The notes under the pieces: model-generated
Seen by the model: only the letters and a program-made list of their open reading frames with translations
Databases searched by the model: none
Told to the model about the DNA's origin: nothing
Part shown: positions 1 through 64,000 of the stretch, one piece after another
How the letters are laid out: each line of letters begins with the position of its first letter
How positions within the stretch are numbered: position 1 is the stretch's first letter
From: an uncultured Elusimicrobiaceae bacterium
Lineage (GTDB): Bacteria > Elusimicrobiota > Elusimicrobia > Elusimicrobiales > UBA9959
Length of the DNA stretch: 64,000 nt
Assembly: GCA_964417965.1 (NCBI GenBank)
Contig: CAYQJX010000002.1
Span: 80,486-144,485 of the forward strand
Direction: 5' to 3'
Made by a program: the position numbers and the translations under genes

Positions 1-60
1 TTTTAAAGTCCATAGGTATATTATCCCAAATTAGAGATGGTCCTGCCGGAAAGTTTCTCC

Positions 61-115
61 GTCATTCCCGCGCAGGCGGGAATCCAGGCTGGATCCCCGC
101 TTTCGCGGGGATGAC
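61..115. repeat. Compound palindromic (REP-like) element with two GC hairpins inside an outer pairing
   Basis: Hairpin 1 is attcccgc-gcag-gcgggaat (64-83). Hairpin 2 is atccccgc-tttc-gcggggat (93-112). Both are flanked by gtcat (61-65) and atgac (111-115). The element lies just 3' of the minus-strand CDS ending at 150, so it may also act as that gene's terminator. Confidence 0.6.
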
Positions 116-149
116 AACTGTGAAAGGGCTTGTGGGGAAGGGGCTGGCG

Positions 150-1262
150 TCAGGGGACGCACATGGGCGCGGCGAGTTCTTTGGAGCAGTCCACCACCTG
201 CGGCGCCAGTATGGGCCGGAACACCGCCACGAAGATCTCCTTCTGAATGGAGGTCAGCGAGGCCTGGTAGTCGTAGAAATACGAGCCGTGCCAGGCCTTG
301 ATGTCGCGGATCTTGAAAAGGTCCTTGCGGGCCTCTTTCTTGAGCAGCTTGTTGTGCAGGATGAGGTCGATCAGGGTGGGCTCCACGTTCTCCACTTCGG
401 CGTCGGCCTGGAAATTGGAGTCGGCGGCGGGGATCTCGTTGGAATAGGCGTCGCGCATGGCCCAGATATTGCGCCAGACTTTTACCACGGCCGGCTTGGT
501 GACGCGCTTTTCCAGCTTTTCCTTGGTCACTTCCAGCTTGATGAACATCTTCACCACGAAATTGGCGGGCACCAGCGGGGAGCCGGCGGTAATGAGCTTG
601 TCTATTCTTACGTCCGGGCGCTCGGTCCCGACGCGGTGCAGGGCGGTGTGGGCCAGCATGGAGCCCCAGCTGTGGGCCAGGATGTAGACCGGGCGGCCGG
701 TGTTCTTATAGGCGTCGTAAATCTCGATTATCCGGGCCTGCAGTACGGGCAGGGTGGCCTTGGTGTCGCCCGGGTCGCGCGACCAGGTGAAGGGCACTAT
801 TATCACGTTGTGCTGGTCGTAGCCCGGGATCTCCTTGAGCTTAGTCTCAAGGTAATTGTCGTCCAGGCGGGCGGGGTCGTGCTTCGCCTCCGCGCCGGCC
901 TCCTCATCCTCGGGGAAGAAATAGCGCGGGCTGAAGCCGACTATGCCGTTTACGATGTCGGTCTCGCTGATTTCTTTGTTGCGGAAGAAGGCCTGGATGA
1001 ACCGCAGGATGTTCTTAAGCTCCAGGCAGCCGTAGCCGATCTCGCCGAACTTGAGGCCCGGGATGGTTATGACCACCGGGTCCAGGCCGTTCCTGGCGTC
1101 CAGGACTTCGGCGTAGGCCTGGCGGGGTTCCGGCAGGCGCAGGTCCGCGGTCAGCTCCTGTATGTCGGAGGCGCCCAGGGAGTCCAGCTCGAAGGCGGGG
1201 GCCTGGGAGAGGAGGGAGAAGGAGAGCAATACCGCGCTAAATACGGTTTTTAGCGATTTCAT
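150..1262 (-). CDS. Secreted alpha/beta-hydrolase (lipase/esterase-like)
   Basis: Has an N-terminal signal peptide, MKSLKTVFSAVLLSFSLLSQAPA. Carries a nucleophile-elbow variant AHSWG in YILAHSWGSMLAH. The antisense 380-aa ORF is compositionally a GC shadow. Confidence 0.7.
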   Translation of the reverse strand: MKSLKTVFSAVLLSFSLLSQAPAFELDSLGASDIQELTADLRLPEPRQAYAEVLDARNGLDPVVITIPGLKFGEIGYGCLELKNILRFIQAFFRNKEISETDIVNGIVGFSPRYFFPEDEEAGAEAKHDPARLDDNYLETKLKEIPGYDQHNVIIVPFTWSRDPGDTKATLPVLQARIIEIYDAYKNTGRPVYILAHSWGSMLAHTALHRVGTERPDVRIDKLITAGSPLVPANFVVKMFIKLEVTKEKLEKRVTKPAVVKVWRNIWAMRDAYSNEIPAADSNFQADAEVENVEPTLIDLILHNKLLKKEARKDLFKIRDIKAWHGSYFYDYQASLTSIQKEIFVAVFRPILAPQVVDCSKELAAPMCVP

Positions 1263-1319
1263 AAGATAGTATAATCATTATATAAAATAAAGCGCAGTTA
1301 TTGACGGTAGTCAACGCTC
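1263..1319. promoter_or_regulatory. AT-rich divergent intergenic region with TATAAT-like hexamers
   Basis: Sits between divergent CDS starts at 1262 (-) and 1320 (+). Contains tataat at 1270-1275 and tataaa at 1281-1286. It is much more AT-rich than its flanks. Confidence 0.3.
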
Positions 1320-3131
1320 ATGATCAAAGATAATTTCGGCCGTACCGGCATTTTCCTGGCCCTTAACTTAGCCCTGTCGCTGTTCATCTGCTCCTTTTTC
1401 CTCTTTTTCGCGGGGTCCCACCCGCTGGGCCTGGCCTTTGCCGCGCTGGCGCTGGTCTCCAATACGGCCATGCTCTACGCTCCGCTGGCGCTGGCCGCCG
1501 CGCTCCTGTCCCACTTTGCCGCCGGCCGCGCCGCGCTGGTCTTCCTGGCCGGCGCCCTGCAGCTGGCGCTGATAACCGACGCCGCCATCTACAAGATCTT
1601 CCACTTCCACCTGAATTCCATGGCGCTGAACCTGGTGCTGACCCCCGGCGGCCTGGAGTCGCTGGACCAGGGCTGGCTCACCAAGGCGCTGTTCGTCCTG
1701 GCCGCCTTGCTGGCGGGGGCCGCGCAGTGGTACTTTCTGCGCCTCGCGGCCCGGCTGGCGCCGGGGCTTACTCCCCGCGCGCTGAAGACGGCCGCCGCCG
1801 TGCTGCTAGCCTGCGTGCTGGCCGACAAAGGCCTGTTCGCCTGGGGCTCGCTGACCGATTCCGTGCAGATAACCCGCAACGGCCAGCTCTTCCCGCTGTA
1901 CCAGAAGGTCAGCGTGCGGAGCTTCGCCAGCCGTCACCTCGGGGTGAAGCTCGACAGGGAAGTGAAGGCCGGCATAGACCCGCGCTATTCGGGGCTGGCT
2001 TATCCCAGGGCCGCGTTGAGGACCGAGCCGCCGGCCAGGCCGCTCAACGTGCTGCTGATCGTGGTGGATTCCATGCGCTACGACATGTTAAGCCCCGAGA
2101 TCATGCCGGAGACGTGGGCGCTGGGGAAAAAGGCCTCCGTCTTCCGGAACCATTACAGCGGCGGCAACTGCACCCGCTTCGGCATCTTCTCGCTCTTTTA
2201 CGGCCTGTACGGCAATTACTGGTTCCACATGCTGGGCGAGCGGCGCGGCCCGGTGCTTATAGATGTGCTGAAGGAACAGGGCTATGACCTGCGGCTGTTC
2301 TCCGCCTCGAAGCTTAGCTTCCCGGAGTTCAACAAGACCTGCTTCGTGGAGGTGCCTCGCAGCGGCATCTACGACGAACCGGCGGGGGCCGACGGCGCCC
2401 TGCGGGACAGGGACATCTCGGAAAAGTTCATGGAGTACCTGAAAGGCCGGGATCCGAAAAAGCCGTATTTCTCCTTCATCTTCTACGACGCCTCCCACGG
2501 CAGCTACGACTACGAGCCGGCCTTCGAGAAGTTCAAGCCTTCGGCCGCCGTCAACCTGCTGCGCCTGAACAAGGGCAACGTCCCGCCGCTCTTCAACAAG
2601 TACAAGAACTCCGTGCATTACGACGACCACCTGATCGGCCGCATAGTGAAGACCGTCCGCGAGACCGGCGGCATGGAGAATACGGTGATAGTGGTGGCGG
2701 GCGACCACGGCGAGCCGTTCTTCGAGAAAGGCTATTACGGGCATAACCAGGGCTACAGCGAGGAGGAGGTGCGCGTGCCGCTGCTGTTCTACCGGCCCGG
2801 CCGCGCCCCGGCCGTGGTGAACAGCGTCACCAGCCATCTGGACCTGCCCGCCGCGCTGCTGGGCCTGGCGGGCGTTAAGAACCCGCCCTCCGACTACTCT
2901 AGCGGGCGGGACCTGTTCGCTTCCGGCGACAGGGAGTTCGTGACGTCTTTTTCCTGGGATACGGCGGCGATAATACGCGGGGGGGAAACCCTGGTGATGC
3001 CGCTGGAGGCCTACCGGGGCGGGGTAACGGTTTACGACGGGGACTATCAGGAAGCGGGGAAAGAACGGGTTAAGGGTTTTACCCCGCTGCTGCTGTCCTT
3101 CCAGAAAGAAGCCAAAAGGTTTACTAAATAA
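1320..3131 (+). CDS. Inner-membrane alkaline-phosphatase/sulfatase-superfamily protein (YejM/PbgA/LapC-like)
   Basis: The N-terminal ~190 aa are multi-TM. A sulfatase-type domain follows, with LLIVVDSMRYD, GGNCTRFGIFSLFYG and VIVVAGDHGEPF. Confidence 0.75.
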   Translation: MIKDNFGRTGIFLALNLALSLFICSFFLFFAGSHPLGLAFAALALVSNTAMLYAPLALAAALLSHFAAGRAALVFLAGALQLALITDAAIYKIFHFHLNSMALNLVLTPGGLESLDQGWLTKALFVLAALLAGAAQWYFLRLAARLAPGLTPRALKTAAAVLLACVLADKGLFAWGSLTDSVQITRNGQLFPLYQKVSVRSFASRHLGVKLDREVKAGIDPRYSGLAYPRAALRTEPPARPLNVLLIVVDSMRYDMLSPEIMPETWALGKKASVFRNHYSGGNCTRFGIFSLFYGLYGNYWFHMLGERRGPVLIDVLKEQGYDLRLFSASKLSFPEFNKTCFVEVPRSGIYDEPAGADGALRDRDISEKFMEYLKGRDPKKPYFSFIFYDASHGSYDYEPAFEKFKPSAAVNLLRLNKGNVPPLFNKYKNSVHYDDHLIGRIVKTVRETGGMENTVIVVAGDHGEPFFEKGYYGHNQGYSEEEVRVPLLFYRPGRAPAVVNSVTSHLDLPAALLGLAGVKNPPSDYSSGRDLFASGDREFVTSFSWDTAAIIRGGETLVMPLEAYRGGVTVYDGDYQEAGKERVKGFTPLLLSFQKEAKRFTK

Positions 3132-3244
3132 TTCAGTTCCGGATATGTGAGGCTTTGAAATGGGGTTGTGTGCTGGTTGAATTCCGCGGGCGCAATGGAC
3201 GCAGTATGTCAGAAGACTGTCTCCCCCGGCACATTCGGAGTGGT

Positions 3245-3676
3245 TTAAAAAGCTAAAACAAACATAGCCCCTACAGTGCCGGATCTTGTGTTTTGTTTGG
3301 CACCTTTAATTTGCAGCAACATGTCGGCGCAACTGGAATGCTTTGACCCAAATTCCAACGGCATCTGTTGATAGTTAAAGATAAAAAGGCTCTTGGTTGA
3401 ATCACCCTGATAATTCACTTCACTCTTTGATCTGTTTTGGACACACCAAATAACATGCTTGTTGAGATATTTGTCTGGGGACTTGATTGCTTGGTCGAAA
3501 CTTATATCCAATTCCTTTGCCTCTGTAATCATTGGTTTAAATGGGCTCATTCTTTTATCATGGTCCCTGATTATCACCGTTAGTGTTAAACTGCCAAAGA
3601 CTATAATAAATCCAACCCCCACGGTTTTGAGCCATCGGGAAGTGAGTTCCGCATATCTTGTTGATTTTTTCGTCAT
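3245..3676 (-). CDS. Hypothetical membrane-anchored protein (AT-rich islet)
   Basis: 143 aa with a single N-terminal TM segment, VGVGFIIVFGSLTLTVII. I recognise no family. Appears operonic with the two upstream islet genes. Confidence 0.55.
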   Translation of the reverse strand: MTKKSTRYAELTSRWLKTVGVGFIIVFGSLTLTVIIRDHDKRMSPFKPMITEAKELDISFDQAIKSPDKYLNKHVIWCVQNRSKSEVNYQGDSTKSLFIFNYQQMPLEFGSKHSSCADMLLQIKGAKQNTRSGTVGAMFVLAF

Positions 3677-3692
3677 ACAGCGCTTGGATGGA

Positions 3693-4433
3693 TTAAAATT
3701 TTATGATGAACCATGACGCGACCCAATTATTCGCGGAATGTGCTGCTACACTGCTCCAAATAGAGCCATCCCATCTCCTCAATAAGCCGTAGAAAATTCC
3801 CTTTATAAATATTTCCAGGCTAAAGGAAATTAGGCTGGAAGTGTGGAATGCGGAAAATGCGAGAGAACTTCCTAAAACAGCCCAGACCCACCCTACCCTT
3901 TTCTCTAGAACTGTGAAAACGAGGCCCCTATAAAACAATTCCTCAAATAGAGGGCTGACGAACGGAACTATAACTAAATGATAGTAGACTACCGGGTTGT
4001 TAAGTGCCTCCCAAAAGCCGCTTAATTCAATAGATGGAAATACTATCCCCCCCGCATTTCCAAGCAACGCTTTTTTTAGTAACCGATATGAGATGATAAG
4101 CGCTACGCCTGCAACAATTTTTAAATAATTGTTTGCGCCCCGCCACCCAAGATCCTGTGCGGTGAGGTTGTATAGCCTGAGTCCACCGAGTATAAGCAAT
4201 ATTTGCCAGTTAATAATGAGAATGTTTTTAACCACAGTAATTGTGAAGTCCAAGATGTACTTGTCGTAGTTGCTGTTTGAAAAGTAGTTGAAGACATGTG
4301 CATGCATTCCACCGGAGAATAAGTAAAAGAATTGGTTGAATAGAAGAATCAGGAGTAATGCGGCGTAATACTTCTTGTGGGAGGTGCACGCCCCTCCCAC
4401 GTTGCCGAAAGATATTTCTTTGTTTGATTTCAT
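3693..4433 (-). CDS. CPBP family intramembrane glutamic endopeptidase (CAAX protease/Abi-like)
   Basis: Contains EELFYRG, FHT (SAFHTSS) and AAHSANN motifs in a multi-TM protein. I moved the start to the ATG at 4433 (MKSNKEISF...) because the upstream part of the track ORF overlaps the preceding gene. Confidence 0.8.
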   Translation of the reverse strand: MKSNKEISFGNVGGACTSHKKYYAALLLILLFNQFFYLFSGGMHAHVFNYFSNSNYDKYILDFTITVVKNILIINWQILLILGGLRLYNLTAQDLGWRGANNYLKIVAGVALIISYRLLKKALLGNAGGIVFPSIELSGFWEALNNPVVYYHLVIVPFVSPLFEELFYRGLVFTVLEKRVGWVWAVLGSSLAFSAFHTSSLISFSLEIFIKGIFYGLLRRWDGSIWSSVAAHSANNWVASWFIIKF

Positions 4434-4443
4434 CGCTCTGATA

Positions 4444-5025
4444 TTACGGACGAGTGCAGTAGTTGGACCCATTGCAGGTGGGGGCGCCACCGCTGGGGTG
4501 CACATCGTAATCCTCGTTCGGAGGGGGTGGCTTGGGGTTAGTGTTTGACGTGAATGGGTCCAATAGAAAATGAACCACAGTGTCCACATCGTCAGAGTAA
4601 CTTTTGTTTTTAGCCGAAACCGCCAATGCGACGGCGCCAGCAATCAGCACTCCGGCACCAATTGGAAGGCTTTCTTCTTCCGAACCGGTTTTGCCAGAAC
4701 CGGGGGTCATGGGAGGCACTTTGCCTGCAAGGGTGATTTTGGACGGCTTTGCGTTACATATTTCTTTTTCGCTTCGGGCTGGTGCTCTTTGTGAATTCCC
4801 GCGTTCCGCGTAAACTACTGAAGAGTCAGTTTCCCCTTTTGCTGTTGAGCCGCTGTAAAAGCTGCCAAGGACATTTCCAGCTTCACCAAAGTTCTTGTTC
4901 ATATCTATGGAAGACATTTTATCAGTTGTTTCTGTAAGATTTCCTATTGTGCCTTCTGCTTTAACCATGGAAACCGTCGCTAATATTACCGCAAACATCG
5001 CAACCGATATTTTGCTTTTTTCCAT
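4444..5025 (-). CDS. Hypothetical exported protein with a late TM segment and Cys-containing C-terminus
   Basis: Signal peptide MEKSKISVAMFAVILATVSMVKA. Internal hydrophobic stretch LPIGAGVLIAGAVALAVSA. The C-terminus is ...PPPPNEDYDVHPSGGAPTCNGSNYCTRP. The stop lies 10 nt before the CPBP gene start. Confidence 0.6.
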   Translation of the reverse strand: MEKSKISVAMFAVILATVSMVKAEGTIGNLTETTDKMSSIDMNKNFGEAGNVLGSFYSGSTAKGETDSSVVYAERGNSQRAPARSEKEICNAKPSKITLAGKVPPMTPGSGKTGSEEESLPIGAGVLIAGAVALAVSAKNKSYSDDVDTVVHFLLDPFTSNTNPKPPPPNEDYDVHPSGGAPTCNGSNYCTRP

Positions 5026-5064
5026 GTCCCTTGTTCTCCCTTTGAAATTCCTGCTGTTTGTCCA

Positions 5065-5101
5065 TTAAAAAAGGGAAAGCAAATTTTATTTTGCTTTCCC
5101 T
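5065..5101 (-). terminator. Rho-independent terminator (minus strand)
   Basis: Perfect 12-bp stem agggaaagcaaa (5072-5083) / tttgctttccct (5090-5101). Read on the minus strand it is followed by a U-run (plus-strand A-run 5067-5071). Confidence 0.7.
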
Positions 5102-5292
5102 GGATACACCGGATTACGGTCCGGTCGTGGATACTCCGGGGCCAATCCCCCGAATTACAAGGCTATATACTACGCTACAGTTAGAGCATACCCCACAGGA
5201 CTTGACTGGACAAGGGTATTAAGGGAATGTTTGTGCGTGCCGAAGGACCTACTCGGGGTTTATTGCGATTTGGTGGGCTCTAAAGCTAATTC

Positions 5293-6348
5293 CTAGCGCT
5301 GCAGTTTCAATTGAGCCCCGTCCGCCGAACCCCGTGCTCCCGAGAAACCTGGCTGGCTGGCTTTCAGCCCGGCCAGGGCGCGGCAGAAAGCCTCTGCCGC
5401 GTCGGCTACTTCTATGTCGCGGCAGGTCTTGTGGCCCCTGGAAACGATGGCGGAGTGGATTCTGCCTTTGGGCTTCCAGCATTTCTCGTTATAGGGCCGG
5501 TTGAAGGAGAAGGTGGGCACGCCGGCCGCGGCGGCCAGGTGCAGCGTGCCGGTGCTGTTGCAGACCAGGATGGAGCAGTGCTTCAGGATGCCGGCGGTCA
5601 GCTCCTGGGATTTAGGGGGGATGTTCTTGACGCCGGGCAGGTGGCGCAGTATCCCATCAGCCGTTTCTTTTTCCTCGCCCAGCCCAACGAGGTAGAAAGG
5701 AGAGACCTTCTCCAGCTTCAGCAGTTCCCGCGTGAACTCCACGAACTTCTCCTCCGGCCAGCGGTTCTCGTACTTCTTGAAGTTGCCGGGATGGATGGCG
5801 ACTATCGCGTCGCCGGGCGGGAAACCGAGACCGTCCACCAGCCTTTTGCCCTCCGCCAGCACGTCCGGGGGCAGGGTAACACGCATGCTTTCCGGCGGGG
5901 TGAAGCCGAGGCGCTCGGCGAGGGCCACGTACTTCTCCATGAAGTGATCTTTCTCCAGGTCGTGAGGCAGGGTAAGGGTGTAGGCGCCGGCCGGGGCGGG
6001 TTTCTCGAAGGCGATGCGTTCCGGGGCGCGCGCCAGGCGCATCAGGGACAGCGAGGCCCGGCTATAGGCCGGGTTCAAGTCTATGGCCAGGTCGCAGCGC
6101 CGCCAGGCGGCGGCGAACATCTTAAGCGTGCTCGGCGGGTGATGCCAACCCTTGAAGACCACCACCTTATCCAGGTCCGGGTTGCCGGTAGCCAGACCGG
6201 CGGCCTTGGAGGAAGTGATGAGGGTGATCTCGGCGCCTGGGTATTTCTTGCGCAGGCCTTCCAGGAAAGGCGTGGTGACGATGTAATCGCCCAGGCGGCC
6301 CAGCAGTATGAGCAGTATCTTCCGGTAAACTTTTTGTTCAGCTTTCAT
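5293..6348 (-). CDS. Glycosyltransferase family 9 (LPS heptosyltransferase-like)
   Basis: The N-terminus KILLILLGRLGDYIVTTPFLEGLRKKYPGAEITLI is typical of GT9. The C-terminal part contains CNSTGTLHLAAAAGVPT. Confidence 0.8.
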   Translation of the reverse strand: MKAEQKVYRKILLILLGRLGDYIVTTPFLEGLRKKYPGAEITLITSSKAAGLATGNPDLDKVVVFKGWHHPPSTLKMFAAAWRRCDLAIDLNPAYSRASLSLMRLARAPERIAFEKPAPAGAYTLTLPHDLEKDHFMEKYVALAERLGFTPPESMRVTLPPDVLAEGKRLVDGLGFPPGDAIVAIHPGNFKKYENRWPEEKFVEFTRELLKLEKVSPFYLVGLGEEKETADGILRHLPGVKNIPPKSQELTAGILKHCSILVCNSTGTLHLAAAAGVPTFSFNRPYNEKCWKPKGRIHSAIVSRGHKTCRDIEVADAAEAFCRALAGLKASQPGFSGARGSADGAQLKLQR

Positions 6349-6712
6349 CCTGGCCTCCGTCGGGCCGCGGCGCGCGCCTGCGGGCTTTCTTCTTGCGTAT
6401 GCGGGCTATCTCCTTGAGCCTTTCCGAAGTGGCCGGGGAGATCCTCACTTCTATCTCGTCCACCAGTTCCCGCAGGGCTATGAAGCGGTTGAGCGAACGC
6501 TTGCGCTCGCGCTGGCATTTCACCACCAGGCCCAGGGCCGGGTAGCGCAGCAGCACCGCGTTGGAGGTTTTGTTGATCTTCTGCCCGCCGTTGCCGCTGC
6601 CGCGGGTGAACTGCTCGTCCACCAGCCGCAGGTCTATGCCGAGCCGGGCGATCCGGGCTTTCAAGGCTTCCACCTTGGCGGCGGTTATGTCGGAGAGTTC
6701 CGGGAAGTTCAC
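6338..6712 (-). CDS. arfB: RF-1 domain peptidyl-tRNA hydrolase (ArfB/YaeJ-like ribosome rescue factor)
   Basis: 124 aa with a GGQ motif in GSGNGGQKINKTSNAV. Has a basic C-terminal tail, RIRKKKARRRAPRP. Confidence 0.7.
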   Translation of the reverse strand: MNFPELSDITAAKVEALKARIARLGIDLRLVDEQFTRGSGNGGQKINKTSNAVLLRYPALGLVVKCQRERKRSLNRFIALRELVDEIEVRISPATSERLKEIARIRKKKARRRAPRPDGGQDES

Positions 6713-6714
6713 GC

Positions 6715-8157
6715 CTACTCCTGCGGCTGGCCGTGCTCGCGCAGGTACTTGCGGATGTGGGAGCGCGCGCCGGCGGTCTTCACCGTGCCCAGCCAGTCCT
6801 TCTTCGGGAAGGAATTCTTGCGCGTGACTATCTCACAGATGTCGCCGCTCTTCATGGGGTGGTCGAGCCGCACCATCTTATTGTTAACCTTGGCGCCGAT
6901 GCAGGTGTTGCCGATGTCCGTGTGGATGGAATAGGCGAAATCTATGGGCGTGGCGTCCACCGGCAGGGGTTTAACGTCGCCCTTGGGGGTGAAGATGAAG
7001 ATCTGGTCCAGCTCCAGGTCGGTCTTGAAGCTCTCTATGAACTCCCGCGGGCTGGAGAGGTCCTGCAGCCACTCCATCCACTGGCGCAGCCAGTTGAGCT
7101 TCTCGTCCAGATGCTTGTCGGCGCCCTTGTCGCCCAGCTTGTAGCGCCAGTGGGCGGCGATGCCGTATTCCGAAGTGCGGTGCATGTCCTCGGTGCGGAT
7201 CTGTATCTCGATGACCTCGCCGGTGCCGGCCATCACGCTGGTGTGGAGGCTCTGGTAGAGGTTCATCTTGGGCACGGCGATATAGTCGGTAAAGGAGCCG
7301 GCCACCGGCTTGAAGACCGAGTGCACCACGCCGAGCAGGGCGTAGCAGTTGATGACGGTGTCTGTGATGACGCGCACGGCGAGGGCGTCCTGGATCTCTT
7401 CGAAGGGCTTCTCCTGGCGGAGCATCTTGCGGTAGATGGAGTAGAGGTTCTTCACGCGGGCCAGCACGCGGTGCGGCACATTGGCGCCGCCGAGGTGTTT
7501 CTCCAGCTCGGTCTTGAAATCGGCCAGCAGCTTCTCCCGCATGGTGTAGCGCAGCTGCACCTTGGCCAGCAGGCTCTGGAATTCGTCGGGATGCAGGTAC
7601 TTGAACGACAGGTCCTCCAGCTCGCTCTTGAGCCGGAAGATGCCGAGGCGCTGCGCCAGCGGGGCGTAAAGGGAAATGGTCTCGTGGCTGATCTCCAGCT
7701 GCTTCTCGCGCGGCAGGAAATTGAGGGTGCGCATGTTGTGCAGGCGGTCGGCCAGCTTGATGACGATCACGCGGATGTCCTTGGCGGTGGCCAGGATCAT
7801 CTTGCGCCAGTTCTCGGCCTGGGCCTCGTCGCGCGAGGAGAACTTCAGCGTCTCTATCTTGGTGACGCCCGCGACCAGGGTGTAGATCTCCTCGCCGAAC
7901 TCCTTGCGGAAGGTCTCGTGGGGGATCTTGGTGTCTTCCAGCACGTCGTGCAGCAGGCCGGCGGCCACGGTCTCCAGGTCCATCTTGTAGTCCACCAGGA
8001 TCTCCGAGACGGCGGCGCAGTGGACGAAGTACTTCTCGCCCGAGGCGCGTTTTTGTTCCTGGTGCGCCTCGCAGGAATAATTCCAGGCGTATTCCAGCAG
8101 GGTGGTGTCCTGGGAAGAGTATTCGCGGAATTTCTTGAGCAGTTCGTCGAGTTCCAT
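6715..8157 (-). CDS. rel: Bifunctional (p)ppGpp synthetase/hydrolase, RelA/SpoT family, short form ending after the TGS domain
   Basis: HD hydrolase motif in AGLLHDVLEDT. Synthetase region includes RVKNLYSIYRKM and DYIAVPKMNLYQSLHTSV. TGS-like FIFTPKGDVKPLPVDATPIDFAYSIH. There is no ACT/RIS C-terminal region. Confidence 0.9.
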   Translation of the reverse strand: MELDELLKKFREYSSQDTTLLEYAWNYSCEAHQEQKRASGEKYFVHCAAVSEILVDYKMDLETVAAGLLHDVLEDTKIPHETFRKEFGEEIYTLVAGVTKIETLKFSSRDEAQAENWRKMILATAKDIRVIVIKLADRLHNMRTLNFLPREKQLEISHETISLYAPLAQRLGIFRLKSELEDLSFKYLHPDEFQSLLAKVQLRYTMREKLLADFKTELEKHLGGANVPHRVLARVKNLYSIYRKMLRQEKPFEEIQDALAVRVITDTVINCYALLGVVHSVFKPVAGSFTDYIAVPKMNLYQSLHTSVMAGTGEVIEIQIRTEDMHRTSEYGIAAHWRYKLGDKGADKHLDEKLNWLRQWMEWLQDLSSPREFIESFKTDLELDQIFIFTPKGDVKPLPVDATPIDFAYSIHTDIGNTCIGAKVNNKMVRLDHPMKSGDICEIVTRKNSFPKKDWLGTVKTAGARSHIRKYLREHGQPQE

Positions 8158-8158
8158 G

Positions 8159-8878
8159 TTAGTCTCCGAAATAGCGGATCAGCAGCACCGTGGCGAAGCC
8201 GAGCGGGAAGATGGCCGGGGTCAGCCGGTCGTAGGTCTTGTGCAGGCGGGGCAGGATGTCCGCCATGGCGATATAGAGGAAGGAGCCGCCGCTGAGGCCC
8301 AGCGCGAAGGCTTCGGCGCCCGGGGGGAGGTTCTGTATCAGGGGGGCCGCGATGAAGGCGCCGGCCGGGGTGGCGGCCGCCAACAGGACGCTGTAGAGCA
8401 GGGTGTCGCGCCGCGACCGGCCCGCGTGCAGCAGCAGCGAGACCAGCGTGATGCCGTCGGCGAACTTGTGCAGCACCACGCCGAGCGCGACGTTGAGGCC
8501 GGCGACCGCGCCCGGCGCGAAGCCCACCGCTATGTTAAAACCGTCCAGCAGCGAGTGCAGCGTCATCGCGGCCAGCGCGAAGGCGCCCATGTGGTGGACG
8601 TGGCAGTCCTCCATGAACTCGCTGCAGGCGCTGTGCGCGGCGAAGGTCTCCAGCGTGAACAGTGCTGCCATGGCCGTCAGCACGCCGTAGGAGAGGGCCG
8701 TGGAGTTAAGGCTGAAGCCGGCCGGGATAATGTCCAGGATAGCGGCCGCGATCAGGACGCCGGCGGCGTAGGCCAGCGTGCGGGCCAGGAAAGTCTTGCT
8801 GAAGCCGCCGAAATGCAGCACCGCCGCCGCCCCCGCCAGCGTAAACACCACCGCGATAATGCTGAAAATGATAACCAT
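8159..8878 (-). CDS. ZIP family divalent metal transporter
   Basis: Multi-TM protein with HSLLDGFNIA and HKFADGITL motifs. The start is set to the ATG at 8878 (MVIIFSIIAVVF...) rather than the longer track ORF. Confidence 0.8.
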   Translation of the reverse strand: MVIIFSIIAVVFTLAGAAAVLHFGGFSKTFLARTLAYAAGVLIAAAILDIIPAGFSLNSTALSYGVLTAMAALFTLETFAAHSACSEFMEDCHVHHMGAFALAAMTLHSLLDGFNIAVGFAPGAVAGLNVALGVVLHKFADGITLVSLLLHAGRSRRDTLLYSVLLAAATPAGAFIAAPLIQNLPPGAEAFALGLSGGSFLYIAMADILPRLHKTYDRLTPAIFPLGFATVLLIRYFGD

Positions 8879-8904
8879 ATAAGAATATCGTGCGCTGCGG
8901 CCGC

Positions 8905-9020
8905 CGAGGGGAACGGAACGCAAAACACGCTCGGGCACACCGTGCCCTCGCTCGGTATTCGCCCGCCGCGCTTATGCAAGCGGCGGGCTCAACGACGGTT
9001 TTGCTAACCCGTTCCCCTCG
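8905..9020 (-). repeat. Structured repeat family, copy A (116 nt)
   Basis: Closing stem cgaggggaacgg (8905-8916) / ccgttcccctcg (9009-9020), extended by gcaaaac/gttttgc. Internal hairpins are gggcac-acc-gtgccc and gcccgccgc-N8-gcggcgggc. The reverse complement aligns to 44751-44866 and 18899-19019. Confidence 0.75.
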
Positions 9021-9034
9021 TCAGCCGTGCGAGT

Positions 9035-10792
9035 TCAGCTCTGTGCTTCGTAGAGGCCTTTGTAGACCCCGTTGAGGGCCAGCAGTTCCTCGTGCGTGCC
9101 CGTCTCGGCCAGTTCGCCCTTCTTGAGAACAAAAATTTTGTCGGCGTTCCTCACCGTGGAGAGGCGGTGCGCCACCATTACCACCGTGCGGCCGCTCAGG
9201 ATGCGCTCTATGGCCGCCTGCACCGACTGCTCGCTCGCCGTATCCAGGTTCGAGGTCGCCTCGTCCAGCAGCAGGATCTTGGGCTTCTTGATGATCGCCC
9301 GCGCAATAGCCAGGCGCTGGCGCTGGCCGCCCGAAAGCTTGACGCCGCGCTCACCCAGCATGGTCTCGTAGCCCTGCGGCATCGCCGTAATGAAGGCGTG
9401 CGCGTCGGCCGCCCGCGCGGCCTCCTCCACCTCCGCCATCGTCGCGCCCGGGCGGCCGATGGTGATGTTCTTGTACACCGTGTCGTCGAAAAGGATCGTG
9501 TCCTGCGTCACCAGGCCCATGTGCTCGCGCAGGTCCGTGGTGTCCAGGTCCAGCATGTCGTGGCCGTCTATATCTACCCGGCCGGTGATAGGATCGAAGA
9601 AGCGCAGCAGCAGGTGGATGATGGTGGTCTTGCCCGAGCCGGACGGGCCCACAAAGGCCGCGACCTCGCCGGGCTTAATAGTGAACGACAGGTCCTTGAG
9701 CACCTGCGTGTCGCGCGACGGGTACTTGTAATTCACCTTCTGGAACTCTATCTTCCCGTCCAGGTGGTCTATGTTCTTGGTTTCGTGCTTCACCACCACG
9801 GCGGGCTTCTCCTCCAGGATCTGGTAGATGCGCTCCCAGGCCGCCAGCCCCTGCTGCAGCTTGGAATTGAGGTTGGAGATGTTCTTGAGCGGCATGTAGG
9901 CCGTCAGGAAGCCGCCCGAGAAAGAGAAGAACGTGGCCGTGCTCATGGTGCCGGCGAAGATGGCCTTGCCGCCCATGTAGATGATGCCGATGAGCACCAG
10001 GCCGCCCAGCAGCTCCATGATGGGGCCGCTGATGGTGGCGGCGCGCAGGTAGCGCATCATCTTGCCGAAGTAGGCGTCGTTGGAGACCTTGAACTTGGCG
10101 ATGGCCTGGTCCTCGTAGTTGAAGGCCTTCACCACCGTGATGCCCTGCAGGCTCTCCTGGAACTTGTGCGAGATCTCGCTCACTATCACGTTGCTTTCGG
10201 AGCTCGCCTTGCGCATCTTCTTGCCGAAGATCCCCAGCAGCAGCCCGGTGACCGGCAGGATGACCAGCGAGATCAGCGCGAACTGCCAGTCTATGTAGAA
10301 CAGCACGCCGATGCACGACACCACCGTCAGCACGTCGCGGATGCCGTAGAGCGGGATGAACTGCACCGTGCTCTGCACGTTGGTCAGGTCGTTGATCACG
10401 CGGCTCATCACGTCGGAGGAGCGGCGGCGCCAGTAGAACTCTATCGACAGGCGGTGGATGTGGGTGAAGAGGTCCTCGCGGATCTTCTGCACGGCCCGCT
10501 GGCCCACCCAGCTCATGGTATAGGTGTTGGTGTACTCGGCGACCATCTTGAGGATGAACAGGAACGGCAGGCCGATGACCACCATGTTCAGGATATCCAT
10601 CTTCTTGTCCACGAAGACGCCCTGGATGACCGGGCCCATGACGTAGACGATGCCGCCGCGGATGGCCGCCAGCAGCAGCATGGAGGCCGCGGCCTGCAGC
10701 ATCTTGGTCTTGTGCGGCTTGACGTAGCCGAAGAGGGACTTCAGTAATACCTTGAAGCGTTCTTTCTGGGCTTGCGGGTCTAGTTCTTGCAT
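9035..10792 (-). CDS. msbA: ABC transporter permease/ATPase, MsbA-like lipid A exporter
   Basis: Six-TM N-terminal domain. Walker A GPSGSGKTT, signature LSGGQRQRLAIARA and Walker B ILLLDEATSNLD. Sits adjacent to lpxB. Confidence 0.8.
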   Translation of the reverse strand: MQELDPQAQKERFKVLLKSLFGYVKPHKTKMLQAAASMLLLAAIRGGIVYVMGPVIQGVFVDKKMDILNMVVIGLPFLFILKMVAEYTNTYTMSWVGQRAVQKIREDLFTHIHRLSIEFYWRRRSSDVMSRVINDLTNVQSTVQFIPLYGIRDVLTVVSCIGVLFYIDWQFALISLVILPVTGLLLGIFGKKMRKASSESNVIVSEISHKFQESLQGITVVKAFNYEDQAIAKFKVSNDAYFGKMMRYLRAATISGPIMELLGGLVLIGIIYMGGKAIFAGTMSTATFFSFSGGFLTAYMPLKNISNLNSKLQQGLAAWERIYQILEEKPAVVVKHETKNIDHLDGKIEFQKVNYKYPSRDTQVLKDLSFTIKPGEVAAFVGPSGSGKTTIIHLLLRFFDPITGRVDIDGHDMLDLDTTDLREHMGLVTQDTILFDDTVYKNITIGRPGATMAEVEEAARAADAHAFITAMPQGYETMLGERGVKLSGGQRQRLAIARAIIKKPKILLLDEATSNLDTASEQSVQAAIERILSGRTVVMVAHRLSTVRNADKIFVLKKGELAETGTHEELLALNGVYKGLYEAQS

Positions 10793-10793
10793 G

Positions 10794-11942
10794 TCAGCTC
10801 AGGTAGGAGACTATCCGGGCGGCGGCCCGCTCGGCGGCGCCGCGCGAGCCCAGCATGGTCCGCAGGCCGATGAGCTCCTTGCGGGCGGCCTGCATGCGCG
10901 GCGGGTTGTTGATGTAGGAGAAGGCCTCCTGCGCCAGGCCGTCCACCGTGGCGGCTTCCTGGATCAGCTCCTTGACCGCGGGCTTCCTGAGCAGGATGTT
11001 GACGAGGGAGATATACTGCACCTTGGCGATGCGCTTGGCCACCGCGTAGGTGAGCCGCTGCATCTTGTAGGCCACGGCCATGGGCACGCCCAGCAGGCCG
11101 TTCTCCAGCGTGGCGGTGCCGGAGCAGGTGAAAGCGAAGTCCAGGGTGGCGCGTTCCTTGTAATCCTTCTCGCGCACGATCTCTATGTCCTTGGACCAGT
11201 ATTTTTCCACCGCCTCCAGCTGCGTCACCAGCAGCTCGTCCGGGAATTCCGGCACGGCGAACAGGTAGGCGCGGGCCTTGGGGTGCTGTTCCTTTATGCG
11301 GTAGAAGGCCTTTATGAAGAGCGGCAGGTGGCGCGAGATCTCGGTCTTGCGCGAGCCGGGCAGGATGCCTATGCGCCACTCCCCGTTGGCCGGGGGAAAA
11401 TCCTTGGCGGCCGGCTCCGGCATCAGGTCCAGCAGCGGGTGCCCGACGAAAGTGGCGTTGCCTTTTACTTTCTTGTAGAGCGCCTCCTCGAACGGGAAGA
11501 TCACGAAGATCTCCTTGGTGAGCTTGGCCAGCTTGGCGGCGCGGCCCGGGCGCGAGGCCCAGACCTGCGGGCTGATGTAGTAGAAAGCCGGGATCTTGCG
11601 GTGCGCGGCCAGGCCGAGCACCTGGTGGTTGAAGCCGTAGAAGTCCACGGCGATCACGCAGGAAGGGCGCTTCTCCTCCATGTAGCGGCGCACCAGCTTG
11701 ATCAGCTTGAACCAGAGGAAGAAATGCTTGAAAGGCTCGGCGAAGCCTACCGCCCCCACGGAGACCAGGTTGTAGAGGAAGCGGTTGCAGACTTCCTGCA
11801 TCCGCACGCCGCCCATGGCGGTGACGGTGATCTCGGGGTCCTTGGCGCGCAGGGCCTTTATCAGGTTGGCCGCGTGCAGGTCGCCGGAAGGGTCCCCGGC
11901 CACCACCAGTATGTTCTTGTTGGAGGGTGCGATCTTTGCCAT
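10794..11942 (-). CDS. lpxB: Lipid-A-disaccharide synthase
   Basis: 382 aa. The N-terminus ILVVAGDPSGDLHAANLIKAL is typical of LpxB. Lies within the lpx gene context. Confidence 0.9.
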   Translation of the reverse strand: MAKIAPSNKNILVVAGDPSGDLHAANLIKALRAKDPEITVTAMGGVRMQEVCNRFLYNLVSVGAVGFAEPFKHFFLWFKLIKLVRRYMEEKRPSCVIAVDFYGFNHQVLGLAAHRKIPAFYYISPQVWASRPGRAAKLAKLTKEIFVIFPFEEALYKKVKGNATFVGHPLLDLMPEPAAKDFPPANGEWRIGILPGSRKTEISRHLPLFIKAFYRIKEQHPKARAYLFAVPEFPDELLVTQLEAVEKYWSKDIEIVREKDYKERATLDFAFTCSGTATLENGLLGVPMAVAYKMQRLTYAVAKRIAKVQYISLVNILLRKPAVKELIQEAATVDGLAQEAFSYINNPPRMQAARKELIGLRTMLGSRGAAERAAARIVSYLS

Positions 11943-11946
11943 GGGT

Positions 11947-13011
11947 TTACTGTTTGTCTATGCCGGCGTTCTTGAGGCCTTCCTCTACCAGCACCTTGGC
12001 GGCGTTGCCCATGTCGGCCAGCGCGCCGGCCAGGGATTCGGGGGCCTCGTCGGTCTTGGAGCCGGAAACCTCGAAGCGGCGCATCTGGTTGGTGATGTCC
12101 AGCGCCAGGCGCAGCGCCTTCAGGCCCTTCTCGCCGCTGGGCGTGGGGGTCTTGGAGGTTTTGATGCAGTCTATGAAGTGCATCAGCTCTTCTTTGATAG
12201 GCTGCTTCGGAGCGAATTTAGGGTAGGCGATCTCTATGTCCTTGAGGGAGTTCACCACCGGGGTCTTCTTGGTGTAGATCTTCAGGCGGGAGCTGACGTA
12301 GTCCACCGAAATGTAGGCGTCCTGCTGGTAGATGCGCATGCGGCGGGCGGCTTCCATGGTGGCGCGGCTGGCGGTGATGTCGGCCACGCAGCCGTTCTTG
12401 AACTTTATGCGGACGTTGCAGATGTCCTCGTGGGCCGAGAGCATGCTGGCGCCGATGGCTTCGAAGGAGGCGATCTCGGAGTCGATCATCAGCAGGATGA
12501 TGTCGAGGTCGTGGATCATCAGGTCCAGCGTGACGCCGGTGGCGGCCACGCGGGGGTCGTACGGCCCCAGGCGCTCTATGGTGACGTAGCGCGGGTTCTT
12601 TACGTGCTTTAAGGTTTCTATGACCGCGGCGTTGAAGCGCTCGGAGTGGCCGACCTGCAGCACTACCTTGTTCTTCTCGGACAGCTCCAGCAGCTTGCGG
12701 GCGCCTTCCTCTGAATTAGTGATCGGTTTTTCCATCAGCACATGCACGCCGGCCGACAGGGCCTTGATGCCCAGGTCGGCGTGGTACTCGGTGGGGGCGG
12801 CTATCACGAGCGCGTCCACCTGGCTGAGCAGCTCCTCCACGGTTTTGTAGGCTACGCAGTTGTAGCGCCAGGCCAGCACCTGCGCTCTCAGCAGGTTGGG
12901 GTCCGAGATGCCGACCAGCTCGACTTCGGGCATCGTGGAAAGGGTGCGGGTGTGGAAACCGCCGAGCTTGCCGGCGCCTACCACTCCGAAACGCATTTTT
13001 TTATCAGCCAT
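11947..13011 (-). CDS. Gfo/Idh/MocA family NAD(P)-dependent oxidoreductase
   Basis: N-terminal Rossmann motif in MRFGVVGAGKLGGFH. 354 aa. Embedded in the lpx cluster. Confidence 0.85.
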   Translation of the reverse strand: MADKKMRFGVVGAGKLGGFHTRTLSTMPEVELVGISDPNLLRAQVLAWRYNCVAYKTVEELLSQVDALVIAAPTEYHADLGIKALSAGVHVLMEKPITNSEEGARKLLELSEKNKVVLQVGHSERFNAAVIETLKHVKNPRYVTIERLGPYDPRVAATGVTLDLMIHDLDIILLMIDSEIASFEAIGASMLSAHEDICNVRIKFKNGCVADITASRATMEAARRMRIYQQDAYISVDYVSSRLKIYTKKTPVVNSLKDIEIAYPKFAPKQPIKEELMHFIDCIKTSKTPTPSGEKGLKALRLALDITNQMRRFEVSGSKTDEAPESLAGALADMGNAAKVLVEEGLKNAGIDKQ

Positions 13012-13116
13012 GTTGTCCTCTGGAACCGAAAAATGACGGTGAAACCCGGGCTTAAAGCCCGCGGCTATCTTATTATTCTACTAAAAATGGAGGAATACGG
13101 GCTGCCGGGCGCCGCC

Positions 13117-13143
13117 CCGCGGCCTGCCGGAGGCAGGCCGCGG
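13117..13143 (-). terminator. GC hairpin downstream of glgB (no U-tract)
   Basis: Perfect 12-bp stem ccgcggcctgcc / ggcaggccgcgg with a 3-nt loop. There is no clear U-run on the minus strand, so function as a terminator is uncertain. Confidence 0.3.
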
Positions 13144-13151
13144 AGAGCCGC

Positions 13152-15053
13152 TTATTCCGGGCTGAAGAAGAGGATGGAGAGCGGCGGGAGCGTGATCTTG
13201 AGCGAGAAGGGCCGGCCGTGGGCCTGCAGCTGCTCCGCCTGCACGCCGCCGAAGTTACCCATGCCGCTGCCGCAGTAATCCGGGGCGTCGCTGTTGAGCA
13301 GCTCCCGCCAGAAACCATCCTTCGGCACGCCTACCCGGTAGTCCACGCGGGCCAGCGGGGTGAAGTTGCAGACGGCGAGCACTGCCCCGCCGGAAGAGTC
13401 CTTGCGCAGGAAAGCGGTGACGCTCTGCTGGGAGTCGTTGGCGTCTACCCATTCGAAACCGGCCGGGCTGCAGTTGAGCTCGTGCAGGGCGGGCTCGCCC
13501 CGGTACAGCGCGTTGAGGTCCTTTACCCACAGCCGCATGCCGCGGTGCGGGCCGTGCTCCGCCTGGTGCCAGTCGAGGCTCTGGTCGTGCTTCCACTCTC
13601 CCCACTGGGCGAACTCGTTGCCCATGAACATCAGTTTCTGGCCGGGCTGGGCGTACATGGCGCCGTAGAGCAGGCGCAGGTTGGCGAACTTCTGCCAGTC
13701 GTCGCCGGCCATCTTGGCCAGCATGGAGCCTTTGCCGTGCACGGTCTCGTCGTGCGAGAGCGGCAGCGTGAAGTTCTCGCCCCAGGCGTAGAGCATCCTG
13801 AAGGTGAGGCTGTTGTGGTGGTACTTGCGGTACACCGGGTCCTTGGCGAAATACTGCAGCGTGTCGTGCATCCAACCCATGTCCCACTTGAGGCCGAAGC
13901 CGAGGCCGCCCAGGTACGTCGGGCGCGAGACCATGGGCCAGGAGGTGGATTCCTCGGCGTAGGTCTGCGTGTCGGGGAAGTTCTGGTAGACCACCTGGTT
14001 GAACTGCTTCAGGAAGGCGATGGCCTCCAGGTTCTCGTTGCCGCCGTGCTTGTTGGGCACCCATTCGCCGGCTTTGCGGGAGTAGTCGAGGTAGAGCATG
14101 GAGGCCACGGCGTCCACGCGCAGGCCGTCGACGTGGTATTTGTCCAGCCAGAACATCGCCGAGGAGAGTAGGAAGCTCTTTACCTCTTTGCGGCCGAAGT
14201 TGAAGATGGAACTCTTCCAGTCCGGGTGGAAGCCCTGGCGCGGGTCGGCGTGCTCGTAGAGGTGCGTGCCGTCGAAGAAGCCCAGGCCGTGCGGGTCCGC
14301 CGGGAAATGGGCGGGGACCCAGTCCAGGATCACGCCGATGCCGGCCTGGTGCAGGGTGTCGATGAGGAACATCAGGTCCTGCGGCGAGCCGTAGCGGCTG
14401 GTCGGGGAAAAATAGCCTATGGTCTGGTAGCCCCAGGAGCCGTAGAACGGGTGCTCGGTCACCGGCATGAATTCCACGTGGGTGAAGCCGGTGTCCTTTA
14501 CGTAGGCGGTCAGTTTTTCGGCGAGCTCGCGGTAGGTGAGCCAGCGGTCGCCGTCCTCGGGCACGCGCATCCAGGAGCCAAGGTGTACCTCGTAGATGGA
14601 GACGGGGCTTTTGAGCCCGTTCTTCACGGCCCGGCCCTTCATCCAGTCCCCGTCGTTCCAGGTGTAATCCAGCCCGCGCACCACTGAAGCGGTCTTGGGC
14701 GGGGTTTCCGAGGCGAAGGCGAAAGGGTCCGCCTTCTCTGACTTGAAATCCTTGTAGCGCGAGACGATGTAATACTTGTAGTTGGCGCCTTCCCTCACGC
14801 CGGGCACGAAGCCCTCCCAGATGCCGGAGGAGGCGTGCTGGCGCAGCGGGTGGGAACCCTTGTTCCAGCCGTTGAAGTCGCCCATCACAAAAACTTCCTT
14901 CGCGTTGGGCGCCCAGACGGCGAAATTGGTGCCTTCGGTCCCGTCGAGGGTGAAGGGATGCGCGCCCAGCCGCTCGTAGAGGCGCAGGTGGTTGCCTTCG
15001 TTGAACAGGTAGAGGTCCTGGTCGGTGAGCAGGTTCTTGTTATCGGTCGGCAT
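13152..15053 (-). CDS. glgB: 1,4-alpha-glucan branching enzyme (GH13)
   Basis: 633 aa with [54 protein letters not shown] and [11 protein letters not shown]. Confidence 0.95.
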
Positions 15054-15057
15054 GGTT

Positions 15058-15702
15058 TTACCTTTGCGCGGCGAGCAGCGCTTCCGCTTCTTCGGTCAGC
15101 CTGTTGAGGGTGTTCTCCACTTCCAGCGCCTTGGCGGCGGTGTCGTCGGTCTCGGCCACGTGTATCGGCTCGCCGTAGACCGCTTCTATGCGGCCGAAGG
15201 GCAGGGGGAACTGGTAGCGGTCCCAGTTGCGCAGGACTTTCTTGTTGGAAAGGGCGCAGGCGGCGGGGATGATGGGCACGCCGGCCTTCTGGGCGATGAA
15301 GATTATGCCGGGATGAACTTTAAAGATGGGGCCCTTCGGGCCGTCGGGGGTGACGGCAATGGAGTGGCCGGCCCGGGCCGCCTTGGTGAGCGCGCGCAGG
15401 GCCTGGGAACCGCCGGTGGAGGAAGAGCCGCGTATCACGTTGAAGCCCATGCCGAGCAGGATGCGGGCCATGTACTCGCCGTCCTTGCTCTGGCTGACCA
15501 GGCCGCAGATGCCGCTGTTGCGGTGCAGCCAGATCAGCAGCACTTCCTGGCGGTGCCACAGCGCGTAGACAGCGGGGCCGGGGTAGTCTTTGCGCCCTTT
15601 GACGGTAATGCGGGAGGTCAAGCCGAGGACCCGCAGGTAGAGGCGCGCCAGCAGTGACAGCAGCCAGTGCGCGGGGGAGTTCTTATAGAGCAGTTCGTTC
15701 AT
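15058..15702 (-). CDS. DUF374 / lysophospholipid acyltransferase-like protein
   Basis: 214 aa with ALWHRQ and VTPDGPKGP motifs, which I associate with DUF374 proteins of LPS loci. Confidence 0.7.
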
Positions 15703-16541
15703 TTTCCGGGGAAGACCGAGTCGTCCGCGCCCAGTACCGTTACGCCCGTTTCTTTGGCGGCGGCGAGGAATTCATCCATGCCGAGGATGAGGGTTTTGCC
15801 GGCCTCTATCACCAGGGTGGCCGCGCCGGATTCTTTCATCACGTGCAGGGTGCGGGCGCCGGCCACCGGCAGGTCAAAGCGCATGTCCTGGTCCGGGCGG
15901 GCGACTTTTACCACGGTGAGGGTGGAGCCGCCCCGGCCTTTGGTCAGCCCGCCGGCGCGGCGGATGCACTCGTCGGTGCCTTCCATGCCCTCGGCGGCGA
16001 TAACGGTCTGGTCCCGCAGCACCACGGTAAGGCCGATGTCCAGGGCGGCTATGGCTTTGGCCGCCCGCCAGCCGTAGGCGGCTGTTTTCAGCGTGCCGGC
16101 GTCGGGCTTTTTTCCGGCCAGCAGCCCGGGCTTTACCAGCAGGTGGCCGAGCAGGGTGGCGGAACTCACTATCTCTATCCCGTCGGAGGCCAGTTCTTCG
16201 GCCACGGCGGAGAAGATGGCCTTGGCTTTTTTGTCCCGCAGTTTGAAAAGGAGTTTGGCCGCGCGCAGGTCGGGCACTATGCCGCCGAAGATGTTGACGT
16301 GCGGGATCTGGCCGATCATCAGCGCTTTCTTCACGCCGCTGTCCCGGAGAAAATCTATCGGGCCGCCCACGTTGCCGAGGCGGAACCAGCGGGTCTCTAC
16401 GGCGTACTGCTCTATCTCTTTGGGGGAAATATCGTTAAGGCCGACGACAAAGACGTCGAGGCCGGCTTTTTTGGCCTCGGCCGCGAACAGCAGCGGGAAG
16501 CTCCCGCCGCCGGCTATCAGGCCTATTTTTTCATTGCTCAT
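15699..16541 (-). CDS. lpxI: UDP-2,3-diacylglucosamine diphosphatase LpxI (DUF1009)
   Basis: N-terminus IGLIAGGGSFPLLFAAEAKKAG. 280 aa. Located between lpxA and lpxB, as is usual for lpxI. Confidence 0.8.
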   Translation of the reverse strand: MSNEKIGLIAGGGSFPLLFAAEAKKAGLDVFVVGLNDISPKEIEQYAVETRWFRLGNVGGPIDFLRDSGVKKALMIGQIPHVNIFGGIVPDLRAAKLLFKLRDKKAKAIFSAVAEELASDGIEIVSSATLLGHLLVKPGLLAGKKPDAGTLKTAAYGWRAAKAIAALDIGLTVVLRDQTVIAAEGMEGTDECIRRAGGLTKGRGGSTLTVVKVARPDQDMRFDLPVAGARTLHVMKESGAATLVIEAGKTLILGMDEFLAAAKETGVTVLGADDSVFPGK

Positions 16542-16569
16542 TTTACACGCGGCCCGCGCCGCTTCCTGG

Positions 16570-17382
16570 TCAGTCTTCCAGCGCTCCGGCGTTGCGGCGC
16601 GGCCGGGCTATGCCGCGCTTGGAACCCTCTATGAAGTCCAGTATCAGCGCGGCCTGCGGCGGCAAGTTCTCCCCGCGGAGCCGCGCGATGGCGTCCTTCA
16701 GCAGGAGACCCTGGAAGAACAGCGTCTTGAAAACGTGCTTTATGGACTTTATCTGCTCCGGGGTGAAGCCGTTGCGGCGCAGGCCGACCACGTTGAGCGT
16801 CACCGGGCGGGCGCGGTCGCCCTGCGCTATAACGTAGGGGATGATGTCCTGGTTCACCATGCCGCCGCCGGAGACCATGGCGTACGCGCCTATGCGGGTG
16901 AACTGGTGGATGCCCACGAGGCCGGAGATGGTTGCCCTGTCGCCGATGTGCACGTGGCCGGCCGGGGCGGAGGAATTCACGAGGATGACGTTATTGCCCA
17001 CGCGGCAGTCGTGGCCGAGGTGGGAGTTGGCCATCAGCATGCAGTTCGAGCCCATGGAGGTGAGGTTGGTGGCGTGCGAGCCGCGGTGCAGCGTCACGTT
17101 CTCGCGGATGACGTTGCTGTCGCCCATGGTGAAGCGGGTGTGCTCGCCGTGGTAGGACCAGTCCTGGGGCGGCATGCCCACGTAGGCGGCGCCGGTGAAC
17201 AAGTTGTTCTTGCCGACGGTGCAGAACTCGAAGATGCAGTGCGGGCCTATCTTGGTGCCGTCGCCTATCTGCACGTCCTCGCCTATCACTACGAACGGGC
17301 CTATCTCCACGTTTTCGCCGATCTGCGCCTTGGGGTCTATTACCGCGGTCGGGTGTATCTTAGTGGGCATTGTCTCCTCCAA
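16570..17382 (-). CDS. lpxA: Acyl-ACP--UDP-N-acetylglucosamine O-acyltransferase
   Basis: Left-handed beta-helix hexapeptide repeats (IHPTAVIDPKAQIGENVEIGPFVVIGEDVQIGDGTKIGPH) plus a helical C-terminal domain. 270 aa. Confidence 0.9.
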   Translation of the reverse strand: MEETMPTKIHPTAVIDPKAQIGENVEIGPFVVIGEDVQIGDGTKIGPHCIFEFCTVGKNNLFTGAAYVGMPPQDWSYHGEHTRFTMGDSNVIRENVTLHRGSHATNLTSMGSNCMLMANSHLGHDCRVGNNVILVNSSAPAGHVHIGDRATISGLVGIHQFTRIGAYAMVSGGGMVNQDIIPYVIAQGDRARPVTLNVVGLRRNGFTPEQIKSIKHVFKTLFFQGLLLKDAIARLRGENLPPQAALILDFIEGSKRGIARPRRNAGALED

Positions 17383-17398
17383 AAAGTTGTCTGAAATT

Positions 17399-17860
17399 TT
17401 AACCTATCGCGAAGGTCAGTTCGGCTTCGGCGGCGGATTCGTCGCCTACCCAGGCCTCGGCCCTGACCTTGCCGAGGTGGCTTTTCATGCGGAGTATCTC
17501 CACATGCATCTTCATCACGTCGCCGGGCACCACCTGGCGGCGGAACTTGGCGCGGCTGATGCCGGCGAAAAAGCCGAGGCGGCCCTTGGTTTCGGGCAGG
17601 TCCATCATCATGGCGGCCGCGGTCTGGGCCATGCCCTCAAGCATGAGCACGCCGGGCATGATGGGCTTTTCCGGGAAATGGCCGTGGAAATAAAGTTCGT
17701 TGGCGCTGACGCACTTTACGCCGACGCAGTACTTGCCTTCCTCCACCACCTCCACTCGGTCCACCATCATGAAGGGATAGCGATGGGGGATAATTTTAAG
17801 TATTTCCTCGCAGGAGATGACGCGTACGGGCTTATAGTGGCGGGGCTTGGTTTCGGTCAT
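17399..17860 (-). CDS. fabZ: 3-hydroxyacyl-ACP dehydratase
   Basis: 153 aa. Hot-dog signature in LYFHGHFPEKPIMPGVLMLEGMAQ. Confidence 0.95.
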   Translation of the reverse strand: MTETKPRHYKPVRVISCEEILKIIPHRYPFMMVDRVEVVEEGKYCVGVKCVSANELYFHGHFPEKPIMPGVLMLEGMAQTAAAMMMDLPETKGRLGFFAGISRAKFRRQVVPGDVMKMHVEILRMKSHLGKVRAEAWVGDESAAEAELTFAIG

Positions 17861-18693
17861 ACGGTTTGGGCCTTTTCCAATAATAGTTTAGCAAAATTGA
17901 CATTGGCGGCGTGCCCGGGGCGCTCGGCTTCAATATAGATATCTTTGAGCGGCAGGCCGGTCAGCGCCAGGTCGCCTATGAGGTCCAGCAGCTTGTGCCG
18001 GGCGAATTCTTCGGCGAAGCGCAGGCCGCCCTTGGCCATTATTTCGTTCTCGGCGATGACCACGGCGTTGTCCAGCGAACCGCCGAGGGCCAGGCCGGCC
18101 TTCTTGAGGGCTTCGAGCTCGTGGGAGAAGCCGAAAGTGCGGGCGGGGGCGACGCGGACCAGGTATTCTTCGGGAGTGAGGGTGAACTCTATGACTTGTT
18201 TGCCTACCAGCTTGTGTGGGTAGTCGTAGGTGAGTTTAAAGAATACGCCGTGCTGCATGGGCCTGGCCAGGAAGCGGGTGTCGCCCTTGGCCATCTCCAG
18301 CTGACCGGTGAGGGACAGGGTTTTGCGCTCCTGGTCCGGTTTTTCTTTCAGCCCGGCCTTGTGCAGGGCGGTGGCGAAGGCCAGCGCCGAGCCGTCAGCG
18401 GCGGGCGGCTCCTCCCCGGTGATCTCTATGTCGAGGTCGTCTATGCCGAGCCCGGCGGCGGCCGACAGCAAATGCTCTACGGTATAAATTGTGTTCTTGC
18501 CGTCGGTAATATTAGTCCCGCGCACCGTCCCCGCCACCCGGTCGAGCCTGGCGGGCAGGGGTTCTTTAAAGAGGGGGGAGAGGAACCGGTACCCGGTAGC
18601 CCCCTCGGCCGGCAGAAAAGTAACCTTGGCAGGCTTGCCCTTATGCAGCCCTATCCCTTCAATCGTCGCCGGTGTTTTTATCGTTGTTCTCAT
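17857..18693 (-). CDS. lpxC: UDP-3-O-acyl-N-acetylglucosamine deacetylase
   Basis: 278 aa with TIKTPATIEGIGLHKGKPAKVTF and FARHKLLDLIGDLAL. Has a 4-nt overlap with fabZ. Confidence 0.95.
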   Translation of the reverse strand: MRTTIKTPATIEGIGLHKGKPAKVTFLPAEGATGYRFLSPLFKEPLPARLDRVAGTVRGTNITDGKNTIYTVEHLLSAAAGLGIDDLDIEITGEEPPAADGSALAFATALHKAGLKEKPDQERKTLSLTGQLEMAKGDTRFLARPMQHGVFFKLTYDYPHKLVGKQVIEFTLTPEEYLVRVAPARTFGFSHELEALKKAGLALGGSLDNAVVIAENEIMAKGGLRFAEEFARHKLLDLIGDLALTGLPLKDIYIEAERPGHAANVNFAKLLLEKAQTV

Positions 18694-18722
18694 TGAATAT
18701 AGTTCCGCGAGATGCTCGGTCA

Positions 18723-18851
18723 GGTCCTGAACAGGGAGGGGTCCGCGCTCCTGGGCAGAAGGGAACCGTTGCGCGGTTCCCCCCGCCCTTGGGAAATTAT
18801 GGGCGGGACCCCCTTCCCCAAAGTCGCACGGACCCCTCCCTGTTCAGGACC
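18723..18851. other. 129-nt structured element with a perfect 23-bp closing inverted repeat and two internal hairpins
   Basis: Closing stem ggtcctgaacagggaggggtccg (18723-18745) / cggacccctccctgttcaggacc (18829-18851). Internal hairpins are gggaaccg-ttgcg-cggttccc and cccgccc-N12-gggcggg. Only one copy is seen in this window. Confidence 0.6.
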
Positions 18852-18898
18852 TTCCGGATGCTTCCCCGACTCTGTAACAGTGTTGATATCGGCGGAGA

Positions 18899-19019
18899 GC
18901 GCGGGCGTCGGGTCCCAAAAAGCCTGTCGGAGGCCGACGCTTGCATAGCGCGGAGGCCGAGACGGGCAGCCGCGAGCACGGTGTGCGAGACGGCGGTTTT
19001 TGGGACCCGATGCCCGCGC
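18899..19019 (+). repeat. Structured repeat family, copy B (121 nt, most diverged)
   Basis: Closing stem gcgcgggcgtcgggtcccaaaaa (18899-18921) / tttttgggacccgatgcccgcgc (18997-19019), with 1 G-U. The core ggaggccgacgcttgcatagcgcggaggccgag...gcacggtgtg aligns to copies A and C. Confidence 0.7.
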
Positions 19020-19054
19020 TAGGCCGCCCAATGTTAAACCTACTTAAAAGAACG

Positions 19055-20086
19055 TTATTCTATCCCCAGTTTCTTTTTTAGTTTGTTGATCGTCCGGTGC
19101 ATTTCCGGGAGTCTGCTCAGTAAAGCTTCTATCTTCATGGCCTGCAGGCGCGGGCGGGCGACGTGGCCGAAGACTATCTGGTTGGGGCCCAGGTCGGCTA
19201 TTACGCCGGTCTTGCCCATCACCACGGTATTGTCGCCGATGGTCAGGTGGTCGGAGACCGCCGCCTGGCCGGCGATGATGACGCCGGTGCCGAGCACGGT
19301 GGAGCCGGCTATGCCGCACTGGGCTATGATAAGGCAGTTCTTGCCGATCTGCACGTTGTGGGCGATGTGGACCAAATTGTCTATCTTGGTGCCCGCGCCG
19401 ATGCGCGTGACCTCCAGGGCCGCGCGGTCGATGGCCGTATTAGCGCCTATCTCCACCTTGTCCTCTACCACGACTTTGCCCAGCTGGGGGATCTTTTCGT
19501 GGACGCCGCGGGGCGAGGTGTAGCCGTAGCCGTCGGAGCCTATCACCGCGCCGGCGTGCACCAGCGCTTCAATGCCCACTTCGCAGGCGTCCATGATCTT
19601 AACGCCGGGATAAAGCCGGGAGCGGGCGCCCACTTTGGCGTTGCGGCCCACGTAGCACTGCGCGCCTATCACCGCGCCGGTGCCTATAACGGCCCCATCC
19701 TCTACTACGGCGCAGGGGCCCACGTGGACGTCGGCGCCGATCTTGGCCGACTGGGAAATTACGGCGGAAGGGTGTACGCCGGGCGCGGGCAGCGGGCGCA
19801 GCTCTTTCTCTATCAGGCGCAGGGCCAGCATGAAAGCGTACTTGGGGTTCTTGGTGAACACCACAACGCCGGGGAAAGCCTTGAGGGCTTCCTCGCAGCC
19901 GCGGGGCGCCAGCAGGCAGCCGGCGCGCGAAGAGGCGGCCGTGGCCGCCAGGGCCGCGTCCGCCAGGAAAGTGAGGTCCGCCGGGCCGGCTTTCTCCAGC
20001 GGGGCGGCGGCGAAGAGCGGCGTGGCGCCGTCGCCCTGCAGGTCGCCTTCGGCGAGCTTGGCTATGTCGGCGGCGGTCAGGTTCAT
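19055..20086 (-). CDS. lpxD: UDP-3-O-acylglucosamine N-acyltransferase
   Basis: 343 aa. The N-terminal domain is followed by long hexapeptide repeats (VHPSAVISQSAKIGADVHVGPCAVVEDGAVIGTGAVIGAQCYVG). Confidence 0.9.
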   Translation of the reverse strand: MNLTAADIAKLAEGDLQGDGATPLFAAAPLEKAGPADLTFLADAALAATAASSRAGCLLAPRGCEEALKAFPGVVVFTKNPKYAFMLALRLIEKELRPLPAPGVHPSAVISQSAKIGADVHVGPCAVVEDGAVIGTGAVIGAQCYVGRNAKVGARSRLYPGVKIMDACEVGIEALVHAGAVIGSDGYGYTSPRGVHEKIPQLGKVVVEDKVEIGANTAIDRAALEVTRIGAGTKIDNLVHIAHNVQIGKNCLIIAQCGIAGSTVLGTGVIIAGQAAVSDHLTIGDNTVVMGKTGVIADLGPNQIVFGHVARPRLQAMKIEALLSRLPEMHRTINKLKKKLGIE

Positions 20087-20883
20087 AGGCCGGTCTCCTC
20101 CAGCTTCTTAAGCAGCTTGCCGGTGAGGTCCACCGCGTTCTGGCCGAAAAGGATGCTGCGCTTGTCCACGATCACGCTGACCTCTTCCTTGATGGCCAGT
20201 TCCTTGAGCGCGACGTAGATGCGGCCGAGCAGGAGCTCGCCTTTGCGGCTCTCGTAGTCCAGCAGCTCTTTTTCCGCCAGCCGCTGGGAGAGGCGCAGGT
20301 CCTCCTCCCTGTTCTTAAGCTCGGTCTCTTTTTTCTGCAGGGCCAGGTCTATCTCCGGCACCGAGGTGGAGACGGAGAATTTGAAATGGGCGACGGGTAC
20401 CCTGGCCACGCCGGGCATATCGATGCCGTCCATCCCGGGGAGGGCGGCGATGCCTGCCGGCAGCGCGGCCGGGGGAGCGGTGGAGGTCGCGGGGAGCGCG
20501 CCGGCGGCGGGCTGGGTGGAGGCCTGCTGGGGAGCGGCCTGCGTAGAGGCCGCAACCTCGGCGGCTGCCGCCTCCACGCTGCGCCGGGTCTCCAGCAGCG
20601 ACGGGAGGGTTATAGCGAATTCGCGTTCCTGGCGGAGTTTGGAGATCTCGGCCTTAAGGGTGAACACGGCCATCTTCTTGGCGTTCAGGGCGTCTTCTTT
20701 CTTCTTGATCTCGGCGATGAACTCGTCGCGCGCGCCGGTGGTGCCGGAGTATTCCTTGAACACCCGGTCTATGTCGACGTAGCCGATGGTCCCGGACTCG
20801 CCGCGGTTCTCCTCGAGCAGGAGCTCCAGGGCTCCAGCGTTAAGCGGCGCCAGCGCCAGCAGCAGGAAAATAAGTTTTTTCAT
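20083..20883 (-). CDS. OmpH/Skp-like periplasmic chaperone with an Ala/Pro-rich insertion
   Basis: Signal peptide MKKLIFLLLALAPLNAGA. Contains IGYVDIDRVFKEY, and lies between bamA and lpxD. Has an internal low-complexity segment AAAAEVAASTQAAPQQASTQPAAGALPATSTAPPAALPAG. Confidence 0.7.
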   Translation of the reverse strand: MKKLIFLLLALAPLNAGALELLLEENRGESGTIGYVDIDRVFKEYSGTTGARDEFIAEIKKKEDALNAKKMAVFTLKAEISKLRQEREFAITLPSLLETRRSVEAAAAEVAASTQAAPQQASTQPAAGALPATSTAPPAALPAGIAALPGMDGIDMPGVARVPVAHFKFSVSTSVPEIDLALQKKETELKNREEDLRLSQRLAEKELLDYESRKGELLLGRIYVALKELAIKEEVSVIVDKRSILFGQNAVDLTGKLLKKLEETGL

Positions 20884-20904
20884 TCTTTCCTTTACGCAGC
20901 CATG

Positions 20905-23373
20905 CTAGAACAGGTTGCCCAGCGTGAAGTAAATATCCGAGCGCTGTTCCCCGGGCTTGTGGTTGAAGCCGTAGCCCCAGTCCAGCCGTATCGGGAAAGC
21001 GGGGGTGGTGAAGCGGATGCCGAACCCGGCGCCGGCCTTCAGGTTGGAGGTCCCGGTGCCGATGCGCCCGGAAACGTCGTCGAAGCCGTCCCACGAGTTG
21101 CCGATGTCGAAGAAGAAGGCCCACTGCACTATGGTGCGCCTGCGCTCGCGGGCCAGCGGGAACTTGAACTCGATATTCATGACGTCGTAGACCTTGCCGC
21201 CGTTGAGCGGGCCGATCTGGCCGTTGTTGGAGTAGCCGCGCACGGTCTCCGCGCCGCCCAGGAAGTAGCGCTCGTAGACGGGCACCGACTTGGTGCTGCC
21301 GAACCTGCCCACGAAGCCGAGGCGGTTGGCGATCGAGAGCACGAAGGGGTATTCGTCGATGGAGAACAGCTTGAGGTTGTAGCTGTGGGAGAGGGTGGGC
21401 TTGTAGTAGTTCACGTCGCCCTGCAGCGCGCCGCCGGCGTATTCCACGCCCAGCGAGGTGCGGCAGCCGCGCGTAGGGTCGTAGGTGCTGTCGCGGGTGT
21501 CGCGGGCGAACTCGACGTAAACGGAGGAGGTGACGCTGGTGCCGTCCTGCAGCTCGCCGGCATAGATGTCGTCCACCTCGTAGATGCGCACCTGCTCGTA
21601 GGTGTAGGCGGTGGTCAGGTGGTACTTGTCGTCCTGGAAGCGCGGCCCGAGGGTGATCTTGCCGCCGGTGCGGCGCTCGGTGTAGGCGGAGACGGTGTCG
21701 CGGTACGGCTTGTAATGGCGCGTGTTGAAGACGTCGAGGCCCAGGGAGGTCGGGTGGTTGCCTATCCACGGGGTGGACCAGCTCAGGTAGTAGTCCTGCA
21801 CCTTCTTGCCGAAGTTCCAGGAGAGCGAGGTCTTGTAGGCGCGGCCGAAAAGGTTGAGGTGCGACAGCGACAGCGTGCCCACCAGGCCGTCGGTGGAGGA
21901 GATGCCGGCGCCGGCGGTCAGCATGCCCGGCTTGCCCTCGGCCACGTCGAAGACCAGGTCCACCTTGTCCGGGTCGGCCGTGGGGTTGATCACGGGGCTG
22001 ACGTCGTCGATGAAGCCCAGGTTGAAGATCTTCTCCTGGCTGCGGCGGATCTTGGAGGAGCTGAAGACCTCGCCTTCCTTCTGGGTTATTTCGCGCTTGA
22101 GCACGTAGGTCTTGGTGGCCTTGTTGCCCTCCACGTCCACGTGGTCCACGAAGATCTGGTTGTTCTCGGTGATGTTGAAGGTGACGTCGGTCTCGCCGGT
22201 CTTTTCGTTGAAGACCCGTTCCGGCTGCAGGGCCGCGCGGAGGTAGCCCTTGTCGGCGTACTTGTCCTGGATGCCGCGCAGGGTGTCGTCGAAGCGGTCC
22301 TGGTTGAACAGCTTGCCCCGGCGGTACTCCAGCCGCGGCTCCAGCTCGCTGGGCAGGTAGACGGTGTTGCCGGCGAAGTAGGTGGCGCCGAACTTCTGCT
22401 TGTTGCCTTCGGTCAGGATGACGCGGATGGTGACGCTGGAGCGGTCCGCGTTGAAAGAGACGGTGGAGTCAGTTATCTTGAAGTCGGCGTAGCCGTTGTT
22501 CTTATAGAAGGCTTCGAGAACCTTGTAGTCGGCGTCCAGGTCCTGCGGGGTGTAGATATTCTTGGGCCTGTTCTTGAACTTTTTGACCAGCTTCTTCAGC
22601 TTGAAGCCGGCAGCGCCTTCCAGCTCCACCGCCGCCACCCGGGCCTTTTTGCCCTCGGTGAGCGCTATGGTCAGGAAGGCCAGGCCGGCCGCCGTGTCGA
22701 ACTTCACCTCGTAATCGGCCCTGGCGTCTATGAAGCCTTTCTCGCGGTATTTGTCGGCGATCTTTATCAGGTCCTCGCGCACTTTCAGCTCGTCGAAGAA
22801 GTCTTTTTCCTTCAGGGTCATCTCGTCCTTGACGGCGCCCTTGGATATGCCTTTGGCCCCGGTTACGGTGACCGTCTTGACCATGGGTTTCTCGGAGATG
22901 ACGTAGGTGATCCGTACGGGCGTGGAGGAGACGCCGACCGCCGCCAGCTTGGGCGAAACGGGCAGGCCGGGCAGGTCGTCTATCTCCACGGAGATCCTGT
23001 CTATGCTGCCGAGGCCGAGGATGGCCTCTATGTCCTGGCTTACGAAAGACCGCTGGTAGAGGCGCTTTTTCCTGGCCTTGCCGGTCTTCAGGATAGCCTT
23101 GGCTTTTATGTTGACGCTGCCCCTTACGGCCGTTTCGGCCACTTCCCAGGGGCCGTCGGCGTGCTCAGTCGCGGCGGCCGCGATCTCCGGAGGGGGAAGG
23201 GGGGCGGGCTCGGAGGCCGGCTTGGCTTCCATGCCGGGCAGGCCCGCGGGCGGGATGGCCGCGTTGGCCGGTTGCGCCGCGGTCCCCTGCTGCTGCGGCT
23301 GGTCTGGCGTCTGGGCCGAAAGGGGCAGGGCGGGGAGAAGGGTCAAAAGAAGCAGGAGCTGGAGTTTTTTCAT
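20905..23373 (-). CDS. bamA: Outer membrane protein assembly factor BamA
   Basis: 822 aa. Signal peptide, POTRA-type repeats and a C-terminal beta-barrel ending in ...DIYFTLGNLF. Confidence 0.9.
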   Translation of the reverse strand: MKKLQLLLLLTLLPALPLSAQTPDQPQQQGTAAQPANAAIPPAGLPGMEAKPASEPAPLPPPEIAAAATEHADGPWEVAETAVRGSVNIKAKAILKTGKARKKRLYQRSFVSQDIEAILGLGSIDRISVEIDDLPGLPVSPKLAAVGVSSTPVRITYVISEKPMVKTVTVTGAKGISKGAVKDEMTLKEKDFFDELKVREDLIKIADKYREKGFIDARADYEVKFDTAAGLAFLTIALTEGKKARVAAVELEGAAGFKLKKLVKKFKNRPKNIYTPQDLDADYKVLEAFYKNNGYADFKITDSTVSFNADRSSVTIRVILTEGNKQKFGATYFAGNTVYLPSELEPRLEYRRGKLFNQDRFDDTLRGIQDKYADKGYLRAALQPERVFNEKTGETDVTFNITENNQIFVDHVDVEGNKATKTYVLKREITQKEGEVFSSSKIRRSQEKIFNLGFIDDVSPVINPTADPDKVDLVFDVAEGKPGMLTAGAGISSTDGLVGTLSLSHLNLFGRAYKTSLSWNFGKKVQDYYLSWSTPWIGNHPTSLGLDVFNTRHYKPYRDTVSAYTERRTGGKITLGPRFQDDKYHLTTAYTYEQVRIYEVDDIYAGELQDGTSVTSSVYVEFARDTRDSTYDPTRGCRTSLGVEYAGGALQGDVNYYKPTLSHSYNLKLFSIDEYPFVLSIANRLGFVGRFGSTKSVPVYERYFLGGAETVRGYSNNGQIGPLNGGKVYDVMNIEFKFPLARERRRTIVQWAFFFDIGNSWDGFDDVSGRIGTGTSNLKAGAGFGIRFTTPAFPIRLDWGYGFNHKPGEQRSDIYFTLGNLF

Positions 23374-23405
23374 TGTATCCTTAAAAAATCGGTCGCAGCG
23401 CCCTT

Positions 23406-23439
23406 CCGGCAGGTGTCAATCTCCGGCAAGGGTGTCAAT
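23406..23439. promoter_or_regulatory. Direct repeat pair upstream of bamA
   Basis: ccggcaggtgtcaat (23406-23420) and ccggcaagggtgtcaat (23423-23439), 33-67 nt upstream of the bamA start codon at 23373. Confidence 0.25.
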
Positions 23440-23494
23440 ATAGATATCTTACTATTTTTGCCGCGCGGCATAAATCGGTCTTTCCCGTATTTTA

Positions 23495-23503
23495 TGCTAG
23501 AAT
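23495..23503 (+). promoter_or_regulatory. Extended -10-like element (TGcTAGAAT) upstream of the PIN-PhoH gene
   Basis: tgctagaat lies about 100 nt upstream of the ATG at 23604. There is no convincing -35. Confidence 0.3.
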
Positions 23504-23603
23504 TAGCGGAGTTTGATATCGCTGACAGAAATACTACGGGTTGGGGCGCTCAACGGTTGCATCCCGGGCGCGCAAAACCCCTGGGCCGATCAACGGAGGA
23601 AGA

Positions 23604-24902
23604 ATGAAAAAAGTCTATATACTCGACACGAACGTACTCATCCACGACCCGCTTTCCTTCACCAAATTCGAAGAGAACACCGTAGTGATCCCGATCTCCG
23701 TCATAGAGGAGCTGGACAATTTCAAACATACCGCCGACGAGCGCGGCAAGAGCGCCCGCATCGTGTCGCGCAAGCTCGACGAGTTCCGCGCCAAGGGCAA
23801 ACTGAACGCCGGCGTGAAGACCGAGGCCGGCGGCACCCTGATCGTGGACCTGGACCACGTGCAGGTCCTGCCCAAAGAATTCAAGCTGCTCGAGATGGAC
23901 AACCGCATCCTCAATACCGCCTACTGGTACGAGCAGAAGAAGCACAGCGCCATCCTGGTGACCAAGGACATCAACCTCCGCCTGAAGGCCGAGGCCGTGG
24001 GCCTGACCACCGAGGATTACGAAGCCGGCAAGGTGAACGTGGACGAGCTGTATCCCGGCCTGGTGTCGCTCGACGTGTCCTCCGCCTCCGTCGATAAGTT
24101 CTACAAGGACCACGAACTGAAGAGCCCCGAAGAACTTTCCCCCAACGAGTTCGTGGTGATCCATTCCAAGGAAGACCCCAAAAAATCCGCGCTCGGCCGC
24201 GTGGACCCGAACGACATCTCCAAGATCCGCGCGCTCGGGGCCGAACCGGCGCCGTGGGGCATCCGCCCGCTCAACAAGGAGCAGCGCTGCGCCATGGAGC
24301 TGCTGCTCGACGACTCCGTCAAGCTGGTCACGCTGCTCGGCGCCGCCGGCACCGGCAAGACCCTGATGACGCTGGTCTGCGGCCTGCAGAAAGCCGTGGA
24401 GGAGAACGTCTACCGCAAGCTCATCATCTGCCGCCCCATCGTCCCCGTCGGCAAGGATATCGGCTTCATCCCCGGCACCAAGGAGGAGAAGCTCTCCACC
24501 TGGATGGGGGCCATCTATGACAACTTAGAGTTCGTCATGGACAAGCGCCACCAGGAAAGCGCCGTGGAAAAATTCGAATACCTGCTGCAGAACGAGAAGA
24601 TCGAGATCGCCTCGGTGACCCATATCCGCGGCCGCTCGCTGCCCAAGCAGTACATGATCGTAGACGACGCGCAGAACCTGACCCCGCACGAGATCAAGAC
24701 CATCCTCTCGCGCGCCGGCGAGGGCACCAAGGTCGTCGTGACCGGCGATCCGTACCAGATAGACAACCCCTACCTGGACATCGCCTCCAACGGCCTGACC
24801 TACATCGTGGACCGCATGCGCGGCCAGAAGCTGTACGGCCACCTGACGTTCACCAAGACCGAGCGCAGCCAGCTGGCCGCGCTGGTGGCGGAACTGCTGT
24901 AA
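23604..24902 (+). CDS. PIN-domain / PhoH-like ATPase (YlaK-type)
   Basis: N-terminal PIN domain MKKVYILDTNVLIHDP...VIPISVIEELD. Walker A LLGAAGTGKTL. PhoH-like C-terminus IVDDAQNLTPHEIKTILSRAGEGTKVVVTGDPYQID. RBS ggagga precedes the ATG at 23604. Confidence 0.85.
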   Translation: MKKVYILDTNVLIHDPLSFTKFEENTVVIPISVIEELDNFKHTADERGKSARIVSRKLDEFRAKGKLNAGVKTEAGGTLIVDLDHVQVLPKEFKLLEMDNRILNTAYWYEQKKHSAILVTKDINLRLKAEAVGLTTEDYEAGKVNVDELYPGLVSLDVSSASVDKFYKDHELKSPEELSPNEFVVIHSKEDPKKSALGRVDPNDISKIRALGAEPAPWGIRPLNKEQRCAMELLLDDSVKLVTLLGAAGTGKTLMTLVCGLQKAVEENVYRKLIICRPIVPVGKDIGFIPGTKEEKLSTWMGAIYDNLEFVMDKRHQESAVEKFEYLLQNEKIEIASVTHIRGRSLPKQYMIVDDAQNLTPHEIKTILSRAGEGTKVVVTGDPYQIDNPYLDIASNGLTYIVDRMRGQKLYGHLTFTKTERSQLAALVAELL

Positions 24903-24920
24903 CCCGGGGAAACCGGAACG

Positions 24921-24959
24921 GGCGGGCCGCGGCTAAAACCGCGGCCCGCCTCTTTTTTT
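24921..24959 (+). terminator. Rho-independent terminator
   Basis: ggcgggccgcgg (24921-24932), loop ctaaaa, ccgcggcccgcc (24939-24950), followed by tcttttttt. Confidence 0.85.
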
Positions 24960-24982
24960 GCCCAAAAGGCCCAGGCCGGGGT

Positions 24983-25000
24983 GGGCCCTAGGGCCCTAGG
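24983..25000. promoter_or_regulatory. Overlapping perfect palindromes upstream of the RNase gene
   Basis: gggccctagggccctagg is gggccctag repeated twice. It contains the 14-nt palindromes gggccctagggccc and cctagggccctagg, about 70 nt upstream of the start at 25070. Confidence 0.25.
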
Positions 25001-25069
25001 CAATCTTTTTTATCATGTTAAAATATAACTGCAGCCTTGTCGTTAAAAACGCGGACAAAGGACGTCAAC

Positions 25070-25621
25070 ATGCTTAAGAAAAACTTCTGGTTAAACGTTT
25101 TCGCGGTAGCCGCCCTCTCTTTCACCTCGATAGCTTCTTATGCCGGCGCGCAGGAACTTAAATCCGCGGCGCTCGGCGACCTGCTGGATAATTCGTCCTA
25201 TACCAACCTCGTCGAGCTCCCCGCCCCCGCCGAAGTCGCCGCGCCTGAAAAGGCCGCCGGCCTCGCCCCGCAGCCCGGCAAGGACTTCACCCCCGCGGTC
25301 AAGGACCAGGCCCGCATCAAGGCCATCATGAAGCTGGTCTCGGATGTTTATAACGGCAAGCCCCTGCCCTACTCGCAGGACGGCACCACCTTCAAGAACA
25401 AAGAGGGCAAGCTGCCCGCCCAGCCCGCCGGCTTCTACAAAGAATACACGCTGCTCACCGGCGACGCTCCTCACACCGTGGTCATCGGCGGCACCACCTA
25501 CCAGGTGGCGCCCGACCTGAGCGCCCGCGGTTCCGAGCGCGTTATCATCGGCGGCGGCCAGAAGATCTATTACACGCCCGACCATTACGCGCATTTCATA
25601 CTGCTCGAAGTGGTTTACTGA
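25070..25621 (+). CDS. Secreted guanyl-specific ribonuclease (barnase/RNase Sa family)
   Basis: Signal peptide MLKKNFWLNVFAVAALSFTSIASYAGA. The C-terminal domain has FYKEYTL...RGSERVIIGGGQKIYYTPDHYAHF. Confidence 0.8.
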   Translation: MLKKNFWLNVFAVAALSFTSIASYAGAQELKSAALGDLLDNSSYTNLVELPAPAEVAAPEKAAGLAPQPGKDFTPAVKDQARIKAIMKLVSDVYNGKPLPYSQDGTTFKNKEGKLPAQPAGFYKEYTLLTGDAPHTVVIGGTTYQVAPDLSARGSERVIIGGGQKIYYTPDHYAHFILLEVVY

Positions 25622-25625
25622 GCCG

Positions 25626-26015
25626 ATGGGCCCCGGGGAACAAGGACTTTTCCTGGACCTCAGGGGCCGCGGCATGACGGCGGAGGGGATCAATAAAATG
25701 TTCCCTCCGCCGGCTTATTTTACGGCCTGGCTGGACGGGGATCTGGTTCCCGCCAAGGCCGAACTGATGGAAGCGCTCTCCACCGCCTTCAAATTCCCCG
25801 CCTATTTCGGGCGCAACTGGGACGCCCTCCTGGACTGCCTCCGTTCCCTCCATGAAGAGCTGCCGGCCGGCGGCTACGCGCTGGTAATAAGCAATTCCGC
25901 CTCTTTTCTCGCCTCTTCTCCCAAGGACCTGGAAGATTTTGCCGATGTGGCCGGCGAAGCCAGGGCTTTCCTGCTGGAAAAGTCAAAAACCCCTTTCACA
26001 GTGGTCCTCCTCTGA
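25626..26015 (+). CDS. Barstar-like ribonuclease inhibitor
   Basis: FKFPAYFGRNWDALLDCLRSL is the barstar signature. Lies immediately downstream of the RNase gene. The true start may be an internal Met (for example MTAEG at 25674). Confidence 0.75.
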   Translation: MGPGEQGLFLDLRGRGMTAEGINKMFPPPAYFTAWLDGDLVPAKAELMEALSTAFKFPAYFGRNWDALLDCLRSLHEELPAGGYALVISNSASFLASSPKDLEDFADVAGEARAFLLEKSKTPFTVVLL

Positions 26016-26040
26016 GTATATATAGATAAATAACTTCCCG

Positions 26041-26069
26041 TTGAAATTATTAATATTTTCTGCTAGACT
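26041..26069 (+). promoter_or_regulatory. Putative sigma70-type promoter at the head of the rSAM locus
   Basis: ttgaaa (26041-26046), 17 nt, tagact (26064-26069), within an AT-rich 120-nt intergenic region. Confidence 0.35.
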
Positions 26070-26134
26070 ATAACAGCGCATTTGGGTGCGGCGCTATTTT
26101 GCGCCTTTGGGACGGTCCCAGCGGGGGAGGTTCT

Positions 26135-26920
26135 ATGGAAACCACGGAAATATCCTTAAAACTCAACTTCAACCGCAGGCAGATCTCGGTTCTGCTTGCT
26201 TTTTTCCTGCTGGCCTGGCATCCGGGCTTTATCGGCTCCGAGACTTTAACCCTTACCACCTATTACCCGGCCCCGTACGGCGGCTATGTCAGCCTGCTGA
26301 CCACCAACCAGACACTGCTGGCCAGGGACGGCGGCAACGTGGGCATCAATATCGCCGGGCCCGGCAGCAAGCTGCACGTACACGGGACCACGCAGATAAC
26401 GGACGGTACCGCCGACGCCGACACGGCGGCCTACGGCACCTTCGGCGTCACGCGCCCGGCTTCCGGCCAGACCCTCACCTACATAGCGATGACCCGCCAG
26501 GGCAACGTGGTGAAGGCCATGGGCATAGACTCCAGCAATAACTGGGTTTTCGGCCTGCCCCAGGCCGGCACCCAGCGCATCACCGCTCCCCAGATGACCA
26601 TCACCCAGGGCGGCAACGTGGGCATAAACAACTCCTGGCCCGCCGAACGCCTCAGCGTCTCCGGCAACATCTCGGTGACCGGCGATATCATCATGACCCC
26701 CGGCACCGGCTATATCCGCAATGTCTGTTCCAGGGTGCAGTACAGCATCGGCCCCCAGGCGTTCTGCCCGGCCGGGGCCCGCGTGATGGGCTTCATGGGC
26801 GACGGCGTGGCCCGCGTCTGGGGCTTCCTGCCCCTGAACCAGACTTCCACCGGGGTCGGCCGCTACATAGTGCTCGGCGAGGACTGGGGCGGCACCATGG
26901 TCTGCTGCCGTATAATCTGA
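26135..26920 (+). CDS. Exported/anchored protein with fibre-like GNVGIN repeats and a Cys-rich C-terminus
   Basis: RBS gggggagg precedes the ATG at 26135. Signal/anchor ISVLLAFFLLAW. Motif TLTLTTYYPAPYGGY. GGNVGINI...KLHVHG recurs as GGNVGINN...LSVSG. The C-terminus is CSRVQYSIGPQAFCPAG...MVCCRII. Confidence 0.7.
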   Translation: METTEISLKLNFNRRQISVLLAFFLLAWHPGFIGSETLTLTTYYPAPYGGYVSLLTTNQTLLARDGGNVGINIAGPGSKLHVHGTTQITDGTADADTAAYGTFGVTRPASGQTLTYIAMTRQGNVVKAMGIDSSNNWVFGLPQAGTQRITAPQMTITQGGNVGINNSWPAERLSVSGNISVTGDIIMTPGTGYIRNVCSRVQYSIGPQAFCPAGARVMGFMGDGVARVWGFLPLNQTSTGVGRYIVLGEDWGGTMVCCRII

Positions 26921-26954
26921 CGGCGGTCGGAACGAGTTTACGGAGGAAAAAGCT

Positions 26955-27416
26955 TTGGACAACAGGATCGCAACCGTTAAGGTAGACCTTAAAAAATACA
27001 GCCTCGACGCCGCGCGCTACGCGGCCTACGCCCTGAGCGGCGAGGCTTTCGTTTTTATCAGCCGCGCCGGCGCCGCAGCCGTGGCCGTGTCGCTCTCGCC
27101 TAAAGGCGGCGGGTCCGGAGCCGCCCTGAAGGGCAAGTTCCTGGCGGAACTCGAGGATGAAAAACTGCGGGAAAAAATTGCCGCCGAGAACCGGGAGCTC
27201 AGGGAGTTCCTGACGCTGAAGGCGCTCTCCTCCCCGACCCCGGCCCCGGTCCCGGATTCCGGGCTTACCCCGGACCAGGAAAAAGAGCTGGCCGACCTTA
27301 TTTCCCAGGTCGAGAAAGAAATTAAAGAGGACGTCCGCGGAGGAGCCGCGGACCCGCTGGGGCTGACGAGCACTTGGGAAGACAAGTATGGCGCAAAAAA
27401 AGCCCGTAAAAAATAA
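26955..27416 (+). CDS. hxsD: HxsD-like small protein (copy 1)
   Basis: 153 aa. Contains KKYSLDAARYAAYALSGEAFVFI and FLAELEDEKLREKI..., which resembles the LLNDYxLRE-type signature I recall for HxsD. Overlaps the start of the HxsB-like gene. Confidence 0.55.
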   Translation: MDNRIATVKVDLKKYSLDAARYAAYALSGEAFVFISRAGAAAVAVSLSPKGGGSGAALKGKFLAELEDEKLREKIAAENRELREFLTLKALSSPTPAPVPDSGLTPDQEKELADLISQVEKEIKEDVRGGAADPLGLTSTWEDKYGAKKARKK

Positions 27417-28842
27417 GAAAACCGCCAGGACGCCCCTGGCCCGCTGGGAGCGGGTGGCCGGCGGCCGCCTGCTGACCAACGATTCCGGCTGTCACGCCCT
27501 GCTGGGCGAGAAGGATTTCGCGCGCGCCGTGGCCGGCGGCATTACCAAGAAGGACCCGCTTTTCAAGCGTCTTTCCGCCGCTGGCTTCATCAGGGAAAGC
27601 ATGGATTTCGAGGGCCTGGCCGCCAAGTGGCGCACCCTTAACGCCCACCTGGACCAGGGGCCCGGCCTGCACATCCTGGTGCTGACCCTCAGGTGCAACC
27701 ACAAGTGCCTCTACTGCCAGTCCAGCGCCGCCGGCGAGGGCGCCAAAAAGACGGACATGGACCGCAGGACCGCGCTGGCCAGCGTGGATTTCGCTTTCAC
27801 CTCCCCCAACCCGCTGATAACCATAGAATTCCAGGGCGGGGAGCCGCTGCTGAACTGGGAAGTGCTGAAGGCCGCCGTCAAGCGCGCCCGCGAAAAGGCG
27901 GCGGCTACCGGCAAGGAACTCAAGCTGGCGCTGGTCTCCAATTTTACCCTGATGACCGAGGAGAAGGCCCGCTTCCTCCTCGAGAACGAGGTCTCCATCT
28001 GCACTTCGCTCGACGGCCCGGCGGACCTGCATAACAGGAACCGGATCTTCGCCGGCGGCAACTCGCACGCCGCTACGGTGCGGTGGATAAAGTATTTCCA
28101 GGAAAAGCACGCGCGCCAGTCGCAGCCGTACCGGGTCTTCAAGCCCGGCGCGCTGCTCACCGTGTCCCGCCAGTCCCTGCCCCGCTGGAAGGAGATCATC
28201 GGCGAGTACGCCAGGCTGGGGCTGGAAGATATCTTCGTGCGGCCGCTGGCCCCGATCGGCTACGCCCGCGGCCTCTGGGACAAGATCGGCTATACGCCCG
28301 AGGAGTTCCAGGAATTTTACGGCCGCTGCCTGGACCATATCCTGGCCCTTAACCGCCGCGGCACGGTCATGCGCGAAAAAACCGCCGCCATGATGCTGGA
28401 GAAGATCGTCAACGCCACCGAGCCCGGCTACCTGGACGCGCGCTGCCCCTGCGGCGCGGCCATCGGCCAGGTCGCCTATAACTATAACGGCGACCTCTTC
28501 ACCTGCGACGAGGGCCGCATGGTCGGCTGGGAAGGCGACGATATTTTCCGCGTCGGCAACGTCTTCCGGGACAACCTGCGCAAAATTCTTTCTTCCCCGG
28601 CCGCCCGCGCCTGCGTGGTGGCCTCCAATCTTGAGGCCCAGCCCGAATGCTCGCGCTGCGCCTATAAGCCCTACTGCGGCGTCTGCCCCGTGTATAACTA
28701 CGAGGCGCAGGGCTCGCTGTGGGGCAACATGCGCTCCAACGGCCGCTGCCGGCTGTTCAAGGGCGTCTTCGCCGCTATTTTTGAAAGGCTGGGCAACGCC
28801 CGTGACAAGAAAGTGCTGGAGAGCTGGGTGGCAAAAAAATGA
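27388..28842 (+). CDS. hxsB: Radical SAM/SPASM maturase, HxsB-like (paralog 1)
   Basis: CNHKCLYC and FQGGEPLL. Full SPASM Cys set: CPCG...GDLFTCDEG...CSRCAYKPYCGVCPVYNY...GRC. ~95-aa N-terminal extension. Confidence 0.8.
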   Translation: MAQKKPVKNKKTARTPLARWERVAGGRLLTNDSGCHALLGEKDFARAVAGGITKKDPLFKRLSAAGFIRESMDFEGLAAKWRTLNAHLDQGPGLHILVLTLRCNHKCLYCQSSAAGEGAKKTDMDRRTALASVDFAFTSPNPLITIEFQGGEPLLNWEVLKAAVKRAREKAAATGKELKLALVSNFTLMTEEKARFLLENEVSICTSLDGPADLHNRNRIFAGGNSHAATVRWIKYFQEKHARQSQPYRVFKPGALLTVSRQSLPRWKEIIGEYARLGLEDIFVRPLAPIGYARGLWDKIGYTPEEFQEFYGRCLDHILALNRRGTVMREKTAAMMLEKIVNATEPGYLDARCPCGAAIGQVAYNYNGDLFTCDEGRMVGWEGDDIFRVGNVFRDNLRKILSSPAARACVVASNLEAQPECSRCAYKPYCGVCPVYNYEAQGSLWGNMRSNGRCRLFKGVFAAIFERLGNARDKKVLESWVAKK

Positions 28843-29156
28843 AAAAGCAGACTGACGCGAAAGAAATAACTTTTGATTCCGCTGTCTATTCTAAAGAGGC
28901 CGTAGAGCTGGCGGCCTATGTCTTTGCCGGGCGCTGCGGCGTAAAAGTTTCGCCCGGCAAGAGCGCTTCGGTCGCGCGGCTGTCCGGGGGCGCGGAGCTT
29001 GACCGGCTGGCCGGGGAGTTCGCCAACGAGGCGCTCAACCAGCAGTGCCGCATAGACCTGGCAAAAAAGAATTCCAAGCTGGCCGGCATGATAGTGACCA
29101 AGGCGCTGTTGTCGGCCTGCGGCGAAACCAAGCCGCGCTTACGGGGGAGCAAATGA
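28839..29156 (+). CDS. hxsD: HxsD-like small protein (copy 2)
   Basis: 105 aa. Contains DSAVYSKEAVELAAYVFAGRCGVKV and EFANEALNQQCRIDLAKKNSKLAGMIVTKAL, the same pattern as copy 1. ATGA overlap with the hxsB-like stop. Confidence 0.5.
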   Translation: MKKQTDAKEITFDSAVYSKEAVELAAYVFAGRCGVKVSPGKSASVARLSGGAELDRLAGEFANEALNQQCRIDLAKKNSKLAGMIVTKALLSACGETKPRLRGSK

Positions 29157-30217
29157 AAAAATCAGTGGTAATCGCTATCGTCGGGCTGCTGGCCCTGGTG
29201 CTGTTCCTGCAGTATCTGCAGAGGCGCAATGTCGCCCCCGCGCTGCCCGCCGGCCAGGCTACGCCCGCGGCCGAGGCTCCGGCGGGCATCCCCCTGCCGG
29301 CCGAGGCTACCGTCTACGCGGCCCAGCCTTCGCAGGAAACGCGGCCCTCGGCCCCGATAAAGGCCCCGCCCTCTTCTATCTTCAGAGCTCCGGCCGAGAT
29401 GGCCGGCGCCGGCCCGCTGCCCACCATCAACGCGGACTTCGCCCGCGCCCCGATAGGCTACACCGGCAAAACCCTCAACGGCATCCTCTCCTCCCACGGC
29501 AAGGTCTGGGGCAACGCCACCTTCGGCCCGGATGTCTTCACCAAGGAAGAGAACGACGCCCTCTACAGCCTGCTGGCCCAGTTCTTCTCCTGCAACGCCG
29601 TCGCCTACGGCGACCTGAACATGTGCAACTTCCTGCCGGGGGCGCTGACCAAGAAGGATAAATATTTCTGGAGCCCGCACTACGCGTGCATGGACCCCGC
29701 CAGCCGCGTGCTCTTCTACGCTTACGCCGCCGGCCGGTTCAACGTCAACGGCGAGTCGGTCTGCCGCAAGTATCTAGCGGGGGACAGCGTGGAAGGCGCC
29801 AAGGTGCCGCCGGAATTCTGCCGCGAGGTGTCCAAGGGTTTTTCTTATATCTGCGACATGGCCCCGGCCCGCGACCGGAGCCGCTGCCGCGAGGCGTTCC
29901 CCGCCGACAGCCGCAACTGCAGGACCCAGGACTGCATGGACAACAACAGGCTTTACCTCTCGCTCCGGGACAACAACATTTCCGCCTGCCCGGAGAAGTA
30001 CATGACGGAGTGCGGCGTTTTCTCCACCAAGTCCGGTTCGGTCTGCTCGCTCATACTCGACAAGATCGCCGGCACTTTCGCCCAGACGGAGGCGACGCAC
30101 GAGCAGAATATGAGCCCCGAGAAAAAGAAGCGCCTCGAAGAGGCCCGCAAGAAAGAAGAACAGAAAATAATAGAAGACGTGAACAAAAACGCCAGGAAGG
30201 CCTTGGGTAAGGATTGA
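29153..30217 (+). CDS. Membrane-anchored Cys-rich protein (12 Cys), unknown family
   Basis: The start at 29153 gives MKKSVVIAIVGLLALVLFLQYL (TM anchor). A Pro/Ala-rich linker follows, then a domain with 12 Cys (FFSCNAV, NMCNF, YACMD, SVCRK, EFCRE, YICDM, SRCRE, RNCRT, QDCMD, SACPE, TECGV, SVCSL). The tail is charged and helical. Confidence 0.7.
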   Translation: MKKSVVIAIVGLLALVLFLQYLQRRNVAPALPAGQATPAAEAPAGIPLPAEATVYAAQPSQETRPSAPIKAPPSSIFRAPAEMAGAGPLPTINADFARAPIGYTGKTLNGILSSHGKVWGNATFGPDVFTKEENDALYSLLAQFFSCNAVAYGDLNMCNFLPGALTKKDKYFWSPHYACMDPASRVLFYAYAAGRFNVNGESVCRKYLAGDSVEGAKVPPEFCREVSKGFSYICDMAPARDRSRCREAFPADSRNCRTQDCMDNNRLYLSLRDNNISACPEKYMTECGVFSTKSGSVCSLILDKIAGTFAQTEATHEQNMSPEKKKRLEEARKKEEQKIIEDVNKNARKALGKD

Positions 30218-30228
30218 AGGAGCCGGCC

Positions 30229-30561
30229 ATGAAAAAGAAAAAACCCGGAGTAAAAAAGAACATAAAGCTCTTCCTCAACAGCGAAGAGGGGAAGATGCTC
30301 GACGCCGACATAGTGAAGGCCGGCCTCGCGCTGGGCATACTCGGCGCGGCGATGGTGGACCAGGCGAGCGCGCAGACCATCCACCAGAACTACTTCTACC
30401 CGCCGGCCGACCCGACCTCGCACGTCAGCCACCAGAGCCACGGCAGCCACGGCTCGCACGGCAGCCACGGCTCGCACGCCTCGCACGGCAGCCACGGCTC
30501 GCACGGCAGCCACGGCTCGCACGGCAGCCACGGCTCGCACGCCCGCGGCGGCTGGTGCTAG
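30229..30561 (+). CDS. hxsA: His-Xaa-Ser repeat protein (putative rSAM-modified precursor)
   Basis: RBS aaggag (30217-30222) precedes the ATG at 30229. The sequence reads MKKKKPGVKKNIKLFLNSEEGKMLDADIVKAGLALGILGAAMVDQASAQ, then TIHQNYFYPPADPTS, then 13 HxS triplets, then HARGGWC and stop. Confidence 0.9.
   Translation: MKKKKPGVKKNIKLFLNSEEGKMLDADIVKAGLALGILGAAMVDQASAQTIHQNYFYPPADPTSHVSHQSHGSHGSHGSHGSHASHGSHGSHGSHGSHGSHGSHARGGWC
30421..30543 (+). repeat. In-frame 9/18-nt tandem codon repeat encoding (His-Xaa-Ser)13
   Basis: The cacggcagc/cacggctcg units alternate Ser codons AGC and TCG. The 42-nt block cacggcagccacggctcgcacggcagccacggctcgcacgcc occurs twice (30439-30480 and 30502-30543). Confidence 0.95.
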
Positions 30562-30634
30562 CTGGGCTTTAACGGCGCTCCCGCGTCCCGCATCCGCGGG
30601 CGCGGGCGGCTTCCGTCCGCGTCTCCCCCGCAGC

Positions 30635-30654
30635 CCCGCCCCCCGGCGGGTTTT
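30635..30654 (+). terminator. Small terminator/attenuator-like hairpin between hxsA and the next rSAM gene
   Basis: cccgcc-cccc-ggcggg followed by tttt, ending 2 nt before the ATG at 30657. A second hairpin, cccgcg-N9-cgcggg, lies at 30580-30600. Confidence 0.35.
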
Positions 30655-30656
30655 CG

Positions 30657-31754
30657 ATGAACACCATCCCCCAGGAACTAGACATCTGCGTCTCCAACCA
30701 GTGCAATATGCGCTGCCGCTACTGCTATTCCGGCGGTCTCGACCGCTCGCGCGCGCAGCGGCTGGACCTGCGCCGGATGAAGCTGGCCGTGCTGCAGTAT
30801 CTGCGGGCCGCCGGCCCGCGGGCCGAGAAGATAAGCATCTCGGGCGGCGAACCGCTGCTGGACAAGAAGCTGCTGGCCGCGCTGCTGCCCTGGCTGCGGC
30901 GCACGGCCGGGCCGGCCATGGAAATAGAATGTTTTTCCAACGGCCTGCTGCTGGACCGCCCCACGGCGGAGCTGTTCCGCCGCAGCGGCGTGCACCTGAA
31001 GATAAGCCTGGACGGGGCGCCGGCCAGCCAGGACCTGAACCGCGTGGACGCCGGCGGCGCTCCGAGTTCCGCCCGGGTCGCGCGCAGCCTGAAGGCCCTG
31101 CCGCCCGGCCTGCGCCGGAGCCTCGGCCTCTCGGCCACCGTGACGCGCGCCACCGCGCCCCGGCTTGCCGAAAATATTAAATTCCTGGCTTCGCTCGGCG
31201 CCGGCGACCTGGGGCTGTCTTTCGCGGTGCAGGAGAGATGGACGCGCGCCGACCTGGCGGGCTTGAAGCGCGAGCTGCTCGCCGCCCGGGCCTGGCTTAA
31301 GGGCGCCGGCCGCGGGGCTTTCAAAGACAGCCCGAGGTTCGGCTACAAGCTCATGCGGGCGGGTAAGCCCTGGCTGGAGAGTTTCTGCGGCCAGGGCGAG
31401 ATCTCGATCGGGCCCGACGGCCATTTTTACCCCTGCTCCATGCTCTCCGCTTCCAGCGTGGCCCAGGAGCCGGCGCTGCGCGCCCGCTACGCGGCGGGCG
31501 ACTGGCGCACCGGCCCGGACCTCGCGAAGGTCAGGGCGTCCCGGGAAAAAATTTTCAGGGCGGTCATGGCCGGCGGGCGCCGCGAGTTCCTGGGCTGCCT
31601 GCTCTGCATCTATTACAGCAGCCTGCTGCACGGCGGAGACCTTAAAGCCATGCTGAAGAGCAGTACGGATATCGTCCGGCTGCTGCGCGCCACCGGGATG
31701 GGTTCAGGCAACCCGGACGTGCCGCGCCCCCGGCTGGCCGGGGCGGCCCGGTGA
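30657..31754 (+). CDS. Radical SAM enzyme, AslB-like with partial SPASM/twitch region (paralog 1 of 3)
   Basis: CNMRCRYC and ISGGEPLL. The C-terminal region has FCGQGEISIGPDGHFYPCSML and LGCLLC. Confidence 0.8.
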   Translation: MNTIPQELDICVSNQCNMRCRYCYSGGLDRSRAQRLDLRRMKLAVLQYLRAAGPRAEKISISGGEPLLDKKLLAALLPWLRRTAGPAMEIECFSNGLLLDRPTAELFRRSGVHLKISLDGAPASQDLNRVDAGGAPSSARVARSLKALPPGLRRSLGLSATVTRATAPRLAENIKFLASLGAGDLGLSFAVQERWTRADLAGLKRELLAARAWLKGAGRGAFKDSPRFGYKLMRAGKPWLESFCGQGEISIGPDGHFYPCSMLSASSVAQEPALRARYAAGDWRTGPDLAKVRASREKIFRAVMAGGRREFLGCLLCIYYSSLLHGGDLKAMLKSSTDIVRLLRATGMGSGNPDVPRPRLAGAAR

Positions 31755-33844
31755 AGGCCTCCGGCCGCCGCAAGTTCAGGGTGGTGCTCGTGCCGCCGCT
31801 GTGCGCGGACGGCCTGCTGCCGCTGGCCGCGGGCCTGCTGAAGGCCTGCGCCCTGCGCGATCCCTTCCTGCGTGAAAAAATAGAAATAACGATCCTGGAG
31901 CCCTGGGTGAGCGCGGAGGAGGCCCCGGGGCGCGTGGCCGCGCTGAAACCGGATCTGGCCGGCTTCACTGTCTATGGCGGTCTCGAGCTGAGCAGGCTGG
32001 CCGCGCGAGGCGTAAAGAAGCGCTGCGGCGCTAAAATAATTTTTGGCGGGCCGATGGCCGGGGCGGTGCCCCCGGAAGAACTTTTTGCGGGAGGCGTGGT
32101 AGACTACGCCGTGTCCGGGGAAGGGGAAAAAGCCTTCGTGGCGGTCCTGAAGGCCCTGCTGGGGCGGGGCGACCTCCGCGGCGTGGCCGGCCTGGCGTAT
32201 CGGGACGGGGGCAGCGTGGCCGTGAACCCTCCGGGCGAACCCGTGCGCGATCTTTCTTCGCTGCCTTCTCCCTACCTCGGCGGCGTTTTTAAATGGCGCC
32301 ATTACCCGCGCATCCCGTTTGAAACTTCCCGCGGCTGCCGCGGGACTTGCCTGTACTGCTCCATAACGCGGGATTACCGCGAATTCAGCCTGGCGAGGGC
32401 CAGGGCCGAGATCGGCCGCATCCTGCGCGATTTCCCCGGCCTGCGCACTCTTTTCCTGACGGACCCGGACCTTTGCCAGAACCGGGAGATGGCGGGGCTG
32501 CTGCGCCTGCTGGGAGGAGAGGTGTCGCGCCGCGGCGTCAACGTGGAGATACAGATGGACCTGCGCAATCTCGACGAGGGCGTGGTGCCGCTGCTCAACG
32601 ACAGGGCCTTCAGCCTGGGCGTGGGGGTGCAGAGCGTTTTCCCCGAAACCTGCCGGCTGATCGGGCGGCGCATGGACTTTGGCGAGCTCAGGCGCAAGAC
32701 CGCCCTGCTGGCGGCCGCGGCCCCGCGGGCCAAAGTGGTGCTGAGCTTCATCATCGGCCTGCCCGGCGACACCTATAAGCGCTGCCTGGCCAATTTCGAA
32801 TGGGGCCTTTCCGTGAACTCGGGGCTGTTCTTTCACCGCCTGCGCGTTTATCCGAGGAGCCCGCTGGGGAAAGCCGCCGGCCGGCTGGGCGTGAAGTTCT
32901 CCCCGCAGGACCCGTATTTCGTGGCCAGTGTGCCGTCGCTGCCAGCCGCCGGGGTGCGGCGGGCCTGCGCGCTGGCCAGGGAGCTCTCCCTGGCCGCCAA
33001 CCTCGCGTTCGCGGATAAGTATTTCGGCTTCCTGTTCCGCCATCTCGCGCGGGGGTTAGCCGGAGAATTTCCCGGGGTGGGGCTCTGCCGCCGCGTGAAC
33101 AGGCTGGCCAGGGCGGACAAAGGCATGGCGGCGGCCGCGGCGGCGGCGGATTCGTTCCGGGACGACGGGGACTGGTCGGGGCTGGATGTGAGCACTTTCA
33201 GGGAGCGCCGGGCCTGGCTGATAAGGGAGCTGGCCGGGCTGGAGCGAGGCTCCCGGCGGGCCTTCGCGTCGCGCTACGCCGGTTTCTGCGAGGCGCGCCT
33301 GGCGTGGGAGAAAGTGGACGGCGCTACCGCCGACAAGGTGCTGCGCCTGGCCGCCGGCGAGCGGCTCCGCGCGCCTTCCCTGCTGGTCTGCGGGGCGGCC
33401 TCCTCAGACCCGGCCCGCCTTTCCGCCTGCGGCTTTTCGCGGGAACTGCTGGTGGAAGAAAAATTCGGCTTTTTCCCTACCCCGCCGGCCCGGAACAGGT
33501 TTTACGCGGACAGGCCCGCCCTGCCGGAGGCCGCGGCCGCGGTTCTTAAAGGAAGCGTCCGCTTCCGGAGCGTAGTCGTTTCGCAGGTGCTCAGCGCCCT
33601 GCCAGCGGCCGGGCGGGTCGGCCTGCTCAGGCGCCTGCTGGGCTCGGCCGGTTTCGCCGCTAAATTACTCATTATCGACAGCGGCCTGGGCTATCCTGAA
33701 TTCGGGCCCGGCTGGGAACTGACCGGGAGCTGGACGGAATGCGCGCGGGAAACCATTGAAAACGACCTCCGGTCGGCCGGCTGGCGCCTTACCAGGACGG
33801 TGCCGCTCGGCAAGTGGAGCGTCTTCTGCGCCGAGCGGGCCTGA
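31751..33844 (+). CDS. B12-binding-domain radical SAM enzyme with an extra C-terminal (methyltransferase-like?) domain
   Basis: N-terminal B12-binding-type region (FRVVLVPP...IIFGGPMAG...DYAVSGEGE) and TSRGCRGTCLYC. 697 aa. The C-terminal ~200 aa contain VVVSQVLSALP...LLIIDSG. Confidence 0.8.
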   Translation: MKASGRRKFRVVLVPPLCADGLLPLAAGLLKACALRDPFLREKIEITILEPWVSAEEAPGRVAALKPDLAGFTVYGGLELSRLAARGVKKRCGAKIIFGGPMAGAVPPEELFAGGVVDYAVSGEGEKAFVAVLKALLGRGDLRGVAGLAYRDGGSVAVNPPGEPVRDLSSLPSPYLGGVFKWRHYPRIPFETSRGCRGTCLYCSITRDYREFSLARARAEIGRILRDFPGLRTLFLTDPDLCQNREMAGLLRLLGGEVSRRGVNVEIQMDLRNLDEGVVPLLNDRAFSLGVGVQSVFPETCRLIGRRMDFGELRRKTALLAAAAPRAKVVLSFIIGLPGDTYKRCLANFEWGLSVNSGLFFHRLRVYPRSPLGKAAGRLGVKFSPQDPYFVASVPSLPAAGVRRACALARELSLAANLAFADKYFGFLFRHLARGLAGEFPGVGLCRRVNRLARADKGMAAAAAAADSFRDDGDWSGLDVSTFRERRAWLIRELAGLERGSRRAFASRYAGFCEARLAWEKVDGATADKVLRLAAGERLRAPSLLVCGAASSDPARLSACGFSRELLVEEKFGFFPTPPARNRFYADRPALPEAAAAVLKGSVRFRSVVVSQVLSALPAAGRVGLLRRLLGSAGFAAKLLIIDSGLGYPEFGPGWELTGSWTECARETIENDLRSAGWRLTRTVPLGKWSVFCAERA

Positions 33845-33867
33845 ACGCCAGATTTGATAATATTTGA

Positions 33868-35208
33868 ATGATGAAAAAAAGAGCAGTCAAAAACGGCCCC
33901 GCCGCCTTGCCCGAGAAGGCCGGAGTGGTAATTCTGGGCGCCGGCCTTACCGGCCTGATCGCCGCCCGCGAACTGCTGCGGGCCGGCAGGCGGGACGTCC
34001 TGCTGCTCGAGCGGGACTCCAGGCCGGGCGGCCTGATGAAGACCAACCGCTCCGGCGGGGTGACGATAGACGAGCTGCCGCACGTTTTCTTTACCAGGAA
34101 CAAGCGCGCCGCCGGCGTCTTCAGGGAACTTTCCGGCCCGGTCTATTCGCACCGCCACCGGCTCGGGGTCATGTGGAAGGGCGGCTGGGTGGATTTCCCT
34201 TTCCAGGACAACATCCACCAGCTTTCGCCCGGCGACAGGCGCCGGGTGCTGGTGAGCCTGCTGGAGAACCGGGCCGGCGGCCCCGCGCGGGAGCCCCGCA
34301 ACCTGGAGGAGTACGCCTTGCGCGAGCTGGGCGGCGGCATAACCGAACTTTTTTTCCGGCCTTATAACGAGAAGCTGTGGCAGACCCCGCTGGCCGGCAT
34401 GAGCTACGCCTGGCTCGCCGCCAAGATCCGCCTGCCCGGCCCGGCCGGTCTGGCCGAAAGCATCCTCGGCGTCAAACCGGCCTCCCGCGGCGACGTCGCG
34501 CCCCACGCGGAATTCGTCTACCCTAGGACCGGGGGCATCGAGGGCGTGATAGAAAGCCTGCTGAAAGAGATAAGCCCCGTTTCGCCGCTCTGCGGCACCG
34601 AGGTGACCGGCATAGACGCGCGGCGCAAGACCGTGCTGACCTCCCGAGGCCCCGTGCGCTACGGGCGGCTCATCTCCACGCTGCCGCTGGACAGGGCCGT
34701 CGCGCTGGCCGGTCTGAAGAACTGCCGCCCGGTCCTGCCGCGCCTGCGCGCCACGCGGGTGCTGTGCCTGCATTACGCCCTCTCCGCCGTGAACCTGCCG
34801 CCCTACCACTGGATCTACGTGCCGGACCCTGACCTGCCTTTCTACCGCCTGACCCGCGCCGACCTCATAAACCCGCGCGCCGTGCCCGGCGGCAAGGCCC
34901 TGATAGTGGAGTGCGCGCTGCCCGGCGCCAGTGCCGCGGCGCCGGCCGGCCTGCAGGCCCGCGTCACCGCGGCCCTGCTGCGTTTGGGGATAATAAAGAA
35001 GAAAGACCTCAGGGGCGTCTGGGCCTACGACCATTGCCCCGCCTACCCGGTGCCGCACGCGCGCCACGCCGAAGATACGGCCGCCTGCCTGCGTTCCCTG
35101 GCCCGGGCCGGGATAATCTCGGCCGGGCGCTTCGGCGAATGGGCCGTCTACAACATGGACCACAGCATCGAGGCCGGCATAGCCGCCGCGGGAAAGATCC
35201 TGAAATGA
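33868..35208 (+). CDS. FAD-dependent oxidoreductase (UDP-galactopyranose mutase / PPOX-like fold)
   Basis: Dinucleotide-binding motif in VVILGAGLTGLIAARELLRAG...LLLERDSRPGGL. PHVFFT and FFRPYNEKLW resemble UGM/amine-oxidase motifs. Confidence 0.75.
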   Translation: MMKKRAVKNGPAALPEKAGVVILGAGLTGLIAARELLRAGRRDVLLLERDSRPGGLMKTNRSGGVTIDELPHVFFTRNKRAAGVFRELSGPVYSHRHRLGVMWKGGWVDFPFQDNIHQLSPGDRRRVLVSLLENRAGGPAREPRNLEEYALRELGGGITELFFRPYNEKLWQTPLAGMSYAWLAAKIRLPGPAGLAESILGVKPASRGDVAPHAEFVYPRTGGIEGVIESLLKEISPVSPLCGTEVTGIDARRKTVLTSRGPVRYGRLISTLPLDRAVALAGLKNCRPVLPRLRATRVLCLHYALSAVNLPPYHWIYVPDPDLPFYRLTRADLINPRAVPGGKALIVECALPGASAAAPAGLQARVTAALLRLGIIKKKDLRGVWAYDHCPAYPVPHARHAEDTAACLRSLARAGIISAGRFGEWAVYNMDHSIEAGIAAAGKILK

Positions 35209-36149
35209 TCCCCGTAGTCATACTTACCGCCGGCAGCGGCAAGCGCCTGGGCGAGGCGGGAAAACGTTTCCCGAAAGCCCTGCTGCCGGTCGGCGACTCC
35301 ACTCTGCTGGAAATGCACCTCAGGGCTTTCCTGGCCGCCGGCAGCCGCCGTTTCGTGATCGTCACGGATCCTGCCGACCGCTCCGTGGAGACCGCCGCCC
35401 GCGCCGCGCTGGCCGGCACCGGCTCCGAACTTTTTATAGCGCCGCAGGCCGAGCGCCTCGGCATCGGCCACGCCGCCTCCCTGGCCGCTCCGTGGCTGGC
35501 GGGGGGGGCCTTCGCGCTGGTACTGGGCGACACTTACTATTCGACGCCGCGTTTTTCCGGCGCCGTTAAGACCGTCGCCGAGGGGCGCGCGGACGCCGTG
35601 CTTTCCGTGCGCAGCGTGGAGGACGAAGCGGCCATCCTGAAGGAGTGCACGATAGCCCAGGACGATACCGGGCGCGTGCTTAAGATCATAGAGAAGCCGG
35701 CTCGCGCGCTCAGCCTGGTCAAACCCTGCGGCGTCTACTTTTTTGGCCCGCTCTTCCTGCCGGCCCTGGCGGCGACGCGCCCTTCCGCCCTGCGCGGCGA
35801 GATAGAGCTTACCGACGCGATACAGAACCTCATCTCGGCCGGCGGCCTGGTCACCGCCATGGAGACGCTCTCTCTGGACGTAAATATCACCTATCCGGAA
35901 GATATCGTAAAGGCCAACGCCGCCTGGTTGGGGGAGCGCGGCCTGCGGAGTTTCGCCCACCCCGGCGCCGAGGTGGGCCCGGGCGCGGAACTTGAAAATT
36001 CAGTGGCGGCGCGCGGCTCCTTTGTCGGGGCCGGCGCCAGGGTTAAGGATTCCGTCGTCTTCCCCGGCGGCCGGGTGGCGGCCGGCGCGGAGATCTCCGG
36101 TTCGCTGGTCCTGGAGGACCTTATTCTGCCGGCGGGCGGCCAGGCATGA
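35205..36149 (+). CDS. Sugar-phosphate nucleotidyltransferase with C-terminal hexapeptide-repeat domain
   Basis: The start at 35205 (ATGA overlap) gives MIPVVILTAGSGKRLGEAGKRFPKALLPVG. The C-terminal LbH repeats are GAEVGPGAELENSVAARGSFVGAGARVKDSVVFPGGRV. Confidence 0.8.
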   Translation: MIPVVILTAGSGKRLGEAGKRFPKALLPVGDSTLLEMHLRAFLAAGSRRFVIVTDPADRSVETAARAALAGTGSELFIAPQAERLGIGHAASLAAPWLAGGAFALVLGDTYYSTPRFSGAVKTVAEGRADAVLSVRSVEDEAAILKECTIAQDDTGRVLKIIEKPARALSLVKPCGVYFFGPLFLPALAATRPSALRGEIELTDAIQNLISAGGLVTAMETLSLDVNITYPEDIVKANAAWLGERGLRSFAHPGAEVGPGAELENSVAARGSFVGAGARVKDSVVFPGGRVAAGAEISGSLVLEDLILPAGGQA

Positions 36150-37615
36150 AGAAGAACCTGGTCCTGGTCCAGCCGGGTATCGGCGACATGGACATGTTCC
36201 GCGACAAGCCCACGCCGCCGCTGGGGCTGCTCTGCGCCGCGTCCGTGGCCTGCCGCGAGTTCGAGGTGCGCGTGGTGGACCAGCGCCTACCCGGAGACTG
36301 GCGGGCCGCGCTGGCCGCGGCCATAGACGCCGATACGGCGGCGGTCTGCTTTACGGCCATGACCGGCCAGATGATCACCCGCGCCCTCGAGGCCGCCGGC
36401 GAAGCGCGCCGGCTCACGGCCGCGCCGCTGGTCTGGGGCGGCATCCACGCCTCGCTGCTGCCGGAGCAGGCGGCGGCCCATGAGCTCGTTGATTACGTGG
36501 TGGAAGGCGAAGGGGAGAACGCGCTGGCGGAACTCGCCCGCCGCCTGGCCGCCGGCGCCGACACGGCCGGCATACCGGGGGTCTGGTTCAAGCGCGGCGG
36601 CCGGCCCTCGGCCCCGGCCCCCCAGGAACTCCTCGACGTGAACGCCCTGCCGCCCGTCCCCTACCACCTGGTGGACATGGAGCGCTACGCCCAGACCTAT
36701 AACGGGCGGCGCATGTTCTTCTACCAGTCCAGCCGCGGCTGCCCCTGCCGCTGCGCCTACTGCTATAACCGCGCCTTCAGCCGCGGCCGCCTGCGCGCCA
36801 AGCGCGCGGACCTGGTGCTGCGGGAGATCAAAGAGCTCCGGGCCCGGTACGATTTTTCCCTCGTCTATCTGCTCGACGATAATTTTTTCATAGACCAGGG
36901 CCGGGCGATGGCTATCCTCAAAGGCCTGAAGGGGTTGGGCCTGGGCTGCGTGCTGCAGGGCGTGGATATAGAGACGCTCGCGAAGCTGAGCGACGCCGAC
37001 CTGGATTTCCTGGAGGAGGCCGGCGTGGTTCGGCTGGCCATCGGCGTGGAGTCCGGCGTGGACCGCGTGCGCCGCGAAATCCTCAATAAGTCCGGCAGCC
37101 TGGCGCTCGCGCGCGCCCAGGTGGCGCGGTTCAGGGGCCGCAGTATAGCGGTGCTCTGCTCTTTTATCGTCGGGCTGCCTACGGAGACGCGGGCGGAGAT
37201 ACGCGAGACCATGCGCGTCGGGATGGAGATCCTTAAGCTGGGCGATAATTTCCGCATCCCGCAGTTCTATATCTTCGCGCCCTACCCCGGCACCGAGATC
37301 TACGCCGGGCTGGAGAGGGAAGGGACAGCTTTCCCGGGCAGGCTCGAGGAGTGGGGCCGCTACGAGTGGGATTATTCGCACATGCACGAGGGGGATCCCT
37401 CGCTGAAGGATTTCCTGGAGCGCGCCTGCTTTGTCAGCAAGTTCCTCGACCGCAAGATGGACGACTACGGCGCCGGCTCGGCCGCGCTCAGGGCGCTGTA
37501 CTATCTGTACAGGCCGCTGGCCTGGTTCAGGCTTGAATATGGATTTTTAAAGCCGCTGCCCGAGCGCTGGGGCTACGGCCTGCTGAAGAATTTTTTTCGC
37601 GCAGCGCCTCACTGA
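36146..37615 (+). CDS. B12-binding-domain radical SAM enzyme
   Basis: PPLGLLCAAS..., VCFTAMTGQ..., PLVWGGIHASLLPE..., DYVVEGEGE, then SSRGCPCRCAYC. Confidence 0.85.
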   Translation: MKKNLVLVQPGIGDMDMFRDKPTPPLGLLCAASVACREFEVRVVDQRLPGDWRAALAAAIDADTAAVCFTAMTGQMITRALEAAGEARRLTAAPLVWGGIHASLLPEQAAAHELVDYVVEGEGENALAELARRLAAGADTAGIPGVWFKRGGRPSAPAPQELLDVNALPPVPYHLVDMERYAQTYNGRRMFFYQSSRGCPCRCAYCYNRAFSRGRLRAKRADLVLREIKELRARYDFSLVYLLDDNFFIDQGRAMAILKGLKGLGLGCVLQGVDIETLAKLSDADLDFLEEAGVVRLAIGVESGVDRVRREILNKSGSLALARAQVARFRGRSIAVLCSFIVGLPTETRAEIRETMRVGMEILKLGDNFRIPQFYIFAPYPGTEIYAGLEREGTAFPGRLEEWGRYEWDYSHMHEGDPSLKDFLERACFVSKFLDRKMDDYGAGSAALRALYYLYRPLAWFRLEYGFLKPLPERWGYGLLKNFFRAAPH

Positions 37616-38340
37616 AAGAAATAACCGCGCCGCAGGTATTTAAATAGCACGCCGGCGATCTCGGCCAGGTAAGGCAGCGGGGCCAGGCTGGAGGAGCCGG
37701 GGCCGTAATAGGCGGAGACGGGCACCTGGGCCACGCGCAGGCCGAGCTTGCCGGAGCAGAGCAGCATCTCCCCGTCGAAATGGAATTTGTCGGTCAGGGT
37801 GTCGAACCGGATGGCGCCCAGCGCTCCGGCCGAGTAGGCCAGGTAGCCGGTGTGGTACTCGGCGAAGTCCAGGCCGAACACCAGGTTCTCCAGGGCGGTG
37901 AGCCAGCGGTTGGCCCAGTAGCGCGCGAACGGCATGCCCTGCCGCCTGGCCTGACCGGACAGCAGCCGGGAGCCGACGCAGACGTCCGCGGCTCCGGAGA
38001 AAAGCGGAGCCGTCATGGCCGGGAGCTCTTCGGGAGCGTACTGTCCGTCGGCATGCAGCAGGACGGCCGCCCGGCAGCCGGATTCCAGCGCGGCCTTGAG
38101 GCCGGTTTTCTGCGCGGCGCCGTAGCCGCGGTTGGCCAGGTGGGGCAGCACGCGCAGGTCCAGGCCCAGCCTCTGTCCGGCGGCCGCGGCCGCCGCGGCG
38201 GTGCCGTCGGAGCTGCCGTCGTCCACCAGCAGCACGGCCGCGCGCGGCAGGCGCGGCAGCACGGCGGCCAGGCGTTCCAGGGTGGGCGCTACGCTTTTTG
38301 CCGAGTTGTAGGCGGGAATTATAATGGCGAGTTCTGACAT
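37609..38340 (-). CDS. Glycosyltransferase family 2 (polyprenol-phosphate sugar synthase-like)
   Basis: MSELAIIIPAYNSAKSV...LLVDDGSSDGT. 243 aa. Confidence 0.85.
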   Translation of the reverse strand: MSELAIIIPAYNSAKSVAPTLERLAAVLPRLPRAAVLLVDDGSSDGTAAAAAAAGQRLGLDLRVLPHLANRGYGAAQKTGLKAALESGCRAAVLLHADGQYAPEELPAMTAPLFSGAADVCVGSRLLSGQARRQGMPFARYWANRWLTALENLVFGLDFAEYHTGYLAYSAGALGAIRFDTLTDKFHFDGEMLLCSGKLGLRVAQVPVSAYYGPGSSSLAPLPYLAEIAGVLFKYLRRGYFFQ

Positions 38341-39985
38341 TAAAAATATTTTTTTTAAAATTTTAAAAAAGGCCCCGCTCCCGGCTGGGCCCCGGGCGGC
38401 CCTTTTTTACCTGATCGCCCCGGCGGCGGTAACTTTCGTTCAATTATATTATATACGTTCCGCGCACAGTTATCTCCTGTACCTGCTGCCGCTGCCGGCC
38501 TGGGCCGCGGCCGCGGCCGCCGTTCCGCTGCTGGTTTTAGAGTACGCGGCAACCAGAAAACTGGAGGCGAAACGCCTGGGCTCCGGGCCCCTGGTCTGGC
38601 TGCCGATGGCGGGCAGGATGGCGTTCCTGCTGCTGCTCTCGGCGCTGTTCTTCCTTTTCCCCATAACCGCCCACGGCCGGCCGGACATCTTCGCGCCGCT
38701 GGTCGGGCTCTGGCATTTCGTGGCCTGGATCCTGCTGTATGCCAGCCCGCTGCCGGCCTCGGCGCTGCTGGTCCTGCTGGGCGCGGCCTACTGGGCCCTG
38801 GTGTACCGCCGCTCCGCCTTCCGCCTGACCGTAACGCTGCTGCTGCCGGCCGCCGGCGCCGCCGTCCTGTTCGTCCTGCTTTACTTCTATCCCGGCGGCC
38901 CCCTGCGCGAACTGCGCTCCCGGCCGGCGGGCCTGGAGAAGGTTTTTCCGGCGGAGGGCTACGCCGGGGCCGAAGGTGAGCCTTGGCCGGAAGGGACGCT
39001 GCACCCCCACGAGGTTTACGCCGCCCCCGACGATTCCTGGGCCGCGCTCTCCTTCGGGGCCACCTTCGGGCGCGACACCGCCCCCCGGCCGAGCTTCGCC
39101 TGGGTGGACCTGCGCCGTCCTGAGTTCAGGGCTTTTTATGAGGGTTCACAGGTGCGGCGGTTCTCTTCGGAATGCCCCGGCCGGCTTTACTTCGCGCCCT
39201 GGCAGGCCTCCCACCTGCTGGAGTACGTTCCCGGCGCGGACACGGTAAAAAAGGTGCCGCTGCCGGCCTCTTTGGCCGGGTGGCCGGTGGAGGAACTCTT
39301 TGCCGTGCATAACGCCTGCGGCAGGGTGTACGCCGTCAACAACCTGAACCCCGCGCTGTTCGCGCTGGACGGTTCAGGAAAGCTGCTGAAGTCGTTATCC
39401 CTGCACGAGGCGGGCATCATTGGCAACGGCGCCGTGGTCTTCCAGGTGAAGCGCAACCCGCGCCGGCGCACGCTGCTGGTTTCGCTCTACGGCCAGGACC
39501 CGGAGACTAAGCCGGGCTTCCTGCGGCTGATGTGGTTCATGCAGTGGCTCGGCGTTCAGCCGGGGCGTCGCGTGCTGGAGTTCGACGAGAGCACCCTGGA
39601 GCTGAAAGGCGCCTCCGATCCCTCCCGGGCCTTCATGGACCTGGCGTTGTCGCCCGACGGCCGCCGGATCTACGCGCCGTCCATCTTCACGCGGGATATC
39701 TACATGCTGGACGCGGAGAATCTGAAGATAATAGGCAGGATCCACTCCCCGTTCCACGTGCGCAAACTGGAATTCTCGACGGACGGTAAATATCTTTACG
39801 CCGGGTCCTATCTGGGCGGTGATGTGGTGGTCTACGAGGTCTCTTCTTCCCGAAGGTTGGGGTCTTTCTACGTGACGCCCCGCATCGAAGGTTTGTCGGC
39901 GACTAAGAAATATCTCTACGCCGCCGGGGCCGGCGGCCTGTTCAGGATCTCCAACGATAAGATAATTCCCGCGCTGGGGCGCTAG
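38324..39985 (+). CDS. Multi-TM protein with C-terminal beta-propeller (YVTN-like) domain
   Basis: The N-terminal ~190 aa are hydrophobic. The C-terminus has repeats such as SPDGRRIYAPS...LEFSTDGKYLYAGSYLGGDVVVYEV. The start is uncertain: the ATG at 38324 overlaps the divergent GT2 start by 17 nt. Confidence 0.6.
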   Translation: MASSDIKNIFFKILKKAPLPAGPRAALFYLIAPAAVTFVQLYYIRSAHSYLLYLLPLPAWAAAAAAVPLLVLEYAATRKLEAKRLGSGPLVWLPMAGRMAFLLLLSALFFLFPITAHGRPDIFAPLVGLWHFVAWILLYASPLPASALLVLLGAAYWALVYRRSAFRLTVTLLLPAAGAAVLFVLLYFYPGGPLRELRSRPAGLEKVFPAEGYAGAEGEPWPEGTLHPHEVYAAPDDSWAALSFGATFGRDTAPRPSFAWVDLRRPEFRAFYEGSQVRRFSSECPGRLYFAPWQASHLLEYVPGADTVKKVPLPASLAGWPVEELFAVHNACGRVYAVNNLNPALFALDGSGKLLKSLSLHEAGIIGNGAVVFQVKRNPRRRTLLVSLYGQDPETKPGFLRLMWFMQWLGVQPGRRVLEFDESTLELKGASDPSRAFMDLALSPDGRRIYAPSIFTRDIYMLDAENLKIIGRIHSPFHVRKLEFSTDGKYLYAGSYLGGDVVVYEVSSSRRLGSFYVTPRIEGLSATKKYLYAAGAGGLFRISNDKIIPALGR

Positions 39986-41217
39986 CCGCGGCGTTTTGGC
40001 CGTGTGGCGGGCGGGGTGAGCCAGCGGGTGTAGAGGTAGCGTTTGTCGGTTCGGTTTCCCAGGGCTTTTTTAAAGAGGCTTTCCATAAGCTCCGCCAGGG
40101 ATGGCGCGTCCACCGGCCTCAGGCCGGTTTCTTTTTCCAGCCTCAGTCTTATCTCCTCATCCAGCTTCAGGTACCAGCTGAAAGCCTCTTCAAAGCGGCC
40201 TGCCCCGGCGTGGAGCAGCGCCCTGTTGGCCCTGGTCCAGTTGCCGTCGCCGGCGAAGGCGAGCTGCCGCAGCGCTTGCGCCCGGCGGCCCTGCCGCCGC
40301 AGGGCCTCGCAGTACCAGAGCCTGGCTTCGGCGTCCCCCGGCAGCAGGCGCACCGCCTGTCGCAGGAGGGCCAGGGCTTTGGCGGTCTTTCCGAGGCAGA
40401 GCCAGGCGGCGCCCAGCCAGCAGTAGGAAAAAACGCTCTTTTTTTTATTGGCCGCCCTGAGGTCCACGAGCGCCCCGCGGTAGTCGCCGTACAGGAGGCG
40501 CAGCTGGCCGCGCCACGCGGTTATGTCGGCCGAGTGCACCGGCGCGGCCTTCAGGGCCGCTGAAAAATCTTTAAGCCCTTCGGCCCGCCGGCCGGAGCAG
40601 ATACGGGTTTCCCCAAGCAGGCAGCGCGCCACCCAGTCCGCCCCGTCCGCGCGGACGGCGGCGTGCAGGTCTCCCTCCGCCTCGCGAAGGTCCCCGCCCA
40701 GGTTGAGCAGGGTCCAGCCGCGCTGGAAGCGCATCCAGCCATAGGCAGGCCCGGCCGGCCGGGCCTTGTTGAAAAATACCAGCGCCTCCTCCAGCCTGTT
40801 GAGCCGGCGGTGCAGCGCTCCAAGGTAATAATTCTTCCACGTTTCAGCCCCCGCGCCTGCCCTGAACCGGCGCAGGGAGCGGATATGCTCCTCGTAATAG
40901 CCGGGCGGGGGGGAAAAGCGGATGTCGATGAAGGGGTCTTTCAGCGGCAGCCGGTCCGAGCCCTTGAGCCGCAGTAGTTGTTCTCCGGCGGCGAAAGCCC
41001 GGGCGTACAGGCGCAGCTCCATCAGGGCCCGGAACAGCTTTTCAGGGTCCGCGGCCTGTCCCGCCGAGACGGCGAAACGCGCGAACAGCGCGCGCATGCC
41101 GGGGATGTCGCCGGCGTGGCCCCGGGTGACGGCCTGCTCGTAGAGCCCCTCCAGGCCGGAGCCGGAGCCGGGCGACAGCCTGCGGAGAAGTAGCTGGTTA
41201 ATTTTTACCGTGGGCAT
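39982..41217 (-). CDS. TPR-repeat protein (paralog of 60480..61892)
   Basis: Helical-repeat composition. Shares blocks with the second TPR gene (YGWMRFQRGW, AWRGQLRLLYGDYRGALVDL, YCWLGAAWLCLGK, ARLWYCEALR). Confidence 0.7.
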   Translation of the reverse strand: MPTVKINQLLLRRLSPGSGSGLEGLYEQAVTRGHAGDIPGMRALFARFAVSAGQAADPEKLFRALMELRLYARAFAAGEQLLRLKGSDRLPLKDPFIDIRFSPPPGYYEEHIRSLRRFRAGAGAETWKNYYLGALHRRLNRLEEALVFFNKARPAGPAYGWMRFQRGWTLLNLGGDLREAEGDLHAAVRADGADWVARCLLGETRICSGRRAEGLKDFSAALKAAPVHSADITAWRGQLRLLYGDYRGALVDLRAANKKKSVFSYCWLGAAWLCLGKTAKALALLRQAVRLLPGDAEARLWYCEALRRQGRRAQALRQLAFAGDGNWTRANRALLHAGAGRFEEAFSWYLKLDEEIRLRLEKETGLRPVDAPSLAELMESLFKKALGNRTDKRYLYTRWLTPPATRPKRRG

Positions 41218-41239
41218 GAAAGGGTGTCCCGCGCGGGGC

Positions 41240-42595
41240 TCAGCGCTGGCCCGGCCGCCGGGCTTTTTTCAGGTTGGCCAGGCCGCGGGCGATAACTTCA
41301 GGGCGGTAGAAGAGGCGCCGCACCAGCCCCCACATGTTATGCGGGAGCTTTAATTTACCGCCGGCCAACTCCGCGCCGGCGCGCCGGAGGGCGGCGGCCT
41401 CTGGAGCGAAGACTTTCAGGAAATCGGTTTTATGTTCCCGGCGGAAAACGGCCAGGTCTACCGCCAGATCGTCGGTGAACCTGGTCAGGGCCGAGTAGGT
41501 CATCTCGTCGGCGGGGCCGCAGAAGACGCCCCTGTCGGCCGGGCAAAGGCCGGAGCCGGCCCGCGCCAGCCAGCCGTCCCAGCCCGCGCGGTTTATGTAG
41601 CGGGCGGCGCCGAAAGCCCGCGAAACGGCCCCGGGCCCGAGGCCCAGCACCGAGCGCCGGCCGCTCAGGTCCGTGCTCTGGCGGTTGCGGGAATCCTTGG
41701 TGCGGCCCATCGAATCGGAATCTATCTTTATGTAGCCGGCGCGGGCCAGCAGGCGGAAACCTTCGGCGCGCAGCGCCTCCACGGCCCGCTCGTCGCCGGC
41801 CTTGCCGCCCGCCCGGGCGTGCGCGGTGTACGGGGTGTTGATGAAAGTGTTCAGGTGCACCTGGTCGGGCCCGAGTTTTATGATCTTCTTCAGGCCGGAG
41901 AGGAAGCTGGCGCGGTCCTGGCCGGGCAGGCCGCAGATGAGGTCGATGTTGACGCCGATCCCGCGGGCCTTCAGCGCGGCGTGCGCGGCGGCCACCTGGG
42001 CCAGGCCCTGCCGCCGGGTGTTGGCGCTGAGGACCTCCGCGTCCATCGACTGCACGCCGATGCAGACCCGGCTGACGCCGCAGTCCGCGTAGGCCGAAAG
42101 TTTTTCTTCCGTCACGTCGTCGGGGTGCAGCTCCAGCACGGTCTGCGCTCTCTCCGGCAGCCGGAAGCGGCGGCGCAGCAGGCCGAAGAATTCGCGCGTC
42201 TCGGCCGGCGTCATCATGGACGGCGTGCCGCCGCCGATGTAGAGAGTGGAAAAACGGATGTCCTTAAAAAGCGGAGCGTAGTAGGCGGCTTCCTTGTCCA
42301 GCGCGGACAGGTAGCGCCTGAACGAGGCGGTCCTCTTTTCGCCTGAAGAGCCGATGGGAGTGACGGGCAGGAAGCAGAAGCGGCAGCGGGCGCGGCAGAA
42401 CGGCACGTTGACGAACAGGCCGGCTTCTTTTGTGAACCCCAGGCTGCGCCCCCAGGCGGCTTTTATGCCGGCGCCCTGGCGGCCGAAATCCTGCCAGCTG
42501 CCGAAAGGCGGGTATTGCTCGGCATAGCCGGTGTAATCCAGGCGCCGCAGGGCCGCCAGGAAGGCGTCAAAAGCCTGTTCCGAGAGTTCCGCCAT
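41240..42595 (-). CDS. HemN-like radical SAM enzyme (coproporphyrinogen III oxidase family / class C-type)
   Basis: LFVNVPFCRARCRFCFLPV, LYIGGGTPSMMT and RVCIGVQSMD. 451 aa. Confidence 0.85.
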   Translation of the reverse strand: MAELSEQAFDAFLAALRRLDYTGYAEQYPPFGSWQDFGRQGAGIKAAWGRSLGFTKEAGLFVNVPFCRARCRFCFLPVTPIGSSGEKRTASFRRYLSALDKEAAYYAPLFKDIRFSTLYIGGGTPSMMTPAETREFFGLLRRRFRLPERAQTVLELHPDDVTEEKLSAYADCGVSRVCIGVQSMDAEVLSANTRRQGLAQVAAAHAALKARGIGVNIDLICGLPGQDRASFLSGLKKIIKLGPDQVHLNTFINTPYTAHARAGGKAGDERAVEALRAEGFRLLARAGYIKIDSDSMGRTKDSRNRQSTDLSGRRSVLGLGPGAVSRAFGAARYINRAGWDGWLARAGSGLCPADRGVFCGPADEMTYSALTRFTDDLAVDLAVFRREHKTDFLKVFAPEAAALRRAGAELAGGKLKLPHNMWGLVRRLFYRPEVIARGLANLKKARRPGQR

Positions 42596-42668
42596 AATTT
42601 CAGGCTTTAATTATATAATAATAATATCCCGGACCCCGTAAACGCCGGGAAGTCTGGCTTTGTCTTGA
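42596..42668. promoter_or_regulatory. AT-rich divergent promoter region
   Basis: Lies between divergent starts at 42595 (-) and 42669 (+). Contains ttaattatataataataatat, with tataat at 42614-42619. Confidence 0.35.
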
Positions 42669-43739
42669 ATGAACTCATTGCTTGAAAAGAACGTAAAGTT
42701 CGCGACCGGCAGAACGCCCGGCCTGAACAAGGCCGTCCTCGCGGCGCGCCTCGCCAATATCCGCTGGCCCGTCAGCCTTAAGGCCCGGGTCTGCGAGGTT
42801 ACCGTCAATTCCGCCTGCAACAACCGCTGCCTGTTCTGCTACGCCGAACCGGGCTCCTTCGCGAACGGCCCGGAGCCCTCTCTGGAAGAGATCTTCAAGG
42901 CCCTCTACACGGGCCGCCGGCAGGGCTGCTGGATAGCCGCCGTTATAGGCGGGGAACCGACGCTGCGCGGCGATATCGACAAGGTGGCCTCCTTCGCCCG
43001 GAAGGCCGGCTACTCCTGCATAAAACTCTGCACCAACGGCGCGCGCCTGGCCGACCCGGCCTACGCCCGCCGCATGGCGGCCGCCGGCTTCAACATGTTC
43101 GACGTCTCCCTGCACGGCCATACCGCCCGGCTGCATGACCGGCTGGTCGGCGTGCCGGGCGCTTTCGACAAGGCCGTGCGGGCCATACGCAATGTCCGGG
43201 AGCTGGGCCGCGAGGCCGGCACCAACCTGGTAATAAACGCGCTGAACTATAAGCAGTTCCCGGAGTTTATGGACTTCGCCTATAACGGCCTGGGCGTCAA
43301 CTATTTCAATATCATCTACGGGCATTACCGCGGCGTGATGGCCTGCAACGAGAAGCTGCTGCGCGTGAATATTTCCAAAACCCTGCCCTGCATAATCAAA
43401 GGGATGGAAGTCTTTAAAAAGTCCGGCGTTCCCGCGCTCAACCGCGTGCTGGTCAACTTTACCCCCTGCCTGCTGCCGCGCCATATGAACCTCCTGGCCG
43501 ACTGGGAGTCCGACATTTCAGAAGGCGATCCCCTGATGCCGGCCGACGGGGCCGTGGTGAACATGGCCGAGATGAAGAACCGGCAGAGCTGCAAGCCCGC
43601 CGGCTGCGCGCGCTGCGCTCTGGACGCGCGCTGCCGAGGTTTCGACGCCGAATATATAAAACTCGCCGGCGGCCGGGAGTTCAAGCCGCTGGCAAAAGCG
43701 CCGCGCTCTTTCGCGGTAAAGACCCTTTTTGAGATATGA
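42669..43739 (+). CDS. Small radical SAM enzyme, HxsC-like paralog 1 of 7
   Basis: CNNRCLFC, GGEPTLRGD, SLHGHTARLHDRLVGVPGAF. The C-terminus is CARCALDARCRGFDAEYIKLAGGREFKPL. Confidence 0.8.
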   Translation: MNSLLEKNVKFATGRTPGLNKAVLAARLANIRWPVSLKARVCEVTVNSACNNRCLFCYAEPGSFANGPEPSLEEIFKALYTGRRQGCWIAAVIGGEPTLRGDIDKVASFARKAGYSCIKLCTNGARLADPAYARRMAAAGFNMFDVSLHGHTARLHDRLVGVPGAFDKAVRAIRNVRELGREAGTNLVINALNYKQFPEFMDFAYNGLGVNYFNIIYGHYRGVMACNEKLLRVNISKTLPCIIKGMEVFKKSGVPALNRVLVNFTPCLLPRHMNLLADWESDISEGDPLMPADGAVVNMAEMKNRQSCKPAGCARCALDARCRGFDAEYIKLAGGREFKPLAKAPRSFAVKTLFEI

Positions 43740-44797
43740 TCAAGCCCCGCAACTGCGAAGTCATCCTGAACTACGACTGCAACGCCAAATGCAGGTTCTG
43801 CTATCACCCGGAATCGGTGCTGAACCAGGTGGCGGAGCGCATGCCTTTCGCCAAGGCCGCCGAGGCGCTGTACAAGGGACGCCGGGAAAAATGCTGGGTG
43901 GCCTACCTGATAGGCGGCGAGATCACCATGCGCCCGGACCTGCCTAAGATTGTGCGGATAGCGCGGGACATGGGTTACCCCTATGTGCAGGTGATGAGCA
44001 ACGGTCTCAAGCTGGCCGACCCGGCTTACGCCAGGGAACTGGTGGAGGCCGGGGCCAATATTTTCCGCGTCTCGGTGCACGGCCCCGACGCCGCCACCCA
44101 CGACCGGCTGGTGGGCGTGCCGGGCGCTTTTAAAAAAGTGATGAAGGCCTTCGATAACCTCACGCGCCTTGGCGCCGAGCTCTCCGTCAACCACGCGCTC
44201 AACAAACAGAACTATAAGAAATTGAAGCCCCTGCTGGAGATCATCAGCGGGCGCTTCGGTATAGAGGATTTCAACGTGATCTTCCCGCATTACAACGGCA
44301 TGATGGCCGCCCGCGCTGCCGAGCTGAAGGTGAGCGTGATGCAGGCCGTGCCCTATGTGCGCGAGGCGCTGGCCTATCTTAAAGACTCCGGCGCGGAGAT
44401 CGAGGACACGGTGCTGGTGAACTTTACGCCCTGCAATCTCCCGGAGGCCGTGCACCTGATGGCCGAATGGGAGCGCCCCGCCGGCACCAGGGACGAGCCG
44501 CTGTTCCATATCGACGGCCGCGAAGACCGCATCCACGGCCTCAAGGAGCGCCTCTGCCTCAAGAACAAGGGCTGCGCTGCCTGCGTCTACAACAAGCGCT
44601 GCATGGGCTTTGAGAAATGGTATTCGGACCTCTTCGGCGCCCGCGAGTTCCGCCCCGTAAAGAAACCGGCCGAACCTTTCCCGCTGGTGCCTTCCCACAA
44701 CAGGTTGAAAAGGGCTCAGGCTTTATTGAAAGGGAAACTCGCCGGCGACGCGGGGGCCGGGTTAGCAAAACCGTCCCGGAGGCCGAGGCTTGCGTAA
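43736..44797 (+). CDS. Small radical SAM enzyme, HxsC-like paralog 2 of 7
   Basis: CNAKCRFC, GGEITMRPD, SVHGPDAATHDRLVGVPGAF, CAACVYNKRCMGFEKWYSDLFGAREFRPVKK. The last ~15 codons and the stop are supplied by repeat copy C. Confidence 0.8.
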   Translation: MIKPRNCEVILNYDCNAKCRFCYHPESVLNQVAERMPFAKAAEALYKGRREKCWVAYLIGGEITMRPDLPKIVRIARDMGYPYVQVMSNGLKLADPAYARELVEAGANIFRVSVHGPDAATHDRLVGVPGAFKKVMKAFDNLTRLGAELSVNHALNKQNYKKLKPLLEIISGRFGIEDFNVIFPHYNGMMAARAAELKVSVMQAVPYVREALAYLKDSGAEIEDTVLVNFTPCNLPEAVHLMAEWERPAGTRDEPLFHIDGREDRIHGLKERLCLKNKGCAACVYNKRCMGFEKWYSDLFGAREFRPVKKPAEPFPLVPSHNRLKRAQALLKGKLAGDAGAGLAKPSRRPRLA

Positions 44798-44866
44798 GCG
44801 CCGAGGCCGAGGGACGAGCGGCGGGCACGGTGTGTCCCGACCGCGTGTTTTGCGTTCCGGCCCCCG
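44751..44866 (+). repeat. Structured repeat family, copy C (116 nt)
   Basis: Closing stem cgggggccgg (44751-44760) / ccggcccccg (44857-44866). gttagcaaaac/gttttgcgttc and the cores gcttgcgtaagcgc and gggcacggtgtg align to the reverse complement of copy A. The stem differences are compensatory. Confidence 0.75.
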
Positions 44867-44897
44867 TGGCGCCAGGCAGACGGTTAGAGATTTATCA

Positions 44898-45980
44898 ATG
44901 AAGTTTAACAAGGAAATACTGAAGTTCAAGATAGCCGTCACTTCGGGCTGCTGCCTGAGGTGCACGCATTGCTTTATAGACAAGAGCCGCACCGAGACCA
45001 TCCCCGCTCCCGCCGCGCTGAAAGCCGTGGAGACCTTCCTGCGCTCCCCCGGCAAGACCAAGACCCTGGAAATTTACGGCGGCGAGCCGCTGATGGAATT
45101 CGAGCTGGTAAAGAAGATCGTAACCGCCGCCCGCGCGCTCGCGAAAAAACTCGGTAAGACGCTCGCCGTCTCCGTGGCCAGCAACGGCGTGCTCGCCGGC
45201 GCCGAGCAGCTGGACTGGCTGGCCCCCCGCGGCGTCCGCTTCGCCGTCAGCTTCTCCGGCAGCGGCCGCAGCCACGACCTGTCGCGCAAATTTGTTTCCG
45301 GCAAAGGCTCGCACGCCGCAGTAGAAAAGAAAATACCGCTCTTCCTCTCCAAGCTGGGAGAGGATCTCCACGTCATACTCTGCGTGCATCCGCGGCGCGC
45401 CGCGGCCGCGTACCAGGATTTCCTGCGCCTGGCCGCGGACGGCTTCCGCAATATCGGCATAGAATGTGTGCACGGCTTCCCCTGGCGGGCCGCCGACTAT
45501 AAAGCTTTCGGGGCAGCCATGAAGAAGATAACCGCCTATACCCTGGCGCATGCGGGGGACAAGTCCCCCGTGGTGCTGGAGCCGCTGCTGGAATTCCTCA
45601 GGGACAAAGAATTCAAAAATAGCTTCTGCCCTTTTCTGCGCGACCTGGAGCTGTTCCCCGACGGCACCCTCTCTTTCTATCCTTACCCTTTCCTGCGCAC
45701 TCCCGCGGAGCGCAAGGCCGCGGCCATCGGCACGGCTGAAGGGTGGGTGGCTGAAAAATATGTTTCCTGCGCCCCGGCCGCCGGTTCGCGCCGCTGCCTG
45801 GCCTGCGCCCGCTCCTATTACCGCCTGCCCGGCCTGGCCGACGGCAGCCGCGCCCACGCCCTGCGCACGGAAGTCTGCCGCGCCGCCGCGGAGGAGCTGG
45901 TGCGCAGGTCCGCCGCCGAGCCAGGCCTGAAAGCCTACCTGAAGCGGCTGATAAAACTTTTCAAGAAGGGTTACATCTGA
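44898..45980 (+). CDS. Radical SAM enzyme, AslB-like (paralog 2 of 3)
   Basis: The start at 44898 gives MKFNKEILKFKIAVTSGCCLRCTHC. Also YGGEPLMEF. The C-terminal Cys are CAPAAGSRRCLAC. The upstream part of the track ORF is encoded by the repeat. Confidence 0.75.
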   Translation: MKFNKEILKFKIAVTSGCCLRCTHCFIDKSRTETIPAPAALKAVETFLRSPGKTKTLEIYGGEPLMEFELVKKIVTAARALAKKLGKTLAVSVASNGVLAGAEQLDWLAPRGVRFAVSFSGSGRSHDLSRKFVSGKGSHAAVEKKIPLFLSKLGEDLHVILCVHPRRAAAAYQDFLRLAADGFRNIGIECVHGFPWRAADYKAFGAAMKKITAYTLAHAGDKSPVVLEPLLEFLRDKEFKNSFCPFLRDLELFPDGTLSFYPYPFLRTPAERKAAAIGTAEGWVAEKYVSCAPAAGSRRCLACARSYYRLPGLADGSRAHALRTEVCRAAAEELVRRSAAEPGLKAYLKRLIKLFKKGYI

Positions 45981-47371
45981 TGGCGAAGAGGGACGACCGC
46001 CCCATGGACTTCAACTTCGCCCGCCGCGGCGGAGGCAGGCTGCTGTCCAACGACTTTTCCATGACCGCGGAGCTGACAGCCGCGGGGTTGGCCCGTTTCG
46101 CCAGCGGCGCGGCCCTGCCGCCCGCCATGGATAAAGCGCTGGAGGCCAAAGGTTTCTTCGCCGGACGGCTGGATTTCGCCAGGCTGCTGCCGCGGCATTT
46201 CGCGGCCCTGCTGGCAGATTGGAAAGGCCCTAAAGTGCATATCGTAGCCGTGACCGCCGCCTGCGACCACGCCTGCCTTTATTGCGGCGCCTCGTCCGGC
46301 TCCGGCGGGCGTCACATGAGCCGCGCGACGGCTAAAAAAACGCTGGATTTCATCTTCAGCACCGGCGCGCCGGAGCTGGTTATAGAGTTCCAGGGCGGTG
46401 AACCCCTCCGCAATTTTGAAGTGGTGAAGTATCTGGTCGGGGAGGCCAAACGCCTCGCGGCGCGGCAGGGCCGCGGCCTGCATTTCTCCATGGTCTCCAA
46501 CCTGGCCGGGCTTACTTCGGAGAAGCTGGCTTTTCTTGCCGCTAACGGGGTTACGCTCTGCACCTCTCTCGACGGCCCCGCGGCTATCCATGACCGCGGC
46601 CGCAAATATTCCGGCGGTTCCAGCCACGCCGCCGCCGTCCGCGGTATAGCCCTGGTGCAGAAACTCGCGGCGGCCGGGGAGCTGGAATCTCTTAACGCCA
46701 TCTGCACCATCACTAAGTATTCCCTGGCGCAGCCGAAGGCAATAGTGGACGAATTTTTAAAGCGCGGCGTAAAGCGCGTGCAGCTGGGCCCGCTGGAGCC
46801 CATTGGCCGCGCCGCCCGCGCGGGCCTGGGCGTGACCCCGGAAGAATTCCTCGCTTTCTACGCCGAAGCCCTGGAGTACATGCTGCGCCTGAACCGGAAG
46901 GGCGTGGAGGTGTACGAGAAGGGCGCGCTGATGTTCCTGGGTCAGATGCTCGGCGGCGAACGCCCGCGCTACCAGAACCTGGACCTGCTCTACCGGCTGG
47001 CCTACGGGCCGGACGGTTCCGTCTACGGCTCCGACGAGGCGCGCCTGCTGGCCGCCGGCGGCAACGAATTTTTCAGGCTGGGGTCCGTGGCGGACTCTTT
47101 CTGCTCGCTGGCGTCCTCCCCGCTGGGCCGCACGCTGATCCTTTCCTGTTTTCCGCGGCTGACGCAGCCGCGCTGCGCGCGCTGTCCGCACAGCGCCTGG
47201 TGCCGGGTGTCCCCGGTGTATAACCACGCGGCGCAGGGCGGTTTCTGGGGCGACATGATGACCAACGGCCGCTGCCGGGTCTTCATGGGCGTCTCGGACC
47301 TGCTGCTGGAGAAACTGAAGACCCCGGCGTCGCGGAAAATACTGGAAGGCTGGGCGGAGAAATATCAATGA
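45980..47371 (+). CDS. hxsB: Radical SAM maturase, HxsB-like (paralog 2, degenerate SPASM)
   Basis: CDHACLYC and FQGGEPLRNF. In the C-terminal region several SPASM Cys present in paralogs 1 and 3 are replaced (NLDLLY for CPCG, GSDEA for TCDEG, CRVSP for CGVCP). Confidence 0.75.
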   Translation: MAKRDDRPMDFNFARRGGGRLLSNDFSMTAELTAAGLARFASGAALPPAMDKALEAKGFFAGRLDFARLLPRHFAALLADWKGPKVHIVAVTAACDHACLYCGASSGSGGRHMSRATAKKTLDFIFSTGAPELVIEFQGGEPLRNFEVVKYLVGEAKRLAARQGRGLHFSMVSNLAGLTSEKLAFLAANGVTLCTSLDGPAAIHDRGRKYSGGSSHAAAVRGIALVQKLAAAGELESLNAICTITKYSLAQPKAIVDEFLKRGVKRVQLGPLEPIGRAARAGLGVTPEEFLAFYAEALEYMLRLNRKGVEVYEKGALMFLGQMLGGERPRYQNLDLLYRLAYGPDGSVYGSDEARLLAAGGNEFFRLGSVADSFCSLASSPLGRTLILSCFPRLTQPRCARCPHSAWCRVSPVYNHAAQGGFWGDMMTNGRCRVFMGVSDLLLEKLKTPASRKILEGWAEKYQ

Positions 47372-49530
47372 AGGCCGCTATGGACATAGAAAGGCTGCTG
47401 GCCTGCGCCGACAGGGACTCCCTGCCGGAGGCTCCGCCCAACTACCCGCCCATGGCGGCCTGGCCGGAGCTGCGCGGCACGGAGAAAATAATTTCAGCCT
47501 GGCGGCGTTCCCTCAAATCCGACGGCGGCCGCAGGCCCGTGGTCTACGTGCACGTGCCTTTCTGCGAAACCCTCTGCCGCTTCTGCGGCTTCTATAAACT
47601 CCCGGCCGCGCCCGGCGCGGTAGACCGCTTCCTGGACGCGCTGGAGAAAGAAATAAAGCTCCTGGGGCCGCTCTTCAAGGGCCGTCCGCTCAGGTTCCTG
47701 TGCATAGGCGGCGGCACGCCCAGCCTGCTGACCATAGCGCAGCTGGACCGGATGTTTAAAATGCTGCGGGCTTATTTTAAAGTCACGCCCAAGACCCGCA
47801 TAGCCTTCGAGGCCAGCCCGAATACGCTGGACCCGGAGAAGCTGGCCTTCCTGAAGTCCGCCGGCGTGGAATGGCTGGCCATCGGCGTGCAGAGCTTCGA
47901 CCCCGCCCTGCTTAAAGGCCTCAACCGCCGCCAGGACCCGGCGCAGACGGTGGCGGTTATAAAGCAGGCCAAGGCCGCCGGCATAAAGCAGGTGGAGGTG
48001 GACCTGATGACCGGCCTGCCGGGCCAGACCGGTGAAAGTTTTCTGCGGGACGTCCGCACCGCGGCCGGGCTGGACGTGGAACGCGTCTATCTTTTCGATT
48101 TCCAGCCGCGCTGCGGCACCTCCGCCGGCGAGCAGGCCGGCTCGCTCAAGCGCGGCGCGCTGGAGGACGCCAGGGCCTGGCGCCGCCGGGGCATGGATAT
48201 TTTAGTGTCGAAGGGTTATAAAATGCGCTGTGGGCACTGGGTTTACAAGCGCAAGGGCGACTGGTGGCCCTACAGCTACGACCAGGGCGAGGAAGGGTCC
48301 TACTCGGTGCTCGGCCTGGGGCCCAGCGCCGTGTCCTACGCCATGAACGCCGCCCGCTACCGCAGCGTTTCCGACGAGAAGGTTTATGAGAGGACGCTGG
48401 CAGGCGGCGCGCTGCCGCCCGCCGCGGGCTGCCTGCTGAGCCAGCGCGACGAGATGGTGAACTTCGTGCTGCTCGACGCCCTGCACCGCGGGCAAGTCGA
48501 TAAGAGAAATTTCCGCCGCCGTTTCGGCCGTGGCCTGGCCGAGGTCTTTGGCGGCGAGATAAAGGCCGCCAAGGCGGCCGGTCTGGCCGCCGACTCCGGC
48601 CGGGCGCTGCTGGTGACGGACAGGGAGCGGGCCACGGTGGAGCTGCGCGGCGCGCTGTACTCCCCGGAGGTGCTGGAGCGCCTGTCGAAAATTTACGGCC
48701 GCGGGAACGCTCCCGGGCATGAGCGGCCCGCGGCCGCACCCCCGGCCTTCAACCGGCAGGCGGAGCACACTCATGAATGCCGCCTGCAGGCAGGGGCGCT
48801 GGAGGCGCTGCTTTACGGCGCGTCCCCCGGGCCGGCCAGGGCGGGCAGGGACCTGGCCCTGGAGCTGCTGCGGGCCGCACGGGCGGGGAGGAAAGAAGCC
48901 CTGCTGCTCTCGGGCGCGGCTTTGCCCGGCCTGGCCGAGATAGAGGCGGCGCGCTACGCGGCCGGAGCCGGTTTTAAAAATATTTCGCTGTTCTCCCGCC
49001 TGCCGGCCGGGGCTGATTTCTTCAGGAACCTGAAGGCCGCCGGGGTTTCCGGTTTTCTCTTCAGGTTCGGAGCTGTTGTGTCCAGGGAAGAGCTGGCCGC
49101 CGTGAAGGCCGCCGCCTCCTCCGGGCTGGAGGCCAGTGGCGTCTACGTGCCGGGCTCGGCGGCCTCCCGGGGCGCTCCCGCAGCCATGAAAAAACTTTCT
49201 GCGGCCGGAGCCGCCGGGTTTATAGTCTCCTTTCCGGAGGGCAAGGAGAATATAACCGCCGATTACGCGGCTCTCGTGCCGCTGGCGCGCGCCGCTGGCC
49301 GGCTGGGCGCGAGCTTCCTCCGGGCCCCGCTCTGCGTGCTGTACCCGGACTGGGAGCGCTCGCTGGACTGCCTCAGGGGCGGCCAGGGCGATGCCCGCGA
49401 ATCCGGCGGCAGCGCCGGGGCGGTAAAGCCCAAGCTCTGCCTGCAGTGCCGGTTCCTGCTCAAATGCCCCGGCCCGGCGCTCGGCTACGCCGAGAAATTC
49501 GGTTTCAGGGGACTTAAGACCATCAAATGA
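47368..49530 (+). CDS. Fusion of a HemN-like radical SAM domain with a degenerate HxsC-like domain lacking CxxxCxxC
   Basis: The N-terminal half has VYVHVPFCETLCRFCGFYK and LCIGGGTPSLLT. The C-terminal half aligns to the HxsC-like paralogs (LLLSGAALPGLAEIEAARYAAGAGFKNISLFSRLPAG...) and ends CLQCRFLLKCPGPALGYAEKFGFRGLKTIK. Confidence 0.75.
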   Translation: MKAAMDIERLLACADRDSLPEAPPNYPPMAAWPELRGTEKIISAWRRSLKSDGGRRPVVYVHVPFCETLCRFCGFYKLPAAPGAVDRFLDALEKEIKLLGPLFKGRPLRFLCIGGGTPSLLTIAQLDRMFKMLRAYFKVTPKTRIAFEASPNTLDPEKLAFLKSAGVEWLAIGVQSFDPALLKGLNRRQDPAQTVAVIKQAKAAGIKQVEVDLMTGLPGQTGESFLRDVRTAAGLDVERVYLFDFQPRCGTSAGEQAGSLKRGALEDARAWRRRGMDILVSKGYKMRCGHWVYKRKGDWWPYSYDQGEEGSYSVLGLGPSAVSYAMNAARYRSVSDEKVYERTLAGGALPPAAGCLLSQRDEMVNFVLLDALHRGQVDKRNFRRRFGRGLAEVFGGEIKAAKAAGLAADSGRALLVTDRERATVELRGALYSPEVLERLSKIYGRGNAPGHERPAAAPPAFNRQAEHTHECRLQAGALEALLYGASPGPARAGRDLALELLRAARAGRKEALLLSGAALPGLAEIEAARYAAGAGFKNISLFSRLPAGADFFRNLKAAGVSGFLFRFGAVVSREELAAVKAAASSGLEASGVYVPGSAASRGAPAAMKKLSAAGAAGFIVSFPEGKENITADYAALVPLARAAGRLGASFLRAPLCVLYPDWERSLDCLRGGQGDARESGGSAGAVKPKLCLQCRFLLKCPGPALGYAEKFGFRGLKTIK

Positions 49531-50423
49531 AACGCATCGACATAAAGATCGGCTTCGGCTGCAACAACATGTGCGATTTCTGCGCGCAGGGCTCCAAGCG
49601 TTATAAGGGCCCGGGCAAAAGCCTGGCCGAGATAAAGGCCGCGCTGGCGCGCGCCCGCAAGACCGGCGTGAACGCCGTGGTGTTCACCGGCGGCGAACCC
49701 ACCATCCACCCGGACCTGCTCGCCGCGGTAAAGGCCGCCAGGAAGATGGGCTACGACACCGTGCAGGTGCAGACCAACGGCCGCCGCTTCGCCTATTACG
49801 ATTATTGCCTGGCGCTCAAGAAGGCCGGCGTCACCGAGATGGGCCCTTCGCTGCACGGCTCCACGGCCGCCATCCACGAGGGCCTGACGCACGCCGAGGG
49901 CAGCTTCAAAGAAGGGGTGCAGGGCATCCTCAACTGCAAGAAGCTCGGCATGTACGTGCTGACCAATTCCGTGATCACCTCCCGCAACTACAAGGACCTG
50001 CCGGCCCTGGCCAAGCTGCTGGCGTACCTGAAGGTGGACCAGTTCCAGTTCGCCTTCGTGCACCTGGTCGGTTCCGCCTGGGAGAACCGCAAGTGGCTGA
50101 CGCCCAAAATGACGGCCGCGATGCCGTATATAAAAAAAGCGCTCGACGTGGGCCGCGCGGCCGGCCTGCACTGTTACACCGAAGCGATACCTTACTGCCT
50201 GATGAAAGGCTACGAGGACTGCGTAGCCGAACAGGTGATCCCCGAAGGCCCGGTGGCCGACGCGGACCTGTACATCGAGAGCTACGGCGACTACCGCCGC
50301 GGCGAGGGCAAAGTCAAAAGGGCCGAGTGCAAAAAGTGCGGCTGGTTCAAAGCCTGCGAGGGCCCCTGGCGCGAATACCCCGAGCTTTACGGCTGGAGCG
50401 AATTTAAACCGGTGAAGAAATGA
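49527..50423 (+). CDS. Small radical SAM enzyme, HxsC-like paralog 3 of 7
   Basis: CNNMCDFC, GGEPTIHPD, SLHGSTAAIHEGLTHAEGSF, CKKCGWFKACEGPWREYPELYGWSEFKPVKK. Confidence 0.85.
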   Translation: MKRIDIKIGFGCNNMCDFCAQGSKRYKGPGKSLAEIKAALARARKTGVNAVVFTGGEPTIHPDLLAAVKAARKMGYDTVQVQTNGRRFAYYDYCLALKKAGVTEMGPSLHGSTAAIHEGLTHAEGSFKEGVQGILNCKKLGMYVLTNSVITSRNYKDLPALAKLLAYLKVDQFQFAFVHLVGSAWENRKWLTPKMTAAMPYIKKALDVGRAAGLHCYTEAIPYCLMKGYEDCVAEQVIPEGPVADADLYIESYGDYRRGEGKVKRAECKKCGWFKACEGPWREYPELYGWSEFKPVKK

Positions 50424-51841
50424 AAAAGCCTAACCCCTGCGAACCTTTCGACCTGCGCTTCGAGCGCGACGGCGCCGGCTATATCGTCTCCGGCCCGGCC
50501 GGCGCCGCGCTGAGGCTCACCGCGGCGGAATTCTCCGCCTTCAAAGCGGGTAAGACCAGGGACGGATCGCCCCTGTATAAAAAGCTGGCGGCCGCCGGGC
50601 TGCTGCGCGGCCGGCTGGACCTGGACGGCGTGACCGCCGGCCTGGCCAAACTTTCCGCCGGAGTTTTCGCCGGCCCGGGCCTGCATATCCTGGTGCTGAC
50701 GCTCAAGTGCAACCACGCCTGCGTGTACTGCCGCGCCACCGCCGGCGGTACCGGCGACACGGCCATGAGCCGGAGCACCGCGCTGCGCTCGGTCGAGACC
50801 GCTTTCCAGTCTCCCAATCCCAGGATCTCCATAGAATTCCAGGGCGGCGAAGCCCTGCTCAACTGGGAAGTGCTCAAAGCCGCCGTCGCGCACGCCAAAA
50901 AGCTTAACCTCAAGGCCGGCAAGGACTTGGCGCTTTCCGTGGTCACCAACCTCAGCCTGATGGACGAGGCCAAGGCCCGCTGGCTGGTACAAGAAGGCGT
51001 GTCGGTGTGCACCTCGCTCGACGGCCCTGCCGCCATCCATGACGCCAACCGGCGCTGGTCCGGCGGTTCTTCCCACGCCAGGGCGGTGCGCTGGCTCAAG
51101 TATTTCAAGGACGCGGCGGCCCGCGGCGGCGGCAAAGATTCGCTGCCCTCGGCGCTGATGACCACTACCCGGCTCTCGCTCGCCAATCCCCGCGCGATAG
51201 TGGACGAATACCGCGCCCTCGGCCTGGGCGGCATCTTCCTGCGCCCGCTGTCGCCTATCGGCTACGCCGCCGGCGTCTGGCCGGACATCGGCTACGCCCC
51301 CGGCGATTTCATAAAGTTCTACCGCGCCGCCATGGCGCGGGTGCTGGAGATAAACCTCTCCGGAGAGAAGTTCGTGGAGCGCAACGCGGCCCTGCTGGGA
51401 GCCAAGCTGCTGCGCGGCGAGGACCCCAACTTCCTGGACCTGCGCTCGCCCTGCGGCGGAGCTATCGGCCAGCTGGCTTACAACTACGACGGGGACGTGT
51501 ACACCTGCGACGAGGGCCGCATGCTGGCGGCCTGCGGCGACCCGTTCTTCAGGCTGGGCAGCGTGCATAAGAATTCTTTCCCCGAGCTGATGACGGCCCC
51601 GGCGGCCCGCGTCTGCGCCATGGCCTCCTGCCTGGAGAACCAGCCGTACTGCGCCCGCTGCGCCTTCAAGCCTTTCTGCGGCGTCTGCCCCGTGCACAAC
51701 TACGCCACGCAGGGCTCGCCCTGGGGGGACATCCGCGGCGGCGGCTGGTGCGAGCTGCAGAAGGGGATGTTTAAAACCGTTTTCGCCCTGCTGGAGAACA
51801 GGAAGAGCCGCAAGGTCATAGAGAGCTGGCTGGAAAAGTGA
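50420..51841 (+). CDS. hxsB: Radical SAM/SPASM maturase, HxsB-like (paralog 3)
   Basis: CNHACVYC and FQGGEALLNWEVLKAAV. Full SPASM set: SPCGG...GDVYTCDEG...CARCAFKPFCGVCPVHNY. Long identical runs with paralog 1 (GPGLHILVLTL, LNWEVLKAAV, CTSLDGPA). Confidence 0.85.
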   Translation: MKKPNPCEPFDLRFERDGAGYIVSGPAGAALRLTAAEFSAFKAGKTRDGSPLYKKLAAAGLLRGRLDLDGVTAGLAKLSAGVFAGPGLHILVLTLKCNHACVYCRATAGGTGDTAMSRSTALRSVETAFQSPNPRISIEFQGGEALLNWEVLKAAVAHAKKLNLKAGKDLALSVVTNLSLMDEAKARWLVQEGVSVCTSLDGPAAIHDANRRWSGGSSHARAVRWLKYFKDAAARGGGKDSLPSALMTTTRLSLANPRAIVDEYRALGLGGIFLRPLSPIGYAAGVWPDIGYAPGDFIKFYRAAMARVLEINLSGEKFVERNAALLGAKLLRGEDPNFLDLRSPCGGAIGQLAYNYDGDVYTCDEGRMLAACGDPFFRLGSVHKNSFPELMTAPAARVCAMASCLENQPYCARCAFKPFCGVCPVHNYATQGSPWGDIRGGGWCELQKGMFKTVFALLENRKSRKVIESWLEK

Positions 51842-51842
51842 T

Positions 51843-52736
51843 ATGCCCGATATAGCCGTCTGGAACAAATGCGACAACCGCTGCGTCATGTGTACCAACA
51901 TGACGTCTTTCGCGCTGCAGGACAGCGGCCAGTACCGGCTGAAGGCCCAGATAGAGAAAATGGAGCGCTACTTGAAAGGCCTGGGCCGGATCTACCTGAA
52001 GAACCCCGACAAGGCGGGCTACGTCAACCTGACCGGCGGGGAGCCCACCCTGCACCCGGACTTCTTCCCGCTGCTGGCCTATTTCAGGCGCCGCCTGCCC
52101 GGCCTGCCCATAACGCTGCTGTCCAACGGCCGCCGCTTCGCCGACCGCAAGTTCGCCGCCAGGTTCGCCGCCGCGGCGCGGCCGCCCTTCGGCGCGGCCA
52201 TAGCCCTGCACGGCCCGAACGCCAAAACGCACGACCCGGTGGCCGGCGTGCGCGGCGCCTTCGGCCAGACCGTGAAGGGGCTCCAGAATCTTTTCGAGCT
52301 GGCGCCGGGCCTGGCGATAGAGATACGCATAATCCTGCACAAGAAGACCATCGCCGCGCTGCCGGCTACACTGAAATTCCTGCTGGAAAAATTCCCCGAT
52401 ACTTCCCGCTACTCCGTTACGCTGATCCATTACGAGATAGAGGGCATGTCCGAGACCAACCACAGGTCGGTGGGTCTGAAGTTCGCCGCCTCCTCGAAGG
52501 TCCTGGCTAAAGCCCTGCCGCTGATAAGGCGCTTCGCCGACCTGCGTCTTTATCATTTCCCGCTCTGCCAGGTCTCGCCGGAGCTGCGCCCGCTGTGCCG
52601 CGTCACGCTGCCGCGCGAGGACAGGGTTTACCCGCCGGTCTGCTCGCGCTGCGCCGTTAAACGGAAGTGCCTGGGCCTGATGCTGGAATATTTCAAGAAG
52701 TTCGGGGCCGCCGAACTCAAGGCGATACGGAAATGA
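51843..52736 (+). CDS. Small radical SAM enzyme, HxsC-like paralog 4 of 7
   Basis: CDNRCVMC, GGEPTLHPD, ALHGPNAKTHDPVAGVRGAF, CSRCAVKRKCLGLMLEYFKKFGAAELKAIRK. Confidence 0.85.
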   Translation: MPDIAVWNKCDNRCVMCTNMTSFALQDSGQYRLKAQIEKMERYLKGLGRIYLKNPDKAGYVNLTGGEPTLHPDFFPLLAYFRRRLPGLPITLLSNGRRFADRKFAARFAAAARPPFGAAIALHGPNAKTHDPVAGVRGAFGQTVKGLQNLFELAPGLAIEIRIILHKKTIAALPATLKFLLEKFPDTSRYSVTLIHYEIEGMSETNHRSVGLKFAASSKVLAKALPLIRRFADLRLYHFPLCQVSPELRPLCRVTLPREDRVYPPVCSRCAVKRKCLGLMLEYFKKFGAAELKAIRK

Positions 52737-53884
52737 AGAACGTCTCCCTTATCTTCGTCGCCGTCTTCACCGCCTGGTGCGTTTCCGTGGTGAGCCGCGA
52801 CCTGGCCACCCGGAAAATCCCTAACGCGCATATAAAAGGCGGCCTGGCCATCTTCGCCGGGTTCCTCGCCGTCTTCGGCCTCTATACCGTGCTGGGCTAC
52901 GCCGGCAAGGAGCCAGTCTTCCTGAACTGGAATTTTTACCCGCTGCTCGCCGCGCACGTCTTCTGGTCGGCGCTGGCCGGGATCATACTCTGGTATGCCG
53001 AGTTCTGGCCGGCCGGGGACGCCAAGTTCTTCATCCTGGTGTCGGCCTCGCTGCCGCTGGCCAACCCCGAGCTGCGCAATTTCCCGCATTACCTGTTCCT
53101 GAGCCTGCTGATAAATATCTTCGTGGCGGCCGCCCTGTGGGCCGTGGGCAGCTACGTGGCCTCCGGCTTCCAGAGCGCCTCCCCGTCGTATTTCTTCGGC
53201 GAGCTGTGGGGGGACGTGAAGAAAAGACTGGGCATGCTGACGGAAGGCAAGAACAAGCTGCTCGCCGCCGCCAGCGTGGTCAACCTGGGCTTCCTGTTCC
53301 TGCTGCAGCAGATCCTCAACATGGAGGCGCGCGGTTTCCTAGCCCGCTTCATAGGCCGCACCGACGTGCTTTTCTTTTTCATGTTCATCCTGTGGGACAA
53401 GATAGGCGGCGTGTTCGCCAGCCGCCGCTGGCTCTATATCAGCATGGCCTCCTACGCCGTCTATCTCATAAGCGGCTACTTCCTGTTCCCCGACCATCTC
53501 ATGGTCATGGCCCTGGCCTCGCTCAAGAACGTCTTCCGCTTCAGCCTGCTATTGTTCTTCGGGCGCTTCATGCTGGAATTCCTGATGGAGAAAAAGGACA
53601 TCCAGAACCTCACCGCCCGCGAGCTGCAGCCCGGCATGGTGCTCTCCACCAAAGCCGCCCGCACCCTCAAGGAGAATGCCGCCTTCGAAGGGGCCTTCGA
53701 CGACTGTTTTCGTGACGGCCTCACTCCCGACCAGGTAGCCGAATTGAAGGATTGGATGGGCAAACTCACCGTCCACGAACCCAAGATAGAGATAGTTGTC
53801 GGGCGGCCTTTCGCGCTCTGGATCTTCGCCGGCGCCGCGCTGCTGCTGGCGCTGGACGGCAACATCACGAGGTTCTTTAAATGA
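52733..53884 (+). CDS. A24-family (prepilin peptidase/CpaA-like) aspartic intramembrane peptidase with extended C-terminus
   Basis: The start at 52733 gives MKNVSLIFVAVF. First Asp motif SRDLATRKIPN. Second Asp motif WPAGDAKFFILV. 383 aa, about twice the size of a CpaA-type enzyme, with extra TM segments and a ~90-aa hydrophilic insert. Confidence 0.75.
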   Translation: MKNVSLIFVAVFTAWCVSVVSRDLATRKIPNAHIKGGLAIFAGFLAVFGLYTVLGYAGKEPVFLNWNFYPLLAAHVFWSALAGIILWYAEFWPAGDAKFFILVSASLPLANPELRNFPHYLFLSLLINIFVAAALWAVGSYVASGFQSASPSYFFGELWGDVKKRLGMLTEGKNKLLAAASVVNLGFLFLLQQILNMEARGFLARFIGRTDVLFFFMFILWDKIGGVFASRRWLYISMASYAVYLISGYFLFPDHLMVMALASLKNVFRFSLLLFFGRFMLEFLMEKKDIQNLTARELQPGMVLSTKAARTLKENAAFEGAFDDCFRDGLTPDQVAELKDWMGKLTVHEPKIEIVVGRPFALWIFAGAALLLALDGNITRFFK

Positions 53885-54807
53885 GCCTGAAGAAGAAGCT
53901 CAAGATAGTGCTGTTCACGGGCTATGCCTGCAACAATAACTGCGCCTTCTGCATAGACGCGGACAAGCGCGGCCTGCCCCAGAAGACCACTCCCGAGCTC
54001 CTCTCCGAAGTCCTGCGCGCCGCGAAGAAAGGCGCCGACATCCTTGAGATAATCGGCGGCGAAGCCACCATTCGCCCCGACTTCAGCTCCGTAGTCGCCG
54101 CCGCCAAGAAACTCGGGATAAAAGAAGTCGCCTGCGCCACCAACGGCCGCGTCTTCGCCGATCCCGCCGCCGCCAGGCGCATAGTCGCCGCCGGCATAGA
54201 TTCCCTTATTTTCTCCGTGCACGGCCCCGACGCCCGCATCCACGACGCCCTTACCCGCTCGCCCGGCAGTTTCGCCCAGCTGAAAAAAGGCCTGGCCAAC
54301 CTGAAGGCCCTCGGCTTTTGTTCCATAAACGGCAACACCACCGTGGTAAAGCGCAACATGGCCGCCCTGCCGCGCCTCGCGGCGTTCTATGTGCGCCAAG
54401 GCGTGCGCAACGTGGAGTACATCTTCGTAGACCCTAACTACGGCGGCGCGAAGAACGATTTTGAAACCCTCGTGCCGCGCATCTCCGCTGCCGCCCCCTA
54501 TATGCGCGCCGCGCTGGCCATTGGCCGCCGGGCGGGCCTGGACCAGTGGAAGGCGCGCTACGTGCCGCTGTGCCATTTTGCTGACTGCCTGGACCAGATC
54601 AGCGAGCTGAATGAAAAAAAACTTTTTCTGACCGAGCACTGGGCCCCGGATTTCAAGAACACCGACGCCATCGGTTCCCGCGCCGAGGTGGCGCGCGCCA
54701 AGACCGCCCGCTGCCGGGGCTGCGCCCTGTACCGGGCCTGCGAAGGCATCTGGGTGGAATACCTCAAGCGCTTCGGCGACGGAGAGCTGAAGCCGGTGAA
54801 AAAATGA
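53881..54807 (+). CDS. Small radical SAM enzyme, HxsC-like paralog 5 of 7
   Basis: CNNNCAFC, GGEATIRPD, SVHGPDARIHDALTRSPGSF, CRGCALYRACEGIWVEYLKRFGDGELKPVKK. Confidence 0.85.
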   Translation: MSLKKKLKIVLFTGYACNNNCAFCIDADKRGLPQKTTPELLSEVLRAAKKGADILEIIGGEATIRPDFSSVVAAAKKLGIKEVACATNGRVFADPAAARRIVAAGIDSLIFSVHGPDARIHDALTRSPGSFAQLKKGLANLKALGFCSINGNTTVVKRNMAALPRLAAFYVRQGVRNVEYIFVDPNYGGAKNDFETLVPRISAAAPYMRAALAIGRRAGLDQWKARYVPLCHFADCLDQISELNEKKLFLTEHWAPDFKNTDAIGSRAEVARAKTARCRGCALYRACEGIWVEYLKRFGDGELKPVKK

Positions 54808-55805
54808 AGACCCCCGACCACCTGGTCATCTACCTCAGCGGGCGCTGCAACCTGGCCTGTGCCTACTGCTACGCGCGGGGCGTGGACAGGGGGACCATTT
54901 CAGCGGCCGCCCTGCGTTCCGCCCTGGCCGCCTTCGCGGCCGCGCGCCCGGCCGAACCCAAGTTCACCATACTGGGCGGCGAGCCGCTGCTCTGCCGCGA
55001 GCGCCTGGCCCAGGCCCTGGCCGGGATAAGGCAGCACTTCGGCCCCGGCACTCCCGTTCACGTTTTCACCAACGGCCTCCTGCTGAAAAAAGGCGAGGCC
55101 GCCGCGCTGCTGAAGAAAGGCGTACGGCTGACGGTCAGCCTGGACGGCCGGCCCGGCGCCGGGCGCCCGGCGGCAATTGCCGGTCTGCCGCCCGCGCTGC
55201 GGAGCCGGGTTTCGGTCAGCGCCGTGGTTTCACCGGCGAACGCGGGGGAGTTGCCGGAGAATATCCTTTACCTGCTGGACCAGGGCTACACGCGCCTGGC
55301 CTGGTCGCCCGATATCACGGCCAGGTGGGACAAGGCCGCCCTGCGCGCCCTGCGCGCCTCGGCGAAAGCCCTGCTGCTGGAGTACCTGCGCCGCCTTAAG
55401 AACGGCTCCGGGGTCTGGGAACTGGCCAACGGTTACGAGGCGGTGGCCCTGGCCGCGCGGGGCGAGCGCCCCGGGCCCTGCCGCAACATAGCGCTGGCGC
55501 CGGACGGCTGTTTCTACCCTTGCGATAAAATGCTCTCGGCGCCAGGCAGGGAGCTGAAAAAATTCAGGATAGCGGCGGACGGGGCGGGCCGCGAGAAATT
55601 CTTCGCGCTGGCGCGGCGGGCCGGGCTGAAGGCCGCGCAGTCGATGTGCCCGGTGGCCCCCTGGGCCGCGGCGCGCTTCGGCGCGGTCATAAAAACTTTG
55701 CCGGCCGGCCAGGCCGCGGCCAGGAGCGAAGCCGCCCGCTGGCTGGCAGCGGCGGCGCGGGCGGGGCTGGCAAGCCCGGCCTTCAGGCGCCTGCACGGGA
55801 TCTGA
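54804..55805 (+). CDS. Radical SAM enzyme, AslB-like with partial SPASM/twitch region (paralog 3 of 3)
   Basis: CNLACAYC, LGGEPLLCRE, PCRNIALAPDGCFYPCDKML. Confidence 0.8.
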   Translation: MKTPDHLVIYLSGRCNLACAYCYARGVDRGTISAAALRSALAAFAAARPAEPKFTILGGEPLLCRERLAQALAGIRQHFGPGTPVHVFTNGLLLKKGEAAALLKKGVRLTVSLDGRPGAGRPAAIAGLPPALRSRVSVSAVVSPANAGELPENILYLLDQGYTRLAWSPDITARWDKAALRALRASAKALLLEYLRRLKNGSGVWELANGYEAVALAARGERPGPCRNIALAPDGCFYPCDKMLSAPGRELKKFRIAADGAGREKFFALARRAGLKAAQSMCPVAPWAAARFGAVIKTLPAGQAAARSEAARWLAAAARAGLASPAFRRLHGI

Positions 55806-55806
55806 T

Positions 55807-57000
55807 ATGGCTAAAAAAGAGAACGGTAAATGTTACGAGCTCATCCTCAACTATAACTGCAACGCGCGCTGCCTGTTCTGCTCGCAGGGGGACTTCGACA
55901 AATCCCGCAACGCGCCGTTCGAGGCTATCGCCCGCAATATCTATTCGGCACGGCGGGACGGCTATACCCGCCTCGGCCTCACCGGCGGCGAGCCGCTGGT
56001 GCGCCCGGACATCCTGAAGGTCATCGCCCTGGGCAAGTCCGTCGGTTTCGATTTCATCCGGGTGCAGACCAACGGCATAAAACTGGCGGACCCGGCCTTC
56101 TGCCGCGCGCTGGTGAAGGCCGGCCTCACTTTCTGCAAGTTCTCGTTCACCACCGACAAGGCCGCCGAGCACGACCGGCTGGTAGGAGTGCCGGGGGCGC
56201 TGAAGAAGGCCTTGGCAGGTCTCGCCAACCTGCGCCGGCTCAAGATCCGCCTCGGCACCAATATCCTGGTGAACCGGCTCAACTACCGCCGCCTGCCGGA
56301 GATCATCCGCTTCTACATGGAGCGCGGCATCACCAACTTCGTCGTCATCTACCCGGTCTATATCGGCGCCATGGCCGACAACGCCGGGGAGTACGGCGTA
56401 AGCCTGCCGGACTGCCAGCCTTACTTCCTGGAGGCGGTGCGCATGATGGAGGCCGCGGGGCTGGGCGGGGAGATCCTCTTCCTGAACACGCCGCCCTGTT
56501 TTCTCAAAGGCCGCGAGAGCCTGGCCATCGGCCTGGACGTCTTTAACACCGTGGTCACCGACCCCGACGGGGTGCGCACCGACCTGGACGCCAACGCCGA
56601 CGCCTCCAAGGCCAAAGGCCGGCCATGCCGGAGCTGCGCGCTGGCGAAAAAATGCCGCGGGGCGGACAAGCATTACCTGAAGGTTTTCGGCTGGGAAGGT
56701 TTTGAGCCGGTGCGCAAGCCCGGCGCTAAAAAAGCCGCGGCGCCGGAGGGCAGGGTTTTCTTTTCCGACAACGAGCGCTGCCTGGTGGAGATCCTGCGGC
56801 AGAAAAAAGAGGTGTCTACCGGCGAAGCCCTGGCCCTGGCCAAAAAAATAGTGCTGTGCCGGGACTGCTCCGACGGCAACGCGGTGATGAGCTCGGCCGA
56901 GCGGCTGGCGCGCAAAGGCCTGGTAAAGAGCCGCTTCGCCGGGGGGAAGTATTACTGGTCCCTCACCCGGCCCTACGAGAAGATAAAGAAATGGCTTTAA
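55807..57000 (+). CDS. Small radical SAM enzyme, HxsC-like paralog 6 of 7, with C-terminal winged-helix-like extension
   Basis: CNARCLFC, GGEPLVRPD, HDRLVGVPGAL, CRSCALAKKCRGADKHYLKVFGWEGFEPVRK. A ~95-aa tail follows (ERCLVEILRQKKEVSTGEALALAKKI...LARKGLVKSRFAGGKYYWSL). Confidence 0.8.
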   Translation: MAKKENGKCYELILNYNCNARCLFCSQGDFDKSRNAPFEAIARNIYSARRDGYTRLGLTGGEPLVRPDILKVIALGKSVGFDFIRVQTNGIKLADPAFCRALVKAGLTFCKFSFTTDKAAEHDRLVGVPGALKKALAGLANLRRLKIRLGTNILVNRLNYRRLPEIIRFYMERGITNFVVIYPVYIGAMADNAGEYGVSLPDCQPYFLEAVRMMEAAGLGGEILFLNTPPCFLKGRESLAIGLDVFNTVVTDPDGVRTDLDANADASKAKGRPCRSCALAKKCRGADKHYLKVFGWEGFEPVRKPGAKKAAAPEGRVFFSDNERCLVEILRQKKEVSTGEALALAKKIVLCRDCSDGNAVMSSAERLARKGLVKSRFAGGKYYWSLTRPYEKIKKWL

Positions 57001-57001
57001 G

Positions 57002-58288
57002 TCACCACCACTTGGTGAAATCGAATCGGTAGTAGTAGGCGATGACCAGCAGGTCCAGCGAGGCCGCGTAGACCGCGAGAGCCGGCAGGGCCGCCCGGCC
57101 GCGCGCCAGCACCAGCCTGCATCCCTCCCCAAAATAGACCGCTGCCGCCGGCAGGCAGAACATCAGGTAGGAAGCCTTCAGCATCCCGTGCGGGAGGGCT
57201 ATCTGGTAATACGTCCAGGCGGCTCCCGCCGCCATGATCAGCGTGAAAATATTCAGCGCGTCATAGCGCCTGTCCCGCAGACTTGAGGCGAGGCCCGCCA
57301 GGGTCACCGGGGCCAGCGGCAAGGCCAGCCAGAACAAGGCGTTGCGCAGCCCGGGCAGCTGAACGGCGGTGTGGATGCGGTCGAAAGAAAAGAAAGAAGC
57401 GTAGAGCCCGGTCAGCACCGAGCCGGACTCGTGCCAGTTGTTCACCGGGCCGGCGAGCAGGCTGAAGAAGTTGAAGGTGTAAAAGTCGTGCTCGTTAGCG
57501 CCGGACAACCAGGGCATTATTACCCCGTCCGGGGAGAGCAGCCGCGGCAGGTAGAGCCAGCCGGCCAGCGCCGCCGACAAGCCCCAAACTATGGCCAGGC
57601 AGCCGGCGAGCGCGGGCAGGGGAAAGCGTTTTTTGAAGAAACTGAGCAGGATAACGGCGTTGAGGAAGACGAAGCAGGCCGGGCCGGCGAACCGCGTGAG
57701 CAGCAGCAGGGCGCACAGCAGCGACAGCAGCGTCACCGCGCCCCAGCTCCTGCCGCCCGGCTCTGTTTTTACCGCGGCCAGCAGGAAAGCCCCGCACAGC
57801 GCGGCGTAAGTGACATCGGGCGAGGCGAAGTTGCTGAAATAGATGTGCGCCGGCAGGAAAAGGGCCAGGTTCAGCCCCAGCAGCGCGGGTGCCGGGTCCC
57901 GGCCGAAGTAATGCCGCAGCAGCAGGAACAGCAGGCCGAGCGAGAGGAAATTGCAGAGGAGCGACCAGAGCTGCGCCGCGCCGACGGGGTCGGGGGCCGC
58001 CGCCATCAGCGCTCCTACGACCAGATTGTGCAGCGGCGGCGTCCACTTGAGACCGGCCGCGGCGGTGCGCTGGAACTCGGCGTAGCTGAATTTCCCGGCC
58101 TCCCGCGCGCAGCGCGCTGCGGAACCGCAGGCGGAGAGCAGGCCGGCGTAGTGCGCGCGGGTCTCCGCCGCCAGCTCGAAGTAGGGATCGTACTGGAAGA
58201 CTACCGGCAGCCCCGCCGTCTGTACGCGCAGGAATACTCCGGCGGCGAACAGGGGGAGGAAGAGCAGCAGCAGTTTATTTTTTTTCAA
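57002..58288 (-). CDS. Multi-pass membrane protein, GT-C (ArnT/PMT-like) glycosyltransferase candidate
   Basis: More than 10 predicted TM segments and a composition typical of GT39/GT83-type enzymes. I chose the TTG start at 58288 (gives MKKNKLLLLFLPLFAAG), because the GTG at 58405 would overlap the divergent gene at 58391. Confidence 0.55.
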   Translation of the reverse strand: MKKNKLLLLFLPLFAAGVFLRVQTAGLPVVFQYDPYFELAAETRAHYAGLLSACGSAARCAREAGKFSYAEFQRTAAAGLKWTPPLHNLVVGALMAAAPDPVGAAQLWSLLCNFLSLGLLFLLLRHYFGRDPAPALLGLNLALFLPAHIYFSNFASPDVTYAALCGAFLLAAVKTEPGGRSWGAVTLLSLLCALLLLTRFAGPACFVFLNAVILLSFFKKRFPLPALAGCLAIVWGLSAALAGWLYLPRLLSPDGVIMPWLSGANEHDFYTFNFFSLLAGPVNNWHESGSVLTGLYASFFSFDRIHTAVQLPGLRNALFWLALPLAPVTLAGLASSLRDRRYDALNIFTLIMAAGAAWTYYQIALPHGMLKASYLMFCLPAAAVYFGEGCRLVLARGRAALPALAVYAASLDLLVIAYYYRFDFTKWW

Positions 58289-58390
58289 AGGGTTCGCCGG
58301 CTTCGGGGGCCTTATGCGCGGCCCCGCGTGAAATGTTATTATAGCGGTAGTGGAACATTTGTTGCAAACCGCGACGGCGAAACCAGTCGA

Positions 58391-59236
58391 ATGTCCCTGA
58401 TACACCTATTTAGAAAGTGCAACCAGCGTTGCGTGTTCTGCTCCTGGCCGGAGGAGGGGGGGCGCGGGCCGGAAGCCGGCCTGCGCGCTTGGTTGAAGGA
58501 GATCTCCGCCATGCCCGCCGGGCTGGTACAGCTCTCCGGCGGCGAGCCGCTGCTGGCCGGCGCCTATAACCTGTGCCTGCTGCTCGGGGCCGCCAGGCGG
58601 CTCGGCCGCCCGGTAGAACTGCAGACCAACGCCCTGGCCGCGGCCGCCATGCCGCAGGCCGACCTGCTCAAGCTGGCCGGCGCCCTCAACGCCGCCGGCG
58701 GCTACTTCAACGTAAATTTCCCGGCCGCCTCCCAGGCGCTGGACTATAAGATAACGCGCGCCCGGGGCGGCTTCAAGAAGCGGCTGGCCGGGGTGCGGCG
58801 GCTGATGAAAGCCGGGGCGAAAGTGCGCCTCACCCACGTTATCAGTTCGCTCAATTACAAGGCCCTGCCCGCCTTCGCCGCCCTCGCGGCGGGGAGCCTG
58901 AAGGGCGCGGCCTGGATACAGTTCAGCTATATAAAAGGCGCGGGCCGGGCCGAAGACGGAACGTTCATCCCGGAATATTCTAAAGTGCAGCCCTATTTGG
59001 AAAAAGCCCTGGCGGCCTGCGCCAGGGCCGGCCTCCATTGCGAAGTGGACCATGTCCCGCCCTGCCGCCTCGGGGAATTCTGGCGGCTTAACGTGGACAT
59101 AGAGAAAATGAAGAAAGGCCTGAAGGGGCCGCACCTGCTGGAGAAAAAGCGCGTTGGAGCCTGCAGGGGCTGCCGCTACGCCGGAGTCTGCCCTGGTCCG
59201 AGGAAAGATTATATAGCCGTGCATAAAACTTTATGA
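58391..59236 (+). CDS. Small radical SAM enzyme, HxsC-like paralog 7 of 7 (most divergent)
   Basis: MSLIHLFRKCNQRCVFC, SGGEPLL, CRGCRYAGVCPGPRKDY. Only the C-terminal 281 aa of the 621-aa track ORF are credible. Confidence 0.75.
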   Translation: MSLIHLFRKCNQRCVFCSWPEEGGRGPEAGLRAWLKEISAMPAGLVQLSGGEPLLAGAYNLCLLLGAARRLGRPVELQTNALAAAAMPQADLLKLAGALNAAGGYFNVNFPAASQALDYKITRARGGFKKRLAGVRRLMKAGAKVRLTHVISSLNYKALPAFAALAAGSLKGAAWIQFSYIKGAGRAEDGTFIPEYSKVQPYLEKALAACARAGLHCEVDHVPPCRLGEFWRLNVDIEKMKKGLKGPHLLEKKRVGACRGCRYAGVCPGPRKDYIAVHKTL

Positions 59237-60483
59237 ACGATAAAATAAAGAGCCTTAATAAAGAATTCCCGGCCCTGAACGAGGATTTCTCGGGCCGGCG
59301 GCTGGTGTACCTCGACAGCGCCTGCACCGTGCTGAAGATGGGCTGCGCGGCCGAGGCCCAGCGCTCCCACATGCTGCTGCTGGGCGGCTGCGGCGGCAAA
59401 CGCTCGACGCACTCCCTGGCCACGGCCATGGAGGAAGAGTTTCACTCGGCGCGCGCGCGCGTGGCGCGGTTCCTGGGCGCGGAGTCGCCCGAGGAAGTGG
59501 TTTTCACCGCCGGCGTTACCGACGCCGCCAACCTGCTGGCCAACTCTTTTCCCTTTACGTCTAAACGCAACGAAGTGGTGCTGTCCCCGCTGGAGCACAA
59601 CGCGGTATTCCTGCCTTTCGAGCGTCTGGCCGCCGCCGGGCGGATAAGGATAAAGGTAGCCCCGCTCAAAGGTTTCCGGGTGGATATGGACGGCCTCGCG
59701 AAGTTGATCGGCCCACGCACCGCGCTGGTCTGTCTGAACCACGCCTCCAACATTTTTGGCGGGGTTTCCGACGTGGCCGCCGCGGCGGAGCTGGCCCACG
59801 CCGCTGGCGCCTTCCTTTTTTCGGACGACGCGCAGTACGCGCCCACCCACGGCGGCAGCGGCCTGGCCGAGGGGGCGGACGCCTGCGCCTTCTCCGGGCA
59901 TAAGCTGGGCGCGCCGTTCTTTACCGGCGCGCTGGGCTTGCGCCGCGGCCTGCTGGAGGAGTTGCGCCCCTGGCTGGTGGGCGGCGGCACCGTGGAGAGC
60001 GTCGTCTCCGCCGGCGGGCGCTACTCGGTGAAATACCTGGGCGGCTACCAGGGCCTGGAGGCCGGCGTGCAGAATTATTCCGGCGCCGCGGGCCTGGCCG
60101 CCGCTATAGAGCGGCTGGAGCAGGCCGGCTTCGGCAATATCCGGGCCCATGTGTCCGGCCTGGTGGCCGCCGCGCTGGACGAACTGGAAGACATAAAGGG
60201 CGTCCGCGTGCTGGGCGAGAGGGCGGACCTGCTGAACGGTTCGCTTATCACGCTGGCGCCGCTGAAGAAAGGTTTTTCAGTGCCGGATTTCAACCTGTTC
60301 CTTAACCGGGCCGTGAAGGGCCGCATGATAGCCGTGCGCACCGGCCGCCATTGCGCCGACCTCGCCTGCCTGAACTCCGGCTTCAGCGAGACCATACGCA
60401 TCTCCTTTTTCACCTATAACACCCCGGCGGACGCGGCGCTTTTCGCCCGGGCGCTCAGGCGCTACCTGGCCCTGCTCAAATGA
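59233..60483 (+). CDS. Class V aminotransferase / cysteine desulfurase (SufS/CsdA-like)
   Basis: PLP-lysine context FSGHKLGAP. Active-site loop VRTGRHCADL. 416 aa. Confidence 0.8.
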   Translation: MNDKIKSLNKEFPALNEDFSGRRLVYLDSACTVLKMGCAAEAQRSHMLLLGGCGGKRSTHSLATAMEEEFHSARARVARFLGAESPEEVVFTAGVTDAANLLANSFPFTSKRNEVVLSPLEHNAVFLPFERLAAAGRIRIKVAPLKGFRVDMDGLAKLIGPRTALVCLNHASNIFGGVSDVAAAAELAHAAGAFLFSDDAQYAPTHGGSGLAEGADACAFSGHKLGAPFFTGALGLRRGLLEELRPWLVGGGTVESVVSAGGRYSVKYLGGYQGLEAGVQNYSGAAGLAAAIERLEQAGFGNIRAHVSGLVAAALDELEDIKGVRVLGERADLLNGSLITLAPLKKGFSVPDFNLFLNRAVKGRMIAVRTGRHCADLACLNSGFSETIRISFFTYNTPADAALFARALRRYLALLK

Positions 60484-61892
60484 GGCGTCCCTCGCAGGGC
60501 TATGCCCTGGCCGCCGCCGAAAAGGCGGTGAACGGCCTGCTGGATAAAGGCCGGGCCGACCTGGCCTGCCGCCTGGCTTTAGAATCCGCCTGCAAACTTC
60601 CGTCCAGCCCCGTGCTGGGCAAACTCCTCGAGAAAGCCCTGAGCTGCTGCCCGGACGCGGCGCAGGCGAAAAAGATCTACGCCTCGCTGCTGGCCCTGCC
60701 CGGCGCTTACCCCGGCCATTATTACTGGCTGGCCATGTTCTGCAAGCGCGCCGGCGACTACGCCGGGATGAAAAAAGCTTTCGAGGGCTTCCTGCGCGCG
60801 CGCGGGAAGTCCGAGCCGCTCTACGCCTATATAGCCTGCTGCACCCTGGACCGGTACGAGGAAGCTTTCCGGGCGGCCGAGGAAGTGCTGGACGCGCCCG
60901 ACTCCGGCACGGTGCTGTCGCGGCTGTGGAACCCCTGGGGGGACAGGTCCTCGGCCATGCCGACGGGTTTCTTCCCCGCGCGCCTTAAAAAACTTGCCGC
61001 CGCCAAACTCAGCCCGGAGCTGGAACCTTACCGCGCCTTCCTGCGCGGCGCGCTGCTGTATTATACCGGCGACTATGCCGGCGCGCTGCGCTCCTTCGAC
61101 GGGCTGCCCGCTCTCCCTGCGGAGCGCTACGGCTGGATGCGTTTCCCCGCCGGTCTGGCCGCGCTGTACAGGCTGGAGTTCAGCCGCGCCTTCAAAGAAT
61201 TCTCCGCCAGCGAGAAAGCGGCGGTCTCCAGGGTTACCTCCATGGGCCGCCTGGCCGAAGTTTGTTTCTGCACCGGCAGCTATGCCGCCGGACTAAAGAA
61301 GCTGCGCGGGGCGCAGGAGCTTGCCCCGCTGTGGGCCCGGGCCGGCCTCCTGGCCTGGGAAGGCCAGCTGAGGCTCTTCGCCGGCAGGTATAAGGAAGCC
61401 CTCGTGCCCCTGAGCGCCGGAGCCCTGGGCGGGGACGACGCGGCCTACTGCTGGCGCGGCGCCGCGCTGCTGCGGCTGGGCCGCCTGGCGGAGGCGCTGG
61501 TCGACCTGGACAAGGCCGTGGAGCTTTTTCCCACCGACAGGGAGGCGCGGGTCTGGCGGGCCGAGGCCCGCTCCCTGGCCGGTAACCCGGCGGGGGCGCT
61601 GGCGGACCTGGAGTCGGTGCTCGCCCACGGGCCCAATAACTGGGCCTACATTGACCGCGCGCTGCTGCGGAGCGACGCCGGAGACGAGCAGGGTATGCGC
61701 GCGGACTTCCGGCTGGTGGCCCCTGAAATACGCCGGGCCCTGGCCCGCGCCGCCGGGGGAAGAGACGTCCGGGCGAGGCTTGAAAAAGCGCATGAACTGG
61801 CACTGGGCGACCGCCGGGACGAGAAATATTTCAACCACGCGTGGCTACACCGCGCCGCGGGGCGTTTTACAAACCGCCGCGCCATTGATTAG
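60480..61892 (+). CDS. TPR-repeat protein (paralog of 39982..41217)
   Basis: Shares blocks with the other TPR gene: YGWMRFPAGL, AWEGQLRLFAGRYKEALVPL, YCWRGAALLRLGR, ARVWRAEARS, GDRRDEKYFNHAWL. Confidence 0.7.
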   Translation: MRRPSQGYALAAAEKAVNGLLDKGRADLACRLALESACKLPSSPVLGKLLEKALSCCPDAAQAKKIYASLLALPGAYPGHYYWLAMFCKRAGDYAGMKKAFEGFLRARGKSEPLYAYIACCTLDRYEEAFRAAEEVLDAPDSGTVLSRLWNPWGDRSSAMPTGFFPARLKKLAAAKLSPELEPYRAFLRGALLYYTGDYAGALRSFDGLPALPAERYGWMRFPAGLAALYRLEFSRAFKEFSASEKAAVSRVTSMGRLAEVCFCTGSYAAGLKKLRGAQELAPLWARAGLLAWEGQLRLFAGRYKEALVPLSAGALGGDDAAYCWRGAALLRLGRLAEALVDLDKAVELFPTDREARVWRAEARSLAGNPAGALADLESVLAHGPNNWAYIDRALLRSDAGDEQGMRADFRLVAPEIRRALARAAGGRDVRARLEKAHELALGDRRDEKYFNHAWLHRAAGRFTNRRAID

Positions 61893-61926
61893 AATATAAG
61901 TGGATTTAGATACTTCAGGAGGAAAA

Positions 61927-63117
61927 ATGAACAACGCAGAACTCATCCGCAAGGCCGCCGACAAATATAAGAAGGACATAGTGGCCTTCGCCCGCAACAT
62001 CATCCGCACCCCCAGCTTCTCCTGCCAGGAAGGCAAGCTCGTGGAACTCATCAAGAAGGAAATGGTGAAGGTCGGCTTCGACAAGGTGAAGATCGACGCG
62101 ATGGGCAACATCATCGGCTTCATCGGCCACGGCAAAAAGAAGATCATGATGGACGCCCACATCGACACCGTCGGCATAGGCGACCCCAAGGCCTGGAAGA
62201 TAGACCCGTTCGCGGGCATCTACAAGAACGACACCATTTACGGCCGCGGCGCCACCGACCAGAAGCTGTCGATGGCCTCCATGGTCTACGCCGGCAAGAT
62301 CATAAAGGACCTCAAGCTCCAGGGCGACTACACCCTGATGGTGGTCGGCTCCGTGATGGAAGAAGACTGCGACGGCCTGCCGCTGCTGCACATCATCAAC
62401 AAAGAGAAGATCCGCCCGGACTTCGTGGTGATCACCGAGCCCACCGACCTGAAGGTCTACCGCGGGCACCGCGGCCGCATGGAGATGAAGGTCATCACCA
62501 AGGGCCGCTCCTGCCACGCCTCCGCGCCCGAGCGCGGCGACAACGCCGTGGTGAAAATGGCCGACATCACCAAGGAAATAACCGCCCTCAATAAAAAGCT
62601 GAAGAACGACAAGTTCATCGGCAAAGGCACCGTGGCCGTGACCGCCATAGAGTGCAAGACCCCGTCCTACAACGCCGTGCCCGACGAATGCACCATCTAC
62701 CTGGACCGCCGCCTCACCATAGGCGAAACGCTCAAGAGCTCGGTAGCCGAGATAGAGCGCCTGCCTTCCGTGAAGCGGGCCAAGGGCAAAGTGGAAGTGC
62801 TCCAGTACGACGCGGTCGCCTGGACCGGCCTGAAAGTGAGCCAGGAAAAATACTTCCCCACCTGGGTGCTGCCCCGCGAGCACCGGCTGGTTAACGCCGG
62901 CGTGGAGGCCGGCAAAGTGGCCCTCAACAAGATGCCCGTAGTGGACCGCTGGGTGTTCTCCACCAACGGAGTGGCTTCGGCCGGCCGCCTGGGCATCCCC
63001 ACCATCGGCTTCGGCCCCGGCAACGAGGTGCACGCGCACACCGTCAACGAGTTCATGCCCGCCGAGGACCTGGTGAAAGCCGCCGCGTTCTACGCCGCGC
63101 TGCCGCAGTTCCTGTAA
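61927..63117 (+). CDS. M20 family metallohydrolase (ArgE/DapE/YgeY-like)
   Basis: RBS ggagg precedes the ATG at 61927. Contains MDAHIDTVG, GRGATDQK, VMEEDCDG and VHAHTVNEF. Confidence 0.85.
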   Translation: MNNAELIRKAADKYKKDIVAFARNIIRTPSFSCQEGKLVELIKKEMVKVGFDKVKIDAMGNIIGFIGHGKKKIMMDAHIDTVGIGDPKAWKIDPFAGIYKNDTIYGRGATDQKLSMASMVYAGKIIKDLKLQGDYTLMVVGSVMEEDCDGLPLLHIINKEKIRPDFVVITEPTDLKVYRGHRGRMEMKVITKGRSCHASAPERGDNAVVKMADITKEITALNKKLKNDKFIGKGTVAVTAIECKTPSYNAVPDECTIYLDRRLTIGETLKSSVAEIERLPSVKRAKGKVEVLQYDAVAWTGLKVSQEKYFPTWVLPREHRLVNAGVEAGKVALNKMPVVDRWVFSTNGVASAGRLGIPTIGFGPGNEVHAHTVNEFMPAEDLVKAAAFYAALPQFL

Positions 63118-63132
63118 TCAGCCGCAGTCAGT

Positions 63133-63178
63133 AAAAACAGAAGGCCGGCCGCTTAACGCGACCGGCCTTCTGTTTTTT
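63133..63178. terminator. Bidirectional rho-independent terminator
   Basis: aaaaa, then cagaaggccgg (63138-63148), N13, ccggccttctg (63162-63172), then tttttt. Lies between convergent genes. Confidence 0.85.
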
Positions 63179-63188
63179 GTGTCCCCGC

Positions 63189-64000
63189 TCAGGCCGAGTG
63201 TTTTATCGAGGCCGGGGTGGCGCGCTTGAAAGCCCAGTCGCGGATGGCCTTGACCTGCTCGGACATGGTCTTGGAAAGCGGTACCATGCTGTGCGTCTGC
63301 AGCCAGATGTCGTCGGTGGTCACCGCCTTGCCGGACTGGCGCGCGTCTATGCGCGTGGCGATAATGGCCTGTTCTATTTCCGCGCCGCTCCAGCCGCTGG
63401 TGCAGGCGATCAGGCGGGGGATGTCTATGCCGGAAGCGGTGCCGAGATTGCGTTCCAGGTGGATCTGCAGGATCTGCGCGCGCTCGACGTCGTCGGGCAG
63501 GTCGCAGAAGAACACCTGGTCGAAGCGGCCCTTGCGGATGACCTCGGCCGGGAGCATCTCGATGCGGTTGGCCGTGGCCGCCACGAAGATGAGCGGCGGC
63601 TTTTCCTGCATCCAGGTCAGGAATTCAGAGAAGATCATTGACTGGGGAGTGGCGGCCTCTTTCGGGATGCTGAGGCTGCTCTCCATCTCGTCTATCCAGA
63701 GCACGGCGGGCGCTATGCTCTCGATGGTGTCCAGGGCCCGGCGGAAAGCGGTTTCGGGGCTGCCGTACTGGCCCGAGAAGACCATGCTCATGTTCAGGCG
63801 GAACAGCGGCACGTGCCAGAGCCCGGCGATGGCCTTGGCCAGCAGGCTCTTGCCGCAGCCGCTGACGCCCATTACCAGCACGCCTTTCGGGATCGGCATG
63901 CCGGAGTTGACCGCTTCCTGGTTGAACAGGTCCTTGCGCTTGGCCGCCCAGCTCTTTACGTTCTCCAGGCCGCCGACCGCGCTGGTGTCCACCTTGAGCG
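63189..64000 (-). CDS. AAA+ ATPase (partial; N-terminus beyond window end)
   Basis: Walker A GVLVMGVSGCGKSLLAKA. Walker B VLWIDEMES. The C-terminus ends at 63189, and the ORF is still open at the window edge. Confidence 0.85.
   Translation of the reverse strand, partial: LKVDTSAVGGLENVKSWAAKRKDLFNQEAVNSGMPIPKGVLVMGVSGCGKSLLAKAIAGLWHVPLFRLNMSMVFSGQYGSPETAFRRALDTIESIAPAVLWIDEMESSLSIPKEAATPQSMIFSEFLTWMQEKPPLIFVAATANRIEMLPAEVIRKGRFDQVFFCDLPDDVERAQILQIHLERNLGTASGIDIPRLIACTSGWSGAEIEQAIIATRIDARQSGKAVTTDDIWLQTHSMVPLSKTMSEQVKAIRDWAFKRATPASIKHSA

What the first reader, a model, noticed from the sequence alone, without database searches (positions are those of the whole stretch)
26041..61892. Giant radical-SAM super-locus (17 rSAM genes in ~33 kb) built around a single His-Xaa-Ser repeat precursor
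Between the barstar gene and the M20 hydrolase gene lie 31 tightly packed CDSs, 27 of them on the plus strand. Many have 4-nt ATGA-type start/stop overlaps (28839/28842, 31751/31754, 35205/35208, 36146/36149, 43736/43739, 47368/47371, 49527/49530, 50420/50423, 52733/52736, 53881/53884, 54804/54807, 59233/59236, 60480/60483). I count 17 CDSs with an N-terminal CxxxCxxC radical-SAM motif:
- 3 HxsB-like SPASM enzymes
- 7 small HxsC-like enzymes
- 3 AslB-like enzymes
- 2 B12-binding-domain enzymes
- 2 HemN-like enzymes

The only obvious peptide substrate is one 110-aa His-Xaa-Ser repeat protein. As I recall it, the described Hxs system is a 4-gene cassette (hxsA-D) defined bioinformatically, with no known product. 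I do not know of any description of an expansion like this one. Here, several paralogous maturase modules sit alongside an A24 peptidase, glycosylation genes, a flavoprotein, a SufS-like desulfurase and paralogous TPR proteins.
Basis: partly seen in the sequence, partly recalled or inferred. Interest (0 to 1): 0.95.

Follow-up and report, generated by a model that had tools for sequence, protein, structure and literature searches.

The report
Expanded His-Xaa-Ser radical-SAM locus, Elusimicrobia
A groundwater Elusimicrobia genome packs 17 radical-SAM enzymes, a membrane protease and sugar-transfer genes around one small exported His-Xaa-Ser repeat protein, a much enlarged and undescribed version of the four-gene HXS system that was recently shown to block phage DNA entry in E. 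coli.

Summary
Window 26135-61892 carries 31 tightly packed genes (27 on the plus strand, about 99% coding, 14 four-base start/stop overlaps). Seventeen of them have a CxxxCxxC motif and pass Pfam Radical_SAM.

The 110-aa repeat protein is a curated HxsA4, and two HxsB copies pass the curated HxsB cutoff. Two points of the interpretation need correcting:
- Hxs is no longer function-unknown. A 2026 paper shows the four-gene HXS system is an antiphage system whose rSAM-matured HxsA blocks phage DNA entry.
- The locus is not a one-off. Multi-rSAM HxsA4 loci occur in dozens of Elusimicrobia MAGs at a syntenic position. They share a conserved core (HxsD-HxsB-HxsD, HxsC, A24-like protease, three HxsC-like rSAMs, SufS-like) and swappable accessory modules. 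Counts reach 14 rSAM genes in 22 kb elsewhere.

I found no paper that recognises these loci as Hxs-type. Product chemistry and physiological role remain inferred.

In passing: in two relatives a nitrogenase-like NifHDK trio sits inside such an Hxs locus. This probably corresponds to the published "group VI nitrogenase paralog plus radical-SAM suite".

Verdict: real, a new variant of a known kind, interest about 0.7.

The parts
26135..26920 (+). g01, 261-aa membrane or secreted protein of unknown family. It is conserved at the 5' edge of most related loci, sometimes in 2-3 copies.
   Evidence: No Pfam or NCBIfam hit. Orthologs at 29-95% identity lie upstream of HxsD1 in most loci. Membership in the system is uncertain.
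26955..27416 (+). HxsD-like protein 1 (153 aa)
   Evidence: TIGR03976 HxsD scores 41.8 bits (cutoff 50). Precomputed Pfam PF27806 HxsD hit. Retains an 'LRE' motif.
27388..28842 (+). HxsB1, radical SAM/SPASM maturase (484 aa)
   Evidence: TIGR03978 scores 469.6 bits against cutoff 370. Radical_SAM and SPASM both pass Pfam gathering scores. CNHKCLYC motif.
28839..29156 (+). HxsD-like protein 2 (105 aa)
   Evidence: TIGR03976 scores 36.8 bits; HxsD_rel NF038315 scores 30.5 bits (cutoffs 50 and 41). PF27806 HxsD hit.
29153..30217 (+). X354: N-terminally membrane-anchored, Cys-rich, all-alpha protein, always found just upstream of hxsA4
   Evidence: 16 homologs, those with a source name from Elusimicrobiota. 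12 invariant Cys. AF2 model pLDDT 78.9, pTM 0.70, all helical with a disordered linker at residues 26-64. No PDB fold match. X354-HxsA4 adjacency is seen in many loci.
30229..30561 (+). HxsA4 precursor (110 aa). It has the leader KKNIKLFLNSEEGK, a hydrophobic segment, 13 His-Xaa-Ser repeats and a C-terminal RGGWC.
   Evidence: NF038313 HxsA4 scores 66.6 bits against cutoff 55. Leader and C-terminus are conserved in 94 of 120 homologs. 9-bp DNA repeat array at 30421-30541. GGAG ribosome-binding site upstream.
30635..30650 (+). GC-rich hairpin plus T-run in the 95-bp gap after hxsA4. Possible attenuator or terminator; evidence is weak.
   Evidence: Terminator-like match. The fold of the intergenic region gives z = -1.6 only.
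30657..31754 (+). g07, small PapB/SPASM-like rSAM (365 aa)
   Evidence: Radical_SAM 52.3 bits. Best NCBIfam hit is PapB at 92.9 bits, far below its cutoff of 340. No Pfam SPASM hit. The motif GPDGHFYPC is visible.
31751..33844 (+). g08, B12-binding-type rSAM with a long C-terminal extension (697 aa)
   Evidence: Radical_SAM 42.5 bits. B12-binding 30.6 bits, just below the gathering score of 32.1. Weak hits to B12 rSAM methyltransferases.
33868..35208 (+). g09, FAD/NAD(P) flavoprotein (446 aa), amine-oxidase or UDP-galactopyranose-mutase-like
   Evidence: PRK07208-type hits of about 104 bits and UDP-Galp mutase at 39 bits. DAO, Amino_oxidase and NAD_binding_8 precomputed.
35205..36149 (+). g10, sugar-1-phosphate nucleotidyltransferase (314 aa)
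   Evidence: TIGR03992, AglF and RmlA-type hits at 95-110 bits, all below cutoffs. NTP_transferase Pfam hit.
36146..37615 (+). g11, class-B (B12-binding) rSAM (489 aa)
   Evidence: B12-binding 50.6 bits and Radical_SAM 72.3 bits both pass gathering scores. HpnJ, ApyD and BchE-type hits of about 100 bits are below cutoffs.
37609..38340 (-). g12, GT2 glycosyltransferase resembling polyprenyl-phosphate sugar synthases (243 aa)
   Evidence: PpgS 63 bits, AglJ 61 bits, dolichyl-P hexose transferase 48 bits. Glycos_transf_2 Pfam hit.
38324..39985 (+). g13, polytopic membrane protein with a C-terminal beta-propeller-like region (553 aa)
   Evidence: Only weak propeller hits. Conserved in long-type relatives.
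39982..41217 (-). g14, TPR protein (411 aa), paralog of g31
   Evidence: TPR Pfam hits. 34% identity to g31 over 384 aa.
41240..42595 (-). g15, HemN-like rSAM (451 aa)
   Evidence: Radical_SAM 70.1 bits. STM4012 155 bits, HemZ 128 bits and HemN 121 bits, all below cutoffs.
42669..43739 (+). g16, HxsC-like rSAM (356 aa)
   Evidence: HxsC4 107.8 bits and HxsC 95.2 bits are the top families, both below cutoffs. C-terminal CxxCx5CxG tail.
43736..44797 (+). g17, HxsC-like rSAM (353 aa)
   Evidence: HxsC4 88.8 bits and HxsC 80.5 bits. 41% identity to g16. C-terminal tail motif.
44898..45980 (+). g18, small PapB/SPASM-like rSAM (360 aa)
   Evidence: Radical_SAM 39.1 bits. PapB 94.7 bits and HxsB 69.7 bits.
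45980..47371 (+). g19, HxsB-type paralog 2 (463 aa)
   Evidence: TIGR03978 scores 312.6 bits full-length, below the cutoff of 370. 38-41% identity to HxsB1 and HxsB3.
47368..49530 (+). g20, HemN-like (class-C-type) rSAM fused to a C-terminal HxsC-type tail (720 aa)
   Evidence: Radical_SAM 94.2 bits and HemN_C 26.6 bits pass gathering scores. STM4012 179 bits and ChuW/HutW 157 bits. The C-terminal ~80 aa match an HMM of the HxsC-like paralogs (24.1 bits, E = 1e-9) and carry the CxxCx5CxG tail.
49527..50423 (+). g21, HxsC-like rSAM (298 aa)
   Evidence: HxsC4 142.5 bits and HxsC 97.9 bits. Orthologs at 60-81% identity in many loci.
50420..51841 (+). g22, HxsB3 (473 aa)
   Evidence: TIGR03978 scores 432.6 bits against cutoff 370. 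SPASM 21.8 bits passes its gathering score.
51843..52736 (+). g23, the closest HxsC homolog (297 aa); member of the conserved core
   Evidence: TIGR03977 HxsC scores 161.6 bits (cutoff 267.9) over nearly the full length. Orthologs at 51-67% identity in the conserved core of relatives.
52733..53884 (+). g24, A24-like (GxGD) polytopic aspartyl protease with a C-terminal extension (383 aa); core member
   Evidence: Peptidase_A24 scores 22.8 bits, E = 1.3e-4, below the gathering score of 26.5. D23 in D-x-x-x-r-K-I-p-N and WPAGDAKFF are invariant in 31 orthologs.
53881..54807 (+). g25, HxsC-like rSAM (308 aa); core member
   Evidence: HxsC4 149.5 bits and HxsC 81 bits. Orthologs at 70-81% identity.
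54804..55805 (+). g26, small SPASM/twitch-like rSAM (333 aa)
   Evidence: Radical_SAM 44.1 bits. PapB 63 bits. 34% identity to g07.
55807..57000 (+). g27, HxsC-like rSAM with a C-terminal extension (397 aa); core member
   Evidence: HxsC4 88 bits and HxsC 84.3 bits. Orthologs at 60-81% identity.
57002..58405 (-). g28, polytopic membrane protein of unknown family (about 428-467 aa); accessory
   Evidence: No Pfam or NCBIfam hit. Only 6 homologs. The AF2 model is unusable, pLDDT 37.8.
58391..59236 (+). g29, divergent HxsC-like rSAM (281 aa); core member
   Evidence: HxsC 60.9 bits is the top family. Radical_SAM 43 bits. Orthologs at 54-73% identity next to SufS.
59233..60483 (+). g30, SufS-like class-V PLP enzyme, probable cysteine desulfurase (416 aa); core member
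   Evidence: Aminotran_5 229.9 bits. SufS subfamily 247 bits, below the cutoff of 475. The motifs FSGHK (PLP Lys) and RTGRHCA (Cys) can be read in the sequence.
60480..61892 (+). g31, TPR protein (470 aa)
   Evidence: TPR Pfam hits. Paralog of g14.

Best explanation
This is an enlarged, Elusimicrobia-type version of the His-Xaa-Ser (Hxs) radical-SAM protein-maturation system, built on an HxsA4-class precursor.

Proposed course, with shown and inferred steps marked:
1. HxsA4 is made with a conserved cytoplasmic leader (FLxSEEGK), a hydrophobic export or anchor segment, 13 HxS repeats and a C-terminal RGGWC (shown from sequence).
2. In the cytoplasm the leader is engaged by the HxsD/HxsB/HxsC-type machinery. 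The repeats, and possibly the C-terminal Trp/Cys, are then modified by several individually conserved radical-SAM paralogs. B12-type and HemN-type enzymes plausibly add carbon, as methylations or methylene-derived cross-links (inferred by analogy with E. coli HxsA, where HxsB/C/D give a +8 Da 'C minus 4H' change on SHRSS).
3. The SufS-like desulfurase supplies sulfur, most simply for the many Fe-S clusters (inferred).
4. The peptide is exported or inserted through its hydrophobic segment, and its leader is removed by the dedicated A24-like GxGD protease (inferred from conserved co-location and intact catalytic motifs).
5. In this long version a nucleotidyltransferase, a UGM-like flavoprotein, a GT2 polyprenyl-phosphate-sugar-synthase-like enzyme and membrane proteins may glycosylate the exported product or the envelope. 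The membrane-anchored Cys-rich X354 may act as its periplasmic partner (speculative).

The end product would be a heavily modified, envelope-located His/Ser-repeat protein. By analogy with E. coli HXS its most likely role is at the cell envelope, possibly as a barrier to phage DNA entry. The swapping of modules between relatives fits diversifying pressure. The physiological role is not shown.
For: Family assignments:
- HxsA4 (66.6 against 55), HxsB1 (469.6) and HxsB3 (432.6 against 370) pass curated cutoffs.
- HxsC or HxsC4 is the top family for seven small rSAMs.
- There are two HxsD-like proteins.
- All 17 enzymes pass Radical_SAM.

Operon-like packing: 14 four-base overlaps and about 99% coding density.

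Comparative genomics:
- HxsB relatives number 211 in species-representative genomes, and most of the top 80 come from Elusimicrobia MAGs.
- A recurring core (HxsD-HxsB-HxsD-[X354]-[C298]-HxsC-A24-C308-C397-C281-SufS) sits between the same flanks, RNase-barstar and M20.
- An HxsA4 ORF with the same leader occurs in 56 of 92 loci.
- Paralogs within the window are 24-49% identical, whereas orthologs across MAGs are mostly 50-80% identical. The copies are therefore old and individually maintained.

Other points:
- The A24-like protease has both catalytic Asp motifs invariant in 31 orthologs.
- The 720-aa HemN-like enzyme carries an HxsC-type C-terminal tail, which ties it to the same pathway.
- E. 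coli precedent: HxsB/C/D-dependent processing, modification and export of HxsA (PMC13128918).
Against: - No experiment or expression data exist for this locus.
- HxsC and HxsD homologs fall below the curated equivalog cutoffs.
- HxsA4 lacks the peptidoglycan-binding domain that is essential in E. coli HxsA.
- The gene order differs from the canonical D-B-C-A.
- In relatives the core module and the HxsA4 module can be separated by the M20 gene (L052), and short-type loci show no HxsA4 within 10 kb. A single shared substrate is therefore not proven.
- The conserved chromosomal position and apparently vertical inheritance are unusual for a defence system.
- B12 and HemN-type rSAMs also occur in cofactor pathways.
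- The cleavage site for the A24-like protease does not match classical prepilin motifs.
- The roles of X354, g13 and g28 are unknown. The fold search found nothing and the g28 model failed.
Confidence: 0.6

Rival explanations
1. Peptide-derived small molecule or cofactor factory. On this reading the HxS repeats are multiple core units that are modified and then excised, or the modified peptide serves as a metal-binding cofactor or metallophore. The product would be a redox or metal cofactor rather than an envelope protein.
For: - The repeats are His-rich, and repeat number varies from 4 to 37 between relatives, as in multi-core precursors.
- B12 and HemN-type rSAMs and a desulfurase are typical of cofactor chemistry.
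- In two related loci a NifHDK-like reductase trio sits inside the Hxs locus. Such enzymes are known from cofactor biosynthesis, namely F430 and chlorophyll.
- An M20 peptidase is a constant neighbour.
Against: - HxsA4 has a conserved export or anchor-like hydrophobic segment and a conserved C-terminus. This points to an exported polypeptide.
- The only characterised homolog, E. coli HxsA, functions as a matured protein.
- M20 is much more conserved (77-92% identity) than the locus genes, as expected of a housekeeping neighbour.
- The window has no NifH-like gene.
Confidence: 0.2
2. Mosaic of separate systems. On this reading a compact Hxs cassette happens to be interleaved with unrelated rSAM-dependent pathways (glycan, lipid or tetrapyrrole modification), so that most of the 17 enzymes do not touch HxsA4.
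For: - The middle ~15 kb (30657-45980) is absent from the otherwise syntenic relatives L002 and L081, and the long and short architectures differ by whole blocks.
- That block contains a coherent sugar-activation and transfer set (g09, g10, g12).
- The locus lies next to lipid A and outer-membrane biogenesis genes.
- A 95%-identical relative has transposases inserted after HxsC297, which shows local rearrangement.
Against: - The accessory blocks are themselves made largely of HxsB-type and HxsC-like paralogs (g16, g17, g19, g21, g22).
- The HemN-like g20 carries an HxsC-type tail.
- Genes of different classes are translationally coupled by ATGA overlaps.
- No accessory rSAM reaches the cutoff of any characterised cofactor or lipid family.
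- The same families recur around HxsA4 in distant loci with different gene orders (L066, L078, L080, L091).
Confidence: 0.15

Closest known systems
Canonical HXS antiphage system (HxsD-HxsB-HxsC-HxsA) of E. coli, Klebsiella and other Pseudomonadota (PMC13128918; TIGR03976-03979)
   Same: - An exported His-Xaa-Ser repeat protein encoded beside an HxsB-type rSAM/SPASM enzyme, HxsC-type small rSAMs and HxsD-type small proteins.
- The precursor has an N-terminal export signal, and maturation is presumed to be cytoplasmic.
   Different: - 17 rSAM genes instead of 2.
- An HxsA4-class precursor of 110 aa with 13 repeats, no peptidoglycan-binding domain, and a conserved FLxSEEGK leader and RGGWC end.
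- A dedicated A24-like protease, a SufS-like enzyme, the Cys-rich X354, TPR proteins and glycosylation genes.
- Gene order D-B-D-X-A, with the closest HxsC 21 kb away.
- The HxsC and HxsD homologs fall below curated cutoffs.
- Host phylum Elusimicrobia, whereas 99.7% of surveyed HXS systems are in Pseudomonadota.
- A syntenic chromosomal position rather than a patchy distribution.
NCBIfam HxsA4 / HxsC4 variant families (NF038313, NF038332)
   Same: The precursor passes the HxsA4 model. Several small rSAMs have HxsC4 as their best family.
   Different: The best HxsC4 score is 149.5 bits against a cutoff of 500, so none is a member. These models only name proteins. I found no published description of the locus type.
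rSAM-rich loci around group VI nitrogenase-like (NFL) paralogs in groundwater Elusimicrobia (Meheust et al. 2020, 10.1101/765248; reviewed in PMC13474568)
   Same: - Same phylum and habitat.
- Many adjacent rSAM genes (up to 13), including B12-binding and HemN_C fusions.
- In L061 and L067 a NifHDK-like trio lies inside a locus with HxsD, HxsB, HxsA4, HxsC-like and A24-like genes.
   Different: - The window has no NifH/D/K-like gene.
- Those papers interpret the loci as tetrapyrrole or unknown-cofactor synthesis and do not mention Hxs.
- I did not run the phylogeny that would place the L061 and L067 NifH in group VI.
Multi-enzyme rSAM RiPP clusters (e.g. SPASM sactipeptide/ranthipeptide maturases, B12-rSAM methyltransferase-rich proteusin/polytheonamide-type clusters)
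   Same: A leader-bearing ribosomal precursor modified by rSAM enzymes, including B12-dependent ones, with a dedicated leader protease. This comparison rests on general knowledge of RiPPs.
   Different: The number and diversity of rSAM paralogs per single short repetitive precursor is far higher here. The substrate motif (His-Xaa-Ser) and its chemistry are uncharacterised.

Membership tests
Hxs (His-Xaa-Ser) system | His-Xaa-Ser repeat precursor (HxsA family model) | tested here: met
   NF038313 HxsA4 scores 66.6 bits against cutoff 55, with 13 HxS repeats. It does not pass HxsA3 (28.5 against 65).
Hxs (His-Xaa-Ser) system | HxsB rSAM/SPASM maturase (TIGR03978, cutoff 370) | tested here: met
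   g03 scores 469.6 and g22 scores 432.6. The third copy, g19, scores 312.6 and is below the cutoff.
Hxs (His-Xaa-Ser) system | HxsC rSAM (TIGR03977, cutoff 267.9) | tested here: not met
   The best score is g23 at 161.6 bits; six others score 61-98 bits. HxsC or HxsC4 is nevertheless the top-scoring family for all seven.
Hxs (His-Xaa-Ser) system | HxsD small protein (TIGR03976, cutoff 50) | tested here: inconclusive
   Scores are 41.8 and 36.8 bits, both below the cutoff. Both proteins do carry a precomputed Pfam PF27806 HxsD hit.
Hxs (His-Xaa-Ser) system | [quoted passage not shown] | tested here: not met
   The order here is D-B-D-X354-A4, with the closest HxsC 21 kb downstream, in a locus of 31 genes.
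Hxs (His-Xaa-Ser) system | HxsA effector with a peptidoglycan-binding domain; antiphage activity | not testable with these tools
   HxsA4 is 110 aa with only a leader, a hydrophobic segment and repeats, so no such domain is apparent. The neighbouring X354 showed no PDB fold match. Phage defence cannot be tested in silico, and PADLOC v2 has no Hxs models.
HxsC4 (NF038332) | Score of at least 500 bits | tested here: not met
   The maximum is 149.5 bits, for g25.
Peptidase A24 (prepilin-type GxGD aspartyl protease) | Two catalytic Asp motifs in a polytopic membrane protein, plus the Pfam gathering score | tested here: inconclusive
   D23 (D..a.rKIpN) and WPAGDAKFF are invariant in 31 orthologs. 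PF01478 scores 22.8 bits, below the gathering score of 26.5. The PDB sequence search found nothing.
Anaerobic sulfatase maturase / SPASM ('AslB-like') for g07, g18, g26 | SPASM domain and anSME equivalog score | tested here: not met
   There is no Pfam SPASM hit. TIGR03942 scores 44, 34 and 23 bits against a cutoff of 349. These are generic small rSAMs whose best resemblance is to PapB-type peptide maturases.
Class B (B12-binding) radical SAM | N-terminal B12-binding domain plus a Radical_SAM core | tested here: met
   g11 scores 50.6 bits on B12-binding (gathering score 32.1). g08 is borderline at 30.6. No characterised equivalog is reached.
HemN / class C radical SAM | HemN-type core plus HemN_C; HemN equivalog cutoff of 325 | tested here: inconclusive
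   g20 passes Radical_SAM and HemN_C gathering scores but scores 146.6 on HemN. g15 scores 120.6 on HemN and has no HemN_C hit. Both are HemN-like but not HemN.
Group VI NFL-associated rSAM locus | Adjacent NifH/NifD/NifK-like genes | tested here: not met
   No NifH P-loop ORF occurs anywhere in the window. Such genes are present in the related loci L061 and L067.

The most novel reading that the evidence does not exclude
Groundwater Elusimicrobia may carry a modular 'Hxs4 platform'. In it, a single exported His-Xaa-Ser repeat protein is tailored by 5 to 17 or more individually conserved radical-SAM paralogs, together with a dedicated GxGD protease. In some lineages the unexplained group VI nitrogenase-like reductases would belong to the same platform.

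If so, the 'rSAM suite' published next to group VI NFL genes is an Hxs peptide-maturation system. Nitrogenase-like enzymes would then act on, or together with, a ribosomal peptide product rather than on a free tetrapyrrole.
Probability: 0.3. Interest if true: 0.85.

Novelty: new variant of a known kind. Interest (0 to 1): 0.7.

Why it matters
The chemistry of Hxs maturation is unsolved even in E. coli, where it appears as a +8 Da change on an SHRSS motif. A natural locus family offers a comparative map of which enzymes are core and which are tailoring. In this family one short His-Xaa-Ser repeat precursor co-occurs with 5-17 distinct, individually conserved radical-SAM enzymes, a dedicated leader-type protease and a desulfurase. 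It could also be a source of new radical-SAM reactions on His and Ser.

It extends a newly recognised antiphage effector type to a distant phylum, in a form that looks chromosomally fixed. This raises the question of whether the role there is defence or a housekeeping envelope function.

The link to group VI nitrogenase-like genes gives a concrete, testable alternative to the current tetrapyrrole-cofactor guess for those enzymes.

Tried and rejected
- **g28 as a GT-C glycosyltransferase that would complete a polyprenyl-phosphate-sugar pathway.** There was no family hit, only 6 homologs, and the AF2 model had pLDDT 37.8, so it was unusable. The idea remains untested.
- **PADLOC scan for a defence-system assignment.** It returned only generic weak viperin and rSAM hits, and the 2023 library has no Hxs models.
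- **PDB sequence search for the A24-like protein.** No hit.
- **Terminator or attenuator after hxsA4.** A consensus hairpin is present, but the fold z-score is only -1.6 in this GC-rich sequence. I treat it as weak evidence.
- **Rfam scan for riboswitches (SAM, cobalamin) in the locus.** None found.
- **Classical prepilin cleavage motif in HxsA4.** A conserved K-x-G precedes the hydrophobic segment, but there is no G|F...E5 pattern. The cleavage site is left open.
- **Assignment of any rSAM to a characterised cofactor pathway (MoaA, NirJ, AhbD, PqqE, HemN, BchE, HpnJ and others).** All scores are far below curated cutoffs.
- **Literature searches for a prior description of expanded Hxs loci.** None found.

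Full report
**Observation.** Six-frame ORF listing and translation give 31 genes between 26135 and 61892. Twenty-seven are on the plus strand. The four on the minus strand are a GT2 (37609-38340), a TPR protein (39982-41217), a HemN-like rSAM (41240-42595) and a polytopic membrane protein (57002-58405). About 99% of the interval is coding. Seventeen products carry an N-terminal CxxxCxxC, and all 17 pass the Pfam Radical_SAM gathering score.

**Family assignment.**
- The 110-aa protein at 30229-30561 passes the curated HxsA4 model (66.6 bits, cutoff 55).
- Two enzymes pass the HxsB equivalog (469.6 and 432.6 bits, cutoff 370). A third is a full-length sub-threshold relative (312.6).
- Seven small rSAMs have HxsC or HxsC4 as their best family, but all fall below the cutoffs. 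The best is g23 at 161.6 bits against 267.9.
- Two small proteins flanking HxsB1 are HxsD-like. They score 41.8 and 36.8 bits against 50, and both carry the Pfam HxsD domain in precomputed annotation.
- Two enzymes are B12-binding rSAMs, one clearly and one borderline.
- Two are HemN-like. One has HemN_C and a 280-aa extension.
- Three are small PapB-like rSAMs with no Pfam SPASM hit, so 'AslB-like' overstates the case.
- No rSAM reaches the cutoff of any characterised cofactor, lipid or RiPP family.
- The other genes are a flavoprotein (amine-oxidase or UGM-like), a sugar-1-P nucleotidyltransferase, a GT2 resembling polyprenyl-phosphate sugar synthases, a membrane/beta-propeller protein, two paralogous TPR proteins (34% identical), an A24-like membrane protein, a SufS-like PLP enzyme with the PLP-Lys and Cys motifs, and two membrane or secreted proteins without family (g01, g28).

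**What is known.** A 2026 study (PMC13128918) shows that the four-gene HXS system is an antiphage system that blocks phage DNA entry. [quoted passage not shown] The processed periplasmic HxsA carries a +8 Da modification on an SHRSS motif, which could not be assayed in the deletion or active-site mutants. HxsC binds HxsD. [quoted passage not shown] That survey found 99.7% of systems in Pseudomonadota and over 99.8% with four genes. The present architecture therefore lies outside what was described there.

**Source and relatives.** The window is a metagenome contig (ENA ERZ27284381). It is 95% identical at HxsB to Elusimicrobia bacterium GWB2_63_22, where HxsB is already named and the neighbours are annotated as hypothetical.

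A scan of species-representative genomes with HxsB1 found 211 relatives. Most of the best 80 are from Elusimicrobia MAGs, with a few from CPR and Schekmanbacteria bins. I annotated six-frame ORFs of all fetched loci against the window proteins.

- A recurring core emerges: HxsD-HxsB-HxsD-[X354]-[HxsC-like]-HxsC-A24-like-HxsC-like(C308)-HxsC-like(C397)-HxsC-like(C281)-SufS-like. It sits between the same flanking genes, RNase-barstar upstream and M20 downstream, in about 20 MAGs.
- The window looks like that core with about 23 kb (X354 through HxsB3) inserted between HxsD2 and HxsC.
- The same long form occurs in GWB2_63_22, L049, L007, L008 and L022.
- L002 and L081 have an intermediate form that lacks 30657-45980.
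- In L052 the HxsB-X354-HxsA4 module lies beyond M20.
- More distant loci (L066, L078, L080, L091) hold the same families in other orders.

rSAM ORFs per ~21-kb locus have a median of 6 and reach 11 in genomes and 14 in one metagenome contig. An HxsA4-type ORF occurs in 56 of 92 loci, with 5-37 repeats. Paralogs within the window are 24-49% identical, while orthologs between MAGs are mostly 50-80% identical. The copies are therefore ancient and individually maintained, not recent amplifications.

**Anatomy bearing on mechanism.**
- *HxsA4 features.* Homologs share a strongly conserved leader, K-K-x-I-K-x-F-L-x-S-E-E-G-K, at 90% or more for F-L and S-E-E-G-K. This is followed by K-x-G, about 14 hydrophobic residues and an Ala-rich stretch. 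Then come 4-29 HxS repeats (X is Gly, then Ser, then Ala in frequency) and an aromatic C-terminus (RGGWC, SHGQW or SHGSW).
- *A24-like protein.* It keeps both GxGD-protease Asp motifs invariant across 31 orthologs and belongs to the conserved core. This makes it the obvious candidate for the leader protease. The K-x-G|hydrophobic junction is a plausible site but not a canonical one.
- *HxsC-like tail.* All seven HxsC-like enzymes share a C-terminal CxxCx5CxG...FG...K tail. The 720-aa HemN-like enzyme ends in the same tail. This ties a class-C-type rSAM to the Hxs machinery.
- *X354.* It is membrane-anchored, has 12 invariant Cys and folds confidently as an all-alpha domain with no PDB match.
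- *Regulatory signals.* The hairpin after hxsA4 is only weak evidence for attenuation. No riboswitch lies in the locus.

**Interpretation.** The best-supported reading is a single, modular Hxs-type maturation pathway for an exported HxS-repeat protein, with a conserved core and lineage-specific tailoring blocks. I give this 0.6.

Shown:
- family membership of the precursor and HxsB;
- relatedness of the HxsC and HxsD homologs;
- conservation and synteny of the core;
- intact catalytic motifs.

Inferred:
- that the accessory rSAMs act on HxsA4;
- that A24 removes the leader;
- that SufS feeds Fe-S clusters;
- that the sugar genes glycosylate the product;
- that the role is envelope-associated, possibly antiphage.

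The syntenic, apparently vertically inherited position argues against a typical mobile defence island. The block-wise variability and the hypervariable repeat number would fit diversifying selection. The rivals are a peptide-derived cofactor or metallophore (0.2) and a mosaic of unrelated pathways (0.15).

**Side finding.** In L061 (Elusimicrobia bacterium RBG_16_66_12) and L067, a NifH/NifD/NifK-like trio lies on the same strand inside a bona fide Hxs locus. The trio scores 255-265 bits on Fer4_NifH and 52-121 bits on Oxidored_nitro. The locus has HxsD at 52.7 (cutoff 50), HxsB at 516-522 (cutoff 370) and HxsA4 at 84.3 (cutoff 55), along with HxsC-like rSAMs and the A24-like protein.

[quoted passage not shown] A 2026 review still lists these as unknown, presumed tetrapyrrole-cofactor systems (PMC13474568). 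Neither source mentions Hxs. I did not run the phylogeny needed to confirm group VI identity. The window itself has no such genes.

**Novelty and score.** The kind of system (Hxs) is known and now functionally characterised. HxsA4 is a curated family, and the sequences have been public since 2016. The expanded architecture, its conserved core with a dedicated protease and desulfurase, its phylum-wide modular variation and its link to NFL loci are not described in the literature I could search.

I rate it a new variant of a known kind, with interest 0.7. It is still high, because it offers an unusually rich and tractable entry into unknown radical-SAM chemistry on a simple repeat substrate.

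Noticed in passing
L067:9408-20838 and L061:6277-21228 (related loci, not the window): A NifH/NifD/NifK-like trio is embedded, on the same strand and contiguous, inside Hxs loci that carry HxsD, HxsB and HxsA4 above curated cutoffs plus HxsC-like and A24-like genes. It probably corresponds to the published 'group VI nitrogenase paralog plus radical-SAM suite' of Elusimicrobia, which has been interpreted as tetrapyrrole-cofactor synthesis without any mention of Hxs.
   Followed up: partly
window 5095-5165 (-): A strong match to the 2'-dG-II purine riboswitch aptamer (RF03165, 84.9 bits against a gathering score of 60). It lies upstream of a 193-aa ORF (4444-5025, minus strand) that has no Pfam hit, in a stretch of lower GC (52-53% at 2-6 kb against about 63% elsewhere).
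   Followed up: partly
L086:15363-22160 (JGI contig Ga0209317_1000390) and L087: In a relative 90-97% identical across 38-52.7 kb of the window, the sequence after the HxsC gene is not the A24-like gene. Instead it is a block with rve-type transposase/integrase ORFs and unrelated genes. This is either an IS-mediated disruption or rearrangement of the locus, or an assembly join.
   Followed up: partly
window 30421-30541; loci: The number of HxS repeats in HxsA4 varies from 4 to 37 among relatives, and differs even between fairly close ones (9, 13, 14, 18, 27). It is encoded by a 9-bp tandem DNA repeat, which suggests slippage-driven length variation.
   Followed up: partly
L004/L005:9208-10330: An orphan HxsA4-like gene (P0005, 12 repeats, RGGWC end). 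It is overlapped by an upstream 272-aa unknown ORF, has no adjacent HxsB, HxsC or HxsD genes, and lies on contigs of over 200 kb. The maturases, if any, are encoded elsewhere.
   Followed up: no
window 25037-26015: A secreted barnase-like ribonuclease and barstar pair lies immediately upstream of the locus. It is conserved in that position in most related MAGs and forms the left synteny anchor. Whether it is functionally linked to the locus is unknown.
   Followed up: no
window 26135-26920; L009, L016: g01 belongs to an unannotated protein family with an N-terminal hydrophobic segment, GNVGIN-type repeats and a Cys-rich end. It sits at the 5' edge of most loci, in 2-3 tandem copies in some MAGs, and next to the A24-like gene in L061. 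It could be a second substrate of the protease.
   Followed up: no
L054, L056, L068, L085: HxsB homologs at 44-47% identity, mostly with HxsA4-like ORFs, occur in bins labelled Azambacteria, Schekmanbacteria, Saccharibacteria and Parcubacteria. This reflects either horizontal transfer or mis-binning.
   Followed up: no
window 1-24900: The upstream half of the window is outer-membrane and lipid A biogenesis plus housekeeping genes. These include LpxB, LpxI, LpxA-like, LpxC, LpxD, FabZ-like, OmpH, BamA, an MsbA-like ABC exporter, heptosyltransferase, a DUF3413-sulfatase family protein, RelA/SpoT, GlgB, a ZIP transporter and PhoH-PIN. The Hxs locus therefore sits next to envelope-biogenesis genes.
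   Followed up: partly

Follow-up and report, generated by a model that had tools for sequence, protein, structure and literature searches.

Gene content of the locus

The window analyzed here, a stretch of 64,000 nucleotides from an uncultured Elusimicrobiaceae bacterium, contains a locus of about 30 kb in which 16 radical-SAM genes accompany a single poly(Ser-His-Gly) precursor of the HxsA4 type. Three of the radical-SAM genes, which a preliminary description of this DNA had singled out as HxsB-like, were recovered as such on the + strand, with TIGR03978 as the best family for each: paralog 1 (P1; 27388..28842, 484 aa), paralog 2 (P2; 45980..47371, 463 aa) and paralog 3 (P3; 50420..51841, 473 aa). 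P1 lies between two HxsD-like genes. The product of the first (26955..27416, +) scores 41.8 bits against TIGR03976, short of the cut-off of 50, and its syntenic orthologues are matched by the Pfam HxsD model; that of the second (28839..29156, +) scores 36.8 bits against TIGR03976 and 30.5 bits against NF038315, both under the cut-offs. Next come the gene for a Cys-rich secreted or membrane-anchored protein of 354 aa (29153..30217, +), which is unassigned to a family and is syntenic in related loci, and the precursor gene (30229..30561, +), whose product scores 67.1 bits against NF038313 (cut-off 55). The precursor comprises an N-terminal signal or transmembrane segment, 13 His-Xaa-Ser repeats, mostly SHG, and a C-terminal HARGGWC sequence. 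A six-frame repeat scan of the window recovered no second HxS-repeat ORF, and family searches with the precursor found no peptidoglycan-binding domain, returning only HxsA4, HxsA3 and a sub-threshold collagen-repeat match.

The following accessory block (30657..42595) encodes a radical-SAM protein, two B12-radical-SAM proteins, an FAD oxidoreductase, an NDP-sugar transferase, a GT2 protein, a beta-propeller protein, a TPR protein and a HemN-like protein; it is missing from the compact locus L004. The two remaining HxsB-like genes lie in a run of 12 co-directional genes, 11 of them radical SAM (42669..57000, +), which mostly overlap or are separated by gaps of at most 2 bases. Their order is two HxsC4-like genes, a radical-SAM gene, P2, a HemN-like gene, an HxsC4-like gene, P3, an HxsC-like gene, a membrane protein gene, an HxsC4-like gene, a radical-SAM gene and a final HxsC4-like gene. 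The HxsC-like gene (51843..52736, +; TIGR03977 161.6 bits, under the cut-off of 267.9) is directly downstream of P3, with which it forms a B-C pair. Homologues of HxsA, HxsC and HxsD are hence all associated with the HxsB-like genes, both HxsD-like proteins and the HxsC-like protein scoring below their cut-offs, and the gene order is D-B1-D-x-A ... B2 ... B3-C, the canonical D-B-C-A order not being kept.

Family relationships of the HxsB-like proteins

TIGR03978 is the NCBIfam equivalog for HxsB, with a curated cut-off of 370 bits over the whole protein. P1 (469.6 bits) and P3 (432.6 bits) lie above this value and P2 (312.6 bits) below it. The runner-up family reaches only 92–134 bits for the three proteins, leaving P2 with a margin of more than 220 bits in favor of HxsB, and, at E-values of 1e-93 to 1e-140, chance similarity is ruled out. 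All three are recognized by the Pfam Radical_SAM model PF04055 (P1 49.1, P2 39.7 and P3 39.1 bits), with the motifs of the superfamily invariant. The SPASM model PF13186 (cut-off 21.5 bits) matches P1 at 27.4 bits and P3 at 21.8 bits; both carry seven of the seven SPASM cysteines, as had been proposed for them. The same search gave no match for P2, in which four of the seven are kept.

Pairwise identity is 49% between P1 and P3 and 39% between P1 and P2. In 89–98% of bootstraps, the HxsB family forms a monophyletic group that excludes the window's other SPASM-like radical-SAM proteins. The earlier view of the three as paralogs therefore holds insofar as they belong to one family, but they are not recent duplicates: sequence comparison places them in three old orthologous groups, each of which is kept across the Elusimicrobia. 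The same trio of a full type, an Aux I-less type and a further full type is found in L004, L008, L011, L012, L014, L015, L019 and L021, so that, in at least 8 further genomes of Elusimicrobia, the P2-type occupies the middle of the trio.

Cysteine ligands of the SPASM domains

The motifs quoted in the preliminary description are all present in the three proteins (GPGLHILVLTL, LNWEVLKAAV, CTSLDGPA, FQGGE(P/A)L, CPCG/SPCG, TCDEG, CxRCxxKPxCGVCP, NLDLLY, GSDEA, CRVSP and CDHACLYC), and we assigned the cysteines to clusters by alignment to anSME (4K37) and CteB (5WGG). In P1, whose radical-SAM (RS) cysteines are C103/C107/C110, the SPASM region (28444..28749, +; aa 353-454) contains all seven motif cysteines: C355/C373/C433 align with the anSME Aux I ligands C261/C276/C330, and C421/C424/C430/C454 with the Aux II ligands C317/C320/C326/C348. 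The corresponding region of P3 (51452..51751, +; aa 345-444) has C345/C363/C423 at the Aux I positions and C411/C414/C420/C444 at the Aux II positions. In P1 and P3, as in CteB, no more than three Aux I cysteines are universally conserved, which suggests an open coordination site. C409 of P1, which has been lost from P2, was weighed as a possible fourth Aux I ligand. It is conserved in 92% of the full-type proteins of Elusimicrobia but gives way to V, L, M or I in many other full-type sequences, and so does not define the site.

P2 retains the RS motif C95-x3-C99-x2-C102 (CDHACLYC; 46262..46285, +), which is invariant in all 74 P2-type sequences, and the FQGGEP SAM motif. The loss of auxiliary-cluster ligands that had been proposed for it is borne out by the alignment and covers the three positions of Aux I and no others. 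In the former hairpin of that cluster (46955..47059, +; aa 326-360), the CG-loop cysteine has been removed by a 5-residue deletion and TCDEG has become GSDEA, with S351 in place of the cysteine; in C399-x2-C402-x5-C408-R-V-S411 (47174..47212, +), which supplies three Aux II ligands, GVCP has become RVSP, a serine replacing the fourth motif cysteine, an Aux I ligand. The fourth Aux II ligand, equivalent to anSME C348, is C432 (47273..47275, +). P2 hence departs from the seven-Cys SPASM motif (CX9-15GX4C - gap - CX2CX5CX2-3C - gap - C), and is predicted from its ligands to be a two-cluster enzyme with RS and Aux II clusters and no Aux I.

The preliminary description had asked whether alternative cysteine ligands lie near the lost site. 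None do: the only additional conserved cysteines among the 74 P2-type sequences are C242 (93%) and C390 (54%). A third metal centre could still be imagined at the former Aux I position or close to it, bound by C242, which is conserved in the P2-type only, by C390, by the Asp-Glu pair following the lost hairpin cysteine, which P2 keeps and which is conserved in all types, or by His and Cys residues of the precursor, which is His-rich and ends in Cys. However, these residues do not add up to three conserved ligands, the deletion has physically removed the CG loop, the third Aux I position varies among P2-type relatives (S, P, M, G or Q), and C242 is placed by the structural model on a strand of the barrel, outside the SPASM hairpin. 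We consider such a centre very unlikely.

Conservation and selection in the Aux I-less group

Of 120 homologues of P2, the Aux I cysteines are absent from approximately 75 and the set is complete in 40; the four Aux II cysteines are retained throughout. The Aux I-less pattern is common to 74 homologues, whose identity to P2 ranges from 90% down to about 40%, and in 74 of 74 no Aux II or RS ligand is missing. The P2-type clade has a bootstrap support of only 56% in the neighbor-joining (NJ) tree. In the 58 P2-type sequences that were aligned, the RS cysteines, FQGGEP, the Ser and Asp of CTSLDG, the ribose motif and the four Aux II cysteines are all invariant. The dN/dS ratio of P2 is 0.17 overall (range 0.17–0.25) and 0.14 in the radical-SAM core; in the former Aux I hairpin it is 0, with no non-synonymous difference from L006 at a dS of 0.28.

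The cysteines had been described as eroded. The comparisons point instead to a clean loss, ancient, invariant in a large clade and under purifying selection, in which every Aux I ligand is gone and every Aux II ligand is kept. That P2 alone of the three lacks a Pfam SPASM match and falls under the NCBIfam cut-off might have been taken to indicate a decaying duplicate, an incipient pseudogene under relaxed selection in which cysteines are lost at random. Yet the ORF is intact with a coding-type GC3 (0.81–0.87 across the three ORFs), the losses are confined to Aux I ligands, and the same pattern recurs in orthologues over the whole identity range under the low dN/dS ratios given above; decay is effectively refuted by this conservation, and we assign it practically no probability.

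The same evidence bears on the earlier suggestion that P2 is a non-catalytic subunit, holding the peptide or serving as a scaffold. The absence of Aux I together with the retention of the RRE-like N-terminal domain, and the fact that, of the three proteins, P2 diverges furthest from the HxsB model, would be in keeping with such a role. Against it stand the invariance of CxxxCxxC, GGE and the ribose motif across 58–74 sequences, the low dN/dS ratio of the radical-SAM core, and the in vivo requirement for the RS cysteines in the prototype HxsB, which has the same cluster complement. Moreover, genuine pseudo-SAM relatives, namely the 409-aa proteins of L017 and L018 that lack the RS cysteines, look different from P2. 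A non-catalytic role thus appears highly improbable.

Comparison with the prototype HxsB and other SPASM enzymes

The preliminary description took the full cysteine set as the norm for HxsB. In the reference HxsB of Proteobacteria, the three cysteines missing from P2 are missing too, and the protein is functionally required. Part of the HXS antiphage system (hxsD-B-C-A), this two-cluster HxsB is needed in vivo: C98 and C101 mutants abolish the processing of HxsA and C399 and C402 mutants reduce it (Li et al., Nat Commun 2026, PMC13128918). In agreement with these positions, the cysteines of Klebsiella HxsB map to 94/98/101 and 399/402/408/432. In five HxsB proteins from proteobacterial plasmid operons (hxsD-B-C-A or hxsA2), the Aux I positions read CSN, MSD, ASD, SSD and NTD, with Aux II intact; the absence of an Aux I set with retention of Aux II thus holds in five of five plasmid operons, and also in 120 of 120 further homologues. 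It is therefore P1 and P3, with their three extra Aux I cysteines, that depart from the prototype, whereas P2 conforms to its pattern (CxxxCxxC plus CX2CX5C...C, no Aux I cysteines) and shares with it SDEAR at the lost hairpin cysteine. The three proteins further resemble the prototype in belonging to the same family and in having HxsA, HxsC and HxsD homologues nearby. However, they are only 22–37% identical to it, with P2 under the curated cut-off; three HxsB-type and about 13 other radical-SAM genes take the place of one B and one C; and the precursor is of the HxsA4 type with 13 SHG repeats and an RGGWC tail, unlike the prototype precursor with 5 repeats and a peptidoglycan-binding domain. 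PADLOC 2023, which does not include an HXS model, returned only a generic pVip (viperin-like) radical-SAM similarity for the locus.

A comparable pattern is seen in a subgroup of AhbD, in which the three Aux I cysteines are replaced by Ser, Ser and Glu and the CX2CX5C...C Aux II motif is universal; according to its authors, none of these Aux II-only AhbD proteins had been studied biochemically, and no natural Aux II-only enzyme had been characterized in this way (Fix et al. 2023, PMC10452713). The equivalent positions are A/S-S-D/E in HxsB and deletion/S/S in P2. AhbD belongs to an unrelated clade and acts on Fe-coproporphyrin III; the HxsB case adds to a pattern already documented for AhbD. 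The Twitch or T-SPASM enzymes (BtrN, MoaA, SkfB, EpeE) are likewise radical-SAM proteins with one auxiliary cluster, but their SPASM domain is C-terminally truncated and keeps the cluster at the Aux I position, whereas P2 and the prototype HxsB are full length and show the inverse, retaining the Aux II ligands and not those of Aux I.

Predicted fold and the N-terminal domain

In the AF2 model of P2 (pLDDT 91.7), a hairpin (E339-342/E347-349) followed by helices is predicted, which is consistent with a SPASM domain at the level of the fold. The best Foldseek matches of this model are CteB (PDB 5WGG/5WHY) and anSME (4K36–4K39), with E-values of 5e-19 to 2e-16 and TM scores of 0.63–0.70. Sequence identity to these proteins is 16–18%, and, unlike what is predicted for P2, both bind Aux I as well as Aux II. 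CteB also shares the layout of an N-terminal RRE followed by radical-SAM and SPASM domains.

The N-terminal domain of P2 (45980..46234, +; aa 1-85) shows, by DSSP on the model, the succession E11-16, E19-24, E29-33, H34-41, H48-56 and H66-77, and the first 85–95 or so residues of both P2 and P3 (P3 model pLDDT 88.8) are predicted to adopt the beta-beta-beta-alpha-alpha-alpha topology of the RRE. The whole-chain match to CteB spans 473 columns and includes its RRE. The proposal that this is an RRE-like module is thus favored by the predicted topology and by the CteB match, but a sequence-level counterpart was not recovered: a Pfam PqqD search of the paralogs gave no match, and a profile of 16 N-terminal domains against the PDB found no RRE.

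Functional implications

Taken together, these observations make it probable that three old HxsB groups are kept together in an hxs-type locus which matures the secreted HxsA4 precursor, with P2 a catalytically competent RS and Aux II enzyme in which the loss of Aux I is selectively maintained. In this reading the complete SPASM domain is the ancestral state, still present in P1 and P3 with three predicted clusters (RS, Aux I and Aux II), and P2 would have had its Aux I site deleted long ago, arriving at the cluster complement of the prototype proteobacterial HxsB. Family membership, the ligand map, conservation, selection and synteny come directly from the comparisons; the occupancy of the clusters, the substrate and the chemistry are inferred. 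In the scheme that we infer, the HxsA4 leader would dock on the N-terminal RRE-like domain, the RS cluster would cleave SAM, and the resulting 5'-dA radical would abstract a hydrogen from a residue of the HxS repeats. As no Aux I cluster would lie next to the active site, P2 would be limited to chemistry that requires neither a proximal electron sink nor a substrate-ligating cluster, the steps using Aux I being performed by P1 and P3. In anSME, Aux II is about 27 Å from the RS cluster; because of this distance, a redox role for Aux II in the absence of Aux I is not obvious, and in P2 it may act as a structural anchor or as an electron-entry site at the surface.

The case for HxsA4 as the substrate is circumstantial, because the locus holds 16 radical-SAM genes and other candidates, such as the Cys-rich 354-aa protein and a 273-aa protein. 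One of these could be the target of P2, as could a tetrapyrrole or another small molecule. P2 is flanked by HemN-like and B12 radical-SAM genes, there is one HxsA for all 16 radical-SAM genes, and loci of this kind in Elusimicrobia have been linked to tetrapyrrole chemistry, with nitrogenase-like paralogs reported adjacent to them (Méheust et al. 2020). In the present window, however, a search for nitrogenase-like genes found none, bases 1-23400 being occupied by BamA/Skp/Lpx housekeeping genes, and the HemN-like and B12 genes are missing from compact loci that keep the P2-type. The RRE-like domain also argues for a peptide; in 6 loci the P2-type gene directly follows that for HxsA4, and 12 of 12 P2-type loci contain a precursor with an RGGWC tail. 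A substrate other than HxsA4 hence seems unlikely.

Returning to HxsA4 as the substrate, a more far-reaching and rather doubtful version would see in the HxsB family a natural series marked by repeated loss of Aux I and no loss of Aux II, the three-cluster and two-cluster forms that stand side by side in the Elusimicrobia trio working one after the other on a single poly(SHG) precursor, in a 16-radical-SAM assembly line for a new kind of heavily modified, possibly metal-binding, secreted peptide. By the NJ topology, Aux I would have been lost independently at least 3 times within the family, and probably 5 times or more. If the serial reading is true, the locus would be a matched natural system separating the role of Aux I, in chemistry, from that of Aux II, as an indispensable structural or electron-entry element. 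What the second auxiliary cluster does in SPASM enzymes has been called unclear (Balo et al. 2021). Judging by its ligands, the HxsB of the antiphage system is by nature an Aux II-only enzyme; the Aux I ligands have been lost several times in the family, with those of Aux II invariant; and the Elusimicrobia hold full and Aux I-less HxsB in one operon set, so that matched enzymes can be compared directly. The example also corrects the expectation that absent SPASM cysteines are a sign of decay.

A correlation between full-type HxsB and a cysteine in the precursor, which would fit thiolate ligation as in CteB, was also looked for; none was consistent across loci, only the RGGWC tail tracking the trio-type loci. 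The number of repeats in the (SHG)n precursor ranges from 7 to 37 across genomes, and, with its 16 radical-SAM genes, the locus is a candidate for yielding new peptide chemistry from an uncultured phylum.

Cysteine complement of the HxsB paralogs

The three open reading frames proposed as HxsB-like in the preliminary description, P1 (27388-28842, 484 aa), P2 (45980-47371, 463 aa), and P3 (50420-51841, 473 aa), are genuine genes on the plus strand, with GC3 values of 0.81-0.87 that are usual for this ~65% GC window, and the best NCBIfam family for each, over its full length, is TIGR03978 (His-Xaa-Ser system radical SAM maturase HxsB). P1 (469.6 bits) and P3 (432.6 bits) score above the curated cut-off of 370 bits for this family and P2 (312.6 bits) scores below it. 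The Pfam Radical_SAM model matches all three, and the SPASM model matches just P1 (27.4 bits) and P3 (21.8 bits). HxsB itself is the closest family to all three proteins, in which every sequence motif previously cited was found; pairwise identity is 49% between P1 and P3, and 39% between P1 and P2.

Cluster ligands were mapped by aligning P1, and separately a profile of 58 P2-type sequences (homologues sharing the P2 cysteine pattern), to the solved SPASM enzymes anSME (4K37) and CteB (5WGG), and the two maps agree. C355 of the CG loop, C373 of the TCDEG motif, and C433 of the GVCP motif in P1 correspond to C261, C276, and C330 of anSME, and P1 C421, C424, C430, and C454 to anSME C317, C320, C326, and C348, which we take, after Goldman et al. 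2013, to be the ligands of the auxiliary clusters Aux I and Aux II respectively, an assignment whose numbering fits the alignment. In P2 the CG loop has been removed by a 5-residue deletion, Ser351 stands where the hairpin cysteine would be, and Ser411 replaces the last cysteine of the CX2CX5CX2C run. The four Aux II cysteines (C399, C402, C408, and C432) are kept, as are the CxxxCxxC motif of the radical-SAM (RS) cluster (C95/C99/C102) and the FQGGEP motif. The earlier claim that P2 lacks several auxiliary-cluster ligands and keeps the SAM-cluster motif is thus borne out, and the missing ligands are specifically the three of Aux I. As exactly Aux I is removed and exactly Aux II spared, the loss is not scattered. 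A D/E-R409 salt bridge is one candidate for what might occupy the former Aux I cavity. AlphaFold2 models of P2 and P3 are confident (pLDDT 91.7 and 88.8), and that of P2 best matches CteB and anSME (Foldseek E 5e-19 to 2e-16, TM 0.63-0.70).

Conservation of the P2-type proteins

A homologue search with P2 as the query returned 120 proteins, nearly all from Elusimicrobia metagenome-assembled genomes, of which ~75, ranging in identity from 90% to ~40%, show the P2 pattern and 40 the full cysteine set. The P2 pattern at the successive Aux I positions comprises a deletion, Ser (rarely Gly/Ala), and one of Ser/Pro/Met/Gly/Gln; the RS triad and the Aux II quartet are intact in all full-length members with this pattern. 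Positions invariant in the 58-sequence alignment include the RS cysteines, Y101, E136-F-x-G-G-E-P142, C194/S196/D198, H204, and R208, and likewise the four Aux II cysteines. The possibility that alternative cysteine ligands lie close to the former Aux I site finds no support in a cysteine census of 74 P2-type sequences, in which no replacement ligand set was found. The additional cysteines conserved in this set are C242 (93%) and C390 (54%). The former (window 46703-46705) is specific to the P2-type clade and is located on a barrel β-strand at a position occupied by Leu/Met in the full-SPASM type; it is possibly a hydrogen-atom donor, as in EpeE, or a compensatory change.

Comparison with the 90%-identical orthologue from Elusimicrobia bacterium GWB2_63_22, the nearest named genome to the window, gave a dN/dS of 0.17 overall and 0.16 in the C-terminal domain, with zero non-synonymous changes in the 35-residue former Aux I hairpin (dS 0.28); for a 73%-identical orthologue the ratio is 0.25. 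The loss confined to Aux I, the occurrence of the same pattern in ~75 homologues, and dN/dS values of 0.17-0.25 all argue against the earlier characterization of the P2 cysteines as "eroded": P2 represents a stable orthologous group and not a decaying copy.

Comparison with the proteobacterial prototype and other SPASM enzymes

The preliminary description assumed that the full cysteine set is the norm for HxsB, and the reference alignment it proposed contradicts this premise. In the PGAP-annotated HxsB proteins of five proteobacterial plasmid hxs operons (Aeromonas, Acidiphilium, Paraburkholderia, Klebsiella, and Agrobacterium) the Aux I positions read CSN, MSD, ASD, SSD, and NTD, and the RS triad and Aux II quartet are present in all five. 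A further set of 120 proteins homologous to Acidiphilium HxsB (66-100% identity; many of them labelled HxsB by JGI or NCBI) lacks the Aux I cysteines throughout and mostly shows A-S-D/E; two of these proteins have one other substitution each, at an RS position and an Aux II position respectively. The cysteines of Klebsiella HxsB (94/98/101 and 399/402/408/432) fit the residue numbering of Li et al. 2026 (PMC13128918), who ascribe "two 4Fe-4S cluster domains" to HxsB and report that HxsA processing is abolished by C98A/C101A and reduced by C399A/C402A. The products of proteobacterial HxsB/C/D include an SHRSS motif altered by +8 Da, as well as N-terminal processing. Taken together, the reference cysteines and these mutants indicate that P2 has the RS plus Aux II complement of the experimentally required prototype, and this complement is ordinary for HxsB; it is P1 and P3 that depart from the prototype by their full SPASM set.

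Among other SPASM-related enzymes, AhbD offers the closest precedent for the P2 pattern: according to Fix et al. 2023 (PMC10452713), Aux II alone is conserved in this family, most non-methanogen AhbDs have Ser/Ser/Glu at the Aux I cysteines, and no such AhbD has been studied biochemically. Twitch and T-SPASM enzymes, unlike P2, retain the opposite auxiliary cluster.

Evolutionary history of Aux I loss

In neighbor-joining trees (100 bootstraps) rooted with the other SPASM-like radical-SAM proteins of the window, the HxsB family forms a clade in 89-98% of replicates. This is in line with the proposed relatedness of the three proteins, although they fall into three separate groups within it: P1 and P3 each cluster with their positional orthologues (84% and 95% respectively), and P2 falls in a clade of Elusimicrobia proteins lacking Aux I (56%). 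Several other clades also lack Aux I, namely an N/Y-type and an A-S-E clade of Elusimicrobia and a G-S-Q clade of myxobacteria (100% each), an ASS/GCP/GCA clade (99%), and a proteobacterial clade (98%) nested within a clade containing Myxococcota and CPR (88%). Aux I appears to have been lost independently at least three times, and five or more times by the tree topology; the count is given as a lower bound because the deep nodes are weakly supported. Most parsimoniously, the full cysteine set would be ancestral in HxsB, a polarity that agrees with the SPASM superfamily consensus. The recognition of HxsB as natively Aux II-only, with repeated independent loss of Aux I, is new. Across the 120 P2 homologues and 122 locus-derived ORFs, excluding ORFs truncated before the motif, Aux II deviates in just two cases, by a Cys-to-Asp change in locus L064 and in a highly divergent ORF of L047 that scores 233 bits.

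Candidate pseudo-radical-SAM members of the family are two HxsB-like 409-aa proteins of another Elusimicrobia lineage (L017, 6128-7357; L018, 6049-7278), in which all the CxxxCxxC cysteines are missing and the Aux II quartet remains; their genes adjoin two Aux I-less hxsB genes.

The HxsA4 precursor and the conserved locus

The radical-SAM-rich locus spans 26099 to ~57000 and begins with a 273-aa protein (26099-26920), a HxsD-like protein (26955-27416), P1, a second HxsD-like protein, a secreted Cys-rich 354-aa protein (29153-30217), and a HxsA4-type precursor (30229-30561; NF038313, 67.1 bits, cut-off 55). The precursor, the sole HxS-repeat ORF in the window, has a signal/TM segment, 13 HxS units (mostly SHG), and a C-terminal HARGGWC. 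It is followed by an accessory block encoding a radical-SAM protein, two B12-radical-SAM proteins, an FAD oxidoreductase, a nucleotidyltransferase, a GT2 glycosyltransferase, and propeller, TPR, and HemN-like proteins, and then by a run of 12 co-directional genes (42669-57000), 11 of them radical-SAM genes including P2 and P3, with a HxsC-like gene directly 3' of P3. Genes in this run mostly overlap or stand ≤2 bases apart, most junctions overlapping by 1-8 nt, and the first HxsD-like ORF overlaps the P1 start (27388) by 29 nt, which suggests translational coupling.

In all, 16 radical-SAM genes lie within 30 kb (27388-57000): 3 HxsB-type, 1 HxsC-like, 5 HxsC4-like, 2 HemN-like, 2 B12-binding, and 3 other SPASM-like. 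The scale of this locus is new. Radical-SAM-rich loci of groundwater Elusimicrobia were tied to nitrogenase paralogs by Méheust et al. 2020, with no Hxs analysis; no nitrogenase paralogs of that type were found in the window.

The core order of the block is conserved across Elusimicrobia, with many genomes showing the succession 273-aa protein, HxsD, full-type HxsB, HxsD, Cys-rich protein, and HxsA4, further on an Aux I-less HxsB, further on again a full-type HxsB, HxsC, membrane protein, and three radical-SAM proteins, and, after another interval, SufS. The complete trio of HxsB paralogs occurs in L004, L008, L011, L012, L014, L015, L019, and L021, and that both full-SPASM and Aux I-less forms of HxsB are conserved together in one Elusimicrobia locus is also newly recognized. 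Every P2-type locus carrying a taxonomic label comes from Elusimicrobia. The P2-type gene is directly 3' of hxsA4 in six loci. Loci differ in the number of (Ser-His-Gly)n repeats, which ranges between 7 and 37. Wherever a P2-type HxsB is encoded (12 loci), the A4-type precursor terminates in H[AS]RGGWC; the termini elsewhere are HGSW, HGQW, HGSY, or HCRGGWC[CN]PRC (ORFs in L004-L083).

Functional implications

P2 belongs to the HxsB family of radical-SAM proteins and is conserved and under selection; its SAM-cluster motif, SAM-binding motif, and Aux II ligands are intact, its Aux I ligands are missing, and it is genomically tied to the HxsA4 precursor. It would carry two [4Fe-4S] clusters, and its N-terminal domain, with a predicted β3-α3 structure as predicted for RiPP recognition elements, may recognize the HxsA4 leader. 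P2 could act on the HxS repeats by a radical reaction independent of a proximal auxiliary cluster, involving neither a direct electron sink nor CteB-like thiolate ligation. In anSME, Aux II lies ~27 Å from the RS cluster, too distant for direct transfer. In P2 it might be a structural anchor or a surface electron-entry site; reviews still regard the role of Aux II as unclear (Balo et al. 2021). In P1 and P3 just three Aux I cysteines are universally conserved, which by analogy suggests a CteB-like open site, and these two proteins probably catalyze the Aux I-dependent steps.

The conserved membrane protein (52733-53884, plus strand) whose gene separates the HxsC-like gene from the radical-SAM gene that follows gives a weak, sub-threshold match to the prepilin peptidase A24 family (22.7 bits vs 26.5), and could be the protease that processes the N-terminus of the precursor. 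Neither the 273-aa protein (N-terminal TM segment, terminus VCCRII) nor the signal-anchored 354-aa protein has an assigned family. Both flank P1, are syntenic in related loci, and may be additional substrates or partners.

Flanking regions

The radical-SAM block is followed (59233-63117) by a SufS-type cysteine desulfurase, a TPR protein, and a YgeY-family selenium-metabolism-linked hydrolase (574 bits), in that order; the SufS-type gene is also kept at this position in L004, L008, L013, and L015. Directly upstream of the locus (23541-26015) are PhoH2 (PIN + PhoH), a secreted barnase-family ribonuclease, and barstar, a flank shared with L005, L012, and L016. They are preceded by housekeeping genes (1-23400) such as BamA, Skp, LpxD/C/A/I/B, FabZ, and MsbA. 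This region includes a low-GC island (3100-5300; GC 0.52-0.53 vs ~0.65 elsewhere), its low GC suggesting acquired DNA, which contains a 2'-dG-II purine riboswitch (5095-5165, minus strand; RF03165, 84.9 bits vs a gathering score of 60). Downstream of the riboswitch, the minus strand encodes a secreted protein of 193 aa (4444-5025) and, at 3693-4643, a multi-pass membrane protein judged by eye to resemble CPBP/CAAX proteases.

Follow-up and report, generated by a model that had tools for sequence, protein, structure and literature searches.

An HxsA4-family His-Xaa-Ser repeat gene beside HxsB in a radical SAM island of Elusimicrobia

Proteins with tandem His-Xaa-Ser (HxS) repeats have been a bioinformatic curiosity since 2011 (families TIGR03976-03979; Haft and Basu 2011), and only in 2026 was one subtype shown to block phage DNA entry. 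[quoted passage not shown] In a published survey, 99.7% of HXS systems were found in Pseudomonadota. The precursors of three-residue cyclophanes (triceptides), whose synthases include HtkB, HaaB and GrrM/OscB, resemble the gene described below in having a repeated three-residue motif that starts with an aromatic residue or His and a SPASM enzyme encoded next door; HtkB and HaaB are described in PMC11499958 as radical SAM cyclophane synthases that join His C2 to the beta-carbon two positions on.

Here, we describe a second, very different HxS subtype that keeps a fixed chromosomal place throughout a phylum and has neither a cell-wall anchor nor basic Xaa residues. It comprises up to 37 repeats behind a leader of its own, and the genes around it include unusually many for radical SAM enzymes and one for a prepilin-peptidase-like protease. 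We are fairly confident in reading the gene as an HxsA4-family precursor of an Elusimicrobia Hxs-like maturation system, with the mechanism proposed below.

The hxsA4 gene and its neighbourhood

The analysed stretch of 64,000 nucleotides, referred to as the window, stems from a contig of an uncultured Elusimicrobiaceae bacterium (CAYQJX010000002.1). The gene and its immediate neighbours are as follows:

26955 to 27416, forward strand: HxsD-like protein 1, 153 aa (TIGR03976 41.8 bits, below the cutoff of 50; orthologues carry Pfam PF27806 HxsD)
27388 to 28842, forward strand: HxsB radical SAM/SPASM maturase, 484 aa (TIGR03978 469.6 bits, cutoff 370; Pfam Radical_SAM and SPASM)
28839 to 29156, forward strand: HxsD-like protein 2, 105 aa (TIGR03976 36.8 bits and NF038315 HxsD_rel 30.5 bits, both below cutoff; orthologues carry PF27806)
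29153 to 30217, forward strand: protein X, 354 aa, with a signal anchor, a Pro/Ala linker, an all-alpha Cys-rich domain and a basic coiled coil
30217 to 30222, forward strand: perfect Shine-Dalgarno sequence AAGGAG, 6 nt before the hxsA4 ATG, read from the sequence
30229 to 30561, forward strand: hxsA4, 110-aa His-Xaa-Ser repeat precursor, stop codon included (NF038313 match, 349 homologues)
30635 to 30654, forward strand: G+C-rich hairpin followed by TTTT, from a scan for terminator-like structures, between hxsA4 and the next gene
30657 to 31754, forward strand: radical SAM protein, 365 aa, not HxsC (best NCBIfam match PapB-like, 92.9 bits, far below cutoff)

The product of hxsA4 reads MKKKKPGVKKNIKLFLNSEEGKMLDADIVKAGLALGILGAAMVDQASAQTIHQNYFYPPADPTS, followed by 13 uninterrupted HxS triplets, HAR, GGWC and the stop codon TAG, exactly as the initial annotation had translated it. 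Its in-frame GC3 is 0.91. Six-frame translation revealed no other site in the window with three or more consecutive HxS triplets, and the longest run in 50 shuffled windows was 2, compared with 13 in hxsA4. The protein passes the NCBIfam model of HxsA4, NF038313 (66.6 bits, E 2.7e-18, cutoff 55), its residues 7-104 aligning with positions 4-90 of the 93 positions of the model. Nothing of substance sets it apart from this family, whose companion model HxsC4 (NF038332) is weakly matched, being the best or near-best match of five window proteins at 88-150 bits against a cutoff of 500. The cutoff of HxsA3 is not reached, and canonical HxsA (TIGR03979) is absent among the NCBIfam matches of the protein, which comprise only HxsA4, HxsA3 and collagen-like noise. 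Likewise, BLASTP detected no similarity to canonical HxsA of Aeromonas. A Pfam search found no peptidoglycan-binding domain, its sole match being a sub-threshold Collagen repeat over the HxS array (20.1 bits, cutoff 27.2).

The initial annotation had proposed an HxsA-type precursor and named a missing hit by the HxsA HMM as grounds for refuting it. This proposal stands in the sense of an Hxs-type repeat precursor, given that the HxsA4 model is passed and that HxsB and two HxsD-like genes are adjacent; it does not extend to canonical HxsA, in view of the missing TIGR03979 match and BLASTP similarity. Positions 30229-30561 are a genuine conserved gene of the HxsA4 family, set beside HxsB in a fixed gene order. 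This family is already catalogued, some homologues being named HxsA4 by NCBI (P0008, P0031), and the locus is a correct re-identification of it.

HxsB lies 1.4 kb upstream of hxsA4 and is flanked by the two HxsD-like genes. The clade to which the locus belongs shares a gene order (a protein of unknown function, HxsD-like, HxsB, HxsD-like, X, HxsA4, radical SAM) that recurs in many species, each time preceded by a PhoH/PIN gene and a barnase-barstar pair, with bamA-skp-lpxD adjacent. The position remains fixed while HxsB identity falls from 95% to 44%. In the clade with GQW tails, HxsA4 directly follows HxsB. For the L003/L004 homologue, the 10 kb on either side contain a radical SAM gene only in the last 134 bases downstream.

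Protein X, always encoded directly upstream of hxsA4 in its clade, has only 14 homologues, with nine invariant and three near-invariant Cys; NCBIfam and Pfam gave no family match and the PDB no fold match (AF2 pLDDT 63). On the other side, the radical SAM gene at 30657-31754 keeps its downstream position in L007, L008, L009, L023 and L050. It was considered as a candidate HxsC and rejected, because it shows no similarity to canonical HxsC (E 0.19) and matches PapB-like proteins best. The intervening hairpin was also rejected as a terminator, its fold being no better than those of shuffled sequences (z = -1.2); a role as an attenuator is possible, if weakly indicated.

Beyond this clade, the protein search yielded 349 HxsA4 homologues, whose hosts extend to Omnitrophota and a few archaea of the DPANN group. 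Scanning species-representative genomes with HxsB returned 211 relatives, almost all from Elusimicrobia and a few from Parcubacteria, Saccharibacteria, Azambacteria and Schekmanbacteria. The closest relative is Elusimicrobia bacterium GWB2_63_22 (L007), whose HxsB is 95% identical, with about 95% identity over the window, and which encodes an identical 110-aa HxsA4. The exact HxsA4 sequence was not found in a collection of 15 billion proteins.

Like canonical HXS, the locus combines a small exported-looking protein bearing tandem HxS repeats with HxsD-like partners and an HxsB orthologue that exceeds its cutoff; radical-SAM-dependent maturation and N-terminal processing are expected here as well. 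Canonical HxsA is about 190-214 aa long and has an ordinary signal peptide, about five basic repeats (HRSHRSHSSHRS...) near its N-terminus and a C-terminal peptidoglycan-binding domain, whereas the 110 aa of HxsA4 comprise a conserved 30-aa leader ahead of the hydrophobic segment and 13 repeats at the C-terminus, without such a domain. Further differences concern the Xaa residues (G/A/S in HxsA4, R/S in canonical HxsA), the pI (7.4 for the mature part of HxsA4, 10.9 for the canonical repeat segment) and the gene order (D-B-D-X-A here, with HxsC-like genes distant and below cutoff, as opposed to D-B-C-A). Moreover, the host belongs to Elusimicrobia and carries the genes at a fixed chromosomal locus, while canonical HXS resides mostly in Pseudomonadota and often on plasmids. 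On account of these differences and of the 99.7% share of Pseudomonadota among HXS systems, the ORF is filed under HxsA4 rather than under the characterised antiphage HXS.

The same comparison bears on whether HxsA4 could itself be the effector of an antiphage HXS system, its matured form blocking phage DNA entry from the periplasm. Such a role would fit the HxS repeats, HxsB and HxsD-like genes held in common and the export-like N-terminal segment, and the canonical defence does depend on every HxS repeat and on radical SAM enzymes (PMC13128918). Nevertheless, we consider it unlikely: the peptidoglycan-binding domain that HxsA4 lacks is essential in the canonical effector, its Xaa residues and pI differ, BLASTP connects it to no canonical HxsA, HxsC is not adjacent in the altered gene order, and the near-confinement of HXS systems to Pseudomonadota in the published survey speaks against it as well. 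The fixed place by bamA-skp-lpxD across HxsB identities of 95% to 44% is also unlike a mobile defence island. A PADLOC scan of the Hxs proteins gave no matching model, only generic radical SAM/viperin similarity.

Repeat array, leader and tail across the family

Within the gene, four parts can be delineated:

30229 to 30291, forward strand: conserved basic leader, residues 1-21 (MKKKKPGVKKNIKLFLNSEEG), ending at the invariant E19-x-G21 of the family alignment
30319 to 30372, forward strand: uncharged 13-aa segment AGLALGILGAAMV (residues 31-43), then DQ-ASA; candidate signal-peptide h- and c-region, read from the sequence
30421 to 30537, forward strand: 13 His-Xaa-Ser triplets, in two alternating 9-nt unit types (CACGGCAGC and CACGGCTCG) with an 18-nt period
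30538 to 30558, forward strand: C-terminal tail HAR-GGWC, read from the translation

More than 100 homologues share the same anatomy, i.e. a basic leader, an uncharged segment of about 13 aa, an HxS array and an aromatic, sometimes Cys-containing tail. Past the uncharged segment come a few polar residues, in many cases including an A-x-A site, and the motif H-(T/S)-N-(Y/A)-(F/L) precedes the HxS run. While the N-terminal ~45 aa are conserved, the number of HxS units ranges from 3 to 37. Of the two features that the initial annotation had singled out for a conservation check, neither is general: only the two nearest relatives have the YFYPPADP segment, and GGWC is the mark of one clade only, since the short tails of the family, nearly always with an aromatic residue, also include GQW, GSW, GSY and Cys-rich variants (RGGWC occurs in 27 of the 105 members inspected). 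As for the array itself, for which the annotation had asked whether register and length class are kept, the register is conserved and the repeat number is not.

The N-terminus has the layout that had been described for it. The first 30 aa contain nine Lys, the uncharged AGLALGILGAAMV occupies residues 31-43, and an A-x-A site follows at A46-S-A48, ahead of Q49. The three traits expected of a Sec-type signal (a positive n-region, an h-region of 7-15 aa and small residues at -3 and -1) are present, but the n-region is 30 aa long and conserved; the family medians are 13 aa for the uncharged segment, 31 aa for the n-region and +5 for the net charge. The leader motif of the family is K-K-(N/D)-I-K-x-F-L-x-S-E-E-G-K, with E19 and G21 invariant. 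When searched with the leader only, the databases return the HxsA4 family as well as the same leader on Cys/His-rich cores that lack HxS arrays, which marks the N-terminus as a portable module and the C-terminus as variable cargo. A Pfam scan of ten leader sequences (E up to 10) returned only noise, with neither Flp nor any other family. An export-like N-terminus, as suggested by the initial annotation in calling it an export signal or leader, is plausible, and its layout is kept across the family. Even so, a signal-peptide n-region does not fully describe the first 30 aa, which constitute a conserved leader domain shared with cores of non-HxS type.

In the underlying DNA, the annotation's view of an 18-nt rather than 9-nt repeat unit is borne out by Tandem Repeats Finder, which scores the 18-nt period at 143 and the 9-nt period at 88-97, and the 42-nt block reported to occur twice does so without a mismatch (30439-30480 and 30502-30543). 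The alternation of the Ser codons, claimed to be strict, is not. Their order is AGC AGC AGC TCG AGC TCG TCG AGC TCG AGC TCG AGC TCG, which amounts to changes at 9 of 12 steps, compared with 6.5 expected for the composition, and clean AGC/TCG alternation is confined to units 3-6 and 8-13. Strong alternation is seen in several unrelated lineages, and most arrays use TCN throughout. Since a pooled permutation test over 54 arrays gave 272 codon changes against 260.9 expected (p = 0.13), alternation as a selected property of the whole family was rejected. With alternation being lineage-specific, selection as the cause of the 'damping' of perfect short-period repeats that the annotation had put forward is likewise unsupported.

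Comparison of close relatives offers a view of how such arrays change. In GWB2_63_22, a GGC to GGT change is shared by four TCG-type units, and L050, with an unchanged set of 13 repeats, uses the other Ser codon class at four of them. The latter swaps are beyond the reach of single synonymous mutations and therefore indicate turnover and homogenisation of units rather than point mutation. Taken from the sequences, this points to two unit types that evolve in concert, as an 18-nt higher-order repeat spread by duplication, and fits the annotation's suggestion of growth by internal duplication. Several public assemblies are broken, or contain runs of N, inside the HxS array.

The radical SAM island and the proposed maturation route

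Between 27 and 57 kb of the window, 16 radical SAM genes form an island of about 30 kb. In addition to those listed above, it contains:

42669 to 57000, forward strand: block of further radical SAM genes, whose NCBIfam matches are all below cutoff
42669 to 43739, 43736 to 44797, 49527 to 50423, 53881 to 54807 and 55807 to 57000, forward strand: five HxsC4-like genes (NCBIfam, below cutoff)
44895 to 45980 and 54804 to 55805, forward strand: two PapB-like/SPASM-type radical SAM genes (NCBIfam, below cutoff)
45980 to 47371, forward strand: HxsB-like gene (NCBIfam, below cutoff)
47368 to 49530, forward strand: HemN-like gene (NCBIfam, below cutoff)
50420 to 51841, forward strand: second true HxsB, 473 aa (TIGR03978 432.6 bits, cutoff 370)
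51843 to 52736, forward strand: HxsC-like radical SAM protein, 297 aa, abutting the second HxsB (best match TIGR03977, 161.6 bits, below the cutoff of 267.9)
52733 to 53884, forward strand: membrane protein of the prepilin-peptidase (A24, GxGD aspartyl protease) type, a candidate leader peptidase (PF01478 22.8 bits)

The tally of 16 also includes two B12-dependent genes and a total of two HemN-like genes, that at 47368-49530 among them. The island showed no second ORF resembling a precursor. The HxsC-like genes are all below cutoff and lie about 21 kb from hxsA4, none of them adjoining the first HxsB or HxsA4; the one at 51843-52736 is 26% identical to canonical HxsC (E 5e-28). The A24-type protein is encoded between this gene and an HxsC4-like gene. 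Its window copy falls just under the Pfam cutoff, 11 of 15 orthologues match PF01478 (best E 1.4e-7), and D23 and WPAGD96AK, which are both catalytic Asp motifs, are invariant among the orthologues. A module of HxsB, HxsC-like, A24-like, HxsC4-like and radical SAM genes is kept in at least 30 loci. Some of the 16 radical SAM genes sit among genes for a glycosyltransferase, a nucleotidyltransferase and an amine oxidase, and may act in a pathway that does not involve peptides. A link to the nitrogenase-paralogue radical SAM loci of Elusimicrobia (Meheust et al.) was considered and dropped: that paper makes no mention of His-Xaa-Ser, and none of those window genes that were compared with family libraries proved to be nif-like.

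A conserved leader, together with HxsB and HxsD-like genes next door, suggests that the HxS units are modified in the cytoplasm under the guidance of this leader. HxsA4 is most likely a substrate of this kind, which would be processed and exported after its modification. The protein would be made with a two-part N-terminus consisting of the conserved basic leader (KKNIKxFLxSEEGK) and the short hydrophobic segment with its A-x-A site. In the cytoplasm, the leader may guide HxsB and its HxsD-like partners to the (HxS)13 array and GGWC tail, where further radical SAM enzymes from the island are probably active as well. Unit by unit, these enzymes would add covalent side-chain changes, the likeliest being His-to-Ser carbon cross-links or a related change. 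Thereafter, the N-terminus may be cut off, either by signal peptidase at A48/Q49 or by the A24-type protease at G21; the 13-residue hydrophobic segment fits a signal peptidase I cut at A46-S-A48/Q49. The modified His-rich peptide would end up in the cell envelope, where its row of imidazoles could bind metal ions or polyanions in a multivalent manner. Some observations weigh against this reading: the neighbour of hxsA4 is not HxsC, the L003/L004 homologue has hardly any radical SAM sequence in its surroundings, and part of the radical SAM island may belong to another pathway.

With regard to the chemistry, one His-to-Ser link per triplet is a reasonable guess, because radical SAM enzymes are able to join His C2 to the beta-carbon two residues on. 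Yet, the only measured Hxs modification is the canonical +8 Da, as opposed to the -2 Da expected of a simple cross-link, which shows that Hxs chemistry goes beyond the latter; that of HxsA4 is a prediction here. HxsB shows weak similarity to the GrrM/OscB, YhhB and AmcB models of NCBIfam and yet constitutes a family of its own. If the repeats are indeed modified one by one, HxsA4 would make a convenient natural substrate for Hxs chemistry and a test for any role of HxS arrays beyond defence.

Other fates for the repeat protein

Rather than staying in the envelope, HxsA4 might be processed into a secreted natural product of ribosomal origin, e.g. a metal-binding or antimicrobial peptide, that leaves the cell. 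A leader followed by a variable core is the architecture expected of such a precursor, and the many tailoring radical SAM enzymes (B12-dependent ones included), the hairpin after the precursor gene and the 15 His of the mature part would all be in keeping with it. We give this little credence, as neither a dedicated exporter nor an immunity gene was seen beside the precursor, which is present in one copy only, and as the locus is passed on vertically and stably throughout Elusimicrobia, in contrast to the patchy occurrence of most natural-product clusters.

The A24-type protease raises a different option, namely that HxsA4 is a prepilin-like class III signal substrate which this protease cuts after G21, leaving a product that retains its hydrophobic helix, is anchored in the membrane or polymerised, and displays a modified His/Ser tail. 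Flp/Tad type IVb prepilins likewise combine a short basic leader of the form F-L-x-(D/S)-E-x-G with an A24-family protease, here encoded in the island with both catalytic Asp motifs conserved. The HxsA4 leader KNIKLFLNSEEGK is in register with a verified Flp pilin leader (KLFTRFLKDESG/A), which places the invariant G21 on the Flp cleavage Gly, and E19 is invariant as well. However, the likeness is limited to a 13-residue motif: hhalign covers 13 columns with a probability of 8% (E 0.004 for a single comparison), and the Pfam Flp model is left unmatched even at E up to 10. Moreover, about nine polar residues separate G21 from the hydrophobic segment, which, at only ~13 aa and followed by A-x-A, better suits signal peptidase I. 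Within the island, no genes for Tad secretion came to light, and the CPR and Schekmanbacteria loci have no A24-like gene within 8 kb. The alignment with the Flp leader may serve as a lead for the A24/G21 route and is not a result, and we regard the prepilin-like reading as quite improbable.

It can be extended to a broader picture, in which HxsA4 is not a phage-defence effector but the only ribosomal substrate of the 16 radical SAM enzymes, whose island would be inherited vertically and make a core component of the Elusimicrobia envelope. The precursor would be cut after the invariant Gly21 by the island's own prepilin-peptidase-like protease and held or polymerised by its hydrophobic helix, so as to display a heavily cross-linked poly-(His-Xaa-Ser) rod. 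This, too, is a long shot.

Finally, a non-functional hxsA4, with repeats that reflect low-complexity drift in a G+C-rich genome, can draw on the wide spread of repeat numbers among homologues (3 to 37), but we assign it a negligible probability, as conservation already contradicts it: different phyla share the N-terminal domain, the protein passes a curated HMM, the gene has a Shine-Dalgarno site and a constant place beside HxsB, and every homologue keeps the H-x-S register.

Radical SAM genes and a prepilin-peptidase-like protein

The stretch of about 30 kb at window 27388-57000 holds 16 radical SAM genes: five are HxsC4-like and three HxsB-type, B12-dependent and HemN-like enzymes are represented by two genes each, one is HxsC-like, and the remaining three are of other types. 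One gene each for a glycosyltransferase, a nucleotidyltransferase, an amine oxidase and a TPR protein are interspersed among them. Evident peptide precursors in this island number only one. Between an HxsC-like and an HxsC4-like gene lies a further conserved gene, and the module that contains it is present in at least 30 related loci:

52733-53884, A24-type (prepilin-peptidase) membrane protein, conserved, with two invariant catalytic Asp motifs

Protein X and the layout of the locus

In the clade of the window, hxsA4, encoding the His-Xaa-Ser (HxS) repeat precursor, is without exception directly preceded by the gene for protein X:

29153-30217, protein X, exported and fast-evolving, with an all-helical fold

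Nine of its Cys residues are invariant and three more nearly so; family and fold comparisons of this protein returned no match. In a homologous locus outside the window (L003/L004), HxsA4 is accompanied by a protein weakly similar to protein X, and radical SAM genes are missing from the vicinity of HxsA4: one reaches into the 10 kb downstream only over the final 134 bases.

The layout itself varies. In some genomes, about 13 kb lie between the HxsD-HxsB-HxsD genes and HxsA4 (L019 and L053, both on contig MGVA01000043.1; L010 and L051), and at these split loci HxsA4 is preceded by a second HxsB paralogue together with protein X. At L014 and L022, the enzyme genes are present and HxsA4 is missing from its usual place.

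Leaders, cores and repeat counts

In six homologous proteins (P0142, P0143, P0150, P0151, P0153 and P0154), the FLxSEEGK leader, the conserved basic N-terminus of HxsA4, and the hydrophobic segment are joined to Cys/His-rich cores other than HxS, which suggests that this leader family is wider than the HxS-array proteins. As to the arrays, public assemblies contain N runs or sequence ends inside them (L026, ~3051-3410; L060, ~5880-6460), and repeat counts from draft genomes are therefore unreliable.

One Elusimicrobiales genome carries two HxsA4 paralogues, P0056 and P0074 (locus tags K5838_07270 and K5838_02345), whose tails differ (RGGWC versus GQW).

Genes upstream of the Hxs block

The apparent operon starts with the following ORF:

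26099-26920, first ORF of the apparent operon, hydrophobic N-terminus and a GNVGINxxxPxxKLHVHG motif

A sigma-70-like promoter match is located 5′ of it at 26041-26069, and some relatives (L010, L012 and L017) have two or three copies of the ORF. Just 5′ of the Hxs block, genes for a secreted barnase-type ribonuclease and its barstar inhibitor span 25037-26015, a pair kept at the same place in many Elusimicrobia.
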